In this document: piece by piece, positions 1-64,000 of the stretch
Layout of the letters: each line of letters opens with the position of its first letter
Position numbering within the stretch: position 1 is the stretch's first letter
Source of the DNA: Bispira polyomma
Taxonomy: Eukaryota
Direction: 5' to 3'
DNA length: 64,000 bases
Assembly (NCBI GenBank): GCA_965649765.1
Contig: OZ287752.1
Coordinates: 26,350,001 to 26,414,000, forward strand
Position numbers and translations under genes: made by a program
The notes under the pieces: model-generated
Databases searched by the model: none
The model's input: only the letters and a program-made list of their open reading frames with translations
What the model was told of the DNA's origin: nothing

Positions 1-262
1 ACTTAAAACTTAAGGTTAGGTGAAAAAGATTGGAATTTTGAATTAGGAGGTAACCTTAGTTTGAGTTAAGGTTGCCAAAGGGGATTTGTTACATGTATAT
101 AAAATGATTTGAGATGAAATAAGGTGGTAAGGTGACCCAAAAGATTTATCTTTAACATTAAAGTATATATGAATATTGTAAAAGTATGTAAATAAAGCCC
201 CAAAGCCCAGTTAGGAAGTAGTGGGTTTAGCAAGTAGGGTTTTGAAAGAGAGGGCCACCTGC

Positions 263-1089
263 TCAGAGGCATTGTGGTCCTGAACTATATACTTCCACAC
301 ACAATCCAATGGAAGAATGCTGAAGGCCCAGTCGGGTAAGTATTGAGGAAACATTTTTTCTAACTTGAGAATCTATCATTGGGAACCAATTCTGAGCTTT
401 TTTAAATTGAAACAAGGGGGAATTTTTGTGACCCGGAGTGATTGCTACAAGGAGCCTAGTGGCTGCCACTGGACACAAGGGTGAACCAGGCAAGTTTGGA
501 ATTTTCAACACTTTAACTACATTCTTAGACTGAAGGGTCTTCGACCACTTTATTATGATATGTAAGCCAGGGGGGCAATTAAAACGTCCCCCGGGCCAAG
601 TGAACTAAGGGAGAAAACTGGGCAGCCACATGAGGTCCCAGATTTGATATCCTTAAAAAAGAGAAAACTGCTATCAGATACACTGCTTTAAACACTAAGC
701 CCATGTACATGCTATCACAGGTCTGGATAATTTGTTGAAGAGGTATGTCTACTATGGCTTTAATTTTGGCCCTGAAAGGGCTGTTTAGAACCAGAGCTTT
801 TTGATAATATTTAATCCTGGGGTCTGCAAAGGCTCCAATATCAAGGCCATATAAGGCCATTTTTGCTTTGATTGCCAATAGGTAGAACTTCCAGAAAAGC
901 TAGAATTATTAAAGGGGATATAAGGTGTGGTCTGACCTGAGCAAAAGTGCAAAAGACCAAGAAAATCCGAAACATGTTTGTGTAAGCCCTGTCAGTGGCT
1001 GGTCTAGATGCTTGATGAGATCTGTGAGAGGCATGGAGGGCTATCTTTCTTAAGTTGGAGGGTACATCTGTAAATATTAAATAGACCAA
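263..1089 (-). pseudogene. DIRS tyrosine recombinase, fragmented
   Basis: Three consecutive ORF pieces with FLRISN (catalytic Arg box), a KWSKT-type segment near 530-550 and LCPVAA. Confidence 0.8.
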
Positions 1090-2409
1090 TCAATTTCTAA
1101 CATATTGGGCTGCACTTTGAGCCATTGAGGGTTAGGAAGCAGTTGTAATAATTTCTCTTTTCTATCTGTAGTGAGATGCCAGCGAGATAGCAGGTCAGCC
1201 ACAGTATTTAGTCTACCCAGAATATGGATGGTTTTAAGGCTGATATCAGCAGATGCTATCTCCATGAATATGTTCCTAGCAATAGCTGCTGAAGGAAGGT
1301 CTTTTGTCTTACCAGAGTTTAGAATTATGACCACCGCAGCATTATCACAGTGGAGTATAAGTCTTTTGCCTGCCCAGGTGGATTTCCACATTCTAACAGC
1401 CACTAAAATGTTTGTGGAATTCTGGTGTAAGTTGGATTTTTTGACTAGCTCCTACTGACCTCAGAACGTCCAACATACGGTTTAGGAAAACTCTTGCTAC
1501 TCGTACACATTTTGAGATGTAGAGCAACTTATCCAAAAGGGACTGTGGTTCTTGTTTAGTACATGCATTTTTATTTTGCCACTCCTGGATTAGGGCATTA
1601 ATTTTATGTAATTTCTCGTCAGGGAGAGAGACTGTCAAATCTACAGTATTTACTAGTACTCCTAGGCAGACCACTGCAGTACTAGGATAGACAAGCTTTT
1701 TGTGACTGAGAGCAAAACCTAGTTCTTGTGAGAGATTGTACAGAAGGTCAAAGAAACATTTACTCTCAGTGACGTCACCATAACCGATTACGTCGTCGAT
1801 ATAGTTGGTGACATCACAGCTGTGATTTTTCATGATGTAGCTAACTGCGTCACTCAAACGTGGTAGCCATGAATGTTCAAAATACTTTTCTAGTTTTAAA
1901 CCTAATAGGTTGTAGTCAGCGGGGTCCATTTTTACGTGACGGAACACCCGACTGATGTCAATATTATACAATAGAGTACCTTTTCCTAGATGCGCAATTT
2001 TGCTAGTAATGGTATCAATAATTGGGAGAGTAAGAGCGAATGAGGTATCCAGATAAGTATCCTTAGCTACAGCTGAGTTTATCGACTCTCCATGTGGAAA
2101 ACTTAAATCTGTGATGACTCGACGATGAGCCTCACCCGGTTTTTTTCTGGTCATGAAGGGTGAAATATGGAGGTCTTTAATGGGAATATTGTCAAAGGGA
2201 CCCAACATGGCACCGAATTTGGTCTCCTCGGTCAAGTACGCCTTGACGTCATCCGGATACTGAGTTGCTGATTGGTGGGTTTTTTCTTTCTGAGAAAGCT
2301 TACTATCTTTTTGGAAGTCAAGAGGAAAACCATATCCTATTAGAAAAGGGAGCTGTTTGTCCCAATAGTCCACTTGATCTCTATTTGTGAGCCCATAAAG
2401 TTGGGACAA
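1077..2409 (-). pseudogene. DIRS reverse transcriptase-RNase H, frameshifted and partly deleted
   Basis: YIDD core, CLGV, LQSLL-like motif, then the CDN and ADLLSR RNase H motifs in another frame. Confidence 0.88.
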
Positions 2410-4861
2410 TTTTGGTCTTTAATAACACTGTGCAATTTAAGAAGTGTGTCATTTGATTGAATTTGTTTGTCCATTTAGGAAGTCGGACATTACCAAGTGG
2501 TATGAAGCCATACTTGTCCACGTTTTGGTCATTCCAATGCCGGAACCGAGGTTCGTCACTTGCTTGTTTGATTAAATCCCGAGTTTGGGTTTGGCTTGCA
2601 ATTCTAAGTCATATTTGTCTAGATTGTGTAGCTTTCTACTTTGCCCACTTTTTATACTTGCTTGAAGTTGCGTGCCATGTACACAAATACCCTGAACAGT
2701 ATTGGGGAGGTCACTAATACCACTGACCAGGCTACAGTCAGAAGAACTATTGTCCTGTAAAAGTGTGAATTTGTTACTTGTGGGTAGTACCCATTCCCAG
2801 GCCCCTTTTGTGTAAGGGTGTTTTTGCATTTTACAAGGTTGACATTTGAATTGTCTGTGTGTTAATTCCTGGCGAATGATATTAATAAGGTTGATGGCTT
2901 TAGGGGGGGGGGGGGGGATTTCCCCGAAAGCTACTGTTTACTGCACCTGAAACTTTATGCATGGCTACATTTGTTAGTCTTTCTGAGACATGATTACTTC
3001 TGTACAATTGGTTTACTTTCTTGTTCGTAACACATTTTCAACTGACACCAGTATTTATAACATTACATTTTTTTACAATATCAGCATAGGACTTATTTTG
3101 ATACCTGGCCCACTCAGTTTTCCAGCAAGTACTACCATACTGTTTATCACTATTATATACAGTTCTACTGCGAAATTTAGGAATACTACTAAGATGTCTT
3201 TTAATTGCATTTTGCGCTGCAACTTTAGAAGATAGCTGAGCAGGCACTACCGTGCCCTACTCGTTTTTTACTGCATGGAATTGACTTCTTATGATTTTTC
3301 TTGGGGTTGCTGTTGCTAGTTTGATTTTGATTGATAACCCTTTGAGCATGCGCCCTTCTTATACGGTCTAATTTATGAGAATCTCCCCAGGATACTTTCC
3401 CTTCTTCCATCTTACATAAAAGCACAGCGTGTGCACCCTCAGCAGATGCTCAAGAAAAATCATGAGAGACTTCCATAAGATCAGCTAAATATTCCAACAT
3501 GTGGTTTTTGGTATCAATATCAGTTTCTTCTCTAGCAATGCTGGCGAAGCCAGCCACCCATTGAGACATAGACAGGGAGTCATATGAGACCCTAGATTTA
3601 TTTTGTCCCCCAAGAATATAACTTTGTGGCCAGGATATTTTGTTTTTAACCCACACTGTCTCCGTGCCTCCTCATTGAGATTTGCACATACCTGACTCAT
3701 TGATCTGGACGAGCTTTTTCAAATGTGAATCAACGGCAGTCTGCAGGGATTGGGATGATCACAGGGTCTGCAGGGTTGGCACCAACAACTCCTCCAGCTG
3801 GGCAGCCTGTGACTTCTGAACAGGAATCTCCAGACTCGGAGTTGGCAAATGAATCATAGTGGTTTTGTTTTAAGAAAATGAATGTTGATCAAATTTACAG
3901 AATAATTGTAATAGCTCTCAAGGAATAGTTTGTTAACATAAAGGGGGCCTTGGTGGTGTAATGGTAAAACTTGTCTACCACCTTTGCAGTTGTAGGGTAA
4001 AATCTCGAACTGAGCATGTATTTTGGTAAAATAGCATGTTAAAAAAAATTATTTGGGAAACAATGCTGGTTAATGGGCTTTTGAGCTCCTTTTTGACCCT
4101 CCGGGCACATTCTGCAGAGTATACCGCAACTTTTAAAAATAATTCTGATTTTGGCAGTCCTGTTATTATTAAGATGAGTTCAAGTTCACTTCAACTCGGT
4201 ACTCTGACACAACTTTTGTTATTGCTCCAACTTCAGGAAAGCTCTTTTTGTTCAAAAACTGTTTTATAGTTCAACCTAATTTTCACAGATTTAGCACTTG
4301 TAGAAGATTGTCTAAATACATTTTGAGTTCACATTGTTTCAGGCAAATAAACGTGCTTTTGTTTTTTAAATTCGTTATTTACGTTATATAGACATTTTGA
4401 CATGAATATGAGTTGAGTACTTCTTCACAGATATAGGAACTTTCAACAAAATAGAAGATTTTTGGACAATTGAGGTAATATCTTAATATTAACAACAGTT
4501 TTGACAATATTATTACGGTCCGGTAGTTGGTACAATCTATTCTAGAAAGTTAAAACCATTTGTGAGTTCTCTTGCTAGATTATGTAACAACTCGTTGACA
4601 ACATTACTATGATGTTTGCCACCAGTTGATTCATCTAAATACAGGAGTGAAAATGAACATCAAGAACATTTCAATGGATGTGGCGAGTTAACTTTTTCTT
4701 TTTTTTTCTGTTTGTGACTACATTAGAATTTCACAAAATAATTTTCCCATACATGCACTTTTGGCACATTTTAATTTTAGTTCACCACATAACTTATAAA
4801 CACAGAGTGTGTAACTATAAATTTTTGCAGAGATAGTGGATACAGATGATGACCATAAGTG

Positions 4862-5374
4862 CAAGGGTACGCGTATTGAACGAGTATATTGTTTAGTGAA
4901 GCGGTTCGCAATTGTCGCTATAAATATAATTTAGGAAAGAAACTACACTTATTTCCTGGTTTGATCAGTTATTTTTTCGCCAGAAATAAATATACTGTCT
5001 CACCTACATTTAATTTCCTTCTAATATATCATTGTTTATATATTCTATTATCAAATCACCTTTTCTATTATGCATGTTTAGAAGGAATATTTGTTAAAAT
5101 AACACTTTAAAACGAAACATCTTTCAAATCATTAAGCAGGGGATAAAAACATGTTTACTTTTTGGTGGGTAATTCTATTAAACACCCAAATGATTACGTA
5201 AGAATAATTTTCATTGATTATTAAGTGTTTATGTTCTGTATAACTTCAGCCAGATCTTTTTCCACTTTGACAAGTAATATACACTCACAAGTTTCATACC
5301 TTGGTATTATTTATTGCGACAATTGTGATCGCTTCACTAAACAATGTACTCAATACACATAACGTAGCCCCTTG
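4862..5374. mobile_element. MITE / non-autonomous DNA transposon with ~65-bp imperfect TIRs
   Basis: Left CAAGGGTACG...ATTGTTTAGTGAAGCG...CAATTGTCGC is mirrored by right GCGACAATTG...CGCTTCACTAAACAAT...CCCTTG. AT-rich interior; no TSD seen. Confidence 0.75.
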
Positions 5375-5759
5375 TGATAATCACAAACATATATACTGAG
5401 AAATAGGTATGTTTAATAATAATGAGCCACTTTTAATGTATGCTCAGTAATAATATCTGTAGTATGAAAATCATTGACCGTCTTATCTACCGCTTATCAG
5501 TTGTGTTGCTCATGTTTAAGAGCTTACATTGTTACCTATAATGATATGTTACTGGCACGATCATTTATTTAGAGACATCAATGTAACAAAAGACATTCTA
5601 TGATACCAACAAGTCATTGCGTTTAAAAATAATAGTATTTCTAAATAGTATTGGTTGGAAAAATATCACTTGTTAAATAGTCTAAAAACACTTAGCCTAC
5701 GCTTCCTTTCAGCACATTCCGTTGTGCTTCCTTTCATCTGAAAAATACTCAAAATTCGG

Positions 5760-6436
5760 ATATTAACTTTAAAATGGCAGGAGAAAGCCAAATTATTTTT
5801 GTAAGTTGTGACATCATTATTGTTGAAATACGAGCCTTAGTTGTAACCCTAATCCGGCACGTCCGGTTGTTGATATACGCAAACGCACGTGAATAAAAGA
5901 TTATTGTTTCTAGCTAAATTATTTGTTTCATTCTATAACATGATGGCAGCGGCGGGATAAAACAACCATGGAAGACCTACCTAAACTCATACGGAAACAG
6001 TCTGCATTGAGGGATAAGTTTAAGCTTTTTAAACAGAGACTAGAGCTATAAAACTAAATAAAATCACAGTAGACAAAGACAAATGCTATTACCTGATAAC
6101 AGCTCTAGATGATGATGCACTGGACGTATTTAATTCATGGGCCATACAGGGTGAGTCAGCAGAAAGTTACAAGGATGTAGTAAAAAAATTTGAGGAGACG
6201 CTTAGGCAAACCACTGTTAATTTTGGAGTGGCTCGATTGCAGTTACACTTAATGCATCCTAAACCGGGAAGAAAATCTACATAGTTTTGTAACCTGATGC
6301 AGAACCCAGGCATTGAAATGTGAGTTTCAAGACACCGAACTTGAAGGCCGAATTATTGAGCAAATAATCGCTAGCATGCCCATCTAAAAATTCCAGTGAG
6401 AACATTTAGGTAAGGATAATACTCTCACACTAGAGC
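5760..6436 (+). mobile_element. Gypsy-like LTR retrotransposon relic: LTR 3' end, tRNA-Leu-type PBS, degenerate gag
   Basis: AATAAA at ~5892; LTR-like end ...TATAACA at 5940; PBS TGATGGCAGCGGCGGGAT at 5941-5958; ATG at 5968 gives MEDLPKL...FKLFKQRLEL, later RTQALKCEF. Truncated by a SINE. LTR start is approximate. Confidence 0.75.
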
Positions 6437-6594
6437 AGGGGCCTAGTGGTTAGTAAGCATTGCGCCTAACAATCACTGGTATCTCACCTCTGGGCGGCGT
6501 GAATTCGAATCCCGTCAATACCTATGTGGGAAAGGTGGTAGTTCCTTACTGTGGGCCGCTGGTTTCAGTGCAGAGCCTTGACCAACTGTATGCA
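6437..6594 (+). mobile_element. tRNA-derived SINE family 1, partial copy
   Basis: GGCCTAGTGGTTAG (A box), GTGAATTCGAATCCC (B box), TGTGGGAAAGGTGG core; 3' part missing. Confidence 0.85.
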
Positions 6595-6929
6595 AAAACT
6601 GCGGTGGTGATCATGCACGATCAAGGGATGCCTGCCCAGCTGGAAATTCAAAATTCCAGGTAAAATCTTCAAAGGCATTATGCCAAAACAATTAAAGTTA
6701 AATATGATAAATGTTGTGCATCTTCATAATGCACTGTAATTTTGGATGGGACTCTCTGAACCCCTTCAAAATATTGAAATTTAGTTAATATCAAGACCCT
6801 GTGCTGCCTAAGCAGGTCAGCTGACCCATATAATATAATTACCAGTTTTGAAAAGTAACACTTTATGTAAAACTAAGCAATAATATACAAAATGATGCAA
6901 TATACTTCAAGAAGCTAAACTAGCTTCCC

Positions 6930-7340
6930 ATTCACTATAGAATTTTAAAGTTTTACAGTTAAAGCTGTAGTCTATCAACAGCCGTCCTACCTTGATTCCT
7001 TTTTCTCTTTCAGTAACCTCAAGAGAGGTAATAGACTTCCTGTTTCTTCTGTTAAATCAACTGGAAGGCTGGGTCCAGAGCTTTCTCTATTGCAGTCCCC
7101 TTGTTATGGAATAGTCTCCCAACTGACCTCCGACCAATGCAAACATTTTAGGTTTTAGGAAAAAACTTACAACCAATCTTATTTCAGCCTTTCTTACCCA
7201 CCTTAGTTCGTAGTTGCTTACCCGTTCATGTGTCCATTGTGGTTGTCAGCTTGTTCCTTTAGGATGGGTGATGCCATCCTTTTTGCTTCAGTAATCACCT
7301 TGTATCAATACTTTTCCATGTTGGAAGCCGTGTCTGTCTT
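6930..7340 (+). mobile_element. Old L2-type LINE 3' fragment
   Basis: Translates RAFSIAVPLLWNSLPTDLR near 7078-7135, the typical C-terminus of L2 ORF2. Confidence 0.55.
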
Positions 7341-8714
7341 TTGAGTCAAGAAATTTAGTAACTGTTTCAAAACATAAACACTGATTTACGTTTGTGTTAG
7401 TGTCATAGTTAGCTTTTCAACTCTCTTTTGAATAGTAATTCGAACAAATCATTTCTAATTTGAACAAATCTGAATATGAAAACCTAGTTTTCTTGTATTT
7501 TAGATGGTGTTGTTTTTTGTTGTTTTTTTTTTTTTTTTGTTTTTTTTCATTTGCTTTTATTTATCCCCCTCAACAATTATTGTGAAAATTTAAAAAAAAA
7601 TATTTGTGCACCTAATGATCCCTACTGAATTTCTGTATCACTATCCTGATTCTATGCAGTGTGAATGTCCGAGTACATTTATAAGAACCAAGGAATCTGT
7701 ATATTCGCATTTGGTACAATGTGAATAGACCATAAAAGTCTTTAAATTGATTCTGATTCCTAACCACGTTTATGAAGTTGGCAAAATGGGCATTCAGGAT
7801 TGCTATTATTGGTGTTAGGTAAATGGCTGACTGTGGTACTACTTAGGTGATTGCTTCGTCATCCTATATATGGATTGCGTAAGGAATTGCATTCAGGACA
7901 AGATTCAGGGATAATTTTTAGGTGGGTTTTGTCACAAGTAGAAGACCTGACTGAAAATCAGCTAGATGAAGAAGACTTTATAAATGAAGAGAATATTAAG
8001 TGTTTGGTTTATATGTGAGATTGTGGTTTCTCCAGTTTTAGTTGTTTCAGTTATAATGATTACAAGCTATAAAAGTATAATGTATCTTCGATTTTTTTCC
8101 AAATATTTATCATTGTGTACATGTATATTTATACCCTTTGGTAGGATAAATAAAATAAATACAAAATTATGTGTGCTGTGTGTAGTTGCATTTTCATGGT
8201 TCTTGTTTGACGAGATGTATATTGTTTAAGGGGGTAAATAAAAAATGACTATGACCTATACAAAAGAAAATTAGTTGAAATTAAAATTGGTAGGGGAGTG
8301 GGAAATGGGCAGGTGGAATAGTTATATCTTGTGGTCGCTCATATAAGTAGGTGCGTATTAAATGGGTATGTTGAATAGTCATATGTAAATTCAGACGGTG
8401 ATAATGTTAATATTTCTTACTTCTCGTGCCACAATGGATGAATAGGTATCCTCTGCAGTGTACATCCCTAGTCAATATGCAAACAAATAGTCCGATAGAA
8501 GGAAAGGTTTGTGATCAGAGGTGAATCATTATAATTCTTGTCTCAGTACGAAGACTGGCAGGTAGTGCAACTATAAAGGATATTAAACCTGCTAGTTTTT
8601 TGGTAACACGTCAGACTTGGTTATGTGTAAAACTTGTATTTTAATTTTTTTCTTTAGTTTTTCTATAAAATCCAAAATTGAATGTCTTTGTGTGCACATT
8701 CATTTGTAGCACTG

Positions 8715-8968
8715 GGGGCTGCGGTGGCCTAGTGGTTAGCAAGCATTGCACTTCACAATCACTGGTCTCTCACCTCTGGGCGGCGTGAGTTTGAATCCCG
8801 TCGATGCCTATGTGGGAAAGGTGGTAGTTCCATACTGTAGGCCGCTGGTTTAACTGCAGAACCTTGATCAACTGTATGCAGTGTTTTCTCCAGCGTTTTC
8901 TAACTACCCGTCCCAATATAACCTACTACAAGGTACTAGAGTGGACGTTAAATATCCAAATTTAAATT
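8715..8968 (+). mobile_element. tRNA-derived SINE family 1, full length
   Basis: A and B boxes, 3' end GTGGACGTTAAATATCCAAAT; TSD TTTGTAGCACTG at 8703-8714 and 8971-8982. Confidence 0.93.
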
Positions 8969-9149
8969 CCTTTGTAGCACTGTAATTTACTTGATGTTGA
9001 AAAAGCAGGGCATCACCTTAACTGTAGTTGCTATGGAAACATAATTATAACTGAAAAATGAAATTATTGTCAAATTTTGTATTCTGTTACAGCTTTTAGA
9101 TCAACCAACAGCAGTTTCTGGCAAAAACATATTTATTGAATTGTATTTA

Positions 9150-9430
9150 TATATTTATACTCGTATATCTATCTTCATGTGGTACACAGAGCGCTAATTA
9201 ACCCTCTTTCGTAATTTTAATCTTCATTCCCCTAACTGAAGAGAGAGTCTCGAGGATGACTATTTATCAATGTCCCCAAGAATGTTCAGCCTGCTACTGG
9301 GTATAGGACCCATTGACAAAGAACCACTGTTTTAAGTGGTCTTCTGAGCCACAAGGCTATCACCAGTACACATCATGCTCAAGGATTTTATCCCACCCAT
9401 GAACCTGGCGGCCGGTACCAGGAGTCAAAC
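9150..9430 (-). mobile_element. Degenerate SINE, family 3-like
   Basis: Reverse complement shares AGGGTTAATTAGC...ACCA-ATGAAG-TAGATATA-GAGTATAAAT with 40033-40135 and 41455-41770. Confidence 0.5.
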
Positions 9431-10187
9431 AACATGTAAATGAGCAGTGACAAATATATAATAAAATATTCACTTGTCTGATGACTGACAATTCGAATTC
9501 ATGGGGTGTGGGAATTTTTATTAAAAGCTATTTACATTTAAATTTGACAAAATAACGACTAAAATATAAATAGTATCATCAAAAGTATAATGCACCTCTT
9601 ATGAGTCAAAATGTGAGATTAATACTCAAATACTACATAAACTATATTTTACAAGTGTATGGATAACATAATCTGACTCAATAATCTAAATCACAAATAT
9701 TATACTTAACTCTTCCTCCAGAGACACGTCATGTTTTTACAGAAATTAAAACTGGTGAGATAAAAGACTAGAATGGAAAGGGGCTTGGAAAAGCACCACA
9801 AAATTAAAAAAAGCAAACCTGGTCAGGAAGAAAGGAAATTACACCCCACTGATGGGGCCAGAGCAAAGCTGCGATAAGCCAACCTGGAGCCTGTAAAAGC
9901 TCTCGTTACACTAACTAACTAGTAGGTATTGGTTAAGCCTTAGTTGGGAAAGTGATGGGTAAATGGAAACCCTCATCAGTTGTATCTTAGTTCATTTTCT
10001 TCGTAAAGCCCTAAAACATGAACGACAACTGATACCCTGTCATTGGATATCAGTTAGACCAAACATTCACCAATAAATCATTGAAAACAATGGTAAAACT
10101 CCTAATCATGCAACACATATGGTCATCTATGTCCAATATACCATATAAAAATCAATAGAAGTAATATTGGTTTGCCTCTTCATTTAC

Positions 10188-12273
10188 ATGACTTGGGTGA
10201 TGTACTAGATAAGCATGGTCCACTTGTAACTAGAATGTCAAAGAAAGATTCATTGCATTGGCTCTCTGATTCATACCGACGGGCAAAATCTTTTAGGCGC
10301 CAATATGAAAGAACTTAGCGAAGGGTCAAGAATCCATTAAATAGAAGTCGACTTCGTTGCCAAATTGCTCGGTGCAATGTACTTGCTAATGAGGATAAGT
10401 TGGAGTACTATAGCAAACTTATCTCTGACAACAGTCGCTATGGTACGAACTGCGCAAGACCCTTAATATGGATACCAATGTGGCACTCCCGTCCCATGAT
10501 TCTGATAAATCACTAGCTGATAAGTTTGCTTCCTTTTTTTCGGACAAAATTAAGATAATTAGAGATACTTTTGTTGTTTCTGGAACTAAAATTGATGTTC
10601 ATCCTCTTTCTGATCCCCCAGAAATTACTGCCTTTACCAGAGTCTCTGAAGACGATGTTAGTAAAATAATAAGTAACTCGCCTACAAAATCCTGCATGTT
10701 GGCTCCATGGCCAACATCTCTCATTAAAGAATGTAGTGATATATTACTCCCATCCATTACAAAGCTTGTCAACTGCTCACTTACTGAGGGACATGTACCT
10801 GATGGTTTTAAAACAGCTGTGGTTACTCCTCTTATTAAGAAGGCTTCTCTTCCAGTTGATGACCTAAAGAATTATCGCCCTGTATCTGGTCTTAGTTTCA
10901 TATCAAAACGGGTTGAACATGTGGTTGCTAGGCAACTGTTAGATCACATCTTTGTCCACGACTAAGACAACTCATACCAGTCTGCGTATAAAACAGGTCA
11001 TTCGACTGAGACACCTCTTCTGTCTTAAAAAAATGAAGTTCACTTATCTTTGTCAAGAGGGGAACCTACTGCCCTGGTATTGCTCGACCTCTCTGCTGCC
11101 TTTGACACCATTGATCATTCCACGCTTCTCAGTTGTCTTCGGACTTGGCTTGGAGTTAGGGGCTCTGTTCTTAAATGGTTCACTTCCTACTTAAAAACTG
11201 ATCATTATCAGTCTATAAAAATTGGCTCAACTTTGTCCGATCTTTGTAAACTCTTGTTTGGTGTTCCTCAAGGTTCTGTTTTGGGCCCTCTGTTGTTCTC
11301 ATTATACACTGCCCCTCTGAGATTGGTTATTGGCAAATACACAGGGATTAAGTTTCATTTTTATGCAGATGATACCCAAATTTATGTGCACCTATCCCAT
11401 AAGAACACATCTACTGCGTTTGAACAGTTGAACAAGTGCCTTGATGACATGAAAGAGTGGATGTCAACTGGTAAACTCAAGCTTAATCCCGACAAGACTG
11501 AGTTCATAATCTTTGGCTCAAAACAACAGAGGGATAAGTTGAAAGCATTGTTTCCAGTTGACATCCTGGGTAGCCCTTTCAATCCTGCTGATTCTGTTAA
11601 GAACCTGGGTGTATGGTTTGACTTTGACTTTTCTTTCTCTAAACACATTCAGATTGTCTGTAAAAGCTGTTTTGTGCAAGTCCGGGACTTTAGACGTGTC
11701 AGACGGTTTCTGACTTATGATGCTTCTATATTTGTGGCCAATGCTTTTGTCAGTAGTAGACTGGATTACTGCAATTCGCTTTTCAGATGTCTCTCAAAAT
11801 TTAATTTACGTAAATTACAAGACAGCTACACTTGTTTAAAAAGTTTCTCCACACTGGGTTTCCAAAGTATTTTGCCCCATATCTTTCCACTTACAGTAGT
11901 TCCTATAATACCAGACGTAATCAGAGTGGTAGTAATTTCCTGGTTGTTCCGAAGTTCCACCCATCTACTCAAAAGTCGGTTAAACAGTTTGGTCACAGCT
12001 TTGCTTTTGATGCTCCCATCATTTGGAATGCTCTTCCTGATGTGATTCGTGCTTCCCCCTCACTAGCCTGTTTTAGAAAGCAGCTTAAAACCCACTTGTA
12101 CACTAAAGCATATCCACCTTAGTCTCGATCATCCCCCGGCGCGCTCTATGGTGCTGACCCTTTTCTGTCCCTTGATTTCGGAAATTGGATAACTGTCTTT
12201 TGTGCTGGTGCGCCTTAGAGTTCCCTTTGTTAAGGGGAGATTAAGCGCAATAAAAGTCTAGTTACAATTACAA
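10188..12273 (+). mobile_element. 5'-truncated L2 (CR1/L2 group) LINE
   Basis: RT motifs NYRPVS, LLDLSAAFDTIDH, GVPQGSVLGPLLF, YADD, SRLDYCNS; frameshifts; (TTACAA)n tail; candidate TSD TTCATTTAC at 10179-10187 and 12274-12282. Confidence 0.95.
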
Positions 12274-12458
12274 TTCATTTACCAATGTACTCGTACATGT
12301 TTGTCACGATATCTGTCGTATGATTTGTTAGGAGATGTACAGGAGTACATTGTGTTTCCCGTATATTTTAAAGTTCTGGATGTATAAAACACTCAACTTC
12401 TTGTTACACTTAATGGTTCAATGACTCTGTGTAAGACATATAAACGCTTGGTGAATGT

Positions 12459-13246
12459 TTGACCGAGTTCTCTGTCGCCGAAACAGCTTTTTTTTACTTA
12501 TATGCGGCCATTGGCAACAGAGTTGTTTACTATAGCAAATCTTTGTAAATGTGTAATGGCATATTTAGGCATACACTTCATTTGTTTTAAATACATGAAA
12601 ATTTTAGTATAATAAAGGTTAACCATTTTTATTTAGAAAACTTCACAAGGTATATTTATATTAGTTAATTTGTCTATTTCCGGTATTTTGTCCGCCATTA
12701 TAATTTTGTATAATCCATCACGTCACCATCATTTAATGTCAAGGACGTATGCAATCTCCATTCCTTCGCTAACGTACACTGAATTATTCTGATTTCTAAT
12801 CAAAGTTGGCAGTAATAATTGAAAATATATTATTGGGGATTGTTTGTATTAAATAAATATTTACGGATCTTATTCTGTTAAATTATTTTAATCGAGAAAA
12901 CCCCCAGGAAATCCCACAGGAAGAGATGGTATGCGCATGCGCCAACAGGTTCTCGCTAGCAAACATGGAGGATAAATTTACAGAAACCTTTTACATATCT
13001 TGTATAAATTTAAATATTGATGATCGGCATGCAATAAAGGTTGTTATACAAAAATAGAACCATTTATCTTCAATTACATATTTTTTACTAGCCGTTTGTT
13101 TTGTTTTTTTTTATTATAGTGTGTTATTTCTTACGTTTTTGGTGTCGTTACACATTTACAACGATTTGCTATAGTAAGGAACTCTCGCCCTCGTCGAGCG
13201 TACATCAGTAAATCAAAGCATCGTCGAGGACAGAAAACTCGGTCTA
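12459..13246. mobile_element. Non-autonomous DNA transposon, Mutator-like by its 9-bp TSD
   Basis: TIRs GACCGAGTTCTCTGTC / GACAGAAAACTCGGTC, with inner arms TACTATAGCAAAT / ATTTGCTATAGTA. Flanks GGTGAATGT (12450-12458) and GGTGTATGT (13247-13255). Confidence 0.75.
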
Positions 13247-13927
13247 GGTGTATGTTAAAAGTGGCACAATTTCTATATATTGTAAGCACACACTACGATG
13301 TCATATAACCACATTAGTTAGACCTGCGTTTGGGCTGATCTGGCGAATTCCTTAACCAATGCTTTTCATTTACCCACAGAGTTTAGTTAGTGTCTCGTAG
13401 TTTGACTGTTACAGGTTCGTTAGTTCGCATTTTAATGAAGGTTTTAATTTACAGGGTCCTGCCAGGGAAGGAAGGTATATGACATCACATCAATAGGGCC
13501 ATAGCAGTGTATAGCAGTAGTGTATAGGGGGCATTTGTTCCACCATACTTTTGTACAGGGAAAATGCCAATGAGGAGATGCTGCTCCCGAAAAGGGGATG
13601 ACGTCACAATGACGTCACTTCCTGTATGCAAATGAAGTGATGACATCAAAATGACACAATTGTAAAGATTTCATAAGCACATCATTGTTTCAGTGCAAAA
13701 ATAATTTCAAAACAATAAAGAAGTAACCATTAGTATTATTAACACAGTTATTTGAATAGTGTAACAATGTAAAAACCTGCATCATGGCAGTTGTAATACA
13801 TTTACACTGGAACAATTATAATGTTTAAGAGCTTCCAAAGTATAGAACTATTGCGAATAACATACTGAACATTTTACAGTTTGGTGTAGTTATGGAAGTT
13901 TATTCGACACTAAAATGCATTGTATGT

Positions 13928-16900
13928 TCATTCTATCTCAACAAATGTTTTCGTTAGGATATTACTGTCAATCTGTAAGATCGTGTTTACTTCACTTTTA
14001 GCTGGTAAAGTTTTGGGTTGTGTATTATCAGGCTGTGTAAGGTCCCACATCTTTACCCTGCGCAGTGGAAGAGCTACCGCGGCCGCCAGTATTATTAGTA
14101 GACCAGCAATAACAAACATCAAGGTATGGCCTCCTGTCCATCTGTAAAGTAATCCTGGAAATATAGGATTATAAAAGGATTACAATAGTCCCTTCTATGC
14201 ATATATTTAAACATGGTGCTGGCAATGAGACATCACCCAGTAGGTTTAATGTTAATTTTATTAGCATTATATCACGAGGGCTTTACCAGGGGAGAAAACC
14301 AATACAGTTTAGTTTACTTTTTTTGTACTATAAACCACCGACTTTCGGCACGAATACTGCCAAAATTCCCACATGCATGTAATTATTCATTTATCTGATG
14401 CAAACCCCCTGTAATCTAAAGCTAGTACCACATTTAGATTATGTTAGAACTAATGGAAATTTATCTTGTATGAACTCCAAACATATATATAAAAAAAAAT
14501 TAACATTGTATATGGGACCATTACTTAAATAAATACCTGCAAATGGGCCACTTAATATGGTGGCTGTTCCTCGGAAGAGAGTCATAACTCCTACAGAACT
14601 TGAGATATTTTCAGCACCTATGTACTCTTGCAAGATAATTGTACTTAATGTGACTGATGCTCCTGTAATGAAAGTTAATTGTACAATGATACATTTAATG
14701 CCTTTGAGTCATATTGAAAGCCATATTAGGGGACACAGCTTTATAATAAAATCAATTTCTGAGAATACATGTACTTATCAAATAAAACTTTGTGCATCAA
14801 ATATTATTATACGAGAAGCCGCATTAAATGTAATTATACGAGAAGCCTAGCTGGCCGTAATCTTATGAAATAGTCTTACCAAAACTAAGGCCAATACAGA
14901 CAGAGTATCCACACAGTAAAGGAAATAATTGCATCCAGGGAACAACAATTGTTGGCAGGCCTCCGATTAGATAGCCAGCCACATATAGTGTACTTGTTCT
15001 GATCCAACCACAGTTGATGATGATACCAGACACCAGACGGCCCATCATGTTAGATATTCCCACAATGCTCAGTAGAATGGCACCTTTAGATCTGTGCAGG
15101 CCAAGAGATTCCACCAAGTCAGTGACAAAGATGAAGGGAACGAAGTAACCTAGAACAAAACTGGATGGTCAGTGTATACGATAAAATTGACTCTTTTTTT
15201 TGTTGTATTTGGGGGCCTCCTGACAGTCAAAACTTACAGTAATTACCACAATATTTCTTCTTCTGTAAACAATCTTATATAAAAATGCAGTTTTTGTACT
15301 CTGCTTTGACATGATTTACCCATTCTAAAGTCACTTCACTGGCTTCTTGTTTGTTATCGGTGCTTTTAAGACTGCTACAATAGTGTATAAGTTTCTTGCT
15401 TTGGGTTTGCCTAAATACTTAGAACCACACTTGTGCTACCTTCAAGTGTAATGTTAATACCAGGCTAGCTGCTCACCCCAAAAACACTCTGTCTTGTTCC
15501 AAAATACAAGTCCATCATAGACATTTGGCTAAAGAACATACCAATAAAAAAACAATTGTCAATGAACAAAATGTGGCATTATATCTACCTAACAGTCCAA
15601 AGAATCCTGTACAACTGACAAGTATGCATGCTGGCATTTTCAACACTGTAACATTTAAGAACTTTCTGCTAGACTCTTGTTTCTGATTCTGAGTAGGAGG
15701 TGGAGATCTGTATAAGAAGCCCATGACACAACAGTTCAGTAGAACTCCCGCCATTATCCACAAGGTTCCCTTCCAGAAATAGATCGTGTTCATGAGTGCA
15801 TAAAATGGGGTGAAGATAAAAGTACCTAATCCAACCCCACTGGCCACGATCCCTGTGGCAACAGCTCGATATTTCACAAAAACATGTGTGACAATGATGA
15901 AGCTTGTTACATATACCAGTCCAATGCCCGCACCTGGAATAGGATTGGACAAGAAATATATAATTCATTGTGATTTCAGAAATGTTTGTATTATAGTTAT
16001 AGTAAAGCAATTATACATTGTCAGAACAGCTTTTTTAATTCATGCTTATAATTTTCCAGAAATGATGCATAAACAAATATGTTATTAAACTAATTTGATG
16101 GTACAGCTTTGATGAACAGACATCAAAGCTTTGAATCTGTGTGACACATTTTTTTTTTAGATAAAGTATTTAAATTGTTACATAAAATTTTATAGGTGAA
16201 TACTTTCATGATAATTAGCTAGAAACCAACCATTGCGTACTTAACTCCTAGAACACTGTATGTGAGTATGACACAGTAAATGTTGGGTGAGAAGGTACTC
16301 AACACCAATCCTACACAGGCAAGTAATCCTCCTACAATTGTTGTAACTTTACAGCCCAATCTGATGGACATCATACTCGCTACTGGCCCTGCAAATACAC
16401 CTTTATGTGAACAATTCAAACTAATATATCATGTCTTCTATATCCTTGTCATCACGTCCTTACTGTGGGTCGCTGGTTTCTCTGCAGAACCTTGACCGAC
16501 TGTATGCAGTGTTTCCTCCAGCGTTTCCAACTACCCGTCCCAATATAACCTACTAAAAGGTACTAGAGTGGACGTTAAATATCCAAATTCAAATTCTTGT
16601 CATCACGATAAAGATAGTCTTGGCAAAATTACTTATCTGCTAAACTGCCGACCAACATGGTTATTAATAATCTGTACTCTAAATATTTACAACATACCAT
16701 TTACACCTGATATTGTAATGTAAGACCACATGATGTAACAATGTTTTATTCTGTCAATCACTTGTAATTAGAGATATTTGAGGACATAACAAGGGACACA
16801 CCTTGGTATAATTGCGTTAACATAAATATACATGAATGACAAAATACAATATAATTCATAAAGGACTTCTATGTATCACAATATACAATGAATCAATTTA

Positions 16901-17360
16901 ATTGTAACATAGAAACATCAGCAGTAACTATTAACTTCAGGATGATCATGTTAGAGACCACCAAGGTTCTTTAAGTTACCACTGAGAATAAACAACTATG
17001 TTTTGAGTCATATTGTATGTGCTGGTATTTTTACCATGTGTCTTACCCACAAGGCCATACTTTCCAGATGAGGATATAACTATACTCACCTATGAGTGGA
17101 CATACCCCACTGATGATAGATCCAACCCAGGCAGTCAGAGCACGATTTTCTCCATAATAATCTAACAGCTCCAGAAATAAGACACCGAAGGAGTAGATGA
17201 CTCCGCCGCTTAGAGCCTGGCAGATAAAGGCAGCAGCCAGGATCAACCAGGCCCAGCCTTTGTCTGGGGTGACATACATATAGGTGGGGGCAGTCCTTAG
17301 TATTGATGGTGTGTCTGGTATTGCCTGTCCAGGGGATGGTTCTACCACTTTTGAAGTCAT
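13928..17360 (-). CDS. Monocarboxylate transporter (SLC16/MCT family, MFS), 6 coding exons, ~460 aa
   Basis: Exons 17360-17090, 16388-16245, 15933-15589, 15149-14880, 14662-14537, 14154-13928; all introns phase 1; total 1383 nt. Motifs PDKGWAW (MCT signature), F-KYRAVATGIVASGVGLG, GYFVPF, GRLVSG. All sites are GT-AG except the exon-2 donor (TTAAGT). Acceptor at 17367-17368 implies an upstream 5'UTR exon. Confidence 0.9.
16457..16595 (+). mobile_element. 5'-truncated SINE family 1 in the MCT intron
   Basis: 3' half of the family; TSD CTTGTCATCACG at 16445-16456 and 16596-16607. Confidence 0.92.
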
Positions 17361-19216
17361 GCTAGGCTAGAGAAGAGTGTTACTAAGGTATATATGTATA
17401 TATGTTAGAGAGGAACAAAGAAATCAGAAATAATGGCATTTAGAAGATTTACCTCATAAATAATAGGATTGAGATGCCAGAAGACCTCCCTCGGCAAATA
17501 AAGTTGACACTACATCTGGGCCTTACAAAATGGTGTTAATGATGTAATTAGCAGATGATTTTTAAATATATAAACGACTCCATCATTCTTGGCCCTCACA
17601 ATGTCTTTAACCAGAGTACCAATTTCAGATAACAAGAGAAGAATCCAGCAGTCGGACATCACAAGCAATCATTTTTCATTTCAAAAACAACTCAATTCAT
17701 TGGAAAGTTCTAGCTACGTCTATGTGCAATGATTATATCTATGTAGTTTATAAAATGGCTGTTTCGTCTTTTCGGTCAATTTTTCGTCTTTATGAGAAGA
17801 AATTAGGATATCAATCGTGTCACTGCCCATGTTTGGATGATCATGTGTCCTTACTTTGTACTCTAATTTCATTCACAAAAACAACAAAAACTATCTGTCA
17901 ATGAATCAGCTGTTGAGATAACTTAATTGATTCTACAAAGACTAAAAATTGTGATGGAACCGAAGAACCGGAAATGGGCGTTAATGGACCCTTTAATTTA
18001 ATCTAACGACCCCCAAAACAGAAAAATAGCAATTTCTCTCTTATATCTAGCTATATTAACACCAAATTATTATCGAATCGCCACTAAAACACACCATATC
18101 TGTATGCCAAATATGAAAGCTGAAATCCTTGTAAATTCTGAGATTACATTGTCTTCAAATTGTTGCTATGCAAACCAAGATTTCTTGCATGATCATACAT
18201 TTGTTGACTACGTCACACAAATGTAATATTGTACTCGAGAAGTGACCCTAATCAATTGATTCACTTTATTGTAGCCATCCAGTATGTGGCTTTGTAGAAG
18301 TTGTTAAGAAATATTTCAAATTGGAATTTGCACTTGATCATGTCAATGTTAACATAATAATATCGATGGTAACATCTTGCTGGCAGAGTTATTCATGTTT
18401 CCAAAATTATATAGCAATCTGCATTTTAACAACATATTACTTTTGTATATTTTAATTTAAATAGTACATAAATATAGTTCCTATGTAGGATTACTTGTGG
18501 GACTATACATACAGTTTGCGTGTCATTTCTGTTGTAAACACGTCCACATTTTAATAAAAAGATATGCCGTTACAAAACACTAATACATGTATATGTTAAT
18601 CACTTTTATAGATAACACCTTGCCAAAAATACTTCACATCACATAATATAAGCACTTCAAATCCAGTACATATGGTACTTTTGGGTACTGTTCACCATGC
18701 GCTCCAAACAATATTTTTATGGTTCTGTATGTTCTCTGTATAAGTATAAACACACACATAATATTTCATATACATTACCAACAAATGCAGTGTCATCTAC
18801 ACCTCCTCTAAACATATGGTGTATGTTGTTACACTTCTGCATAATAAACTCTACCTATGTGCAGTTGTTGGTTTGATTTTCACTACTATATATAAATATA
18901 CAACATGATTTATATGAATAGGCTACACACCTGCTAGATTTCATGAGGATACTGACAGATTTACTAGTACGGTTTACACAGATTAAAATATTTATGCACA
19001 AAGAGACTAATTAGCCTTGCTGTTTATAATACACGTTTAAGTAATTTAATTTCATCATCCGTTATTAGGTATGCCTAATATGAAAAAAATGTGCATATAA
19101 TGGACAAAATAAGAAAATATATGTTGGTATGAAATGTAATTGCTATGTTCTGGGAAAAATTTAAAAAAAAAATAATTGAAAGATAAATATTCAAATAGTG
19201 AATGTTCCAGAGAGAC

Positions 19217-19465
19217 GGGGCCGCGGTGGCCTAGTGGTTAGCAAGCATTGCGCTTCACAATCACTGGTCTCTCACCTCTGGGCGGCGTGAGTTCGAATCC
19301 CATCGATGCCTATGTGGGAAAGGTGGTAGTTCCTTACTGTGGGCCGCTGGTTTCTCTGCAGAACCTTGACCGACTGTATCCAGTGTTTCCTCCAGCGTTT
19401 CCAACTACCCGTCCCAATTTAACCTACTAAAAGGTACTAGAGTGGACGTTAAATATCCAAATTCA
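19217..19465 (+). mobile_element. tRNA-derived SINE family 1, full length and young
   Basis: TGGCCTAGTGG A box, GTTCGAATCCC B box; perfect 16-bp TSD AATGTTCCAGAGAGAC at 19201-19216 and 19466-19481. Confidence 0.95.
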
Positions 19466-19660
19466 AATGTTCCAGAGAGACACAGGACTGTATGTATAAA
19501 ATTGATTATGTATGTCAAATAATAAATGTTATATCATGCCTTATGAAAATTGTAATACATATTTAATGTCCTATATATTGTACATGAAATGGTACATATT
19601 GCAAAATAAATAACATATATTGAAAAAAAAATATTAGGTATGCCTTTTATATTATATGAA

Positions 19661-19800
19661 GAGTGGTTAGCGAGGCATCTAATCACAGGTTGTCACCTCT
19701 GTGTGAGTTTTCCTCCCACAAGTCACAAATGCTGTGGGCCTGTCCCAATATGACCATCGCTGTTGAAAAGGACGTAAAACCCATAAATTTGACTTTGACC
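19661..19800 (+). mobile_element. Short SINE family 2
   Basis: GAGTGGTTAG head remnant, GTCCCAATATGACC...GGACGTAAAAC tail related to family 1; TSD TTATATTATATGAA at 19647-19660 and 19801-19814. Confidence 0.8.
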
Positions 19801-19883
19801 TTATATTATATGAATTAAAATATTGTGCAGGTTCTGAGGGTGGTCACTCCAGTACAGATGGGTGTAGACAACAAACCCTTAAA

Positions 19884-21900
19884 TGGTGGTTCCACTTAGG
19901 CAATTAGGTCCCCGACCTTCCCGATTTTGAGGTCCGAGGCATTTGCGTATAGGTCATGGGACCAAAACGGGGCGTACGCGTTGGTCGGGAAGAATATCAA
20001 ACATGTTTGATATTTTCCTGAAGTCCTCCAAACTACCTCCCCGGACCCCAAAATCGTATTGGTGAATACGTTCAATCATATTGTCAATACATTCTGTCAA
20101 ATAAGTCTTATCGCACTCCAGGCTGGTCCTATCATTGGCCCATTCCATCCTACTTGGATTTGGGCCTTTTGAGGTACGACAGAACAGGCCAGTAGTAGGA
20201 TCAAACTTATTGTTATTCCGATCTGACGTATTGCGCACCGATCAAACCTACTGTCACCCCATCAGAACTTGGAAACGATACGTTTTTTTACCCCCCATCG
20301 AACTGGCCAGAGTAGGACAGAACGTATTGGCTATTGGATCTGCCGGGGAAGATAAAGGATTGAATGGGGGAATCATCAATAAAACTTATAGCCGTTAGAA
20401 TCACTCCCAATGAATAGGATCGAACTGGCGCTTGTCGGGTGTTTTAGGTATAAGAATATCCTGGCTTTGTCGAACTCTTTGTATTTGGAAATTGGTGACT
20501 GGTGGTAGGTGTTGTGTCTTTTTAGTAGAAAATTTTTTATTGTTTTTAATATTCCTGTACTTAAGCTTAGGGACTATTCTTCTGTTAGGTTTTTTATATA
20601 CACAACATCAACAATGCCAAAAGGGAAGAGACTGAAGAGAAAGATGGATACCGAGAAGGAGAGGGAGAGGACTCCAAATTTTCAATGTTGGTGTGTCATC
20701 AAAGGAGCTAGAGATACGGAGAACGAAGAGGGAGCAAGTTTAACACTCAGTGAGGAGAAGGAACAGAGTGACAGAGAGGAGTCGTCGTCCCAATTCAGAG
20801 AAAAAGTTAAGAAGACCGTAATGATGATGCAAGTGATCCTGACAGAGGCAGATGAGGAATCGGTCATTGATTTTGTCAAAAGAAATGAAATGTTGTACAA
20901 CAAGTGCCATGAACAGTTTAAAAAACAAGTCGTTGAAGGAGAGGCTCTTGGACGAGTTTGGTTTCAAGGTGTCAGAAGTGAATACTTGGTTTGAGTCGCA
21001 ATGCACCCGCTTAGGCAAGCTCATGGTGAAGAAGTCAAGACAAAGAGCCCCAGATTTCACAGAGTCGTTTTTCCTTCTTGTGGTCTCACATTCTGAGGCA
21101 TGTGGAGTCGTCACCTCAACACAGGAAGTTTCCTCACAGAGACAGACAGAAATCCTCAACCTGTCCAGGTGTTCGAGCATAGGTGGAGATAGCACCGCAA
21201 AGACCAGTCTCAGAAGTAGTCACAGACCTTCTCCACCCCGTCAGGGCTCTGACATAAGCACCCAGCTGATGGAACACCTTGGACAGATGGGATGCATGAT
21301 TTCCAGCTTTGTGGTCGAGACTCAGAACCTGGTGGCAGAAGCAGAGAAGTTGGACACACACCACATCAACCTCAGAATCAACCTTAGCATCAAGTTGTAT
21401 GTGTGAATACAGCTACCCCGTCAACCTTCCAGCTGCTGGTCTTACAGGATGACCTGTAGCCACGTTCAAAACTGCAATAGTACGTGATGGATGATGTCAC
21501 AGAGACTATGAAGGTAAAACTGGTCAGCCCATCACCCAGTAAACAGTTTTCAAACCCCCCGTTGAATGCCTCCAAGTATGTTGATACAGCTCACAACACT
21601 TCCTCGATTTCCAGTTTCATCAAACGTTACAACCCAAAGTTACCCCTAGACTCATTATATGAATAGATCATGATCCCAACCCCCGGCCTGCTTACAACAC
21701 CAACCAGTGATCAGCAACAGCTTGGAATGCTCAGCCTTACACCAGTCGGTGATCAGCCTCAACAGCTCCTCACATGCAACATTCAACCAAGACAGGCAAA
21801 AATATGCTGATGTCCTTTTTGCACGTACTTTTTGGGCTTCCAGATAAAGTATGGCTACAATTTGCGCACTGGTGGCTTTTGTGTTGCGATGCACACTTCC
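19884..21900 (+). mobile_element. PIF/Harbinger-like transposon fragment with a MADF (Myb/SANT-like) gene
   Basis: GC-richer terminus with the palindrome AATATCAAACATGTTTGATATT (~19992-20013), followed by a MADF-like ORF. No transposase or second TIR found. Confidence 0.55.
20614..21406 (+). pseudogene. MADF/Myb-SANT-like DNA-binding protein, frameshifted
   Basis: MPKGKRLKRK (NLS-like)...EESVIDFVKRNEMLYNK, frameshift in the A-run at ~20920, then KNKSLKERL...VNTWFESQCTRLGKL. Confidence 0.7.
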
Positions 21901-23033
21901 TGTCTTTATATTTGTAGATATCATAGCCAAAAGGTGTTTTTCATCCTCAGTTTGTTCGAATAATCTACCAGTTATAACAAATACCGTTATTCTATAAATT
22001 GTGCCATCATAAAAATTGTTTTACACATTTTTCTTTATTTTAACATTGACTTTTTTGCAAGTCTTATAATGGTGTGGTTTTAGGTTTGGACACCAGATCT
22101 TCACACCATTTCTGTTTGACTGATAATCACAGTTTCATGTTTGTTCAAACTATTATCTATCATATCACGGTTGAATAAGTTACTCCCCAATGTTGATTTC
22201 AGTTTTAAAGGGTTTAAACAAACACCTAAATTGAGATGGATGTTTCTGCCAACTGATAACTAATAAACAACTGATCAATGGCTGATCCTATTCAGTATGG
22301 CATTACTCCACGCCATGCATGAAGGAAAAGTTAGCAGTATACCTACTGAAGGCCAGTTGTTTACAGAGCAGAAAACCTTTGCCAACTACCCTGTGTTTGA
22401 TTCTGATTGTCCTACACACTATTGAACTGGCCATCAGAATATATGACACAACATATGTTGAAAGCAAAGTTAAACCCAAACTAGAACCATACAAATCAAA
22501 AAGGTTAAATGTAAGGTTTAACTTCGATAGCCTTGGCTAGTGTGAGCTAAGGCTGCGAGTCGCAGTTTGTGAAGTGCATCGATGCATCACTTGATGCATC
22601 AAACAACCCATTTCAACCAAATAAAGTGCTGAGACAAACCTAAACTCAACTATTTTTTTGTGTTTTCCCACAAAAAAATTTAGGTGTAAAATAAATAGAA
22701 AGTTACATTTTCGTATATCTATTATTTTTATTTTTCCTAGGGGACAATATGCTTTTTGGCGCATACTAAAATTCAGCCAATAGGGAGTAAAATATAAATG
22801 AACGAGTCGCAAAGCCAGGACTCGATGCATCGCTATACTTACCACAGTCTAGTTTTTAATGCATTGACTAAACAACTAATCATCACAGCCTTAGTGTGTG
22901 GATTAGGTAAAATGACACTGCATATTTGAATGCAGTGCTGAAAGCTCTGCTACAAAGAATGGCTACAAATCAAAGCTATATACATTACACATAGAACACC
23001 AAATTAATCATGCATCCTCTAAGGTGCTGATAG

Positions 23034-23265
23034 AGGCCGCACTAGTCTAGTGGTTAGCAGCACCTGCTTCACAATCAATGGCCTCTCACCAAAGCAGATT
23101 AAAATCCTGTTCCTTTCTTCATGTGGAAAAGTTTGTCAGGTACTTGCCTGTAGGCCCGTGGTTTACAGTGTGTTTCAGCACTGGTATTCTTGAACCGTTG
23201 TACCTGGCCATTGTGATATGACCTAAGCTATTAAAAGTGACAACCCAACTAAAACCCAACTAAAT
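23034..23265 (+). mobile_element. Degenerate tRNA-derived SINE, present in each array unit
   Basis: GGCCGCACTAGTCTAGTGGTTAGCAGC...CTTCACAATCAATGGCCTCTCACC head like family 1; GATATGACCTAAGCTATTAAAAGTG tail. Confidence 0.7.
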
Positions 23266-24389
23266 TTTAAGTTTCTGGTTCTAGTCCATTAACGGGAAAC
23301 GTCGCTGTGGGAAAGAAACTTGATAGGGGGTTACAGGTGAGCATAGGTAATCTAGAAAAGGTAGGTTTCAATTGACTTCTAAAATGACATATCTTCTCAT
23401 TAGGGAACTCAGTGTGCCATACTACATCATTCTGGGGTATACTTTTGTAAGCATTCAATTTAATAGGGTTTTCAACTCTAAATTCAAATATGCAGTCAGT
23501 TTTTACTTATCTTTACTTCAGTCAGATATAATGAAAGTTCCAATATTTGTTTGTTTGAGCTTGATTCTGAGTTGGAAATGTTGCCGCTGATGTCATTAAA
23601 TATTAAGAAAATCAGAATCTATACAAAACTCATATTGGGACGAATAATAAAGTACAACTATGTATGCAAAACTCCTTTAATGCACGTTAAATTTTATTTT
23701 TTTAAATTTTTTTTCCGTAAAGATAATATGACGAAAAGTTCCCCATTGTACTATATGACAGCACTTGCCACACCAATTTCTAATAAAATCTATAATTTTT
23801 TGAGGGAAGCCCAGAATTGAGTAGTGTGGATTACAACAGTGAAACTCCTCAAAAGTGATCAATACCTAAAATATTAAGACCTCAGACTTGATGAGCCTTG
23901 GTCTTTAAGCCTACACTTACATGTATAAGATATACATCTTCTGGCATCAACCGACATCAGCCAATTGTCTTTATCCCTATAGTTACAGTGTAAGCACCTC
24001 CATGTGTCAGATGAGATCAGATGTCGTCAGAGGCTTCACATATTTTTGGTCAGGGCAAATATGGTCGATTTTGGGGTGTTTTTGTGGAATATATAATTTG
24101 GCTGATGTCATGGTAATGTAGGCTTACACTTTTAGGTGTTGTCCACTTTCATTGCAGTTTACGTGTATACTACTTTAATATGTCAAGCATAGAGCACTAT
24201 ACATGTACGTTATATAACATCTGTATGATACCAGTTAATTATTTTAAATAGTTCTCGGATAGTTTCTTGGAACATTGTGAAAACATTTAAATCAGATGGC
24301 AGAATAATAATTCAAATACAGCAAGGACTAAATAAACATTCCATATTTTGTGACTATAACTTTTAATAGTAATGTATATATATGTATAT

Positions 24390-25316
24390 TTACGACAGTT
24401 TATGTCCCATATATGACTCATAGACAATCTTGAATCGCTTTGTCACAAAGTCATAAAATTCATACTCTAGTTTTATAATGTCGTTATCCATCAGCATTTG
24501 CCTGGCTGCTGCACTCATTTTGGGGGCTTTAAACCCTGACGTATGTCTGTACTTCTCGCTTTCTTTCAGGTACATGTGTGCATCTACTGCCCCTTTAAAG
24601 TAATGTGGCAACATGGTCTCTAGTACTTCTAGAAACTCTATGTACTTTGTCACATGACCCACCACAGCGAATCCCGTCAGCACGTTCTTGATGGCCAGGT
24701 TGAGGGCATGTCTTGTTGGCGTTTGACACAGGTAGTGTTGTCCACAGAAATGAGGGATGATGGTCCAGATAAACCTGACATCAGTACACTCAGGGTCAAA
24801 GGTGAGGACACACTCGCCAAAAGGCACATTGTGTCTTCTGTGGACATCTTCGTCGTCGGCATCTTTGAAAAAGTCTCCTACTATCTGCCCATGGTAGGTG
24901 ATCTTGTTTTTGTTGTTAATTGCCCTGCGGTAGTAGTAATACGACTCCAGTCTGTCTATTGGATCTCGAATGAGGTTGATGTACACTGGATCCAGCTTAA
25001 TGCCGTAGCTTGTGAAATTGATATAGTTCAGATGCTTACAGAAAACCCAGGGCTCTTTCATTTGAAGTAGTTTGCCTGCGGTGTATTTGATACTATGTCT
25101 GTCCAGGTGATAATTTGCAGTGATATACGGTTGGGTGAAGCCCTGGGTTGTATAGAAGTTATTGGTCCGTGACACGTTATATATAACATAGCGAGTGGAT
25201 TGGCTTCCACATTTAGGAACCATGTTGTAAAATATGTGTTTCACAGACGAGTTGTACTTGTGATCCACTTTGGAGATGTCCCACTCATTATCCTTGAATC
25301 TTAGATCTGAAGGAAT
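24390..25316 (-). CDS. 2-O-sulfotransferase-like catalytic exon, gene A copy 1 (no own anchor exon)
   Basis: Acceptor TTTTGTGTTCCCTTACAG; 308 aa; YNMVPKCGS (5'-PSB), YINLIRDPIDRLES (3'-PB), IPHFCG, EYEFYDF as in HS2ST/UST. Confidence 0.85.
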   Translation of the reverse strand: MPSDLRFKDNEWDISKVDHKYNSSVKHIFYNMVPKCGSQSTRYVIYNVSRTNNFYTTQGFTQPYITANYHLDRHSIKYTAGKLLQMKEPWVFCKHLNYINFTSYGIKLDPVYINLIRDPIDRLESYYYYRRAINNKNKITYHGQIVGDFFKDADDEDVHRRHNVPFGECVLTFDPECTDVRFIWTIIPHFCGQHYLCQTPTRHALNLAIKNVLTGFAVVGHVTKYIEFLEVLETMLPHYFKGAVDAHMYLKESEKYRHTSGFKAPKMSAAARQMLMDNDIIKLEYEFYDFVTKRFKIVYESYMGHKLS

Positions 25317-25342
25317 CTGTAAGGGAACACAAAACATGTATT

Positions 25343-25346
<4 letters not shown>

Positions 25347-25410
<64 letters not shown>
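25347..25410. repeat. (TA)32 microsatellite; (TA)25 at 28751, (TA)26 at 32141, interrupted at 35533
   Basis: Read directly; the length differences account for the unit-length differences. Confidence 0.97.
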
Positions 25411-25416
<6 letters not shown>

Positions 25417-25480
25417 GTTGATTTATATAAGGATACAGTTTTTATACTTTATTGGCAATGCCTAAAATGTACCTAGCAAA

Positions 25481-25800
25481 TTCCTATAGCTGACTCTGCT
25501 GGGAGTCAGCTCAGTCAAAACGAAAAATCCCGACACAACCAAAGCCGACTCCCCTTTATGACACACACCAATATATGTATGTCACACACCAATATATGTA
25601 TGTAACACACCAATATATGTATGTCACACACCTGCACAACAATCGAGCTTCCGCCCATTGTCTTCATCACAAAAGTACTAATGAAATTTAAATTTATAGA
25701 AAGCTCAATTTCTCAGCGACTGCTGGTCAGAGCCTATATCACTCTTGAAAGTTTAGAAAAGCCACTTTTACTACAAAACAGTATTACTTACTGCAATTGA
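25481..25800. mobile_element. Helentron-associated (HINE/DINE-like) non-autonomous element fragment, in each unit
   Basis: Terminal hairpin AGCTGACTC-tgctgg-GAGTCAGCT (25488-25511), then three ~21-22-bp repeats CACACACCAATATATGTATGT (25561-25632). Confidence 0.45.
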
Positions 25801-27793
25801 ATGGCTGGTGTTGTGAGAATATAGAAATTAGTTTTTCAACTGGTATCGTTAAAGGACATTTAAAAGTTATCACATTTTATTCATATTGATGAAGTTTGAG
25901 AAAAAATCAAAAGGTGTATTTGTAAATTTAAAGAAAGAACATATTATAATTTTATATTGAGGAGGTCAGATTGGCATTTATTTTAAGTGGGCAGTGGATA
26001 GTTCAGAGATCTTATTGGCTGAAACATGGCCATGTGACAGTTAGTGAAAGATGATATAACCCTGTATTACAGTTTATTCTCGCCTCAGGAAGCTACCTTG
26101 CTGATAACTGTAAGTGTATCCTTATTGTGGTGCATATCTTTGTTTTGTTAAAATTGCGTACTACATACAACACAGCCTAATCTTGTAGCAAATGTTACTT
26201 GATTATAATGTGCAGGAGTTGATAGTTTAACATGATCACAGATGGATCCAGGATTCTAAAAAATCATTTTTGGGATTGCATCAAACACAAGTTTGACAAC
26301 TAAAGAGTCTCTATACTGAGAATTCATATTTGAATGCAGTGCTGAAAGCTCTGCTACAAAGAATGGCTACAAATCAAAGCTATATACATTACACATAGAA
26401 CACCAAATTAATCATGCATCCTCTAAGGTGCTGATAGAGGCCGCACTAGTCTAGTGGTTAGCAGCACCTGCTTCACAATCAATGGCCTCTCACCAAAGCA
26501 GATTAAAATCCTGTTCCTTCCTTCATGTGGAAAAGTTTGTCAGGTACTTGCCTGTAGGCCCGTGGTTTACAGTGTGTTTCAGCACTGGTATTCTTGAACC
26601 GTTGTACCTGGCCATTGTGATATGACCTAAGCTATTAAAAGTGACAACCCAACTAAAACCCAACTAAATTTTAAGTTTCTGGTTCTAGTCCATTAACGGG
26701 AAACGTCGCTGTGGGAAAGAAACTTGATAGGGGGTTACAGGTGAGCATAGGTAATCTAGAAAAGGTAGGTTTCAATTGACTTCTAAAATGACATATCTTC
26801 TCATTAGGGAACTCAGTGTGCCATACTACACCATTCTGGGGTATACTTTTGTAAGCATTCAATTTAATAGGGTTTTCAACTCTAAATTCAAATATGCAGT
26901 CAGTTTTTACTTATCTTTACTTCAGTCAGATATAATGAAAGTTCCAATATTTGTTTGTTTGAGCTTGATTCTGAGTTGGAAATGTTGCCGCTGATGTCAT
27001 TAAATATTAAGAAAATCAGAATCTATACAAAACTCATATTGGGACGAATAATAAAGTACAACTATGTATGCAAAACTCCTTTAATGCACGTTAAATTTTA
27101 TTTTTTTAAATTTTTTTTCCGTAAAGATAATATGACGAAAAGTTCCCCATTGTACTATATGACAGCACTTGCCACACCAATTTCTAATAAAATCTATAAT
27201 TTTTTGAGGGAAGCCCAGAATTGAGTAGTGTGGATTACAACAGTGAAACTCCTCAAAAGTGATCAATACCTAAAATATTAAGACCTCAGACTTGATGAGC
27301 CTTGGTCTTTAAGCCTACACTTACATGTATAAGATATACATCTTCTGGCATCAACCGACATCAGCCAATTGTCTTTATCCCTATAGTTACAGTGTAAGCA
27401 CCTCCATGTGTCAGATGAGATCAGATGTCGTCAGAGGCTTCACATATTTTTGGTCAGGGCAAATATGGTCGATTTTGGGGTGTTTTTGTGGAATATATAA
27501 TTTGGCTGATGTCATGGTAATGTAGGCTTACACTTTTAGGTGTTGTCCACTTTCATTGCAGTTTACGTGTATACTACTTTAATATGTCAAGCATAGAGCA
27601 CTATACATGTACGTTATATAACATCTGTATGATACCAGTTAATTATTTTAAATAGTTCTCGGATAGTTTCTTGGAACATTGTGAAAACATTTAAATCAGA
27701 TGGCAGAATAATAATTCAAATACAGCAAGGACTAAATAAACATTCCATATTTTGTGACTATAACTTTTAATAGTAATGTATATATATGTATAT

Positions 27794-28720
27794 TTACGAC
27801 AGTTTATGTCCCATATATGACTCATAGACAATCTTGAATCGCTTTGTCACAAAGTCATAAAATTCATACTCTAGTTTTATAATGTCGTTATCCATCAGCA
27901 TTTGCCTGGCTGCTGCACTCATTTTGGGGGCTTTAAACCCTGACGTATGTCTGTACTTCTCGCTTTCTTTCAGGTACATGTGTGCATCTACTGCCCCTTT
28001 AAAGTAATGTGGCAACATGGTCTCTAGTACTTCTAGAAACTCTATGTACTTTGTCACATGACCCACCACAGCGAATCCCGTCAGCACGTTCTTGATGGCC
28101 AGGTTGAGGGCATGTCTTGTTGGCGTTTGACACAGGTAGTGTTGTCCACAGAAATGAGGGATGATGGTCCAGATAAACCTGACATCAGTACACTCAGGGT
28201 CAAAGGTGAGGACACACTCGCCAAAAGGCACATTGTGTCTTCTGTGGACATCTTCGTCGTCGGCATCTTTGAAAAAGTCTCCTACTATCTGCCCATGGTA
28301 GGTGATCTTGTTTTTGTTGTTAATTGCCCTGCGGTAGTAGTAATACGACTCCAGTCTGTCTATTGGATCTCGAATGAGGTTGATGTACACTGGATCCAGC
28401 TTAATGCCGTAGCTTGTGAAATTGATATAGTTCAGATGCTTACAGAAAACCCAGGGCTCTTTCATTTGAAGTAGTTTGCCTGCGGTGTATTTGATACTAT
28501 GTCTGTCCAGGTGATAATTTGCAGTGATATACGGTTGGGTGAAGCCCTGGGTTGTATAGAAGTTATTGGTCCGTGACACGTTATATATAACATAGCGAGT
28601 GGATTGGCTTCCACATTTAGGAACCATGTTGTAAAATATGTGTTTCACAGACGAGTTGTACTTGTGATCCACTTTGGAGATGTCCCACTCATTATCCTTG
28701 AATCTTAGATCTGAAGGAAT
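27794..28720 (-). CDS. 2-O-sulfotransferase-like catalytic exon, gene A copy 2
   Basis: Protein identical to copy 1. Confidence 0.85.
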   Translation of the reverse strand: MPSDLRFKDNEWDISKVDHKYNSSVKHIFYNMVPKCGSQSTRYVIYNVSRTNNFYTTQGFTQPYITANYHLDRHSIKYTAGKLLQMKEPWVFCKHLNYINFTSYGIKLDPVYINLIRDPIDRLESYYYYRRAINNKNKITYHGQIVGDFFKDADDEDVHRRHNVPFGECVLTFDPECTDVRFIWTIIPHFCGQHYLCQTPTRHALNLAIKNVLTGFAVVGHVTKYIEFLEVLETMLPHYFKGAVDAHMYLKESEKYRHTSGFKAPKMSAAARQMLMDNDIIKLEYEFYDFVTKRFKIVYESYMGHKLS

Positions 28721-28746
28721 CTGTAAGGGAACACAAAACATGTATT

Positions 28747-28806
<60 letters not shown>

Positions 28807-31183
28807 GTTGATTTATATAAGGATACAGTTTTTATACTTTATTGGCAATGCCTAAAATGTACCTAGCAAATTCCTATAGCTGACTCTGCTGGGAGTCAGC
28901 TCAGTCAAAACGAAAAATCCCGACACAACCAAAGCCGACTCCCCTTTATGACACACACCAATATATGTATGTCACACACCAATATATGTATGTAACACAC
29001 CAATATATGTATGTCACACACCTGCACAACAATCGAGCTTCCGCCCATTGTCTTCATCACAAAAGTACTAATGAAATTTAAATTTATAGAAAGCTCAATT
29101 TCTCAGCGACTGCTGGTCAGAGCCTATATCACTCTTGAAAGTTTAGAAAAGCCACTTTTACTACAAAACAGTATTACTTACTGCAATTGAATGGCTGGTG
29201 TTGTGAGAATATAGAAATTAGTTTTTCAACTGGTATCGTTAAAGGACATTTAAAAGTTATCACATTTTATTCATATTGATGAAGTTTGAGAAAAAATCAA
29301 AAGGTGTATTTGTAAATTTAAAGAAAGAACATATTATAATTTTATATTGAGGAGGTCAGATTGGCATTTATTTTAAGTGGGCAGTGGATAGTTCAGAGAT
29401 CTTATTGGCTGAAACATGGCCATGTGACAGTTAGTGAAAGATGATATAACCCTGTATTACAGTTTATTCTCGCCTCAGGAAGCTACCTTGCTGATAACTG
29501 TAAGTGTATCCTTATTGTGGTGCATATCTTTGTTTTGTTAAAATTGCGTACTACATACAACACAGCCTAATCTTGTAGCAAATGTTACTTGATTATAATG
29601 TGCAGGAGTTGATAGTTTAACATGATCACAGATGGATCCAGGATTCTAAAAAATCATTTTTGGGATTGCATCAAACACAAGTTTGACAACTAAAGAGTCT
29701 CTATACTGAGAATTCATATTTGAATGCAGTGCTGAAAGCTCTGCTACAAAGAATGGCTACAAATCAAAGCTATATACATTACACATAGAACACCAAATTA
29801 ATCATGCATCCTCTAAGGTGCTGATAGAGGCCGCACTAGTCTAGTGGTTAGCAGCACCTGCTTCACAATCAATGGCCTCTCACCAAAGCAGATTAAAATC
29901 CTGTTCCTTCCTTCATGTGGAAAAGTTTGTCAGGTACTTGCCTGTAGGCCCGTGGTTTACAGTGTGTTTCAGCACTGGTATTCTTGAACCGTTGTACCTG
30001 GCCATTGTGATATGACCTAAGCTATTAAAAGTGACAACCCAACTAAAACCCAACTAAATTTTAAGTTTCTGGTTCTAGTCCATTAACGGGAAACGTCGCT
30101 GTGGGAAAGAAACTTGATAGGGGGTTACAGGTGAGCATAGGTAATCTAGAAAAGGTAGGTTTCAATTGACTTCTAAAATGACATATCTTCTCATTAGGGA
30201 ACTCAGTGTGCCATACTACATCATTCTGGGGTATACTTTTGTAAGCATTCAATTTAATAGGGTTTTCAACTCTAAATTCAAATATGCAGTCAGTTTTTAC
30301 TTATCTTTACTTCAGTCAGATATAATGAAAGTTCCAATATTTGTTTGTTTGAGCTTGATTCTGAGTTGGAAATGTTGCCGCTGATGTCATTAAATATTAA
30401 GAAAATCAGAATCTATACAAAACTCATATTGGGACGAATAATAAAGTACAACTATGTATGCAAAACTCCTTTAATGCACGTTAAATTTTATTTTTTTAAA
30501 TTTTTTTTCCGTAAAGATAATATGACGAAAAGTTCCCCATTGTACTATATGACAGCACTTGCCACACCAATTTCTAATAAAATCTATAATTTTTTGAGGG
30601 AAGCCCAGAATTGAGTAGTGTGGATTACAACAGTGAAACTCCTCAAAAGTGATCAATACCTAAAATATTAAGACCTCAGACTTGATGAGCCTTGGTCTTT
30701 AAGCCTACACTTACATGTATAAGATATACATCTTCTGGCATCAACCGACATCAGCCAATTGTCTTTATCCCTATAGTTACAGTGTAAGCACCTCCATGTG
30801 TCAGATGAGATCAGATGTCGTCAGAGGCTTCACATATTTTTGGTCAGGGCAAATATGGTCGATTTTGGGGTGTTTTTGTGGAATATATAATTTGGCTGAT
30901 GTCATGGTAATGTAGGCTTACACTTTTAGGTGTTGTCCACTTTCATTGCAGTTTACGTGTATACTACTTTAATATGTCAAGCATAGAGCACTATACATGT
31001 ACGTTATATAACATCTGTATGATACCAGTTAATTATTTTAAATAGTTCTCGGATAGTTTCTTGGAACATTGTGAAAACATTTAAATCAGATGGCAGAATA
31101 ATAATTCAAATACAGCAAGGACTAAATAAACATTCCATATTTTGTGACTATAACTTTTAATAGTAATGTATATATATGTATAT

Positions 31184-32110
31184 TTACGACAGTTTATGTC
31201 CCATATATGACTCATAGACAATCTTGAATCGCTTTGTCACAAAGTCATAAAATTCATACTCTAGTTTTATAATGTCGTTATCCATCAGCATTTGCCTGGC
31301 TGCTGCACTCATTTTGGGGGCTTTAAACCCTGACGTATGTCTGTACTTCTCGCTTTCTTTCAGGTACATGTGTGCATCTACTGCCCCTTTAAAGTAATGT
31401 GGCAACATGGTCTCTAGTACTTCTAGAAACTCTATGTACTTTGTCACATGACCCACCACAGCGAATCCCGTCAGCACGTTCTTGATGGCCAGGTTGAGGG
31501 CATGTCTTGTTGGCGTTTGACACAGGTAGTGTTGTCCACAGAAATGAGGGATGATGGTCCAGATAAACCTGACATCAGTACACTCAGGGTCAAAGGTGAG
31601 GACACACTCGCCAAAAGGCACATTGTGTCTTCTGTGGACATCTTCGTCGTCGGCATCTTTGAAAAAGTCTCCTACTATCTGCCCATGGTAGGTGATCTTG
31701 TTTTTGTTGTTAATTGCCCTGCGGTAGTAGTAATACGACTCCAGTCTGTCTATTGGATCTCGAATGAGGTTGATGTACACTGGATCCAGCTTAATGCCGT
31801 AGCTTGTGAAATTGATATAGTTCAGATGCTTACAGAAAACCCAGGGCTCTTTCATTTGAAGTAGTTTGCCTGCGGTGTATTTGATACTATGTCTGTCCAG
31901 GTGATAATTTGCAGTGATATACGGTTGGGTGAAGCCCTGGGTTGTATAGAAGTTATTGGTCCGTGACACGTTATATATAACATAGCGAGTGGATTGGCTT
32001 CCATATTTAGGAACCATGTTGTAAAATATGTGTTTCACAGACGAGTTGTACTTGTGATCCACTTTGGAGATGTCCCACTCATTATCCTTGAATCTTAGAT
32101 CTGAAGGAAT
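31184..32110 (-). CDS. 2-O-sulfotransferase-like catalytic exon, gene A copy 3 (PKCGS to PKYGS)
   Basis: Identical to the other copies except C>T at 32004. Confidence 0.85.
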   Translation of the reverse strand: MPSDLRFKDNEWDISKVDHKYNSSVKHIFYNMVPKYGSQSTRYVIYNVSRTNNFYTTQGFTQPYITANYHLDRHSIKYTAGKLLQMKEPWVFCKHLNYINFTSYGIKLDPVYINLIRDPIDRLESYYYYRRAINNKNKITYHGQIVGDFFKDADDEDVHRRHNVPFGECVLTFDPECTDVRFIWTIIPHFCGQHYLCQTPTRHALNLAIKNVLTGFAVVGHVTKYIEFLEVLETMLPHYFKGAVDAHMYLKESEKYRHTSGFKAPKMSAAARQMLMDNDIIKLEYEFYDFVTKRFKIVYESYMGHKLS

Positions 32111-32136
32111 CTGTAAGGGAACACAAAACATGTATT

Positions 32137-32198
<62 letters not shown>

Positions 32199-34575
32199 GT
32201 TGATTTATATAAGGATACAGTTTTTATACTTTATTGGCAATGCCTAAAATGTACCTAGCAAATTCCTATAGCTGACTCTGCTGGGAGTCAGCTCAGTCAA
32301 AACGAAAAATCCCGACACAACCAAAGCCGACTCCCCTTTATGACACACACCAATATATGTATGTCACACACCAATATATGTATGTAACACACCAATATAT
32401 GTATGTCACACACCTGCACAACAATCGAGCTTCCGCCCATTGTCTTCATCACAAAAGTACTAATGAAATTTAAATTTATAGAAAGCTCAATTTCTCAGCG
32501 ACTGCTGGTCAGAGCCTATATCACTCTTGAAAGTTTAGAAAAGCCACTTTTACTACAAAACAGTATTACTTACTGCAATTGAATGGCTGGTGTTGTGAGA
32601 ATATAGAAATTAGTTTTTCAACTGGTATCGTTAAAGGACATTTAAAAGTTATCACATTTTATTCATATTGATGAAGTTTGAGAAAAAATCAAAAGGTGTA
32701 TTTGTAAATTTAAAGAAAGAACATATTATAATTTTATATTGAGGAGGTCAGATTGGCATTTATTTTAAGTGGGCAGTGGATAGTTCAGAGATCTTATTGG
32801 CTGAAACATGGCCATGTGACAGTTAGTGAAAGATGATATAACCCTGTATTACAGTTTATTCTCGCCTCAGGAAGCTACCTTGCTGATAACTGTAAGTGTA
32901 TCCTTATTGTGGTGCATATCTTTGTTTTGTTAAAATTGCGTACTACATACAACACAGCCTAATCTTGTAGCAAATGTTACTTGATTATAATGTGCAGGAG
33001 TTGATAGTTTAACATGATCACAGATGGATCCAGGATTCTAAAAAATCATTTTTGGGATTGCATCAAACACAAGTTTGACAACTAAAGAGTCTCTATACTG
33101 AGAATTCATATTTGAATGCAGTGCTGAAAGCTCTGCTACAAAGAATGGCTACAAATCAAAGCTATATACATTACACATAGAACACCAAATTAATCATGCA
33201 TCCTCTAAGGTGCTGATAGAGGCCGCACTAGTCTAGTGGTTAGCAGCACCTGCTTCACAATCAATGGCCTCTCACCAAAGCAGATTAAAATCCTGTTCCT
33301 TCCTTCATGTGGAAAAGTTTGTCAGGTACTTGCCTGTAGGCCCGTGGTTTACAGTGTGTTTCAGCACTGGTATTCTTGAACCGTTGTACCTGGCCATTGT
33401 GATATGACCTAAGCTATTAAAAGTGACAACCCAACTAAAACCCAACTAAATTTTAAGTTTCTGGTTCTAGTCCATTAACGGGAAACGTCGCTGTGGGAAA
33501 GAAACTTGATAGGGGGTTACAGGTGAGCATAGGTAATCTAGAAAAGGTAGGTTTCAATTGACTTCTAAAATGACATATCTTCTCATTAGGGAACTCAGTG
33601 TGCCATACTACACCATTCTGGGGTATACTTTTGTAAGCATTCAATTTAATAGGGTTTTCAACTCTAAATTCAAATATGCAGTCAGTTTTTACTTATCTTT
33701 ACTTCAGTCAGATATAATGAAAGTTCCAATATTTGTTTGTTTGAGCTTGATTCTGAGTTGGAAATGTTGCCGCTGATGTCATTAAATATTAAGAAAATCA
33801 GAATCTATACAAAACTCATATTGGGACGAATAATAAAGTACAACTATGTATGCAAAACTCCTTTAATGCACGTTAAATTTTATTTTTTTAAATTTTTTTT
33901 CCGTAAAGATAATATGACGAAAAGTTCCCCATTGTACTATATGACAGCACTTGCCACACCAATTTCTAATAAAATCTATAATTTTTTGAGGGAAGCCCAG
34001 AATTGAGTAGTGTGGATTACAACAGTGAAACTCCTCAAAAGTGATCAATACCTAAAATATTAAGACCTCAGACTTGATGAGCCTTGGTCTTTAAGCCTAC
34101 ACTTACATGTATAAGATATACATCTTCTGGCATCAACCGACATCAGCCAATTGTCTTTATCCCTATAGTTACAGTGTAAGCACCTCCATGTGTCAGATGA
34201 GATCAGATGTCGTCAGAGGCTTCACATATTTTTGGTCAGGGCAAATATGGTCGATTTTGGGGTGTTTTTGTGGAATATATAATTTGGCTGATGTCATGGT
34301 AATGTAGGCTTACACTTTTAGGTGTTGTCCACTTTCATTGCAGTTTACGTGTATACTACTTTAATATGTCAAGCATAGAGCACTATACATGTACGTTATA
34401 TAACATCTGTATGATACCAGTTAATTATTTTAAATAGTTCTCGGATAGTTTCTTGGAACATTGTGAAAACATTTAAATCAGATGGCAGAATAATAATTCA
34501 AATACAGCAAGGACTAAATAAACATTCCATATTTTGTGACTATAACTTTTAATAGTAATGTATATATATGTATAT

Positions 34576-35528
34576 TTACGACAGTTTATGTCCCATATAT
34601 GACTCATAGACAATCTTGAATCGCTTTGTCACAAAGTCATAAAATTCATACTCTAGTTTTATAATGTCGTTATCCATCAGCATTTGCCTGGCTGCTGCAC
34701 TCATTTTGGGGGCTTTAAACCCTGACGTATGTCTGTACTTCTCGCTTTCTTTCAGGTACATGTGTGCATCTACTGCCCCTTTAAAGTAATGTGGCAACAT
34801 GGTCTCTAGTACTTCTAGAAACTCTATGTACTTTGTCACATGACCCACCACAGCGAATCCCGTCAGCACGTTCTTGATGGCCAGGTTGAGGGCATGTCTT
34901 GTTGGCGTTTGACACAGGTAGTGTTGTCCACAGAAATGAGGGATGATGGTCCAGATAAACCTGACATCAGTACACTCAGGGTCAAAGGTGAGGACACACT
35001 CGCCAAAAGGCACATTGTGTCTTCTGTGGACATCTTCGTCGTCGGCATCTTTGAAAAAGTCTCCTACTATCTGCCCATGGTAGGTGATCTTGTTTTTGTT
35101 GTTAATTGCCCTGCGGTAGTAGTAATACGACTCCAGTCTGTCTATTGGATCTCGAATGAGGTTGATGTACACTGGATCCAGCTTAATGCCGTAGCTTGTG
35201 AAATTGATATAGTTCAGATGCTTACAGAAAACCCAGGGCTCTTTCATTTGAAGTAGTTTGCCTGCGGTGTATTTGATACTATGTCTGTCCAGGTGATAAT
35301 TTGCAGTGATATACGGTTGGGTGAAGCCCTGGGTTGTATAGAAGTTATTGGTCCGTGACACGTTATATATAACATAGCGAGTGGATTGGCTTCCACATTT
35401 AGGAACCATGTTGTAAAATATGTGTTTCACAGACGAGTTGTACTTGTGATCCACTTTGGAGATGTCCCACTCATTATCCTTGAATCTTAGATCTGAAGGA
35501 ATCTGTAAGGGAACACAAAACATGTATT

Positions 35529-35587
<59 letters not shown>

Positions 35588-36513
35588 ATATATATACACA
35601 GTTGATTTATATAAGGATACAGTTTTTATACTTTATTGGCAATGCCTAAAATGTACCTAGCAAATTCCTATAGCTGACTCTGCTGGGAGTCAGCTCAGTC
35701 AAAACGAAAAATCCCGACACAACCAAAGCCGACTCCCCTTTATGACACACACCAATATATGTATGTCACACACCAATATATGTATGTAACACACCAATAT
35801 ATGTATGTCACACACCTGCACAACAATCGAGCTTCCGCCCATTGTCTTCATCACAAAAGTACTAATGAAATTTAAATTTATAGAAAACTCAATTTCTCAG
35901 CGACTGCTGGTCAGAGCCTATATCACTCTTGAAAGTTTAGAAAAGCCACTTTTACTACAAAACAGTATTACTTACTGCAATTGAATGGCTGGTGTTGTGA
36001 GAATATAGAAATTAGTTTTTCAACTGGTATCGTTAAAGGACATTTAAAAGTTATCACATTTTATTCATATTGATGAAGTTTGAGAAAAAATCAAAAGGTG
36101 TATTTGTAAATTTAAAGAAAGAACATATTATAATTTTATATTGAGGAGGTCAGATTGGCATTTATTTTAAGTGGGCAGTGGATAGTTCAGAGATCTTATT
36201 GGCTGAAACATGGCCATGTGACAGTTAGTGAAAGATGATATAACCCTGTATTACAGTTTATTCTCGCCTCAGGAAGCTACCTTGCTGATAACTGTAAGTG
36301 TATCCTTATTGTGGTGCATATCTTTGTTTTGTTAAAATTGCGTACTACATACAACACAGCCTAATCTTGTAGCAAATGTTACTTGATTATAATGTGCAGG
36401 AGTTGATAGTTTAACATGATCACAGATGGATCCAGGATTCTAAAAAATCATTTTTGGGATTGCATCAAACACAAGTTTGACAACTAAAGAGTCTCTATAC
36501 TGAGAATCGACAC

Positions 36514-36544
<31 letters not shown>

Positions 36545-37406
36545 CTTTACAAAATCCTTGATCTGCTTATGATTATGGTGACACAGTATGACACTGTATA
36601 GTTGTATACCTTCAGAGTTCAGAGTGATTGCATATAACATATCTACTGACATTCCTAGTAACTAGGGCCCCTGTCTGTTGATCACAAGCTAGCCCACGTT
36701 TGGGTTTGGTTACAATCATCTCCTGGATTAGAAATCTTCGTATTTTGTGTTTATTTTTTGTGTGTTTATTTTTCCTATTAATGACAGCTGAGACAAATAG
36801 GCGCCAACTAGGGAGGTTTTTATTCATATTTATCTTTAATAAATTCATAATAATCCATAATGCTGCAAGAAAAAAGATCGGACTAAGAGTAGTCAACAAT
36901 AGTCATGTATTCTAACGAATTCACAAATTATAAGACAATTTAGGATTAGGTCACAACATGAAGAATACACGAGAATACTAAACGATGCTTTACAAATATT
37001 AGCTACTGATCCACCGAATGTCATGGTTACTGGTAATTACACCTGAATGTCCCAAATGAAAATGAAAGGCCTTGTGATGGAATGACGAATATCTACGACT
37101 ACTTACGAAAACACTAGAGTAATAAAATAAACCATGCTGAGCTGGTCCGGTCTCAAGCTTGCGAATACAACTGTCCATTATTTCTCAATCAAGTGATTGG
37201 CTACTTATATTCGTTTTCTGATGGTCATAGCATATTGGGCATGTATTGTTGTAAAATAATCAAAGATAACTACCACGTGTAGAGATAGAAATGCTTACCT
37301 CCCTGGATGTAACTGCAGCTTCATCTGTCTTCATATCAAACAAAACATAAAGAATTAAGGAGACGATCAACACAGATGATACACAAGTCCTAAAAGTTAA
37401 CTTCAT
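34576..37406 (-). CDS. Gene A: uronyl/heparan sulfate 2-O-sulfotransferase-like, 344 aa, two coding exons
   Basis: Exon 37406-37299 MKLTFRTCVSSVLIVSLILYVLFDMKTDEAAVTSRE (type II anchor, donor GTAAGC, phase 0) joined to catalytic exon 35502-34576. Confidence 0.9.
36421..36571. mobile_element. Small MITE with an internal C18(AC)n tract
   Basis: Left CACAGATGGATCCAGGATT, right AAAATCCTTGATCTGCTTATG; a related end CATAGGCGGATCCAGGGTTTTGTAAAA lies at ~43859. Confidence 0.55.
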
Positions 37407-37651
37407 GGCGTATATCTATGTATATATAAATATATGTATCATCTACATGGCATTTAAACAAAACAAGCATCTATATACAATGTATATAGTTGAACCAACA
37501 GCAAAGAAAGGGTTTAGACATGTATCAGAATTCAATAAAGGATCTTCGTTGCACACACACAGATGTTCAGCAAGGTATATTTCTTGTATTGTATTTTTTA
37601 CAAGCAGTAACATCATTAAACTCCAACAAAGGTAGACAGATTCGATTTTAG

Positions 37652-37668
37652 TATTGATATATTGACAA
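37652..37668. promoter_or_regulatory. Conserved 17-mer TATTGATATATTGACAA upstream of all five sulfotransferase genes
   Basis: Copies at 37652, 42633, 46908 (1 mismatch), 53672, 63386. Confidence 0.55.
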
Positions 37669-38165
37669 AGAAAACAACTTCAGTATTCGATTATTTACCA
37701 TTTGTTTTTTATGAAACTGCTATGACGTAATCTCGAAAATGATCATGCTCAACACACAAATTCAGTGTTCTTCTTTATATCTATATTTCATATTCAACAT
37801 TTCGGAAATAAATTCAAAAATTTTAAATTTATTCTTAAATTCAACTCAATCAACTTAAAACCTAGGGCCACCTTATATTTAGTCAGCTTAAGCTAAGATC
37901 TGACCATAAAGTCAATGCACTTTAGTTAAGGTAACCACTTTGAGGTGCCCCTTATTATTTTATACTTTTTATTTTGTATATATAGCTATTACAGAATACC
38001 ATAGAATAAATTAATATCCCCCAACATCAGTGTCTTCAGTCTTCACTCATATGCAAGGTCAAACTTAAGTTCAAGGTCACACACATAGGGGAGGCACTGT
38101 CTATATCTATCTCTGGTAAGACATCTCTGGTGGAAATGTGCCTGCATTTTTTAATTCAATGCTGC

Positions 38166-38655
38166 AAATGGGGACACAAGTAAAGGTTATTTCGCTGTTG
38201 GAAATTTACTTCAGTTGACAAATTGGAACATAAGTATAGGTTATTTCTTAGTAGGGGGGGCCGCGGTGGCCTAGTGGTTAGCAAGCATTGCGCTTCACAA
38301 TCATTGGTCTCTCACCTCTGGGTGGCGTGAGCTCGAATCCCGTCGATGCCTATGTGGGAAAGGTGGTAGTTCCTTACTGTGGGCCGCTGGTTTCAGTGCG
38401 GAACCTTGATCAACTGTATGCAGTATTTCCTCCAGTGTTTCCAACTACCCGTCCCAATATAACCTAAACAGGTACTAGAGTGCACGTTAAATATCCAAAA
38501 TTAAAAAAAAAAAAAATTATTTCTTAGTAGGAGATTTACTTCAGTTGACAAATGGGGACAGAATTATAGGTTATTTCTCTGAAAGAGATTTACTTCACTT
38601 GACAAATCGGGAAACAAGTATAGGTTATTTCTCTGTAGGAGATTTACTTCAGTTG
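38166..38655. repeat. ~54-bp minisatellite (4 units) interrupted by a SINE
   Basis: Unit CAAATGGGGACACAAGTATAGGTTATTTCTCTGTAGGAGATTTACTTCAGTTGA, repeated imperfectly. Confidence 0.85.
38256..38516 (+). mobile_element. tRNA-derived SINE family 1, full length with A-tail
   Basis: 15-bp TSD TTATTTCTTAGTAGG at 38241-38255 and 38517-38531. Confidence 0.95.
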
Positions 38656-38733
38656 AGTTAAGGCTTGAGTTTACCCTTGAAATGTGTTAACACTGGTAAA
38701 TTTTACATCAAACAAAAACATGAAGCCATTATG

Positions 38734-38920
38734 AGGTCCCCAGTGACCTAGTGGTTAGGGAGTTGTTCTGATGATCTGAAGTCCCTGGGTTCTATTCCTG
38801 GTACCGGCCGCTAGTTTCATTGGTGGGATAACATCCTTGGGCAAGATGCGCCCTCTGTCACTAGGTCCTGTGGTAGGCTAAAGATCATATTGAAAGTTGA
38901 TAAACGGTCATCCTTAAGCT
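38734..38920 (+). mobile_element. Degenerate tRNA-derived SINE
   Basis: GTGACCTAGTGGTTAGG...CTGGGTTCTATTCCTGG tRNA head; TCCTTGGGCAAGA resembles a CORE-type motif. Confidence 0.6.
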
Positions 38921-39725
38921 AGTACGTTACTATTTTTTCTGTCCCACAGATTTTCAAGAAAAATTTAAGCATAAGAAATAATATAATGGACAAACCAAAA
39001 ATTAATTGAAAGTACATGTCACCACGCAATGTTTTAAATTACATGAGCATCAAAATTCCAATTTCACATTCCCAAAAATACAGGGAAATAGAGCTTTTAT
39101 GACCACGATTTAAGATAAAATGTACAATAATAAAATTTCAACCGACAGACTTTGTTTATTTTTTTCTGCATATGCTGTGCTGTATGCATTAATAAATCAT
39201 AATAAAAAACTATAGGGGTCACAAGTCTCATTTTCATTTGACATGCCACAATAGTAGGTAATTTTACCAGTGAAATCTAAACATCCCTTGGCCAGTCATG
39301 TAGTATTTACATTGAAGTTACAATTCTTGACTGCATTACCATAGAAACAGGCATAACTGCAAACTATCATAGTAGTAGGATCACAACTGTATGTGTTACG
39401 CTGGTGTTTAATCAAAACAACATTTGATAAGTATGAACCTGAATTTAATCTTTGGCGCCATATTTACACACAAGGAACAAAGTTCAAATACTTTATGATA
39501 TCATATCAAGTTCAAACAATATATCATGCCAGTCTAATTTGCACTTAATAAAATGACGATTTTTTATTAATAACTCAAGAATTACTGAAGCTAAAATTTG
39601 TGAATACAGTGAGAAAGCTTATTTTATTGAGATTCCTGAGCTTTTTGTTGCATCTAAATACGTTGAGATATTCAAGCTTACATATAAGTACCCAGCTTTC
39701 ATAACTAGGGCAGTACAAATACTGG

Positions 39726-39946
39726 GAATTTGAATTTGAATTGGGATATTTAACGTCCTATCTATTTCCTGTTTAGGTTATATTGGGACGGACAGTTGGA
39801 AATGCTGGAGCAAACAGTGCATACAGTTGATCAAAATTCTGCACTGAAACCAACGGGAGTCGAACCCACGCAAGCTGATCACAGAGGTGAGAGACCAGTG
39901 ATTGTGAAGCGCAATGCTTGCTAACCACTAGGCCACCATGGCCCCC
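39726..39946 (-). mobile_element. SINE family 1, reverse orientation, internally deleted
   Basis: Reverse complement of family 1; TSD ACAAATACTG at 39715-39724 and 39947-39956. Confidence 0.9.
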
Positions 39947-40365
39947 ACAAATACTGAGGAATCCCAGTAATGGTTGTGCCAGTCGCTATGCAATGCAAAG
40001 AATAGCCACAAACTATGTTAAACCTCTCTTTTTAGTTAGGGAAATGACCGTGACTGAGGCAGTTTACTGTTGCAGTCAGAAAAGGGTTAATTAGCTCTCT
40101 AAATACCAGATGAAGGTAGATATATGAGTATAAATCTGATTACTATTTATTAGCCCTATTTAATGCTCCTCGCATTAAATAGCATATCCCACTTGTTTAT
40201 AGGTGCTTATTGTTTTCTAAAATTATCGGTACTCTACATAGATAGCTCCGCATGGACTGTAATTTATTAATGTGAGAGAATTGCAGTAGTCGAGGCGGCT
40301 ACTTACAAGGACATTGTAAGTAGCTCTAGATCTAGTAGGAATCGTAGATATATACAAACTTTTAT

Positions 40366-42543
40366 TTATGACAGATTATGTCCTGTGTAGGCTTCATAAA
40401 CAATCTTGAACCTTTTTATAATAAAGTCATAGAATTCATACTCCAGCTTTATCATTTTGTTTCTCATCAGTGCTTCCCTAGTGTCGACACTTATCATTGA
40501 AGTATGGAATTGTACATCTTTGGTGTACTTTGGTCTACTTTTCTGAAGGTACCAGTGTGCTTCTATTGCCCCTTTGAAAAAATGTGGAAATAAAGTCTCC
40601 AGCACTTCTAGAAGCTCTATATACTTCTCTGTATACCCGACTACAGCGAATTCTGTCAGCACGTTCTTGATAGCCAGGTTGAGGGCATTCCTTGTTGGTG
40701 TCTGGCACAGGTAGTGTTGTCCACAGAAATGGGGGATGATGGTCCAGGTAAACCTGACATCGGTACACTCAGGGTCAAAGGTGAGGACACACTCGTCAAA
40801 TGTCATATTGCGTCTTCTTTTTGCGTCTTTGTCATCAGCATCTTTAAAGAAGTCACTTGCAACCTGTCCGTGGTAGTTGATAATCCCCTTGGTAATGTCA
40901 CCTTCCCTACGGAAGTAATAGTGGGCTTCCAGTCTCTCAATGGGATCCCTGACAATGTTGATGTACACCGGGTTGAGGTTAGGGCCATGGTTTGTGAAAT
41001 TAATGTAATTTAAGATTTTAGTAAATATCCAGGGTTCTTTTAGGCCACGTAAACCATAGGCAATATTTTGGATGCTGTTGATGCTTATATGATAGTTTGA
41101 TGTAATATACTTTTGGTCAAATGCCTTGGTTGTACTGAAGCCCTGTGTCTTTGACTGGTGCAACACGAGGAAAAGCATGGCTTTACTGCCACATCTCGGC
41201 ACCATGTTATAAAACAGCTGTCTTACAGAAGAGTTGTACTTAGCATCTACCTTGGAGATGTCCCACTCTGGCTCCTTCACCATGAGTTCTGGGGGAATCT
41301 GGAGGATATATACAAGATATAGGAACTCAAAAAAGCCTTCTCACACCCTTTAGTAAACTTATAGAGGAACCTGGAGGATCTATGCAATACATAGGAACTC
41401 TGTTAAATAAGTATTCAAAAAAGCCTTTCCACACCTTTAAGTAAACTGTCAATGTGGCCTAGTCGATAACACACTCACTTAACTACATTAAAGGACCTGG
41501 GTTTAATCCCAGACTAGGTTCAAACAGATACATAGTGGCTTGGATGGCCAATAACAAATGGTGGTGTCGTCTGTTAGTGTGTCCTATCCACAGTGGTAGC
41601 TTGAATAACCTTGGGCATGTTGATAAGTGGTCATCCTCAAGCCTCTGACTTTGGTTAGGGAAATGACAGTTACCTGTGATGGTTGGCTGTACTTAAGCAA
41701 CCAAGAAATGTTTATTAGAGTTTAGAATACCAGACAAAGGCAGACAAATATGCTGAGTATAAATTTGAATAGAATGCAATATGATATACACTTTATTGTT
41801 TCAGAATAATTTTACCTACCCGGGTGCACTAAAATTTATTGTTTAATAACAATATCTTTCATTGATGAGAAAAATGCATTAAATTGAGCAAATCTATGTT
41901 AATAGGAGACATGCTAGAGAATGGTCACGCTTAATAATTGAATATCACAGTTGAACCTTACCTCTGAATCAGTACATGTCTGTGTCTACTTCAGTCATTC
42001 CATAACTGCTCATTGTTAAGAAATGAGAAGTTGAGAGATATCTCGACACTGATGGCATAAATAATATTGAAATGATATTCTAGGATGTTCTGATGGAGCA
42101 CAGGGTTTTAAGTCATTAACAGCCAAATTGATAATCTCCTAACATGATTTTTATAAACTACTAGAACATCATCCGATTTTTCCCAGAATCTAGGCCAACA
42201 TTTGCATTATTGTGTCTGTACATGAATTGATTTTAGCAGGCAATAAACCCACTCATATCACATTGATATAGCTCCCAACAACAAACCTTATCCAGACCAT
42301 ATTCTAAATATGTTAATCAGTCACACACCATTGCTTACGCAAGAATGACAAACGATAATTATAATAACAGTAGAACGTGATAGGTTTCACTTTAAATACT
42401 TAAATATTTGTAAAGGGAAAAAAGAGATAAATACCTACCCTATTTAAGGTAAATAGGTTTTTGTTATCCTTGGTAAATAAAACATAACCAATAAACACAG
42501 TCGCCAATAAGATAAATGGAGCAGATTTTAACATTAATTTCAT
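40366..42543 (-). CDS. Gene B: 2-O-sulfotransferase-like, 345 aa, altered catalytic residues
   Basis: Anchor exon 42543-42439 MKLMLKSAPFILLATVFIGYVLFTKDNKNLFTLNR (donor GTAGGT) plus catalytic exon 41298-40366 (acceptor TCCTCCAG); frame open. Confidence 0.85.
41455..41770 (+). mobile_element. SINE family 3 in the gene B intron
   Basis: TGGCCTAGT...CCTGGGTTTAATCCC head; AATGGTGGT and GGGAAATGACAGTTAC core. Reverse copies at ~47340-47665 and ~54790-55095. Confidence 0.7.
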
Positions 42544-44377
42544 TGTTTCATCTGATACATCTGATAAGTTTTATAGAGTATTTGCAATAAAAACAATATG
42601 AAATGGCAATGTCGTTAGTGTCTGGGTTTCTTTATTGATATATTGACAAAATGCATCTCCAGGCATATTTTAAAGCCTGCCATTAATTTAAGGATACTTG
42701 TTTGCAAGCACATCTTCTGATTTGCAATATATATCTAAGTAAGAAATTTTCTGTTGTCACACTCAAAAAAATTCAATTTAATTATTTGATAAATGCTTAT
42801 CCAGATGTACAGCTGTTTGTGTAGCTTCAATATAAGTACTCTTGTAGGTGATACCTTCACTCTTGCTTTGGTACAGTGGAAAAACTGATGAAAAATAGTT
42901 GTCTGATTTTAAGCTCACATATACACACACAGGTCAGATCACATTAAAATAATACAAAAAAGGCCTCAGATTTTATCTCTTTTACAATTTCAAAGGCTGA
43001 TAATCTCAATAATGACATCCAAAAAAATGTATACATTCTGTGAGGTATAAAAGGTATAAACTTTCCAGTGTGGTTACTTCTGTGTGAAGCTGACAGAAGT
43101 AATGTTTGAGTGTGATAGCTCATGAGTAGATATCTAGGAAAAACTTATAAATCCACATATATACAGCCATACTTTTAACCCCAGCTTTTGTAAGTAGTTG
43201 CTTGGATGATCATACAGTCAGTCAAGCTGATCATCAGGTTTCAAATACTCTGTCATATTCTTTAAATTGACATTTAGATAGGACTCATATGATAGAGTGT
43301 GTCAAAAGAAATACACTTAATTCGAATTAAACATTGTGTTGAAAATTAGTCCTTTTTACATACACAAATGGTCATCCTCATGAAATGGGCAGTTTGAGTA
43401 CCACAACAGAGGAATATCTGGTGTATACCAATGCAATACTACCTTGTTCTGTTGCGAAACCTATAGTTAGCTAATTTATATAGTCAGTAAAGCTAATCAT
43501 CAGGTTACAGTGCTCTCTGTTATATTCTTTATATTCGCAATTAGATAAAAGGATCCATACAACAGAATGTGTCAAAAGAAATATATTTGATTCAAATTAA
43601 ACAATATGTTATAATTATTAATTTGTACACACAAGGTCAAAAAATTATCATCCTCAAACCTCCGTTTTTAATATGGAGAATGGCAGTTTTGATTGTAGTT
43701 GATTGGAATCAATGCCTGGACTTGTTCCGGCTTTTTATATGATTCTCTCATGTTTAGACTTTATTAGATTTTAGTTTGTCAGATGTAATGTACAACAGAA
43801 TCTACTTTTTCAAATAAAATAGGAAAAACATCAAACCACATATTTACAGCAGTGAAAGCATAGGCGGATCCAGGGTTTTGTAAAAAGTGGGGGGAAAGAG
43901 GGGAGGGGGGGGGGCAGGTATGTCCTCTCTCAGAATGTATTGTGAACATAAACTAAAATATTATTTAAAAGGCTGAGGAGGACTTTTAGCCCCTTTCTTT
44001 CAGCATTTTAATCAGCAGTTTTTGTTGGAGAAGTAGATTATTTGTCTCTATTCTGATCCTCTCCAAAATTTAATACAGTAGTCTTTGGTCCATAATGCAC
44101 AATTTCTCCACCAAATTTCTTGTTAATCTGTTTTGTTGTTTTTGTTCAATCCTAGTGACAATCAAACAAAGAAACAAATGAGAGAAAACAGAACTCATTG
44201 GGCTGAGGTCAAATGTTTTGATACCCATTAATTATAATACTATCTATGTGTGGAATTGTGCTAAAGTTTGAGATTTGTTGTTCACATTTTAAACAAATTT
44301 TTTTTTATTAATTTGTATTTCATTGGAGTAATTTTAGTATGTTTTCGCTTTTATACAATACAAAACAAGTTCATCAT

Positions 44378-44611
44378 GCACCGGCACCATGTGAAGCGTG
44401 AAAGGGAGTTGCGCCCCTTACCGTCGGATGCTATGGGGTGGGTTAACACCCAGTCTGGTTGCTTGTTGATTAAAAATCTGTTAACCCCCCTACCCTTACA
44501 ACCTTGCTATGCCCATGGACTTTACGATTGGATCACTGATTCTGCTGTTGCGCTTTAGAAGATGCCTAGCATCAATAAAGCGTATTAAAAATGGATAATA
44601 ATAATAATAAT
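44378..44611 (+). mobile_element. Retroposon 3' fragment with (TAA)n tail
   Basis: Absent from the paralogous site at ~48580; ends GCGCTTTAGA...AATAAAGCG...(TAA)n. Confidence 0.65.
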
Positions 44612-45237
44612 GAATACCCAGCCATGTTTTTGGGGCATAGGTCAATCGTTCAAAATGATGTTGGTGTGATTGGCTGAACTATAACATCACATGTTAAATT
44701 CATAACAATGGAGACCTGGTTAATAGAAATTTGCAATCTAGGTTTGTAGCCAAAATAGCAATAACACAGAATGGTAGATACCATTGTAATAATTAATGTT
44801 AAGTGCGTCTTAGTTTACTATTTTCCTTAGTTATTTGACATAAATGTAAGTATCATGTTATCTTTCATGATATTCTTTTAAAATTGAATTCCTGGATGAC
44901 ATTTCTTCATCATATTCAATGTTTAAAAGTTTATTTATGTGTGGTTACGACTGGATCATTAGGATCGTGATTGGGATGTGTGCCACAGCGTATGCCTCGG
45001 CATTGATTCGGTTGCGATAGAAGTTTAAACATTAGTATAAACCATGTACAAAGTTAACCAACTTTTGTTAACTTTGACTCAAAATCAGAAATTTGAAAAC
45101 AAAATTTGATTTACTCCAAGTAATATACGGGCGACAACAGTATCTCTGTCCACTTTAGAAAAGTAATAAATTAGATATGTGAGATTAGATATGTGTTCTA
45201 TTAGCACATGTACCATACTTTATGGTAAATGTCCTAT

Positions 45238-46734
45238 TTATAACAATTTGTGTCCAGTGGACGATTCATAAATAACCTTGAACCTCTTCCTAATGAAATC
45301 ATAGAATTCATACTCCAGCTTTATAGCATTAGTCTTCATTAGTACCTCCCTGACTTCTACACTGGTCTTTGAACCTTCGAATTCTCTCTTGTGGCGATAA
45401 CCTGGATTTTTATGGTCAAGATATGTGTGTGTTTCTACTGCACCTTTGAAGAACTGTGGCAACAACACTTCTGCTATTTCTTGAAATTGGACAAACTTCT
45501 CTACATGTCTCACTACAGCAAATTCTGTCAGCACATTCTTGATGGCCAGGTTGAGGGCATGTCTCGTAGGTGTTTGACACAGATAGTGTTGTCCACAGAA
45601 ATGGGGGATGATAGTCCAAATAAACCTGACATCACTACACTTAGGGTCAAAGTTAAGGACACACTCGTCAAATGTCATGTTGTGTCTTCTCTGAGCATCA
45701 GCTTTGTCGGAATCTTCAAAGAAGTCTTCCACAACCTTTTCCCAGTAGGTGATAATGTTCTCTGTTAAATTCATGGTCCTACGAAAGTATTAATGAGATT
45801 CTAATTTATCAATGGGATCTCTGACAATATTGATATAAACTGGGTCAAGGTTGTAGCCTTCTTCTGTGAAATTAATATAGTTTAAGTGTTTGGTAAACAG
45901 CCAGGGTTCATTGAGGCTCAGTAGACCACAAGCAGTGGTTCTGATGCTTTCTTTGCTGATATGATAATTAGCTATAATGTGCGTCTGTGTGAAGTATTTG
46001 CTTACGATGTAGTGATTGGCTTTCAACAGGCTATTGAGGAGGTGACGCATGGGCTTGCTTCCACATCTAGGCACCATGTTATAAAAGACCTGTTTTGTAG
46101 AAGAGACATTCCTCTTGTTAACCTTCAATAAATCCCATTGTGGAGCCATCAAAGTTTGAACAGATACCTTCAGGAAAGAAACAATACAAAAACAACATTT
46201 TTATGCTCATATGTATATTCTTTCATCTAAAAAATATGTGATACCATTTTATTTTGCTAATACCGAGACAATCTACTGCAGAGTTGCTGAAAATGCAAAC
46301 CTTAAGCTACCTACCTAACAATAGCAGAATCTAATAGCTTAACAGAGAACTATTAAAATAGCCATATAAAAAAATTTGTACACTGGAAGCAATTTATATT
46401 TAAAAGCAATATATTTACCTTGTTTTGTGTACACGGATCATCCTTATCAAAAACACGAAAAGCAACAGACAAAATTATCAAAGATAACCCAACAACAAAC
46501 ATTATCCAAGCCATATTCTAAATATGTCAAGAAGTATCACACCATTGCTTACACAAGAATGACAAACGATAATTATAATAACATTAGAATGTGTTAGGTT
46601 GCACTCTAAATACTTAAATATTTGTGCGGGGCAAATGTTATAAATATGTTTTTGTTATCCTTGGTAAAGAGAACATAAACAATAAACACAGTTGCCAATA
46701 AGATAAAGGGAACATATTTTCCAATTAATTTCAT
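45238..46734 (-). pseudogene. Gene C: 2-O-sulfotransferase-like pseudogene
   Basis: Catalytic exon 46167-45238 has TAT>TAA at 45790-45792 (ESH*YF vs ESHYYL). B-type anchor exon (ATG 46734) lacks its donor. Hybrid anchor exon 46514-46419 is intact. Confidence 0.88.
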
Positions 46735-47339
46735 GGTTACTTCTGATTCTGGAGTAGCTACTAGAAACACATACAAATATTATTATGATAAAAATTCTTC
46801 TTTTGTACTGATACAGAGATGTTCAGTAAGTATGTTTTACAGGGTGTTTGCAATAAAAACAATATCAAATGCCAATGTGGTTAGAGTCTGGGTTTCTTTA
46901 ATCAAGTTATTGATGTATTGACAAAATGCTTCTTCAGGCATATTTTGAAACCTGTCATTAGGTTAAGGACACATGTTTGCAAGCACCTCTTCTGATTGCA
47001 ATATATATCTAAGCAAAAAATTGCTGTTGTCACACTTTTATCCAATTTTTATCTGAAATACAACATATGCCCTGCATATTTATTTATTTATTCGTAGATG
47101 TAAGTACATTCATTTCAAACATTTCTATATACAAACAAAAACAAAAATACAATACAATATCTTTTATATGGAAATTATAAATTTACTAAATACGATATTT
47201 ATATATATGGATATTATAAATGTACTTGTTTACTTATTACACAGATGTTGATTGGTCCAATACGGTCTTTAGCAACTCATAACCACCGTCTCACTGGGGT
47301 TTTTTTACATTACCTATCATGTAAAACAGCATGATTATT

Positions 47340-47665
47340 GCATTGTATTATATTCAACTTGGTACTGATCGTACTTTACCTGTCTTTGTCTAGTATCCAA
47401 ACTGTCCTTTCAATTAATTAACCTTTTCTTGACTAAGTACAGCCAATAAGCACCGCAGTAACTGTCATTTCCCTGAATGAAGAGTGAGGCTTAAGGATGT
47501 CACCATTTATCAACTTCACCAAAGTTATTTCGCCTGCCACTGAGGTTGGGGACACCCAGCAATAGAGGACCACCATTTTAAATGGAGATCTGAACCATAT
47601 GCCTGTACCCCTTGTCATAAAAGGCAGGGATTGAACCTAGGTCCTTTGTTTTCCTAAGTGAGTTA
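47340..47665 (-). mobile_element. SINE family 3, reverse
   Basis: GTAACTGTCATTTCCC, GAGGACCACCATTT, GGGATTGAACCTAGGTCC (B box, reverse); paralogous copy at ~54790-55095. Confidence 0.7.
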
Positions 47666-48750
47666 ACACAGATAATTACCTTTGTAATATTTCCTGTTTC
47701 TGAAAATAACTCTTTCTAGATGTAACACTTTACAAGATGAGACAAATCTTACATTAGTAGTAATCTGACAAATTTTTGGTTAACATTTTCTTGCAGTGAA
47801 ATATTATGCTATCTGCTGCAGAATTATATGTAACAAACTAATCAAATTAGTGCCATATGTAAATTATAGGTAATTGTAACATGTCAGGACCATAGGGCGA
47901 CATTCATCTGTGGTTAAAGTCAAAACTTTGTTTCATATATAGTATACTTCGTGAAGTTGATTGGAATTAATGCCTGGACTTGCCTCACGTTTTACATGAT
48001 TCTTTGATTTACACTCATTTACACTAATTTAATCATTGTAAGATTTTAAACTTTTTTAGATTTTGTGTTTGTCAGATGTAATGTGGAACCACAGTATCTA
48101 TATTTTCAAATAAAAAATGTTTTGTTGCAAATTTGACCTACCTATCATCCCTCAACACATTCCATGTATAAATGCTGATTAGTCATTGTTTAATCATGTT
48201 GACACAGAAACAATTAGCAATAAACTAACCAACAGGCATGAGTATAATTAGGATATATATGAGTTCATTATTGGTTTTTACTCTTATCAAAAATTTAATA
48301 CAGTCATCTTTGGTCCATGATGCACCATTTATCCAAGAAATTTCATGTTACTCTGTTTTGTTGTTTTTGTTCAATCCTGGTGACAATAAAGCAATGAAAC
48401 AAATGAAAGAAAACATTAGGCTGAGGTAAAAATGTTTTAATCCCACTTCAATCTAATACTATCTATGTGTGAAATTGTGTCAAGGTTTGAGAACTCTTGT
48501 CCACATTTTGTCTTCATTTGTATTTCATTGGAATAATTTTAGTATGTTTTCGATTTTATACAATACCAGACAAGTTCATCATAACAAAATGAATACCCAG
48601 CCTTGTTTTGGGTGCATATGTTAATAAAAAAAAAGAGTTTACTTATGTGTTGTTACGACTGGACTCTGATCACAAACTTTTGCCTTCTAGCATATTCTTT
48701 TTTGGGATCGTGATTGGGATGTGCACCACAGTGTATTCCTAAGCATTGAT

Positions 48751-51245
48751 ATGCCCTTTCTCTTTAGAATCCACAAACTTCAAGAAATTTTGAAACTACA
48801 AATCACAACTCTGCACTTCAGCATAAGGCTGCTATTACTCAATACTTGAATAAGGAAAAGGACTGTGGGGCAATGTTAGGCCCTGTCACTGAATTCTTAG
48901 ATTAGGATTATTTCCACTGCTCACCTCTGCTAACCAGGCCTAAGTACATTGATAAACGTTGAGTGATTTTGAATTTATCTTATCCTAGAGGAAATTCGGT
49001 AAATGACAATGTAGATAAAGAACAATTTGATGGAACAGCCTACCTGATCATATTCGCCTGGCTCAAACTTTCTCCTCTTTCAGGAGTAAGCTGAAGGCCT
49101 ATCTTTTTGAACAGGCTTTTCCACCTTAGCCGTCGCAACCATTTACGGTAGTCTCCCTGGTTACGACTTCCATCCGCCCACTATTTTTGATTTTCGATTA
49201 ACGTTTTGGGTTTGTTGCGCCTTAGAATTTGTTGTACAAAGATTAAGTGTTATAAAAGTACGACTAGATTAGATTAGATTAGATTAGATGGTTTACAATT
49301 TAGACTTAAATTTCCAACCATAGATAACATAGTTGAACAAATTCGAAATACAGTAGAACCGAAAATATCAAACTTGACGTGGCCCGCTCCTTTAGAAACC
49401 TCAGGGTCGACCTAGCTGATGCAATGAAGTTAGGTATTTGTTTTAAAGGTGTAAAATACGTAGATCCAGCGGTCGCATTCGGCTGGGTACATGGCTCGGC
49501 GGCCTTTCAGCGGTACTCCGACATGGTAGCACACTACATGGAAAAGAAAAGGTATAAAATATTCTGTTACATCGACGATTACATTGGCAAAGCCACTTCC
49601 ACTGTAGCAGATACTGCTTTCAATGAATTATATAAATTGGTCACTGACCTGGGTTTGCCTCTTAATCCGGATAAGGTAATCAAACCAAATTTTACAATCA
49701 CTTGTTTAGGGATTGACATTGACAAAGAAATTATTAGTATTACCCAAGAAAAGATTAAGGAAACTTAGCAACTTTGTCTAGACATGTTAAACAAACTGTG
49801 GATTTCTCACACAAAAGTCCAATCGGTCTTAGGAAAATTGCTCTATATACACAAATGTGGTAAACCTGCTAGGATGTTTGTCAACCTGTTGCTTAGGGCT
49901 TAGATGCCTACTTAACAGGATTAGGGGGTATTTACAAGAATCAGGTTTATGCTACTCCTTCTATAATATATACGGAAAAGAACTTACCACAGTAAGCACT
50001 TAGGGTCTGGGGTAAGCAGTGGAGACACAGGAAAATAACTGTTAAGTGCGACAATATGGCTGTCGTACTGGTAGTGAGGTCAGACAAAACCAAAGATGAA
50101 TTCTTTGTCTAGCACTTTGTCTACGCAATATTTGGCTTATTTCTTCAATTTTCAATATCGCTATTGAGATACAACATATAAAAGGTAAAGAGAATGTAAT
50201 TGCAGACTTGTTTAGAATATTTTCAGAAGAACCTCCCAAGGGAGAACAAGTCAATATTATCAATGAAAATTGTATTTGGAGAACTATACCAATAGCGTTT
50301 CTTAACTTAGATATTAATATATAATTTCAGGTGCCACTCAAGTGCCACAAGCTTTCACCAGCTCAGCATGGCAAAGGATAAACCACTCACTTCGACCACA
50401 GACTAGCATGACTTATAACAACCAATTCAAGACATTTATTTCCTTCAACTGTTATGCTGGCATTGACCAGATCTCCACACATTCACTAGTGGCTTTCTTA
50501 GAATACCTAGTTCAAACTGGGGCTCCACCCCTTAGCATCAATAATTACTTGTCTGGCATAAAACACATCGCCAAAAAATTATAGTGGGATCTGAACATTT
50601 TGAAAATAATACTATTGCCATGTTAACAAGAAGCTTGTGACATCTCCAAGGCTTGTGACATCTTGGATGATCCTCCACTTTATAGGGATATTTTTTGCTT
50701 GCCTTTTTTGCCTTTTTAAGGATGTCCAATATTGCCCCCCCCCCCCTCCATTCAAGGGCCAAATTTGATCACACTAGGAATTTCCTAAAGAAAGATATAA
50801 CATTTGGCTACCCAGGGGCTCATATCATCTGGAAATGGGCAGAAAATTTACAGATTAGATCTCAATTTCATGTTATTCAAATCCCTTGACTAACAAACAC
50901 TGTTCTCTGCCCAGTTACAGCATTACAAAAGCTACTTCACACTAGGCCACTCCCTGACCACTATCCACTTTTTGCTGGGCTTACCCAACCACACCATGCT
51001 ATTGTAGACTCACACGTTAGAATAGCCCTTGCCAAGGTTTGGCTTGGGCTTTTAAAAATCTCATCTATTTTTAAACCTGTCTTTTGACATTTTACCTGAT
51101 ATTGTATATAGACTTTTGCACTAACATGTATAGTAATAATAAAGATACCTCAAACCATAAACAACTGTGTTGCTTTATCAACTTACATCTAACGTAACTT
51201 TGAAACTTACACACTGGCTTTAACAAGGACAACTGGACTCCATCT
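48751..51245 (+). mobile_element. Second degenerate DIRS retrotransposon (RT, RNase H, YR)
   Basis: SPLLTRPK, VILNLSYP, FGWVHGS, YIDD, CLGI, KCDN, ENVIADL, FAFLRMSN, LCPVTAL. Host similarity to the paralogous unit stops at GCATTGAT (48750). Confidence 0.9.
49034..49286 (+). mobile_element. L2 family 2 3' fragment nested in the DIRS RT
   Basis: (ATTAG)n tail; flanking GATGG repeat; removal restores EQFDGLQFRLKFPTID. Confidence 0.92.
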
Positions 51246-51291
51246 AATGTGGTATCAGCACATGTACTATACTTTATGGTAAATGTCCTAT

Positions 51292-53505
51292 TTATGACAA
51301 TTTACGTCCAGTGGATGATTCATAAATAACCTTGAACCCCTTCCTGATGAAGTCAAAGAATTCATACTCGAGTTTTATAGCATTATTCTTCATTAGTACC
51401 TCCCTGGCTTCTACACTGGTCTTTGGACCTTTGAATTCTCTCTTGTGGCGATAACCTGGATTTTTGTGGTCAAGATATGTGTGTGTTTGTACTGCACTTT
51501 TGAAGAACTGTGGCAACAACACTTCTGCTACTTCCAGAAACTGGACAAACTTTTCTACATGTCCCACTACAGCAAATTCTGTCAGCACGTTCTTGATGGC
51601 CAGGTTGAGGGCATGTCTCGTGGGTGTTTGACACAGATAGTGTTGTCCACAGAAATGTGGGATGATGGTCCAGATAAACCTGACATCAGTACACTCAGGG
51701 TCAAAGGTCAGAACACACTCGTCAAATGTCATGTTGTGTCTTCTCTGGGCATCTGCTTTGTCTGCATCTTTGAAGAAGTCTGCCACAACCTTTCCCCAGT
51801 AGGTGATAATGTTCTCTGTTAAATTCACGGTCCTACGCAAGTAATAATGAGATTCTAATTTATCAATGGGATCTCTGACAATATTGACGTAAACTGGGTC
51901 AAGGTTGTAGCCTTCTTTTGTGAAATTAATATAGTTTAAATGTTTGGTAAACAGCCAGGGTTCCTTTAGGCTCAGTAGACCGTGAGCGGTAGTTCTTATG
52001 CTTTTTTTGCTGATATGATAATTAGCTATAATGTACGTCTCGGTGAAGTCTTTGCTTACGGTGTAGTGATTGGCTTTCGACAGGTTATTGAGGAGGAGAC
52101 GCATGGACTTGCTTCCACATCTAGGCACCATGTTATAAAAGACCTGTTTTGCAGAAGAGACATTCTTCTTGTTAACCTTCAATAAATCCCATTGTGGAGC
52201 CATCAAAGTTTGAACAGATACCTTTTGGAAAAAAACCAATAAAATATCAAATGTTTATGCTCATATGTACATTCTTTTATCTAAAATAATATGTGACACT
52301 ATCTTATTTTGCTTATACAATGTACTGAGAAAACCTACTCCAGAGTTGCTGAAAAATGCAAACCTTAAGTTACATACCTAACAATAGCAGAATATTATAG
52401 CTTAACAGAGAACTATTATAACAGCCATATAAAGCCTAAAAAATGTGTACACTGGAAGCAATTTATTTATAAAGCAATATGTTTACCTCCTTTTGTGTAC
52501 ATGGATCATCCTTATCAAACGCAAGAAAAGCAACAGACAAAATTACCAAAGATAACCCAACAACAATCTAATCTAATCTAATCTAGTCGTACATTTATAG
52601 CGCTTAATCTTTGTACAACAAATTCTAAGGCGCAACAAACCCAAAACGTTAATCGCAAATCAAAAATAGTGGGCGGATGGAAGTCGTAACCAGGGAGACT
52701 ACCGTAAATGGTTGCGACGGCTAAGGTGGAAAAGCTTGTTCAAAAAGATAAGCCTTCAGCTTACTCCTGAAGAGGAGAAAGTTTGAGCCAGGCGAACATG
52801 ATCAGGTAGGCTGTTCCAAATGAGGGGGCCATCATGAGCTAGGCAGTGATTGAACTGAACTTTGGATTTGTGGATGCGAGGGTCGAAAGTGGGAATGTTA
52901 AGGTATAATTTATCAGGTTTACTGCGCCTTGTCCTGACTGAGCATGTATATTTGGATAGATGGGGGCTAAAATAAGTGGGTAATCCAGAATTTAGAAATT
53001 TATATATTATTGTTGCTGTTTTGAAAGCAACACGATATTTTATTGGGAGCCAGTGCAGTGACTTGAGTACAGGAGTAATGTGGGAAAATTTAGATGTTTT
53101 GGTCACAATACGTGCCAATGAGTGTTGGATATTCTGAAGGCGTCTGAGATCACTACGAGATAAGGAACGAAACAGAGAGTTGCAGTAATCAAGCCTGCTG
53201 CTGACCAAAGCATTGGCAACAGTGATTGCAGTGGATTTGGAAAGATAGCATTGTCCAAACCATATTATAAATATGTTTAGAAGTCACACACCCTTGCTTA
53301 CACAAGAATGACAAACGATAATTATAATAACATTAGAACCTGTTGAGTTTCACTTAAATACTTAAATATTTGTAAAGGGGAACAAGAGATAAATACTCAC
53401 CTTATTTGATGTAAATATGTTTTTGTTATCCTTAGTAAAGAAAACATAAACAATAAACACAGTTGCCAATAAGATAAAGGGAACATATTTTCCAATTAAT
53501 TTCAT
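51292..53505 (-). CDS. Gene D: chimeric 2-O-sulfotransferase-like, 344 aa
   Basis: B-type anchor exon 53505-53401 MKLIGKYVPFILLATVFIVYVFFTKDNKNIFTSNK (donor GTGAGT) plus E-type catalytic exon 52221-51292; frame open. Confidence 0.85.
52566..53240 (-). mobile_element. L2 family 2, 5'-truncated, in the gene D intron
   Basis: SRLDYCNSL...HITPVLKSLHWLPI; (ATTAG)n tail. Confidence 0.95.
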
Positions 53506-54509
53506 GGTTAGTTCTGATTCTCGAGTAGCTACTAGAAACACATACAAATATTAAAATGATAAAAATCCATATTTTGTACTGATACAGAGATGTTCAGTAA
53601 GCACGTTCACAGAGTGTTTGCAAAAAAAACAACAATACTAAATGCCAATGTCATTAGAGTCTGGGTTTCTTTATTGATATATTGACAAAATGCATCGTCC
53701 GACATATTTTAAAACCTGTCATTAATTTAAAGACACATGTTTGCAAGCACATCTACCGACTGGTTCACCCAATTTAATCCAATTTTTATCTGACATATAA
53801 CATATGCCCTACAAATAGTTTTAAGGCCACATATACACACACACAATCAGATTACAATCACATTAAAATAATACAAAAACGTTATCAGATTTTATCCCTT
53901 TTACAATTTTTAAAAGGTTAAGAATTTCAATAATGACATGCCAAGAAATTGCATACAATCTAGTTTTCCTAGGTATAAACTTAACAGTGTGGCTATTTCT
54001 GAGTGAAATTGAGAGAAGTTGTCTTTGAGTATGATAGCTCCTGAGCATATATCTTGGCAGAGCTCATTAATCCATAGAGATACAGCCATTCTTTTGACCA
54101 CAGTTTTTGTTAGTAGTTGCTTGGATGAGCATAAAGTCAGTAAGCTAATCATCAGGTTTCAAATACTCTGTCATATTCTTCACATTCACAATTAGATAGA
54201 AGGACCCATATGACAGAGTGTGTCAAAAGAAATATGCTTGATTCAAATTAAATGATGTGTTGAAATTAGTCATTTTTACATAGAGAGTCACAAATGGTCA
54301 TCGTCATGTAATGAGCACTTTGAGTACCACAACAGAGGAAGATGTGGTGTATAACAATGCAATACTACCTTGTACCATTTTTGCCCATAGAAGGAAATTT
54401 AAAAATTGAAGCTTTCCTGAGGCAGTTTATGGTAAGTAAAACAGATGTTAGATTTAGATTTGTTTTGGGATTCAGTTGTCAGATTTCTAAACTGCAAACC
54501 GGCCTTCCC

Positions 54510-54542
54510 ACATACATACATACATACATACATACATACATA
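54510..54542. repeat. (CATA)8 microsatellite
   Basis: Read directly. Confidence 0.9.
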
Positions 54543-55434
54543 GGGCCATACATAGGGACATAGATTGGAAACCCTCAACTGCAGAATCGAGAAGTGATTA
54601 CCTCTACATCAACAGGGTCTCCAGCAGGGATGAGATCTGTAACTAGTAAAACATATTTCACTAGGAAGACTAAGAATTGCCTCTACAGACTACCATATTG
54701 CAATCTTTTCGAATTAAGTGGGCATTGTCTTTCCAGGTAGGACATTTTTTTTTCCTTATTTTACCTATCATGTAAAACAGCTGGTTTCTTGCATTATGTA
54801 TTCAAATTGGTATTCAACATCTTTTACAATGCATTTTCACTAAACTAACGTTTTCTTAACTGCCTAGCTACAACCAACTGGCACCAGTAACTGTCATTTC
54901 TCTAAATGAAAAGTGAGACTTAACGATAACTATTTCTCAACATCACTGAGTTAACTAACCTTCCACTGGAGATAGGCACCCAGCAATAGAGGACCACCAT
55001 TTCAAATGGAGGTCCGAGCTATCTGCCTGTACCTTTTCAAAACTGGCGGGAATGGAACCCAGGTCCTCTGTGAGTGTGATAGCTACTAGGACCAAGTGGC
55101 AGATATTTACTTCTATAATATTTCTAGTCTCTGAAAACAGACTCTTTGTAACACTTTACAGGATGAGACAAATCTTAAATAGTAATCAGACAATTTGGGG
55201 GTTAAAATTTATCTTGTGGTGATATATTATGCTACCCGCTGCAGAATTACATAGAACAAACTAACAAAGTTATTGCCAAATGTAAATAGTAATTGTAACA
55301 TGCTATGGCAATATAGCCATATTTATCAGTAGTTAAAGCAAATACTTTGTTTCAAATCTAGTATACCTGTTGTAGTTGATTGGGATCAATGCATGGACTT
55401 TTTATGTGATTCCCTGATTTACACTTAGAGCAGT

Positions 55435-57885
55435 ATCTAATCTAATCTAATCTAGTCGTACATTTATAGCGTTTAATCTTTGTACAACAAATTCTAAGGC
55501 GCAACAAACCCAAAACGTTAATCGCAAATCAAAAATAGTGGGCGGATGGAAGTCGTAACCAGGGAGACTACCGTAAATGGTTGCAACGGCTAAGGTGGAA
55601 AAGCCCGTTCAAAAAGATAGGCCTTCAGATTACTCCTGAAAGAGGAGAAAGTTTGAACCAGGCGAACATGATCAGGTAGGCTGTTCCAAATGAGGGGGCC
55701 ATCATGAGCTAGGCAGTGATTGAACTGAACTTTGGATTTGTGGATGCGAGGGTTGAAAGTGGGAATGTTAAGGTATAATTTATCAGGGTTACTGCGCCTT
55801 GTCCTGACTGAGCATGTATATTTGGATAGATAGGGGCTAAAATAAGTGGGTAATCCAGAATTTAGAAATATATATATTATTGTTGCTGTTTTGCTGTTTT
55901 GAAAGCAACACGATATTTTATTGGGAGCCAGTGCAGTGACTTGAGTACAGGAGTAATGTGGGAAAATTTAGATGTTTTGGTCACAATACGTGCCAATGAG
56001 TGTTGGATATTCTGAAGGCGTATGAGATCACTACGAGATAAGGAACGGAACAGAGAGTTGCAGTAATCAAGCCTGTTGCTGACCAAAGCATTGGCAACAG
56101 TGATTGCAGTGGATTTGTAATGTAAATGTAAAACCGTCATGGATTCTGGTAATTTTATCAGTGAAAAAAGTACTAAAAATGTTTGCCAGTGATTTGCTAT
56201 TGGAATTTTCGGGTAGTATAGTCTGTTTTTTACGGTGGAGGGTGTTATTTAGTTTTTGCCAAAGTTTCTTCGGGTCACCCTCGCTTTGTGATATCATGTT
56301 AGCATAGTAGGCACGTTTTGAGTCATTTATAGTGTTGTTGCACCGGGTGATCCATTGGCGTAGTCTAGATCTATTTGTAGTAGTTTTGTTTCGGCGCCAT
56401 GTTCGTTCGGCTTGTCTGCGCAGCATCTTCATTTCACAATAATTACTGGTGATCCACTCAGGTGCAGGCTTCTTCAATGTCTTTGATTTACATGGCGCAT
56501 GGCGTTCTATAAGAGACTGCAGGTCAGTGCAGTACTGTGTGAAAAGGTCAGTGGCATTATCAGCAGGAGACTTGATGAAGGCCGTATCTGCCAACTCTCG
56601 TCTAAGGTCAGACATATTGATTTTTTGAAATTGCCGAAAAGTGATTTGTGTGACATCAAAAGATGGTGGGGAGGTAGCATCAATTTCACAGGATATTGAA
56701 AAATGATCACTGATGCAACCAATGTTTTTTATGTTTCTGATACCATTGAAATCAGTCGGAGTTAGCAAGCAGTCTAGTGTATGCCCATGAATATGGGTAG
56801 GGAAGTTTATGTGTTGGGTAAGATTGCAAGATTCCAAAACTGTGGAAAACTGATTACTATTTCCAGATGCGGTGTCTATGTGAATATTGAAATCCCCACA
56901 GAATACAGTAGGAGAGGGTAACGAGCAAGTAAACCCAATAAAAGACATGAATTCTTCGAAAAATGTAGTGAGATTTGAGCCAGGAGGCCGATAAACTGTT
57001 GCAAAATTTAAACACTGCTTTTTCCAGTGAGCAGAGACAAGGATGAGTTCGAAAGATGTAAAACTTGGTGTAGCAACTAATCGACATTCATAGTTTTTCT
57101 TAATAAAAAATCCCACCCCCCCCACCCTGTTTACCTACACGAGGGGTATGGAATAGCTGAAAGTCAGCTGGGGTAAGTTCAGAGAGGAATGATGGAGTAT
57201 CAGAACTCCTAATGTGTGTTTCTGTGATGCCGAAAATATCTATGGAGGATGAGTCGATCAAATCGGCTATGACAGGGCCTTTATTCCGCAACGAGCGGGC
57301 ATTTCCAAATCCGAACTGATTTGGGCCAGGGTTACTCGCAATATCACCTGCCAGTAGGATAGTAATGAGTTTGAATGTTTTAGCCTTTGGTAGGTAATTG
57401 ACTGGGCAGAATTTAGATCGAAAATAACAGTGTGTATGAAGGGACCAGAAGTGTGGAACAGGATTGCAAGACAAATTAATGTCTTCCAGGTGGTACTGCA
57501 TTGACAATGTATCAGATAGTTTTAAGTTGTTGCGGTAACAGAACGTAAGGAATGACAGGTACAAGATGGCAGCCCTAATGGCAAACATATTGTAAGGGGA
57601 GGAGTGAAAAAACAATATTGAACAAAAGTAAAAGTGTAAAAAGAAAAAGCAATTCGGAGCAAAACAAGGAATAAAATATTGCGTGAGGATACAAAAGGGC
57701 CAAGCGCTAAAAGTAAACGTGATGGTACAAAAAAAGGGGTACCAAGCACAAAAAACAGAAAACAATATATAGTGGTAATAGTCGATAATAGGGGATAGTT
57801 TTCAGTATAACCCCAAATTAAAAAAATAAGAGATGTTGTACAAAGACTAAGCATAAAAATAATCACACAAGTTTTAATCAATTGA
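55435..57885 (-). mobile_element. L2 family 2 element with 5' region, 2A-like motif and APE endonuclease; RT deleted
   Basis: LLAGDIASNPGP, NARSL, ITETH, GGGVG, YRPP, GDFN, THIHGHTLD, SDH; then DKITRIHDGF is fused at ~56130 to the C-terminal NRLDYCNSL; (ATTAG)n tail. Confidence 0.93.
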
Positions 57886-58029
57886 TTCTAATTCGAAGGT
57901 TTAATCAATAACAAGAACAGTCATTGTAAGATTTTAGACCGTGTGTTTGCCAGGTGTAATGTAGAATCACAGAATAGGAATATTTTTAAAAAAAAAAACA
58001 TCAGGCCACAAAGTCACAGCTCCAAAAGA

Positions 58030-59462
58030 ATAGACAAATTCAGGATTTAGTAAAAATGAGAAAGCCTATGGAATGAAAATACAAAATATTCCATGTCTGT
58101 ATAGAACAGAGACAACCACAGCATGGCTGAAAAAACTATATGATAAAATCTGGCAGGACGAAGAAACTCCAAAAGAATGAAGGAAAGTGATATTAATAGC
58201 TCTGACAAAAAAGGAGATGTCAGTAAATGCTGAAGAGGTGTAACCTTGCTATCTGTGCCAAGCAAAATACTAGGAAGCATAATGAACCTACAAGGATCTT
58301 GGTCACTGTTGACCAACACTTAAGAAAATAACAGGCAGGCTTTAGAAAAGGACGAAGAACAACTGACCAAATATTCGTTCTGATAAACATAGTTGACCAA
58401 AGCATAGCATGGCAAGCGCCTCTATACATCAACTTTATCGAAAAAGCATTTGATAGCATCCACAGAGAAACATTATGGAAAACACTAGAGTTGTATGGGG
58501 TACCACCAAAAATAACCAATGTGATCAAGAAACTATATGAAAAAGCAAAGTATGCGTAATGTACAACAGTAACACTTATAGAATTATTAGCAGTATGTCT
58601 GGATTCCTCTTCTTAATTGCACTAGACAGGGTCATGAGAAACAGCACAAAATGGAAAAATACTGGTACAAGAAGGAAATTCACAACCTATAAGATCTGAT
58701 TTTGCTGACAACATCACAATACTATCCAGTAGACATAAAGACAGATAGAGTCAAAGAATGGGCCGAAAAAGTAAGACTAAAAATAAATAAAAGAAAAACC
58801 GAGTGAATGAGAATCAATACAAAATTAGACAAAAAACTAGAAAAAACAACAACAAAGAAATTGAAGATTGCAGCGAGTTCATATATCTGAGAGCCAAAAT
58901 AAACACAAATGGAGGAGCCAGTGAAGATATAAATACTAAACTATAACAAGACAGGAACGCATTCGCAGTCAAGTTCGGAAATAAAACATCTACAACAAAG
59001 CTAACCAAGGTGAAGATCTATAAAATAAATGGGAAATCAATCTTACTATATGGATAAGCATGCTGGAAAACAACAAAAGCGGATGTAAAGACATGCGAAA
59101 CGTTCTAAAATAGATGTCTGAAAAGAATTCTAAAAATATCCTGGCCAACAAAATTACCAATCAACACCTTTTAGAAAAAACAAAAGTAAAGTCAATGGAA
59201 ATTAGTATAAGAAAAGGAGATGAAAACACATAGGCCACAAGAACAGAAAATGGTATGAAAGTGGCAATGACATGGGCCCCATAAGGAAAAAGAAAAAAAG
59301 GAAGACCCAGAGAAACATGGAGGAGGACAGTAAAAAGAGAGAGAAGAGAGATGGGGTGGTCCAACTAGAAAGAAGCAGAGGCTGTAGCCAAAGACAGACC
59401 AAGGTGGAAAAGAGTGCTTGTCGTCTGATGTTCCAACAGGGGCGAAGATAAAAAGTAAGTAG
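58030..59462 (+). mobile_element. Degenerate RTE-clade LINE
   Basis: GVTLLSVPAK, QAGFRKGRRTTDQIF, EKAFDSIHRETLW, YGVPPKI, DFADN, RKKGRP-ETWRR; TAAG-like tail. Confidence 0.88.
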
Positions 59463-60099
59463 AAAACATTGTAATATTGTGTTCAGTAACAAATATAGTT
59501 GACCACCAGGCTTGATACCAATAATACAAAAACATGACATTTAAATTATTTGACAATAAAGGCCAATTTTAAATACATTGTTTCTTCATTCTATACAAAA
59601 TGAAACCTTTCGGTTTGACTTTTAACCCTTCTCTTTTTACTATTTTATGAATGCATATAGAGTGAAGTCCGTAGGTTTTGTTGGATCTTTAACAAGTACA
59701 TTCTAGATTAAACAAATTCGACAGACCACAAAAAATATGGACATTTTCCTTGCATTGTCGTAATGTTGAGAACAGGACTACATTATAAAACTAAAGCCAA
59801 AACAAAAGGATCCACTTATATAATTAATGATAGTAAGCACCAGCCCATTGTGGGTTTTGAATAGTTGTTAAAAGGCAGAATTACATACCTCTGCCAGACA
59901 CTATTTGTCCCAAAAAAATAAAAACAGTTCATGAATCCACCTTCTATCAAGATCCAGGGTCATAGACTCGTTGGAAACTGAAGGTGGCCAGCAGGGCCAG
60001 TAACTTTTACACTTTAGTGGCCTGTATGAATATAAAGTGGCCTTTAAAATTTTCTAATTCTGATACGCCATTACGGTACCCATGATAAAAAAAATCAGG

Positions 60100-60313
60100 A
60101 CTATTAAGACTAAAGAATCTAGAATTGGCCACTGTATCTGAAATTGGCCACCTCTAAAAGTTAAGCTAAATCAATAAAAACTGGTGAAATATAACTGGAA
60201 TGTGGTTAAGTAAGACTAAAAAGTCACAAAATTCGGCCAAAAACACAACATTTTCTAGGTGGCCAATATCAGATACAGCGGCCAATTTTAGATTCCTTAA
60301 TCCTTACTCTAGT
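60100..60313. mobile_element. Small fold-back MITE
   Basis: GAATCTAGAATTGGCCACTGTATCTGAAATTGGCCACCT is inverted at AGGTGGCCAATATCAGATACAGCGGCCAATTTTAGATTC. Confidence 0.8.
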
Positions 60314-61790
60314 ATCTTTCCATAAAATTCACCAAAAGTCCATATATAATATGCAGCGTCCATTCTAGGAATTTCAAAATGTGGGGGCACTTCCCCACTG
60401 TCACTGAAAAAGTGGGGGAATGCAATTTCAAATGGGGGACAAAAGTAAGCAATTTAGCCAATATAAAAATTCATCAAATAAATTTATGCTGTCCATTTAT
60501 GCTGTCCATTTATGCTGTCTGATATATGCATCTGATGTGCAATACAAAAAAAACAAAAAACTTCCCCTTTATGGTTGCTAGGGTTTGAATAAATTATACA
60601 CTGTTTTTATGTGGTTACAAATCCACTCGCTAGGTGGCGCTTGGAATTTGCTAGAAGAAAGCTAGTCGTTTATTGATTGTCACAGGACAACTCCTCGATT
60701 TTGAACTAATGAAAATGTAGCATACAAACAGCCACTGTATTTTAATATTTTAGAAGCTGCACAGAGTGAGATATGTGGTTGTTTTGTTTACAAATGGCCT
60801 AATCCGCAATTGAAGGAAATGTTATAAAATAAAGCCGATAAAAGGTATTTTATTGCTTTAAATCGTTGCAGGACACGTGGACTTCGAATCCTGTATATCG
60901 CTCATGCGCTGAAGTAATAAAAATGCGTTTTTTATTTGGGTAGTGGTTTCATTTAGCGATCGCGAAAACCGGAAGTAAGCAAACTTCTTCGAGAACGGCT
61001 TTTGTCTTGTCACCTCCAGATCTAAATCGTCAGCCAGGCGACCTCGAAATATGTTTTACTTATCGAAATAAAGTCGCCACTGGCGAGTTCGCGACTGCGA
61101 ATTTTTGCCCCTGAAGATCCACTACAAAATAATTTTTTTCTTTCATAAATTTTTCTTTGGCCCATTATTTATATGTAAAATAATGTTAAGTTTGAGATCT
61201 GTTGTCTAAATGTTAAATAAAAGCAATACTTTTTATTGATTTTTATTCCATAAGAGTAATTTCAGTATTTTTAGCTTTTATACAATACAAAACAAGTTCA
61301 GTGTAACAGCAGAAATACACAGCCATCTTTTAGGCTCATATGTCAATTTTAAACTCGAACAACACATTGTAAATTCATAACAATTGAGACTTGGTTTATT
61401 ATGATTTTGTAAATTTTTAGGTTTGTAGCCAAAAAAGCAATAGCACAGAATGGTAATAAACAATAATACTATGGTAAAACTTGGAAGTTGAGTGCATATG
61501 TAGTTCATATATTCCAAGATTTCTGAACAAAAATGGAATTAAGTAAAAAGTATCATTTCATCTTACATTGTATTATTTTTATGTTTAATTCCTGAATGAA
61601 ATTTCTTTATAAAATTAAATGCTTAAGGGTTGATTTACGTGTGGTTAGGACTGGAGTCTGTGTCTGGACACAGATTGTGGTGCTTTAGAAGTTAACATTA
61701 ACATTAACAATGTACAAACCAACTCTATATGGTATATTACTCCATATAATTGGTTCAATGTGTGCTATTAACACATGTGTAATGTCCTAT

Positions 61791-63165
61791 TTATGACAAT
61801 TTGCGTTCAGTGGATGATTCATAAATAACCTTAAACCTCTTCCTGATAAAGTCATAGAATTCATACTCCAGCTTTATTGCATTATTCTTCATCAGTACCT
61901 CCTTGGCTTCTACACTTGTCTTTGGACCATCGAATTCTCTCTTGTGGCGATAAGCTGGAATTTTATGGTCAAGATATTTGTCCATTTCTACTGCACCTTT
62001 GAAGAACTGTGGCAACAACACTTCTGCTACTTCTAGAAACTGGACAAACTTTTCTACATGTCCCACTACAGCGAAATCCGTCAGCACATTCTTGATGGCC
62101 AGGTTGAGGGCATGTCTTGTTGGCGTTTGACACAGGTAGTGTTGTCCACAGAAATGTGGGATGATGGTCCAGATAAACCTGACATCAGTACACTCAGGGT
62201 CAAAGGTGAGGACACACTCGTCAAATGTCATGTTGTGTCTTCTCTGGGCATCTGCTTTGTCTGCATCTTTGAAGAAGTCTGCCACAACCTTTCCCCAATA
62301 GGTGATAATGTTCTCCGATAAATTTGCGGTCCTACGCAAGTAATAATGAGATTCTAATTTATCAATGGGATCTCTGACAATATTGATGTAAACTGGGTCA
62401 AGGTTGTAGCCTTCTTTTGTGAAATTAATATAGTTCAAGTGTTTGGTAAACAGCCAGGGTTCATTAAGGCTAAGTAGACCATGAGCAGTGGTTCTGATGC
62501 TTTCTTTGCTGATATGATAATTGGCTATAATGTACGTCTCGGTGAAATCTTTGCTTACGGTGTAGCGATTAACTTGCGACAGGCTATTGAGGAGGTAACG
62601 CATGGGCTTGCTTCCACATCTAGGCACCATGTTATAAAAGACCTGTTTTGCAGAAGAGACATTCCTCTTGTTAACCATCAATAAATCCCATTGTGGACCC
62701 ATCGTAAATTGAGCAGATTCCTTCAAAAAACAAACAATAAAAGAATAAAATTTTATGCTCATATGTACATTCTTTGATGTACAATACGCATCACCAAAAA
62801 TATAAAATTTCAAAAGGGACCAATTTATTTTTAGCTCTAATAAATGGCTACAAGGCTGCACATTCTGAACTATAATCAGTTGACGTCATTTAATTTTACT
62901 AATACCGATGCAGTTTTATTAAGTTGCTGGCAATGCAAACCTTGAGTTACATACTTAACAATAACAGAATCTAATAGCTTAATAGAGAACTGTGGAAACT
63001 GATATAGTAAGCCTTGTAGAATTTGTACACTAGAAGGAATTTATATACAAAAGCAAATATATTTACCTCTTTTTGTGTACTTGGATCATCCTTATCAAAG
63101 ACAAGAAAAGCAACAGACAAAATTATCAGAAGAAATAATAGGAACGATTTAAACCTGAACTTCAT
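61791..63165 (-). CDS. Gene E: 2-O-sulfotransferase-like, 342 aa
   Basis: Anchor exon 63165-63067 MKFRFKSFLLFLLIILSVAFLVFDKDDPSTQKE (donor GTAAAT) plus catalytic exon 62720-61791 (acceptor TTTTTTGAAG). Confidence 0.9.
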
Positions 63166-63519
63166 GTTGATGCCATATTTACCAAACAAAGCTCAATAGA
63201 CGTATTTACACAAGTTTATTAGTCACCGACAATCTACACCAAGAAAGCAAGAAGAATGTATATTAGAATTCAATACATACATATTGTTTTTACACATTTA
63301 GATTTTGATGCACATTCTGTACAAGATTGTATTTTAGCAGATGATGTCTGTGCTTAAACAGTATGACTGATTGGAGTTGTGTAGTTATTGATATATTGAC
63401 AACTGTAACATCAGTTTAGAATAGCTTACCGTCCATTCTTGCTTAGTGATATAAGCGCCATTGTTTTCATGGACCATTATACTATATAGCTTAGACATTT
63501 ATTTATTTTAGTCATATAC

Positions 63520-63682
63520 ACAGGTAAAATCAAAATTTCAATCTCGCCTAGGCAGATTTAAAATTAGGAGATTAAAATTCAACTAGATATATTTAGAAAA
63601 TTTAAATTTTGCCCAGGCGACATTAAAATTTGATTTTGCCAAGGCAAGATAAAAATTTTGATTTCGCTTAGGCAAGATAAAT
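63520..63682. repeat. ~28-bp imperfect repeats AAAATTTTGATTTCGCCTAGGCAAGAT, probably a transposon subterminal
   Basis: Four recognisable copies, each with a near-palindromic GCCTAGGC core. Confidence 0.6.
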
Positions 63683-64000
63683 CCACCAATAGTTTAATTT
63701 GAACAATAACATATATATTAACTGTTTCAGAACGTTTGCCTGCCACATATGGTTGATGACGTTTTGGGGTATTAGCATGTTGTTTTGCCTAAATGCCACC
63801 AAAAAATGCATACACATCCATACTGTATGCAGACTATGAAAACAACAAAATACCCTTTTAAAAATCACAAAATGTTGTACATTTGTAATGATCTACACCC
63901 TAATGAATGATCTGATCTATAAACTATTGTGTTAGTGCAAGTTTGTAATCATTTCGAAAAAAATAACTTTGGTGGACTTTTCAAGTATAATAATTAAAAA

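What the first reader, a model, noticed from the sequence alone, without database searches (positions are those of the whole stretch)
22921..63200. A fast-evolving cluster of 2-O-sulfotransferase-like genes that shuffles anchor and catalytic exons
Seen: eight catalytic exons and several anchor-type exons in 41 kb, all joined by a phase-0 intron, so any anchor is in frame with any downstream catalytic exon. Known: HS2ST and UST are generally single-copy, multi-intron Golgi enzymes; Drosophila pipe is a precedent for shared 5' exons with alternative duplicated sulfotransferase modules. Inference: this lineage independently expanded an intronless catalytic module and is diversifying glycan sulfation (mucus, matrix or egg coat) by exon duplication, chimerism and conversion.
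Basis: partly seen in the sequence, partly recalled or inferred. Interest (0 to 1): 0.85.

Follow-up and report, generated by a model that had tools for sequence, protein, structure and literature searches.

The report
Tandem sulfotransferase gene cluster, recently rearranged
An old three-gene cluster of Golgi-type sugar-sulfating enzymes in an invertebrate has grown to eight catalytic exons by ordinary tandem duplication, one fused gene and copy-correction between paralogues; nothing shows that its exons are mixed by splicing.

Summary
Eight single-exon Sulfotransfer_2 (UST/HS2ST-like) catalytic modules lie on the minus strand between 24.4 and 62.7 kb. There are also five usable short membrane-anchor exons and two broken ones. 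Every anchor-to-catalytic join is phase 0.

"Shuffling" is supported only at the DNA level.
- One distant relative carries three single, separately anchored genes in the same order, orthologous to A, B and C/D/E. The cluster and its phase-0 intron are therefore old.
- A tandem duplication with ends in E's anchor exon and B's first intron made a fused gene: B-type promoter and anchor with an E-type catalytic exon. It was copied again to give D and C. C is now a pseudogene (TAA, lost donor). D carries a LINE at the junction.
- A 3.4-kb unit holding A's catalytic exon, without its anchor exon, was amplified to four copies that differ at about 7 substitutions. Read-derived contigs confirm the array.
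- Gene conversion has homogenised about 150 nt in the middle of all the paralogues; A and E differ at 1 of 120 nt there.

The family has roughly 60 loci genome-wide, so it is not single-copy here. No RNA data exist, so combinatorial splicing is untested and looks unlikely. This is an ordinary, well-resolved case of birth-and-death evolution. Other first-stage notes of this scan already describe parts of this stretch.

The parts
22921..36507 (.). Four-unit head-to-tail tandem array (units of 3390-3404 bp). Each unit holds about 1 kb of gene A's intron 1, the catalytic exon and about 1.5 kb of 3' flank. No unit holds an anchor exon.
   Evidence: Self-BLAST gives 99.6-99.8% identity. Unit alignment shows about 7 substitutions plus (TA)n length differences. 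Read contigs bridge the junction at 33106/33107 with raised word depth. The array ends share no repeat, only 1-2 nt of microhomology.
24390..25316 (-). Catalytic exon A1 (intact, 308 codons + stop); no anchor exon of its own.
27794..28720 (-). Catalytic exon A2 (protein identical to A1).
31184..32110 (-). Catalytic exon A3. Its only coding difference is at 32004, Cys to Tyr in the PAPS-binding loop (PKCGSQ to PKYGSQ).
34576..35502 (-). Catalytic exon A4, the copy nearest the A anchor exon; acceptor CCCTTACAG|ATT.
37299..37406 (-). Gene A anchor exon (36 codons, hydrophobic core, donor GAG|GTAAGC, phase 0). It is the only A-type anchor in the window.
   Evidence: The relative has an A-type anchor at L001:8813-8890.
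40366..41298 (-). Gene B catalytic exon. The frame is intact, but Ile replaces the His that aligns with the HS2ST catalytic base His142.
   Evidence: The relative's orthologue P0002 has Leu at this position.
42439..42543 (-). Gene B anchor exon (type 1; donor AGG|GTAGGT).
45238..46167 (-). Gene C catalytic exon, a pseudogene with an in-frame TAA at 45790-45792 and substitutions at otherwise invariant residues.
46419..46514 (-). C hybrid anchor exon. Its ATG and first 9 or so codons derive from B-type intron sequence and are fused in frame to the 3' two-thirds of an E-type anchor exon; donor AAG|GTAAAT.
   Evidence: The same ATG-containing sequence lies in B's intron at about 42274-42300.
46609..46734 (-). 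C type-1 anchor remnant. A 23-nt deletion removed the donor, so the reading frame runs into a stop.
51292..52221 (-). Gene D catalytic exon (intact, E-type).
52487..52564 (-). D relic of the E-type anchor exon, cut off from its ATG by the LINE fragment.
52566..53242 (.). 5'-truncated LINE fragment inserted at the duplication junction of D. It is 96.5% identical to 55435-56120 and is absent from C.
53401..53505 (-). Gene D anchor exon (type 1, B-like; donor AAG|GTGAGT). Together with the D catalytic exon it forms the chimeric gene.
61791..62720 (-). Gene E catalytic exon (intact).
63067..63165 (-). Gene E anchor exon (type 2; donor GAG|GTAAAT).
   Evidence: The relative's type-2 anchor is at L003:9262-9366.
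62097..62216 (-). Core of the gene-conversion tract. E differs from A (24693-24812 and the equivalent place in each A copy) at 1 of 120 nt, and from its sister D at 6.
42274..63133 (-). Three co-linear duplication units (63133 to 53251, 52552 to 46500, 46484 to 42274). Each holds the 3' part of the type-2 anchor exon, an E-type catalytic exon, intergenic DNA, the B-type upstream region, a type-1 anchor and the first 165 nt or so of B-type intron.
   Evidence: Co-linear BLAST segments; junction alignments.

Best explanation
This is a tandem cluster of separate two-exon genes. Each has a short exon for a type-II membrane anchor and one exon for the whole UST/HS2ST-like sulfotransferase domain. 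The common ancestor with the one relative found already had three such genes in the order E-type, B-type, A-type. Four ordinary DNA-level events then reshaped the cluster in this lineage. (1) A tandem duplication with one end about 33 nt into E's anchor exon and the other about 165 nt into B's intron 1 left E and B intact. Between them it created a chimeric gene with a B-type promoter and anchor exon and an E-type catalytic exon. (2) Unequal crossing-over copied that unit again, giving D and C. C then decayed and D acquired a LINE at the junction. (3) Very recently a 3.4-kb piece of gene A, holding the catalytic exon but not the anchor exon, was amplified to four copies. A4 is the working terminal exon. 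A1-A3 are most likely silent, or at best redundant alternative 3' exons. (4) Ectopic gene conversion keeps the central 150 nt or so of all paralogues nearly identical. The shared phase-0 intron comes from common descent. The enzymes are inferred to be Golgi PAPS-dependent glycan O-sulfotransferases; their substrate is unknown.
For: Family and motifs: searches show the Pfam hit, the PSB loop, RDPIDRL, and a His aligned to HS2ST His142 in A, C, D and E. Orthology and order: the flank tree groups A with P0001, B with P0002 (98/96) and C/D/E with P0003 (92/92). All three relative genes lie on one contig in the same orientation and order, one copy each within +-10 kb. Two of them have their own anchor exon and a phase-0 acceptor. 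Chimera: co-linear homology of the three units. The junction is identical in C and D, and the hybrid ATG traces to B's intron. A array. Its boundary at 36507 lies inside intron 1, 790 nt below the donor. Conversion: paralogues are 93-99% nt-identical in codons 181-220, against 56-72% in the flanks and 66-77% for orthologues and for the relative's own paralogues. The tree of the centre groups by genome. Purifying selection: dN/dS is 0.19-0.33. Each catalytic exon is followed by poly(A)-signal-like hexamers.
Against: No transcript data exist. It is therefore not shown that each gene is transcribed separately, that D's chimera is expressed, or that A1-A3 are silent. Only one relative was found and it is distant (dS saturated), so the events cannot be dated finely. 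No anchor exon was found for the relative's B orthologue within 6 kb. About 7.6 kb of the relative's cluster was not fetched. Word depth in contigs is a rough guide to copy number, and the DNA runs may come from the assembly's own sample.
Confidence: 0.75

Rival explanations
1. The cluster, or at least gene A, is a pipe-like complex locus. Transcripts starting at one anchor exon run through several catalytic exons and splice to alternative ones, giving anchor/catalytic combinations.
For: All exons lie on one strand and all joins are phase 0. Gene A has one anchor exon followed by four complete terminal exons with identical strong acceptors. Drosophila pipe has one common first coding exon and ten isoforms (PMC3291829). 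The intact chimeric D gene suggests that an anchor swap was tolerated.
Against: A4, B, D and E each have their own anchor exon and homologous upstream DNA. The relative's genes are 18-28 kb apart, and at least two have their own anchors. The A copies encode the same protein, so no isoform diversity would result. Each exon is followed by poly(A)-like signals. No transcript evidence exists either way.
Confidence: 0.15
2. The four-copy A array is an assembly artefact, produced by over-expansion of a single-copy or two-copy region.
For: Identity is 99.7-99.8%. The DNA runs found may be the assembly's own data.
Against: The units differ at fixed positions and in (TA)n length. Read-derived contigs bridge the head-to-tail junction. 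Word depth on the unit is 2.4-5 times that of the flank in all three runs. A variant at 34939 sits at about one quarter of the depth.
Confidence: 0.05
3. The near-identical central segment reflects extreme purifying selection on the active-site region rather than gene conversion.
For: The segment encodes the most conserved protein block of the family.
Against: Synonymous sites are also identical among this genome's paralogues, whereas the relative's three genes differ from each other and from their orthologues at 23-37% of nucleotides in the same codons. The tree of the centre groups by genome. E matches A better than it matches its sister D.
Confidence: 0.07

Closest known systems
Vertebrate uronyl 2-sulfotransferase (UST) and heparan sulfate 2-O-sulfotransferase (HS2ST; PDB 3F5F, 4NDZ)
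   Same: Same Pfam family (PF03567). About 30% identity to UST and E = 2e-29 to HS2ST structures. The PSB loop, RDPIxRL motif and the His aligned to the catalytic base His142 are conserved. A predicted N-terminal type-II anchor is present. The local motifs (xKCGSx, T-K/R-H) look more like UST than HS2ST.
   Different: The cluster is not orthologous to UST. It sits in a large genome-specific clade of roughly 60 loci. The whole catalytic domain lies in one exon. B, C, D and E have Arg in place of the PSB-loop Lys. B lacks the catalytic His. The substrate is unknown.
Drosophila pipe locus (ten isoforms from a common first coding exon plus alternative sulfotransferase exons; PMC3291829)
   Same: It belongs to the same enzyme superfamily. 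Gene A has one anchor exon followed by four complete catalytic terminal exons on the same strand, all in phase.
   Different: The A copies are about 99.8% identical and encode the same protein. The other genes keep their own anchors. No transcripts show alternative use.
Chimeric genes formed at tandem-duplication junctions, and birth-and-death evolution with gene conversion in tandem gene families (general knowledge; not tied to a paper read here)
   Same: The junction joins parts of two neighbouring parent genes while both parents stay intact. The unit is later copied, one copy becomes a pseudogene, a transposon inserts, and there are conversion tracts between paralogues.
   Different: Nothing in kind. 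The feature particular to this case is that the junction fused an intronic ATG in frame to a truncated anchor exon, creating a second potential anchor. That anchor was kept in C and destroyed in D.
Carbohydrate sulfotransferase expansions reported in lophotrochozoan genomes (Alvinella pompejana, PMC12403961; Pinctada fucata martensii, PMC5597905)
   Same: These are lineage-specific expansions of Golgi glycan sulfotransferases to tens of genes, linked by the authors to sulfated tube, mucus or matrix glycans.
   Different: Those reports concern CHST-type families. The UST/HS2ST-like clade and this cluster's fine structure are not described in the papers I could search.

Membership tests
UST/HS2ST-type sulfotransferases (Pfam PF03567 Sulfotransfer_2) | Profile match above the curated threshold | tested here: met
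   A scores 44.1 bits, B 29.3, D 32.6 and E 33.2, against a cut-off of 22. The C fragment downstream of its stop gave no hit, but the full-length read-through is 88% identical to D.
UST/HS2ST-type sulfotransferases (Pfam PF03567 Sulfotransfer_2) | 5'-phosphosulfate-binding loop (P-K-x-x-S/T) and the RDPIxR 3'-phosphate motif | tested here: met
   In the alignment to 3f5f, PKTAST corresponds to PKCGSQ in A and RDPIERL to RDPIDRL. B, C, D and E have PRCGSK, i.e. Lys to Arg. From general knowledge, Arg occupies this place in tyrosylprotein sulfotransferases, so activity is not excluded.
UST/HS2ST-type sulfotransferases (Pfam PF03567 Sulfotransfer_2) | Catalytic base His (HS2ST His142; the H142A mutant keeps <1% activity, PMC6094399) | tested here: met
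   His is present in A, C, D and E (KHLNY). It is not met in B (KILNY) or in the relative's B orthologue (KLLHY).
UST/HS2ST-type sulfotransferases (Pfam PF03567 Sulfotransfer_2) | N-terminal type-II membrane anchor | tested here: met
   The first exons encode Met-Lys followed by a 17-20-residue hydrophobic stretch (Kyte-Doolittle mean 2.1-3.0). This is a prediction only; localisation was not tested.
UST/HS2ST-type sulfotransferases (Pfam PF03567 Sulfotransfer_2) | One-to-one orthology with UST or HS2ST | tested here: not met
   Vertebrate UST falls outside the clade that holds this cluster and its nearest paralogues.
UST/HS2ST-type sulfotransferases (Pfam PF03567 Sulfotransfer_2) | PAPS-dependent 2-O-sulfation of uronic acid in GAGs | not testable with these tools
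   This needs recombinant enzyme assays.
pipe-like complex locus (shared 5' exon, alternative catalytic exons) | One 5' coding exon followed by several complete catalytic exons in the same phase | tested here: met
   Gene A has its anchor at 37299-37406 and four terminal exons, all phase 0.
pipe-like complex locus (shared 5' exon, alternative catalytic exons) | The catalytic exons encode different isoforms | tested here: not met
   A1, A2 and A4 encode identical proteins. A3 differs by one residue.
pipe-like complex locus (shared 5' exon, alternative catalytic exons) | Transcripts that join the common exon to each alternative exon | not testable with these tools
   No RNA run is on record for this organism.
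Chimeric gene born at a tandem-duplication junction | A junction joining parts of two neighbouring genes, with both parents retained on either side | tested here: met
   The E-exon-1/B-intron-1 junction is shared by C and D, with E upstream and B downstream.
Chimeric gene born at a tandem-duplication junction | The chimera is expressed and functional | not testable with these tools
   D has an intact frame and good splice sites, and dN/dS against E is 0.25. No RNA data exist.

The most novel reading that the evidence does not exclude
Gene A is a pipe-type complex locus caught at birth. Read-through transcripts from its single anchor exon splice to any of four freshly amplified terminal catalytic exons, and cross-gene splicing from upstream anchors (E, D, B) into downstream catalytic exons also occurs. 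The cluster would then work as a combinatorial anchor/enzyme generator that independently converges on the Drosophila pipe design.
Probability: 0.12. Interest if true: 0.65.

Novelty: new member of a known kind. Interest (0 to 1): 0.35.

Why it matters
The locus records, at base-pair resolution, how a glycan-sulfotransferase family grows. The steps visible here are a duplication junction that swaps a membrane anchor and promoter onto another catalytic exon, reciprocal decay of redundant anchors, amplification of an exon without its 5' exon, and gene conversion across paralogues separated by tens of kilobases. It is a useful worked example for annotators, because anchor-less exon copies and chimeras are easily mis-modelled. 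It is also a starting point for asking why UST-like enzymes number in the tens in this animal. It does not change what is known about how such families evolve. Without transcripts it says nothing yet about glycan diversification.

Tried and rejected
RNA evidence: the look-up of sequencing runs returned only three DNA runs kept as contigs and no RNA run. Expression, splice combinations and use of A1-A3 could therefore not be tested. Reads were laid on checking the A array.

More relatives: the protein search found close kin on only one ENA contig. A scan of JGI metagenome contigs with the family alignment found nothing.

NAHR origin of the A array: no shared repeat lies at its two ends, so this was rejected. 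The high-copy 210-bp repeat lies inside the unit, not at its edges.

Positive selection or 'fast-evolving' proteins: dN/dS is 0.19-0.33, so this is not supported.

Anchor exon of the relative's B orthologue: none was found within 6 kb upstream.

Literature: a search for UST-family expansion papers found nothing, and a broader search gave no direct hit.

Exons were searched one by one by reference.

Not run: structure prediction, complex prediction and the exhaustive representative search. The sequence match to solved HS2ST already settles the fold.
Full report
**What is there**

The window is G000:C5:26350001-26414000 of a 1.035-Gb animal genome.

Eight long open frames lie on the minus strand between 24.4 and 62.9 kb.
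- The intact ones tested (A, B, D, E) match Pfam Sulfotransfer_2 above threshold.
- Copy A aligns to the solved HS2ST structures 3f5f and 4ndz at E = 2e-29.
- Vertebrate UST is about 30% identical.

Each frame is preceded by a polypyrimidine tract and an AG. This places the exon starts at 25316, 28720, 32110 and 35502 (A1-A4), 41298 (B), 46167 (C), 52221 (D) and 62720 (E).

I scanned the minus strand for ATG + hydrophobic stretch + GT donor. This found anchor exons for:
- A: 37299-37406
- B: 42439-42543
- D: 53401-53505
- E: 63067-63165
- C: a hybrid anchor at 46419-46514

There are also two broken anchor exons: a C type-1 remnant (46609-46734) and a D type-2 relic (52487-52564).

All anchor coding lengths and all catalytic exon lengths are multiples of three, so every join is phase 0.

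**The cluster is old**

The only close relatives in the protein collection are three proteins (66, 54 and 56% identical to A) on one 1.49-Mb ENA contig. They lie in the same orientation, 18-28 kb apart. Each is single-copy within +-10 kb.

A tree of the parts outside the conversion tract pairs A with P0001, B with P0002 (98/96) and C/D/E with P0003 (92/92). The protein tree agrees for A and B.

The order along the relative's contig in the direction of transcription is P0003, P0002, P0001. That equals E/D/C, B, A here.

P0003 has an E-type anchor exon 640 bp upstream with a GTAAAT donor and a phase-0 acceptor. P0001 has an A-type anchor about 1.1 kb upstream.

The two-exon, phase-0 design and a three-gene cluster therefore predate the split of the two species. 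Synonymous sites between orthologues are saturated, so that split is distant.

**The chimera**

Sensitive self-comparison shows three co-linear units: 63133 to 53251, 52552 to 46500 and 46484 to 42274. Each unit contains:
- the 3' two-thirds of the E-type anchor exon
- an E-type catalytic exon
- intergenic DNA
- a B-type upstream region
- a type-1 anchor exon
- the first 165 nt or so of B-type intron

Nucleotide alignments place the same breakpoint in C and D. B-type intron sequence, which includes an ATG also present in B's own intron at about 42300, runs into the E-type anchor exon from about its 33rd nucleotide.

One tandem duplication with ends in E exon 1 and B intron 1 explains this. It leaves E and B intact and creates between them a gene with B's promoter and anchor and E's catalytic exon. 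A second unequal exchange added another unit.

Afterwards the two copies diverged:
- C lost the type-1 donor through a 23-nt deletion and acquired a TAA at 45790-45792.
- D received a 5'-truncated LINE 12 nt after the hybrid ATG. The LINE spans 52566-53242 and is 96.5% identical to 55435-56120.

D therefore uses the B-type anchor, and C retains only the hybrid anchor. Among C, D and E, dS is 0.17-0.22 and dN/dS is 0.25-0.33.

**The A array**

The region 22921-36507 consists of four head-to-tail units of about 3.4 kb. They differ at about 7 substitutions and in a (TA)n tract.

The upper boundary lies inside intron 1, 790 nt below the donor. A1-A3 therefore have no anchor exon, and none was found inside the units.

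The only coding difference is in A3: Cys to Tyr in the PAPS-binding loop, at 32004.

The array ends share no repeat, which points to a non-homologous first duplication followed by unequal exchange.

Contigs built from reads of three DNA runs bridge the unit junction at 33106/33107. Their word depth is 2.4-5 times higher on the unit than on the flank. The array is therefore real in the reads, although the runs may be the assembly's own sample.

**Gene conversion**

In codons 181-220 the paralogues A, B, D and E are 93-99% identical at the nucleotide level. The flanks are 56-72% identical, and orthologues and the relative's own paralogues are 66-77% identical.
- A and E differ at 1 of 120 nt (E 62097-62216), whereas D and E differ at 6.
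- The tree of the central 240 nt groups all copies of this genome together.

This confirms conversion, including the A/E patch noted by a first-stage reader.

**Function**

This part is inferred. Motifs aligned to HS2ST show a PSB loop (PKCGSQ in A; PRCGSK in B-E), RDPIDRL, and the His equivalent to the catalytic base His142 in A, C, D and E. The H142A mutant of HS2ST keeps less than 1% activity (PMC6094399).

B has Ile at that position and its orthologue has Leu. B's non-synonymous divergence from its orthologue (0.256) is like that of A (0.220) and D (0.233). B therefore looks like a conserved catalytically altered paralogue.

The proteins are most likely Golgi type-II PAPS-dependent glycan sulfotransferases. 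The substrate is unknown.

**Context**

The family has roughly 60 loci in this genome. Several are tandem clusters that contain pseudogenes, and many have a single-exon catalytic module.

Expansions of other carbohydrate sulfotransferase families are reported in an annelid (PMC12403961) and a pearl oyster (PMC5597905).

The pipe precedent, ten isoforms sharing a common first coding exon, is real (PMC3291829). Gene A resembles it only in layout.

**Limits**

No RNA run exists for this organism, so transcription and splice combinations are untested.

**Verdict**

This is a new member of a known kind, of moderate interest.

Noticed in passing
window 40366-41298 (-) and L002:10001-10960: Gene B and its orthologue in the relative both lack the His that aligns with the HS2ST catalytic base (Ile and Leu respectively). 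Both keep intact frames and diverge at a normal protein rate. This is a conserved candidate pseudo-enzyme or an enzyme with altered mechanism.
   Followed up: partly
window 33250-33460 (also 23064-23274, 26468-26678, 29858-30068): A 210-bp element inside each A unit has word depths of 15,000-90,000 in the read contigs, against about 60-370 for the rest of the unit. It is a very high-copy SINE- or MITE-like repeat of this genome.
   Followed up: no
window 34939: All three DNA runs show an A>T variant at about one quarter of the word depth inside the A catalytic exon. It is absent from all four assembled copies. It could be an allelic copy or an extra copy.
   Followed up: no
window 25347-25360 and equivalents: A (TA)n microsatellite lies directly upstream of the A acceptor's pyrimidine tract. 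Its length varies among the four units by up to 14 nt.
   Followed up: no
window 55435-57765 (-) and 10468-12122 (+): These are LINE-type retrotransposon copies (Exo_endo_phos_2 and RVT_1 hits). The first is the source type of the fragment inserted in gene D.
   Followed up: partly
window 15515-17360 (-): Exons of an MFS transporter gene that looks like a monocarboxylate transporter (Pfam MFS_1) flank the cluster on its downstream side.
   Followed up: no
G000:C10:15.11-15.29 Mb; C4:22.61-22.70 Mb; C4:84.38-84.60 Mb: Other tandem clusters of the same sulfotransferase family occur here. Several members carry in-frame stops. The nearest sister clade has an extra intron near residue 60-80.
   Followed up: partly
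window 41300-41433 (-): The roughly 60 nt upstream of B's acceptor, including a CCTCCAG motif, is locally duplicated, giving a second acceptor-like site about 70 nt upstream.
   Followed up: no

What the first reader, a model, noticed from the sequence alone, without database searches (positions are those of the whole stretch)
22921..37406. One anchor exon, four tandem catalytic terminal exons (gene A)
Seen: the 3.4-kb unit holds ~1 kb of intron, the acceptor, the whole catalytic exon and the 3' flank, but not the anchor exon (37406-37299) or its promoter. Inference: this is not a simple dosage increase. Copies 1-3 can be expressed only as alternative last exons, or from an internal start at the in-frame ATG just upstream of the acceptor (MFCVPLQ), which would give an unanchored enzyme. 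It may be a pipe-like gene caught as it forms.
Basis: partly seen in the sequence, partly recalled or inferred. Interest (0 to 1): 0.8.

Follow-up and report, generated by a model that had tools for sequence, protein, structure and literature searches.

The report
Last exon of sulfotransferase gene quadruplicated
A 3.4-kb piece holding the whole enzyme-coding last exon of a two-exon Golgi-type sulfotransferase gene stands four times in a row behind a single membrane-anchor exon. It is a real and very young partial gene duplication, but nothing yet shows that the three extra copies are used.

Summary
Four head-to-tail units of about 3.4 kb (22921-36507) are 99.6-99.8% identical. On the minus strand each carries 1005 nt of intron 1, the acceptor, a 308-codon Sulfotransfer_2 exon, and 1469 nt of 3' flank with poly(A)-like hexamers. 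The 36-codon signal-anchor exon (37406-37299) and its upstream region lie outside the array and occur once.

The two-exon, phase-0 design is shared by paralogs B and D and by the A ortholog in a related species, where the catalytic exon is single.

Short-read contigs from two samples contain the unit-to-unit junction. Word depth in the unit is 2.3-5 times that of the flank. So this is not a one-copy assembly artefact.

The structural inference is sound: without promoter and anchor, this is not a simple dosage gain.

No RNA data could be reached, so neither alternative-last-exon use nor the internal ATG start is tested. The internal ATG is absent from B and from the ortholog, and its N-terminus is not hydrophobic.

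Most likely only the proximal copy is spliced and polyadenylated, and the other three are young redundant passengers. The copies encode the same protein, apart from one Cys-to-Tyr change in copy 3. The "nascent pipe" idea is an analogy, not a finding. The scan also noted this stretch under a wider cluster note.

The parts
37299..37406 (-). Exon 1 of gene A: start codon, type II signal anchor and short stem (36 codons), with donor GAG|gtaagc, phase 0. Single copy.
   Evidence: Searches give the sequence. It is homologous to the anchor exons of B, C and D. Kyte-Doolittle maximum is 2.67.
36508..37298 (-). Non-duplicated 5' part of intron 1 (791 nt). A C18(AC)n low-complexity tract lies directly beside the proximal breakpoint (36513-36545).
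33107..36507 (-). Unit 4, proximal to the anchor exon. It holds 1005 nt of intron, the catalytic exon 35502-34576 (308 codons plus TAA) and 1469 nt of 3' flank. Private bases are 35887 A and two interruptions of (TA)n.
   Evidence: Pfam PF03567 at E 3.7e-11
29715..33106 (-). Unit 3, with catalytic exon 32110-31184. Private SNP 32004 C>T on the plus strand changes TGT to TAT, Cys to Tyr, in the PKCGS (5'-phosphosulfate-binding) loop.
   Evidence: This Cys is present in all 8 UST-like sequences aligned.
26325..29714 (-). Unit 2, with catalytic exon 28720-27794. Its protein is identical to those of units 1 and 4.
22921..26324 (-). Unit 1, the most distal, with catalytic exon 25316-24390. It is followed by the unique 3' flank. 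Private SNP 23116 T.
33100..33113 (.). Unit-to-unit junction ...GAGAAT-T-CATATTT.... It is identical at 26324/26325, 29714/29715 and 33106/33107. There is one filler base and no homology between the two breakpoints.
   Evidence: Junction-spanning contigs appear in runs X1 and X3, which are two samples (table 5 'goes back 3402' and table 8 records 1 and 16).
35533..35596 (.). (TA)n microsatellite ending about 30 nt upstream of the acceptor. It recurs at 32141-32192, 28751-28800 and 25347-25410. Lengths differ between units (32/26/25/32 repeats).
33217..33469 (.). Copy of a dispersed short repeat with thousands of copies in the genome, in the 3' flank of every unit, 110 nt from the distal breakpoint but not at it.
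   Evidence: 6472 candidates, 78-82% identity; very high word depth, table 2
33879..34553 (-). Poly(A)-signal-like hexamers inside the unit: ATTAAA at +25 and +213 and AATAAA at +694 after the stop. Positions are given for unit 4 and are the same in all units.
   Evidence: These are sequence matches only and their use is not shown.

Best explanation
Gene A is an ordinary two-exon gene for a type II membrane (Golgi-type) carbohydrate sulfotransferase of the HS2ST/UST/Pipe group.

A very recent tandem segmental duplication copied its last exon. One breakpoint lies in intron 1 and the other 1.47 kb downstream of the stop codon. The first junction formed without homology and carries one filler base. 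Unequal crossing-over then raised the number to four in this assembly.

The promoter, start codon and membrane anchor were not copied. The gene therefore still works as before. The single anchor donor pairs with the first acceptor transcribed (unit 4), and the transcript ends at a poly(A) site inside that unit. Units 3 to 1 are promoter-less, nearly identical passengers. At most they are used now and then when the proximal acceptor or poly(A) site is missed, and they would then give the same protein.

What is shown: the structure, its youth, its presence in independent DNA data, and the enzyme family. What is inferred: which copy is spliced, and where transcripts end.
For: - Structure and identity of the units.
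- All three junctions are identical, with a 1-nt filler and no shared sequence at the breakpoints.
- The column-507 pattern T,C,T,C fits duplication of a two-unit block.
- The anchor exon is single and homologous to those of B, C and D.
- The same anchor-plus-catalytic, phase-0 design is seen in B, in D and in the A ortholog of a related species. There the catalytic exon is single within 20.9 kb and there are no long repeats.
- The junction contig is present in two samples. Unit word depth is 60/66/360 against 12/28/76 in the flank.
- Each unit carries poly(A)-like hexamers.
- The enzyme motifs align with solved HS2ST1: PKxxS loop, catalytic His, RDPIxRLxS.
- The only coding difference is a Cys-to-Tyr change at a family-invariant Cys in a distal copy, as expected if that copy is not under selection.
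- From general knowledge of co-transcriptional splicing, the first of several identical acceptors is favoured.
Against: - There is no RNA evidence at all, so preference for the proximal copy is inference.
- The poly(A) hexamers nearest the stop are the weaker ATTAAA variant. Read-through into unit 3 and some use of distal acceptors is therefore plausible.
- The duplication is present in the assembly and probably in two further samples, so it is not a rare private variant. That is compatible with neutrality but also with some benefit.
- The exact copy number rests on the assembly alone.
Confidence: 0.6

Rival explanations
1. Nascent alternative last exons, the reader's 'pipe in the making'. A substantial share of transcripts skip the proximal acceptor or poly(A) site and join the anchor exon to units 3, 2 or 1. 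All four exons would then be expressed and free to diverge into isoforms.
For: Each unit has an identical acceptor in phase 0 with the anchor donor, a full ORF with stop, and poly(A)-like hexamers. The first hexamers are non-canonical ATTAAA. The Drosophila pipe locus of the same enzyme group has one common first exon with the start codon and ten isoforms (PMC3291829). A pipe-named cluster ranks second in the Atlas feature search.
Against: No transcript data. The exons are identical apart from one probably damaging substitution, so there are no distinct isoforms yet. In this cluster the other genes each have their own anchor exon. Copy C, with a broken anchor donor, also carries a stop codon.
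Confidence: 0.2
2. Independent transcription of each unit from within the intron, for example near the (TA)n tract. Translation would start at the intronic ATG (MFCVPLQ...) and give an unanchored sulfotransferase.
For: The ATG is in frame, 21 nt upstream of the acceptor, in all four units. A long (TA)n tract lies just upstream.
Against: The ATG is absent at the homologous place in B and in the ortholog. The resulting N-terminus has no signal or anchor (Kyte-Doolittle maximum 0.46), so the product would stay in the cytosol, away from the Golgi lumen where enzymes of this family act. Nothing resembling the region upstream of the anchor exon is present in the unit.
Confidence: 0.05
3. Assembly artefact in copy number. 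The tandem duplication is real, but the count of four, or some of the private SNPs such as the Cys-to-Tyr change, is an assembler error.
For: The unit-3 and unit-4 private bases (35396-equivalent T, 35887 A) are not seen in any contig of the three runs. A synonymous variant absent from the assembly (34939 A>T) is seen at 25-30%. The depth ratios are inconsistent, 2.3 to 5.
Against: The junction contig is present in two samples, and unit depth is well above flank depth in all runs. The units differ in (TA)n length and in SNPs, which a collapsed or looped assembly would not create. There are no gaps in the window. Contigs drop rare variants, so absence of the private SNPs proves little.
Confidence: 0.12

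Closest known systems
Drosophila pipe locus (HS2ST-like sulfotransferase with ten isoforms)
   Same: Same enzyme group. There is one common first exon holding the start codon, followed by a series of alternative parts that each encode a sulfotransferase domain (PMC3291829). Here one anchor exon is followed by four complete catalytic last exons.
   Different: The pipe domains are diverged, and isoform-specific expression and function are documented (as cited in PMC3291829). Here the exons are 99.7% identical, use of more than one is unshown, and orthology to pipe was not tested.
Partial (exon-level) tandem gene duplications and young copy-number variants
   Same: Breakpoints lie inside a gene and in its 3' flank. 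The junction is non-homologous with a filler base. Later expansion by unequal crossing-over is implied by the identical junctions. Copies are near-identical, and there are signs of variation between individuals.
   Different: Nothing essential. The only notable point is that the duplicated segment is exactly a self-sufficient terminal exon with acceptor, full domain, stop and poly(A)-like signals.
Vertebrate uronyl 2-sulfotransferase (UST) and heparan sulfate 2-O-sulfotransferase (HS2ST1, PDB 3f5f and 4ndz)
   Same: Sulfotransfer_2 domain. About 30% identity to fish UST. E 2e-29 to HS2ST1, with aligned PAPS-binding loops and catalytic His. Type II anchor.
   Different: This is a lineage-specific expanded family, with at least 58 matches in this genome. 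The substrate is unknown. Like UST, it has only one of the two neighbouring His residues of HS2ST1.
Drosophila lola and mod(mdg4): loci with arrays of alternative 3' exons (from my own knowledge, not checked here)
   Same: Common 5' exons joined to one of many tandemly arranged 3' terminal exons that arose by duplication.
   Different: Those arrays are old and diverged and are shown to be expressed. The protein families are unrelated.

Membership tests
Sulfotransfer_2 (PF03567), HS2ST/UST/Pipe group | Significant match to the family profile over the whole domain | tested here: met
   PF03567 at E 3.7e-11, 44.1 bits against a cut-off of 22, residues 32-297 to profile 8-251 of 252. Fish UST hits at E 1e-28. 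HS2ST1 3f5f at E 2.3e-29.
Sulfotransfer_2 (PF03567), HS2ST/UST/Pipe group | PAPS-binding loops (5'-PSB PKxxS/T and 3'-PB RDPxxRxxS) and the catalytic His | tested here: met
   The alignment to HS2ST1 pairs YNMVPKCGSQS with YNRVPKTASTS, KHLNYINF with GHVSYLDF, and IRDPIDRLESYYY with IRDPIERLVSYYY. The functional roles of these residues come from my knowledge of the HS2ST structure papers and were not tested here.
Sulfotransfer_2 (PF03567), HS2ST/UST/Pipe group | Type II membrane topology (N-terminal signal anchor) | tested here: met
   Exon 1 has K2 and R6 followed by 16 uncharged residues, with a Kyte-Doolittle maximum of 2.67. This is a prediction only.
pipe-type locus (one common 5' exon, many alternative sulfotransferase-domain 3' exons) | Single common first exon with start codon, followed by several complete domain-coding exons on the same strand | tested here: met
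   One anchor exon at 37406-37299 and four catalytic exons, each with an acceptor in phase 0
pipe-type locus (one common 5' exon, many alternative sulfotransferase-domain 3' exons) | The alternative exons encode different protein domains (distinct isoforms) | tested here: not met
   Three of the four exons encode identical proteins and the fourth differs by one residue
pipe-type locus (one common 5' exon, many alternative sulfotransferase-domain 3' exons) | More than one of the exons is spliced to the common exon in mRNA | not testable with these tools
   No RNA run holds the stretch. The runs laid were DNA-like contigs.
pipe-type locus (one common 5' exon, many alternative sulfotransferase-domain 3' exons) | Orthology to insect pipe | not tested
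   There is only a feature-based lead: a pipe-named arthropod cluster at rank 2, score 0.95. No pipe sequence was available for a tree.
Young tandem segmental duplication / copy-number variant | Head-to-tail copies with identical junctions, supported by DNA data other than the assembly | tested here: met
   Three identical junctions. Junction-spanning contigs in X1 (855 nt) and X3 (511 nt), and raised unit depth in all three runs.
Young tandem segmental duplication / copy-number variant | Copy number differs between individuals | tested here: inconclusive
   Unit-to-flank depth ratios are about 5, 2.3 and 4.6, but contig word depth is no copy number. A variant (34939 A>T, 25-30%) that is absent from the assembly shows the arrays are not identical between individuals.

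The most novel reading that the evidence does not exclude
The array is a living first stage of a pipe-type locus. The single anchor donor is spliced to all four terminal exons at appreciable rates. The copies are kept in the population and have begun to diverge (Cys-to-Tyr in copy 3, a synonymous variant in other individuals). This would show how a one-promoter, many-domain sulfotransferase gene starts.
Probability: 0.12. Interest if true: 0.6.

Novelty: new member of a known kind. Interest (0 to 1): 0.3.

Why it matters
Loci in which one 5' exon is joined to one of many duplicated 3' exons, such as pipe, are known only in their old, diverged state. The first step is rarely seen. That step is a tandem copy of a terminal exon with its acceptor and poly(A) signals but without promoter and start codon.

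This locus is a clean, datable example of that first step, in the same enzyme group as pipe. It would allow a direct measurement of how identical competing last exons are used.

Without transcript data it remains an ordinary young partial duplication. In this gene cluster, copies that lose a working anchor appear to decay.

Tried and rejected
1. RNA evidence. The single run search (kind any) found three holders, none on record as RNA. The exact-product look-up for the 315-aa ORF found nothing. The word-based protein search returned no protein from this species. Expression could therefore not be tested.

2. Copy number from depth. Only Logan contigs were available. The ratios are inconsistent between two runs of one sample (5 against 2.3). 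I use them only to reject 'one copy'.

3. An older example of 'one anchor, several catalytic exons' in this genome. The closely spaced pair on C14 has different exon structures and looks like two separate genes. I did not examine the C10 and C4 clusters.

4. An anchor for gene E. None lies within 6 kb upstream. I left this open.

5. Homology-mediated origin. The dispersed repeat in the unit is 110 nt from the breakpoint, not at it, and the two breakpoints share no sequence. Non-allelic homologous recombination is rejected for the first duplication.

6. Zhang et al. 2009 on pipe isoforms is not held in the library. The pipe description rests on PMC3291829.

Each exon was handled by reference.

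8. Several small joints (33275-33436, 33332->36748, 33452->37411) have sides of only 18-24 letters in or beside the high-copy repeat. I treated them as repeat noise.
Full report
**What is there**

The window is part of a chromosome-scale animal assembly (G000, 1.04 Gb in 75 pieces; the window is C5:26350001-26414000). It has no gaps.

Repeat finding and self-BLAST show four head-to-tail units: 22921-26324, 26325-29714, 29715-33106 and 33107-36507. They are 99.6-99.8% identical.

A four-way alignment lists every difference:
- Column 196: T only in unit 1 (23116).
- Column 507: T in units 1 and 3, C in units 2 and 4.
- 32004: T only in unit 3.
- 35887: A only in unit 4.
- Two interruptions of the TA tract in unit 4.
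- (TA)n lengths of 32, 25, 26 and 32 repeats.

The three internal junctions are identical (...GAGAAT-T-CATATTT...). Comparison with the two outer flanks shows one filler base and no shared sequence at the breakpoints. The proximal breakpoint abuts a C18(AC)n tract (36513-36545).

**The gene**

Each unit carries a 315-codon ORF on the minus strand. It matches Pfam Sulfotransfer_2 (E 3.7e-11), fish uronyl 2-sulfotransferases at about 30% identity, and solved HS2ST1 structures 3f5f and 4ndz (E 2e-29). The PKxxS loop, the His of the active site and the RDPIxRLxS loop all align.

The first seven codons of the ORF (MFCVPLQ) are the end of an intron: tgttttgtgttcccttacag|ATT.

Upstream, at 37406-37299, lies a 36-codon exon, MKLTFRTCVSSVLIVSLILYVLFDMKTDEAAVTSRE|gtaagc. 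It has a strong hydrophobic core, with a Kyte-Doolittle maximum of 2.67. Donor and acceptor are both phase 0.

The model is supported by homology:
- Paralogs B and D have homologous anchor exons of 35 codons, at 42543-42439 and 53505-53401.
- B's catalytic exon starts with the same IP..L motif as A's.
- The A ortholog in a related species has the same design. This is P0001, 66% identical and a reciprocal best match. Its anchor exon starts at L001:8813 and its acceptor lies near L001:9982.

Each exon was handled by reference.

On the minus strand a unit thus holds 1005 nt of intron 1, the 927-nt catalytic exon and 1469 nt of 3' flank. The flank contains ATTAAA at +25 and +213 and AATAAA at +694 after the stop. 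The anchor exon, 791 nt of intron and everything upstream are outside the array. No anchor-like sequence exists inside the units.

**Is it real DNA?**

The run search found three holders from one study, covering two samples. All are kept as contigs and none is on record as RNA. Laid on 33000-37500:
- One contig in X1 (855 nt) and one in X3 (511 nt) run from the right end of a unit across the junction into the left end of the next ('goes back 3402').
- Contig word depth inside the unit is about 60, 66 and 360. The single-copy flank with the anchor exon has 12, 28 and 76.
- The tool warns that such depth is no copy number, and the two runs of one sample disagree (ratio 5 against 2.3). I use the depth only to reject a single copy.
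- The majority base at 35887 in the runs is G, as in units 1-3.
- A synonymous variant absent from the assembly (34939 A>T, Pro195) is present at 25-30% in both samples.
- The private bases of units 3 and 4 are not seen.

This suggests that the runs come from other individuals and that arrays differ between individuals. However, contigs drop rare variants. The exact number four rests on the assembly.

**Age and origin**

Units differ at 2 to 5 single-base sites per 3.4 kb, about 0.06-0.15%. The array is therefore very young or is kept uniform by exchange between units.

The T,C,T,C pattern at column 507 fits duplication of a two-unit block. The related species has one catalytic exon in 20.9 kb around the A ortholog and no long direct repeats. 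B-to-A order on one strand is shared.

The dispersed short repeat in the 3' flank (33217-33469, thousands of copies) is not at a breakpoint. The first duplication was non-homologous, and the later ones can be explained by unequal crossing-over.

**How it most likely works**

Which copies are expressed cannot be shown here.

My best reading (about 0.6) is that the anchor donor pairs with the first acceptor transcribed, in unit 4. The transcript ends at a poly(A) site inside that unit, and units 3-1 are passengers. This rests on three points:
- General knowledge of co-transcriptional splicing.
- The presence of 3'-end signals in each unit.
- The fact that the only coding change sits in a distal copy.

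That change is Cys to Tyr in the PKCGS loop, at a Cys present in all eight UST-like sequences aligned.

Some use of distal exons is plausible because the nearest hexamers are the weaker ATTAAA form. It would yield the same protein.

The internal-ATG route is unlikely. The ATG is not present in B or in the ortholog. The N-terminus it would give is not hydrophobic (0.46), so the product would not enter the secretory pathway where this enzyme family acts.

**Context in the cluster**

Anchor exons of A, B, C and D are homologous, so the family normally grew by whole-gene duplication.

Copy C has a 23-nt deletion that removes its anchor donor. It also has an in-frame TAA in its catalytic exon. This shows what happens here to a copy without a working anchor.

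The family is large in this genome, with at least 58 matches. That was not checked here.

**Comparison with the known**

Drosophila pipe encodes ten isoforms that share the first exon with the start codon (PMC3291829). The architecture here is the same in outline and the enzyme group is the same. A pipe-named cluster is the second feature-based neighbour in the Atlas (a lead only).

The defining features of a pipe-type locus are diverged domains and shown use of several of them. The first is not met and the second is untestable here. Orthology was not tested.

The safest classification is a young partial tandem gene duplication, a well-known kind of structural variant, which happens to have the exact content needed to become alternative last exons.

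**Verdict**

The structural inference is supported. The functional and evolutionary reading is untested and less likely than silent redundancy. Interest is modest (0.3). It would rise to about 0.6 if transcripts show that distal exons are used.

Noticed in passing
window 45244-46140 and 46606-46776 (minus strand): Paralog C is a decaying whole-gene copy of D. Its anchor exon is 97% identical to D's but has a 23-nt deletion that removes the splice donor. Its catalytic exon carries one in-frame TAA.
   Followed up: partly
window 61791-62861 and L003 (G000:C5:26414001-26420000): Paralog E has an intact catalytic exon. No anchor-exon homolog was found between it and 6 kb upstream, so its first exon is either farther away or missing.
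   Followed up: partly
window 19217-19467, 38256-38506 and 39882-39946: A 250-nt repeat (92-97% identical) occurs on both sides of gene A. An inverted 65-nt copy lies 1.6 kb from the second one, which looks like the ends of a transposon-like element between genes A and B.
   Followed up: no
window 56067-57765 (minus strand): Two long ORFs between genes E and D are not sulfotransferases. Their alignment looks like a non-LTR retrotransposon fragment. The relative's locus L001 also holds endonuclease and reverse-transcriptase ORFs.
   Followed up: no
window 34939: A synonymous A>T (Pro195) at 25-30% share in contigs of both samples. It is absent from all four assembled units, so there is a unit type that the assembly does not contain.
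   Followed up: partly
G000, several chromosomes (C10 15.11-15.28 Mb; C4 22.6, 25.65 and 84.4-84.6 Mb): There are at least 58 matches to this sulfotransferase domain in the genome, many in tight clusters. Most have the domain split differently: the match starts near residue 60-80.
   Followed up: no
window 17106-17279 (minus strand): A first exon with a hydrophobic N-terminus (MYVTPDKGWAWLILAAAF...). It resembles the start of a major-facilitator or monocarboxylate-type transporter and belongs to an unrelated neighbouring gene.
   Followed up: no

Follow-up and report, generated by a model that had tools for sequence, protein, structure and literature searches.

The window analyzed here, a stretch of 64,000 nucleotides of the Bispira polyomma genome (assembly GCA_965649765.1, contig OZ287752.1, positions 26,350,001 to 26,414,000), carries five HS2ST/UST-like genes with two coding exons each, all on the minus strand and arranged in the order E-D-C-B-A. 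Positions given below are those of the window. Each gene consists of a signal-anchor exon and a catalytic exon, the latter holding the catalytic domain in one piece. An identical 17-mer lies 106-262 bp upstream of all five anchors, and A, B, and E have one complete anchor apiece. Gene E has a complete anchor exon of 33 codons (63067..63165) and a catalytic exon at 61791..62720. In B, the coding part of the anchor exon (42439..42543, 35 codons, donor GTAGGT) precedes a catalytic exon (40366..41298) that was not duplicated. The outgroup paralog A has its single anchor at 37299..37406; it is followed by four near-identical tandem catalytic exons, the first at 34576..35502, whose copies are 99.6% identical. 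Only one A anchor was found by tblastn, and this layout, one anchor and then four catalytic exons, would fit a pipe-like locus.

The sequence similarities identify these as animal Golgi sulfotransferase genes of the HS2ST/UST type. PF03567 (Sulfotransfer_2) was found above the cut-off in four of six queries, the two misses being the halves of C; the E-values are 1.1e-07 for the catalytic exon of D and 1.3e-06 for that of B. The PDB matches are two sequences (3F5F and 4NDZ), both HS2ST, and D aligns to 3F5F with E=6.5e-25 over residues 27-299. In common with the family, D has the PAPS-binding loop and the Ser of the 3'-phosphate helix (the Ser placed by alignment only), an N-terminal hydrophobic anchor, and a His aligned with HS2ST His142, given the numbering offset that we assume for this residue. 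A type II signal anchor is predicted in A, B, D, and E (best 17-residue hydropathy 2.1-3.0, start at residue 7-8). The loop residue is Lys in A and Arg in B-E. In contrast to HS2ST, Met replaces Arg ahead of the loop, and B lacks the catalytic His. The cluster genes also differ from the family in their single-exon catalytic domain and in forming a lineage-restricted subfamily. We searched 441 candidate proteins for relatives and obtained four matches, among them one E-like (P0001), one A-like (P0002), and one B-like (P0003); outside this group, the best identity among the 150 matches listed is 41%. The His142-equivalent column holds His in A, C, E, and P0001, as in D, whereas the sequence alignment places Ile there in B and Leu in P0003.

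Genes C and D combine parts of B and E. The preliminary description had read both as a B-type upstream region and anchor followed by an E-type catalytic exon, and the motif positions, self-BLAST, and identities agree with it. In D, the anchor exon (53401..53505, donor GTGAGT) is intact and B-type in the alignment, with 91/105 nucleotides shared with B versus 57/99 with E, and the intact catalytic exon (51292..52221) is E-type, with 861/930 positions shared with E versus 661/930 with B. They form an open frame of 344 aa, with no internal stops, across a 1179-bp phase-0 GT-AG intron. This intron contains a relic of the 3' part of the E anchor exon (52487..52555, minus strand), which has kept a donor (GTAAAC) and differs from the relic in C at 7/69 positions, like the neutral flanks. 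In its B-type piece, about 11 bp from the junction, it also contains a 677-bp insertion (52566-53242, minus strand), a 3' fragment of a non-LTR retroelement that bears a (TAGAT)n tail and arrived after the junction had formed. The insertion is 96.5% identical to 55435-56120, a segment adjoining an endonuclease ORF (PF14529); no Pfam match was found for the piece's own ORF. It lies on the same strand as D and contains an AATAAA, and the 3' flank of the gene is itself interrupted about 40 nt past the stop and does not reach an AATAAA until +852. Either the interruption or the intronic piece could impair expression of D.

Gene C has the same plan in a damaged form. Its E-type catalytic exon (45238..46167, 844/930 positions shared with E) carries a premature TAA at 45790-45792 (codon 127), and its E-type intron (46168..46418) shows in the alignment a 90-bp gap relative to E that is common to D. 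The relic of the E anchor exon (46419..46487) has an intact GTAAAT donor and differs from E at 7 of its last 63 nt. Upstream of it, the B-type intron piece and the B-type anchor (46488..46734, ATG at 46734) follow; the anchor shares 85/105 nucleotides with B versus 53/99 with E, its splice donor is lost to a 23-bp gap, and read-through ends after 42 codons. These features on the minus strand, together with the TAA, mark C as a pseudogene. The branch leading to C has 27 nonsynonymous and 14 synonymous changes, with a dN/dS of 0.51-0.73 that is not clearly below neutral. The branch of D has 12 of each and a dN/dS of 0.26-0.38 (about 0.3), the lowest of the three copies (p=0.001-0.016 against neutrality); the difference between C and D is not significant (p=0.29). 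Since C is broken, only D, the one intact chimera of the two, can have a consequence of the kind proposed earlier for E-type catalytic exons under a B-type anchor. The retroelement insertion in D and the 23-bp donor gap and TAA in C are absent from the preliminary description.

A frame at 46514-46419 in C starts at an ATG within the piece of B intron, stays open across the relic, has a hydropathy of 2.58, and was considered as a rebuilt second anchor. Among 1080 random cut points, 177 gave an in-frame ATG and 39 also a hydrophobic stretch. Another frame, which stops, precedes it, the relic shows neutral drift, and the version in D is split by the insertion. Hence, we take it as a product of chance.

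The position of the junction follows from several comparisons. CCCAACAACAAAC, of 13 bases, is found at 42274 and 46488 and recurs at 52556 for its first 11 bases, after which the retroelement tail takes over; GACAAAATTA(T/C)CA is found at 46468, 52536, and 63116. By self-BLAST, 42274-42556 matches 46488-46747 and, from 42288, 53251-53518, and both 46245-46484 and 52344-52552 match E as far as 63133. In a three-way view of C, B-likeness ends and E-likeness begins within about 7 bp; by our own arithmetic, such a coincidence has a chance of about 1% in the 1140-bp intron unless this is a duplication edge. The junction (46481..46488 in C, and at the identical position, 52555..52556, in D) thus joins non-homologous positions, the intron of B and the 3' two-thirds of the E anchor exon, with no clear microhomology in the three-way view of C. 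An in-register unequal crossover of the se-fus or Lepore type was set aside, as the junction joins the B intron to the middle of the E exon.

The edges of the duplicated unit can be placed in both parents. The 5' part of the B intron (42274..42438) is 89.9% identical to 46488-46625 and 86.9% identical to 53251 onward, and BLAST places the right-hand edge, in the sense of transcription, at 42274. The 3' part (41299..42273) lies outside the unit; it is unmatched in the introns of C and D and matches elsewhere only through a dispersed repeat and internal repeats. The other edge lies inside the E anchor exon at about 63129-63135. The B upstream region and spacer (42565..45199) share colinear blocks with 46831-51253 and 53611-61781, 76-91% identical, on the same strand and in order across the three units in pairwise BLAST. 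The outer flanks, namely the 5' anchor part of E with its upstream DNA and the 3' intron of B, are single-copy in the window. The colinear spacers and the switch in identity bear out the earlier proposal that C and D are chimeras formed by a tandem duplication from the middle of the E anchor exon to the B intron.

Separate trees of the two exons were expected to group (B,C,D) and (C,D,E), and this was obtained: the anchor tree gives the former with support of 98/98, the catalytic tree gives the latter with 100/100, and each rejects the grouping of the other (AU p=0.023 and 0.0006). In the catalytic part, which is what the anchorless sequences of P0001-P0003 cover, P0001 pairs with (C,D,E), P0002 with A, and P0003 with B (support 97-99; 99/98 for B with P0003). 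From these pairings, three genes look ancestral.

The term triplication used in the preliminary description is apt for the net copy number but not for the mechanism, because the identical junction in C and D points to one junction-forming event that was later copied. Most probably, the junction arose a single time, copying followed, and gene conversion acted afterwards. A single replication-based event giving two extra copies at once seems rather unlikely, even though it too predicts identical junctions and agrees with the star-like singletons on the B side (14/14/14 of 246 non-coding sites), where a two-step order predicts B to be the most distant, and with the order of C, D, and E in the catalytic nucleotide tree, which lacks support (48/19). 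The simple two-step order thus does not fit everywhere, as the catalytic trees also show: the protein tree favors (C,E) with 84/86 and does not reject (C,D) (p=0.074). But the E-side non-coding singletons (17 in C, 28 in D, and 64 in E, of 446 sites; p=5e-8) place C and D close together and E much farther away, the 90-bp intron gap relative to E is common to both, and a star-like history would have to assume either that the E lineage evolved much faster or that C and D underwent conversion later. When A and B serve as the outgroup, the shared-derived sites number 10 for CD, 4 for CE, and 2 for DE, four of these lying in a conversion tract.

This tract spans codons about 160-215 (62079..62246 in E, on the minus strand, matching 34861-35028 in A, 40654-40821 in B, 45526-45693 in C, and 51580-51747 in D). 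In its best A-E window, 29/30 same-residue codons are identical (permutation p=0.0004), and its tree rejects the ortholog pairs; outside this 56-codon core, the genes that would have exchanged it are near saturation at silent sites. The anchors of C and D differ at 2/84 nt, both silent, versus 29/246 in the flanking non-coding DNA (p=0.009), and this low difference could come from conversion; the anchor difference alone, compared with that of the relics (7/69), is not significant (p=0.079). The silent divergence dates the duplication to a dS of about 0.16-0.20.

We are confident that the best explanation is an off-register tandem duplication, after which the hybrid was copied to C and D and stayed intact in D. 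The ancestral cluster would have been a tandem of three Golgi sulfotransferase genes, transcribed in the order E-B-A, each with one anchor exon and one catalytic exon. A tandem duplication across gene boundaries would then have run from the middle of the E anchor exon through the E catalytic exon, the spacer, and the upstream region and anchor of B to 165 bp into the B intron. Its single new junction would have created a hybrid with a B-type upstream region and anchor, an intron containing half of the E anchor exon, and an E-type catalytic exon. Unequal crossing-over within the new repeat would have duplicated this hybrid into C and D, with conversion mixing the copies afterwards; C would then have lost its donor and gained its stop.

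Other origins account less well for these observations. If a promoter-plus-anchor fragment of B had been inserted into E-like genes, by dispersed insertion or a long conversion, the local anatomy would be identical, and conversion does occur in the cluster. We consider this very improbable, since conversion needs homologous ends whereas the junction joins intron to exon, and the spacer blocks are colinear over whole units; unit BLAST found no orphan 5' part of the E anchor and no copy of the B 3' intron near C or D, which leads us to reject dispersed insertion. It is also highly unlikely that a two-anchor layout is ancestral, with B having lost the second anchor and E the first. The end of the B intron does have an ATG in frame with the C relic, and the surrounding bases loosely resemble those that lie upstream of the start of E. 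Against this, a single complete anchor preceded by the shared 17-mer is present in each of A, B, and E, the relic diverges at a neutral rate, 177 of the 1080 random cut points give an in-frame ATG, and the layout would require two extra events that end at one and the same base. Least probable of all is that haplotypes were joined end to end in the assembly: the neighboring A array is similar enough to be an assembly product, but a divergence of about 8-20% separates the three units, which have private insertions and deletions.

Under the off-register duplication, D would skip the leftover half-exon, its B-type anchor being joined to the E-type exon by phase-0 GT-AG splicing, and would give a normal type II membrane sulfotransferase. 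Its effect is likely regulatory, in that an E-type enzyme would be produced where and when B is. While such a change in expression is plausible, the change in Golgi position suggested earlier finds no support in the sequence because the B/D and E anchors are alike in basic tail, hydrophobic stretch, and length; the position is probably unchanged. It is possible, if doubtful, that both hybrids have fallen silent, D being a pseudogene of recent origin or low expression. C is already broken, D has insertions in its intron and past its stop, and the constraint seen on a branch may date from before silencing, but this must be set against 344 codons free of stops and frameshifts, splice sites of canonical form, and a dN/dS lower than that of the other two copies. 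More speculatively, and with little confidence on our part, D may be a selected regulatory rewiring that places a catalytically complete E-type domain under the B upstream region, the whole cluster acting as a mix-and-match cassette. As B-type enzymes lack the catalytic His here and in the outgroup, D would put a complete domain under the upstream region and anchor of a paralog that may be inactive or act differently, and would add a sulfation step in the cells of B. Such a cassette would draw on anchor and catalytic exons that meet in phase 0, on off-register duplication, on the four A exons that have no anchors of their own and follow a single one, and on recurrent conversion of the 56-codon core. 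If D is expressed like B, it offers a natural test of whether 5' capture, and not dosage, keeps a duplicate, and of whether a Golgi anchor swap matters between similar anchors.

The formation of chimeras by tandem duplication is already well known, and this cluster is a clear new case, an unusually legible one of exon shuffling between paralogs, in which the parents, the junction at base level, the half-exon left as a relic, a defunct sister copy, and a candidate outgroup can all be seen; our literature search found no paper on this locus, a weak negative. In the CYP11B1/CYP11B2 hybrid and the anti-Lepore globins, which arise by in-register homologous crossover, the coding part of one paralog stands under the promoter of the other, and both parents persist. 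D likewise stands beside both parents but has an off-register junction. Its 5' and 3' parts come from different genes, the parents flank it, the interval is colinear, and its frame is open, the last of which is not true of C. In this, it is like the tandem-duplication chimeras of Drosophila yakuba, of which 24/76 had raised expression (PMC5460883), but the parents of D are old paralogs, the event is old, and the hybrid was copied again; the parents share the same intron phase, and the product would thus be an enzyme of normal length. The SEC1P-FUT2 fusion allele se-fus (PMC10000471) is also a naturally occurring hybrid of two Golgi glycan-modifying genes that are tandem paralogs, but arose by unequal crossover at homologous positions, whereas the first junction here runs from intron to mid-exon, adds copies, and leaves a relic half-exon. 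Finally, PMC3291829 describes Drosophila pipe as an HS2ST-like locus whose ten isoforms have their first exon in common, and cites a title on ten copies of the pipe variable domain. Gene A, with one anchor and four catalytic exons, is reminiscent of this common first exon with variable exons, but the A copies are 99.6% identical, and C, D, and E have anchors of their own.

With a GC content of 32-44%, the window is AT-rich and of animal type. Besides retroelement debris and a gene for a facilitator-family transporter, it contains a cluster of five sulfotransferase genes on the minus strand between 22.9 and 63.2 kb, transcribed in the order E, D, C, B, A. Each gene has a short first coding exon (the anchor exon, 33-36 codons) encoding a basic tail, a hydrophobic stretch, and a stem, joined in phase 0 to one catalytic exon of about 310 codons. 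Scripted splicing of GT-AG introns gave open frames of 344 (A), 345 (B), 344 (D), and 342 (E) residues. The Pfam family PF03567 was found in 4 of 6 queries, both misses being halves of C, and the solved-structure matches of D comprise only two sequences, both heparan sulfate 2-O-sulfotransferase (HS2ST; 3F5F, E=6.5e-25). General catalytic motifs were taken from PMC11625862. The anchor exon of E is complete and can be aligned over its full length to the anchors of A and B, and TTGTCAATA(T/C)ATCAATA is found 106-262 bp upstream of all five anchors; hence, one anchor per gene looks ancestral. This 17-mer (at 37652, 42633, 46908, 53672, and 63386) precedes all five start codons, including those of the old paralogs A, B, and E, and is a candidate regulatory element common to the five genes.

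Genes C and D join a B-type anchor to an E-type catalytic exon. The preliminary description had reported this anatomy, and the motifs it quoted are present where it placed them; the switch in identity, the junctions, and the conflicting trees all bear it out. In C, similarity to the intron of B stops at 46488 and similarity to the anchor exon of E begins by about 46481. The same junction lies at 52555/52556 in D, with a 677-bp insertion about 11 bp beyond. Anchor exons are identical to that of B at 91/105 (D) and 85/105 (C) positions, and to that of E at 57/99 and 53/99; for catalytic exons the counts are 861/930 (D-E), 844/930 (C-E), and 661/930 (D-B). The anchor tree, built from five rows and 99 columns only, recovered the predicted (B,C,D) grouping at 98/98 and rejected a (C,D,E) grouping (AU p=0.023). 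The catalytic tree, also of five rows and computed without codons 155-225, recovered the predicted (C,D,E) at 100/100 and rejected B, C, D (p=0.0006). Gene A sits on a long branch.

Three duplicated units (42274-46485, 46486-52565, and 53243-63133) share colinear same-strand blocks that run through the spacers at 76-92% identity, and no copies of the 5' anchor part of E with its upstream region, or of the 3' intron part of B, were found near C or D. In sequence terms, such shared units with single-copy outer DNA are the signature of tandem duplication, and they exclude the alternative that a fragment of B was inserted into E-like genes. Judged by its testable features, D belongs to the chimeric genes that arise by tandem duplication, and this part of the earlier interpretation stands on the conflicting trees and colinear units. 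A protein search with D gave 4 hits among 441 candidates. Three of these, the outside proteins P0001, P0002, and P0003, whose records lack anchors, pair with (C,D,E), A, and B respectively at 97-99 support, which fits a three-gene ancestor. Although A, B, and E diverged long ago as paralogs (dS 0.8-1.1), they are nearly identical over codons about 160-215. The tract, of about 56 codons, is present in all five paralogs (A 34861-35028, B 40654-40821, C 45526-45693, D 51580-51747, E 62079-62246). Between A and E, 29 of 30 same-residue codons are identical (permutation p=0.0004), and a 68-nt identical run is held in common despite dS above 1; permutation gave p=0.003 for A-B and p=0.013 for B-E, with uncorrected p<0.05 in 5 of the 10 pairs. 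In the protein tree of the tract, the pairings A+P0002 (p=0.006) and B+P0003 (p=0.03) are both rejected. These results show that sequence exchange occurred between cluster genes. Gene conversion cannot have produced the off-register junction.

Since the junctions of C and D are identical, the junction-forming event is single, and the "triplication" of the preliminary description applies to the three colinear units present, whose junction most likely formed once and was then copied. Non-coding singletons on the E side (17 in C, 28 in D, 64 in E; 446 gap-free sites), a 90-bp intron gap common to C and D and absent from E, and the lower dS of C-D (0.16, vs 0.185 and 0.20 in comparisons with E) favour duplication first and later copying by unequal crossover. 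Other observations speak against a neat two-step history: the non-coding singletons on the B side number 14, 14, and 14 (246 sites), the catalytic tree leaves the branching order of C, D, and E unsettled (48/19), the protein tree favours (C,E) but does not reject (C,D) (p=0.074), and the 99 singleton labels cluster within the exon, with 45 adjacent pairs (p=0.009). These misfits likely come from conversion or further crossovers added after the copying.

In C, a 23-bp gap removes the splice donor of the B-type anchor and the resulting frame ends after 42 codons; in addition, the TAT of D and E is replaced by TAA at 45790-45792. With each three-way singleton assigned to the odd copy and no root, nonsynonymous/synonymous branch changes are 27/14 (C), 12/12 (D), and 24/18 (E). 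The dN/dS of the D branch is 0.26-0.38, depending on the assumed transition bias (p=0.001-0.016). Between C and D, the anchors show 2 differences in 84 positions, both silent, whereas the flanking non-coding DNA shows 29 in 246 (p=0.009) and the relics of the 3' part of the E anchor show 7 in 69; so the B-type anchor was the one in use, unless conversion accounts for the similarity. Two features are cautions for D: a sense-direction retroelement piece in its intron, which holds AATAAA and is 96.5% identical to 55435-56120, and a 2.5-kb insertion (48750-51253) that begins about 40 nt past the stop, the first AATAAA being at +852. Within this insertion, 49031-49285 is a piece of the same young retroelement in inverted orientation, and 49337-49768 is a fragment of a reverse transcriptase. 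A hydrophobic frame of 32 codons in C (46514-46419, minus strand) starts from an ATG within the B-intron piece and runs across the junction as far as the relic donor, keeping phase with the catalytic exon; its chance level is 4-16%. Of the 11 three-way singletons in the anchor, 9 fall in B. Immediately before its ATG (about 42556-42565), B is also missing about 75 bp, including an acceptor-like stretch, that C and D keep.

We propose that D would be transcribed from the copied upstream region of B, spliced from 53401 to 52221, and translated into a normal type II Golgi enzyme whose anchor is B-type and whose domain is E-type. Acceptor-like sequence occurs shortly before the ATG in A, C, D, and E, and a non-coding first exon may exist, but the copied DNA takes in the entire E-B spacer. 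A change of expression in D is plausible by analogy with D. yakuba, where 24/76 tandem-duplication chimeras were reported as upregulated vs 5/66 whole-gene duplicates (PMC5460883). The Golgi relocation also put forward earlier finds no support, the anchors of B, D, and E being alike: a short tail with two or three basic residues and a hydrophobic stretch from residue 7-8 (score 2.1-3.0). GOLPH3 is described as binding positive residues close to the membrane (PMC8421267), and the tail of E has one basic residue more than that of D, so a small shift of D relative to E is possible.

In the sequence alignment, the column of HS2ST His142 holds His in D, Ile in B (about 41014-41016, minus strand), and Leu in P0003, which has another His two residues further on. 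We take the numbering offset to equate the His of D with His142. This residue is described as the putative catalytic base of HS2ST, the H142A mutant retaining <1% activity (PMC6094399). Hence, B-type proteins may be inactive or act differently, as candidates for a pseudoenzyme or altered chemistry; if so, D would place a complete active site under the control of B.

Elsewhere in the window, transporter exons at 14863-17366 (minus strand; major-facilitator, PF07690, E=3.9e-13) lie downstream of the cluster, and matches to endonuclease and reverse transcriptase mark the remains of non-LTR retroelements at 10429-12122 and from 55435 to about 57800. At least six full or partial copies (6440, 8714, 16457, 19217, 38256, and 39732; 72-98% identical) represent a dispersed repeat about 250 bp long. 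Fragmented retroelement-like frames at 263-2418 (minus strand), which we take to resemble a DIRS-type element, gave no Pfam match in the one frame searched. The stretch 22921-36507 holds four repeat units of about 3.39 kb, each made up of the catalytic exon of A plus its 3' intron and 3' flank, with a single anchor exon (37299-37406). Away from the edges, the copies show 6 substitutions and one (TA)n length difference; one substitution alternates between units, and in the copy at 31184 Tyr replaces the Cys of the PAPS loop. The repeats could reflect a copy-number gain in the very recent past, alternative last exons as in pipe, or an assembly artefact.

Our literature search found no published account of this locus, which is weak evidence, and tandem-duplication chimeras are already known as a class of genes. 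The layout of gene A, with one anchor and four catalytic exons, recalls Drosophila pipe as described in PMC3291829. The hybrid D is not of the type of SEC1P-FUT2, described in PMC10000471 as an in-register crossover hybrid.

Follow-up and report, generated by a model that had tools for sequence, protein, structure and literature searches.

A probable B-anchor/E-enzyme chimera in a sulfotransferase cluster and the probably unused anchor-like frame at its duplication seam

Introduction

Sdic of Drosophila melanogaster is a chimeric gene whose promoter and transcripts have been demonstrated, as has its protein, which carries a new N-terminus, according to the portion of PMC3395120 drawn on here. 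The locus described below resembles Sdic, as far as that portion goes, in being a chimera of two adjacent parents that are both intact on either side, in the presence of later tandem copies with retroelement insertions, and in having intron DNA of one parent at the fusion. It differs in that the parents of Sdic are described there as unrelated genes, whereas the parents here are paralogues, and in that the outcome here was likely an exon swap, the new frame showing no sign of use. Joining of exons of adjacent genes after duplication is given as the main route of domain gain in animals in the part of PMC2926785 considered. One of the copies studied here (D), in which the anchor exon of one gene (B) is combined with the catalytic exon of another (E), fits this route. 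Unlike the cases covered in that part of PMC2926785, the domain architecture of D is unchanged because the swapped module is a paralogous signal-anchor, and just the promoter and the anchor were reassorted. The architecture of the chimeric duplicate is thus of a kind already known, such as Sdic, and no description of the cluster or of a seam-formed anchor was found among the papers listed by searches of open-licence full text.

Results

The sulfotransferase cluster

The window, a 64-kb stretch of DNA (64,000 nucleotides), contained a minus-strand array of five two-exon sulfotransferase genes, designated A to E (Table 1). Each consisted of a signal-anchor exon of 33-36 codons and a single catalytic exon of ~930 nt, and every anchor donor and every catalytic acceptor was in phase 0. 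Pfam Sulfotransfer_2 was matched by all four of the catalytic exons tested, and the catalytic exon of D aligned with the HS2ST chains of PDB 3F5F and 4NDZ (E 6.5e-25, residues 27-299). The spliceosomal introns and LINE remnants of the window point to animal DNA, and by its sequence the cluster is HS2ST/UST-like. The position of the catalytic His142 of HS2ST was kept in A, C, D and E and absent in B, and the Lys83 position was occupied by a basic residue. In contrast to HS2ST, Arg80 was replaced by Met, Thr84 by Cys and His140 by Thr (Cys in A), Arg189 was not conserved, and the genes had one catalytic exon. As Arg80 and Arg189 were not kept, the cluster was not filed as HS2ST in spite of the likeness. 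Kinship with UST/pipe, relatives of HS2ST, is presumed. The best identifiable relatives outside the cluster were only 29-43% identical (among the best 150 of 1074 matches with E <=0.001).

In the catalytic exon of B, Ile was found at the His142 position and Ala at the Ser172 position. The His was also missing from the outside partner of B, the protein P0003, so that B may represent a paralogue that is non-catalytic or altered and has been conserved as such. An element of 17-18 nt that begins TTGTCAATA was located at 37668, 42649, 46924, 53688 and 63402 (minus strand), 106-262 nt 5' of the anchor ATG in all five genes. The 9-mer TTGTCAATA had no other minus-strand match in the window, and the element is a candidate promoter element.

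Gene conversion was apparent within the catalytic exon, in a tract at ~62234-62100 of E, 40809-40675 of B and the corresponding part of A. Within the tract, pairs of A, B and E differed at the third position in 1-6 of 30 codons, vs 11-22 elsewhere; the A-E value (1/30) was below those of C-E and D-E, and the tree of the segment lost the A/B/E orthologue pairings. The catalytic exon of A was present four times within 22913-36507, in 3.4-kb units with 99.5-99.9% identity, and a single anchor exon (37406-37299) was found for the four copies. One of them (32110-31184) had a Cys to Tyr change in the PAPS-binding loop. This array represents either a recent copy-number change or an assembly artefact.

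The remainder of the window contained exons of an MFS_1 transporter gene at 14866-17366 (-), which we take to be monocarboxylate-transporter-like, and broken retroelement remnants at 266-2937, 10429-12119 and 49337-49765, with RVT_1 matches at 11029-12042 and 49337-49765. The frame at 1396-2418 had no Pfam match and is presumably DIRS-like from its look. A dispersed SINE-like repeat of ~250 bp was also found, the copies of which were 72-98% identical (Table 1).

Table 1. Positions of the features discussed in the text, numbered within the window
Feature	Positions	Strand	Remarks
A anchor exon	37299..37406	-	paralogous control
B anchor exon	42439..42543	-	parent sequence for the B-type exons in C and D
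B intron-1 segment	42274..42300	-	likely source of hybrid codons 1-9
B intron continuation	42189..42273	-	weak in-register likeness to E-type tail + donor; possible decayed exon
B catalytic exon	40366..41298	-	
C B-type anchor exon remnant	46606..46734	-	23-bp deletion, donor gone; 42-aa frame, then stop
C hybrid frame	46419..46514	-	32 codons, GTAAAT donor after 46419
C catalytic exon	45238..46167	-	E-derived; in-frame TAA 45792-45790
D B-type anchor exon	53401..53505	-	intact, GTGAGT donor; likely real exon 1 of D
D hybrid frame, 5' piece (MVWTM)	53249..53263	-	
L2-like LINE fragment, 5'-truncated, in D intron 1	~52566..53248	-	
D hybrid frame, 3' piece	52487..52564	-	GTAAAC donor
D catalytic exon	51292..52221	-	open, Sulfotransfer_2, HS2ST-like
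E anchor exon	63067..63165	-	source of the 3' two-thirds of the hybrid
E catalytic exon	61791..62720	-	parent of the catalytic exons of C and D
SINE-like repeat copies	6440-6594, 8714-8967, 16457-16596, 19217-19468, 38256-38505, 39735-39946		

Mosaic structure of C and D

C and D were mosaics, B-like 5' of a seam and E-like 3' of it, and the parents B and E persisted on either side. The B-like stretch was composed of the upstream region, the B-type anchor exon and ~165 bp of intron, and the E-like part ran from the middle of the E anchor exon onward. The spacers B-C, C-D and D-E were collinear paralogues. Such a mosaic, together with these spacers, would be expected if a tandem duplication had been followed by another duplication. 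The catalytic exons showed dS values of 0.17 (C-D), 0.22 (C-E), 0.20 (D-E) and 0.86 (B-E). A homologous-protein search gave 4 matches among 441 candidates, three of which were close (57-65% identity). These three outside proteins were catalytic-exon-only ORFs having no anchor; one grouped with A, another with B and the third with C/D/E, suggesting a three-gene ancestor to which C and D were later additions.

The seam and the hybrid frame

A sequence-only reading of the locus had described a new membrane anchor at the junction, composed of B intron DNA and the E anchor, with reciprocal loss of two anchors in C and D. The structural part of this description was confirmed. The hybrid frame of C translated as MAWIMFVVGLSLIILSVAFRVFDKDDPCTQNK and was followed by GTAAAT; its codons 1-9 matched the B intron-1 segment at 24/27 nt, which in B reads MVWIRFVVGSYINVI and then a stop, and codons 12-32 matched the E anchor exon at 56/63 nt. 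The seam in C was located between 46488 (B-derived) and ~46481 (E-derived), and no microhomology was found there by eye. The complementary lesions were also present: C lacked the donor of its B-type exon owing to a 23-bp deletion relative to D, and D retained that exon with its donor, while the hybrid of D was interrupted after MVWTM by the L2-like fragment. The donor of the D hybrid likewise exists, but it follows base 52487 (-) and not 52488 as had been given.

The hybrid showed a Kyte-Doolittle average (KD19, the only scale applied) of 2.51 over residues 1-19, a run of signal-anchor length near the N-terminus, and the B-intron version of it gave 2.59. When seams were simulated by joining the E tail to 44,846 sampled non-coding positions, 21% of them supplied an ATG in frame no more than 30 codons away; the outcome was KD19 of at least 1.6 in 12%, and the value of the B-intron version in 1.8%. 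The simulation indicated that anchor-like frames are common at such seams and that one this hydrophobic is moderately uncommon; since they arise at about 1/8 of random seams with the E tail, the intactness of the frame alone is no proof of exonisation.

The sequence-only reading went further and regarded the intron DNA as recruited into a working anchor, so that the ancestor would have had two alternative anchors, the hybrid being retained in C and the B-type exon in D. In this model a stop codon in C, described below, would have to be an assembly error, a polymorphism or a recent change. Several features of the hybrid speak for it besides the formally complementary lesions and a hydrophobicity equalled by just 1.8% of random seams. 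The ATG, which had a favourable context (A at -3, G at +4), the frame and the GT donor were all preserved, with 0 small indels vs ~1.5 expected from the 10 C-D indels per ~600 non-coding nt counted by eye. Arg5, the sole charged residue among the nine codons of B, was replaced by Met in C as well as in D. A conserved acceptor-like block also preceded the hybrid, a 30-nt stretch without a single difference between B (42338), C (46552) and D (53301) (p=0.026, post hoc). The block ends TAAG / GTAAGC, a possible acceptor end or cryptic donor.

The N-terminus of the hybrid differed from those of the native anchors. All five native anchors had a six-residue N-tail with 2-3 Lys/Arg, and the hybrid had 0; in the A, B, B-type and E anchors the basic tail was followed by 17-18 uncharged residues, while the hybrid opened directly with 19. 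According to the part of PMC8421267 considered, the basic tails of Golgi type II signal-anchors bind GOLPH3 for Golgi retention. The A, B, B-type and E anchors are like the anchors described there in having a short basic tail, which is missing from the hybrid. If made, the hybrid would be expected from this comparison to interact poorly with GOLPH3, and it might act as a cleavable signal. Family relatives were collected as 153 proteins, the best 150 of 1074 matches (E <=0.001) plus the three close ones. Among them, 43 of the 46 with a detectable anchor had at least one Lys/Arg in the tail, and the other 3 had none. No N-terminus convincingly like the cluster anchors was found among the 153; the best match, a hydrophobic one to E, had an E-value of 0.006, and none of the N-termini matched the hybrid. 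Six ATGs were present between the shared upstream element and the hybrid ATG of C, one of which was the B-type ATG with a good context and a 42-codon frame. As 2-7 ATGs also precede the native anchors within this interval, the positions of the transcription starts are uncertain. The missing basic tail and the six preceding ATGs argue against the two-anchor model.

Divergence between the two copies

The hybrid frame differed between C and D at 9/93 nt, 7 of the changes being nonsynonymous, and the B-type anchor exon at 2/93 nt, when compared with 74/601 nt of aligned non-coding DNA. The B-type exon was distinct from non-coding DNA (Fisher p=0.002), and the hybrid was indistinguishable from it (p=0.61); no purifying selection on the hybrid frame was detected in this C-D comparison, in which the counts are small and the power is low. 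The nonsynonymous differences, 1/74 in the B-type exon and 7/73 in the hybrid, gave Fisher p=0.03, although the all-site comparison reached only p=0.058, and the seven nonsynonymous changes of the hybrid exceeded the catalytic-exon rate at only p ~0.085. On the C branch, four amino-acid changes had occurred in the hybrid, including Leu to Arg where the hydrophobic run ends, against one in the B-type exon prior to the deletion of its donor.

These results did not support the functional part of the sequence-only reading. No constraint pointing to ancestral use of both exons was seen on the hybrid in the C-D comparison; in C as in D it had changed at the pace of non-coding DNA, mostly by nonsynonymous substitution. 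The claim that each copy kept a different anchor was not supported either, the B-type exon supposedly dropped by C having stayed almost identical to that of D.

The value of 2/93 need not mean selection on the B-type exon of C, since gene conversion occurs in the cluster and one of ten C-D catalytic-exon windows of 93 nt likewise had just 2 mismatches. Conversion could explain the similarity of the two B-type exons, yet it would rescue neither the hybrid nor the stop in C. It would also permit a history in which C was lost as a gene shortly after C and D had separated and received its B-type sequence recently from D, with the hybrid a passenger all the same. This history gains from the conversion evident among A, B and E in the catalytic exon, and from the eight nonsynonymous site differences between the B and C/D anchors, because of which the B-type exon cannot always have been tightly constrained. 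However, the near-identity of C and D coincided with the coding exon, the flanks differing at 4/50 (the 50 nt upstream) and 16/120 (intron 1a), and the catalytic branch of C rejected neutrality (p=0.03). An early death of C masked by conversion was thus considered unlikely.

State of copies C and D

The catalytic exon of C contained an in-frame TAA, where D and E have TAT. The stop is codon 126 of 309 and removes 183 of the 309 catalytic residues. It falls at what we take to be the Tyr174 position of HS2ST, directly after the equivalent of Ser172-Tyr174. The numbering was derived by way of the residues given in PMC6081452. This codon had been overlooked in the sequence-only reading, and because of it neither anchor lets C make the enzyme in this assembly. 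Read-through was considered and set aside, as the codon is TAA and C carries further radical changes. Indeed, otherwise-invariant columns (in comparison with the other seven sequences) were changed 8 times in C and 3 times each in D and E. The branch dN/dS of C was 0.51 (CI 0.26-1.05), not significantly higher than those of D and E (0.26 and 0.35), and the rejection of neutrality noted above indicated that the branch still bears some past purifying selection. The deleted donor, the TAA and the relaxed substitutions suggest that C is probably a pseudogene.

An open chimeric frame joined through canonical splice sites was not found in C. In D, the B-type anchor exon and the catalytic exon (53505-53401 joined to 52221-51292) formed an open frame in phase 0 with GT-AG borders. 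D is therefore best read as a B-anchor/E-enzyme chimera, and it would presumably encode a Golgi type II sulfotransferase with E-like catalysis under B-like control. Subfunctionalisation takes both duplicates to be intact genes, and C carried the TAA in this assembly. With the stop and the radical changes in C added to the neutral divergence of the hybrid, the two-anchor model was regarded as quite unlikely.

The L2-like fragment in the intron of D differed from a sibling copy by 15 mismatches over 686 alignment columns, and the insertion is therefore young. The label L2 is our assumption from the TAGAT tail and the endonuclease match of the sibling copy. No clear target-site duplication was seen by eye at the insert. 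The divergence of the insert from sibling copies was ~2-4%, and that of C from D 12-17%. As the insertion came late, the hybrid of D was whole for most of its history, yet it drifted. Three young L2-like copies with 96-97% identity were present in the window (55435-57800, 52566-53248 and 49031-49285). The long one (55435-57800) apparently lacked the RT region, and its RT break coincided to within ~8 nt with the 5' end of the copy in the D intron, for which we have no explanation.

Origin of the B-derived segment

Whether the B segment is intron DNA or a decayed ancestral exon was examined by anchored alignments, which were weakly positive for an exon, and by profile searches, which were negative. 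The tests were chosen post hoc, and neutral DNA at the B-E distance is nearly unalignable. If the segment were a decayed E-type anchor exon, the seam would be a crossover of homologous exons and no intron DNA would have been recruited. When the 85 nt of B 3' of the seam were aligned in register with the tail and donor of C, D and E, the score was matched by 14-21 of 2000 shuffles and attained by 51-68 of 2000 random non-coding windows, a weak likeness (nominal p ~0.01-0.03), while true anchors in the same test gave 0-12/2000. In a same-frame peptide test, the score was attained by 22/3000 shuffles for D, 231/3000 for C and 169/3000 for E. A decayed exon would also account for an ATG placed near the E spacing (32 vs 33 codons) and for the hydrophobic codons. 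Against this origin, local alignments for exon homology were non-significant (573, 152 and 719 of 1000 shuffles), and a profile of the E-type tail had no match at the B segment, its top three non-self matches being true paralogous anchors (the B-type exons of D and C, and A). Comparison of the E upstream region with intron 1a of B, C and D was mostly null, apart from one local test (25/1000). The nine codons of B agreed with the N-terminal codons of E at only 9/27 nt by hand count and lacked an M-K-x3-K/R start. A homology test between the intron end of B and those of C, D and E was null, and an NCBIfam search gave nothing useful. An exon ancestry for the segment is accordingly doubtful; an intron origin of hybrid codons 1-9 is likely, although not secure. 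The decayed-exon alternative bears on the origin of the hybrid and is compatible with its being unused.

Discussion

The observations are probably best explained by a duplication from which a B-anchor/E-enzyme chimera arose, with half of the E anchor exon stranded in its intron as part of a hybrid frame that is not used. The ancestral cluster would have contained three genes, E, B and A, each with a short type II signal-anchor exon and a catalytic exon. A tandem duplication with breakpoints inside the E anchor exon and ~165 bp into B intron 1 would have placed the B upstream region and a B-type anchor exon, spliced to the E catalytic exon, in one chimeric gene, and the cut-off tail and donor of the E anchor exon would have come to lie within its new intron. 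After a second duplication of the chimera, C and D would both have produced protein from the B-type anchor. The hybrid would then be the stranded E tail together with chance upstream intron DNA, an unused intronic passenger. D would remain such a chimera, in which a young L2-like element was inserted harmlessly into a dead segment, and C would have used the B-type anchor before decaying to a pseudogene. The apparent reciprocal loss would thus come down to a lesion in a gene already decaying and an insertion into dead intron DNA. While the mosaic of homologies, the collinearity of the spacers, the lesions and the pattern of divergence were observed, we infer from them this order of events, the choice of the spliced exon and a hybrid that was never translated. 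The hybrid is taken as an unused by-product rather than a new exon, chiefly on the ground that C, which alone would need it, is a broken gene.

The reverse seems distinctly improbable, namely that the seam was a working first exon with which C directed its sulfotransferase elsewhere in the cell or out of it, up to the appearance of a stop that is recent or still polymorphic. In that case the nine intron codons would have replaced the basic tail of E, giving a tail-less anchor or a cleavable signal, and C would have entered the exon through the conserved upstream acceptor or from a start site of its own. If true, new targeting information would have been born in a single step at a duplication breakpoint, and use of the hybrid, if shown, would provide a small and testable example of how a targeting signal can originate in this way. 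On the best reading, the locus is a clean, ordinary chimeric duplicate, in which D puts the E enzyme under the promoter and anchor of B.
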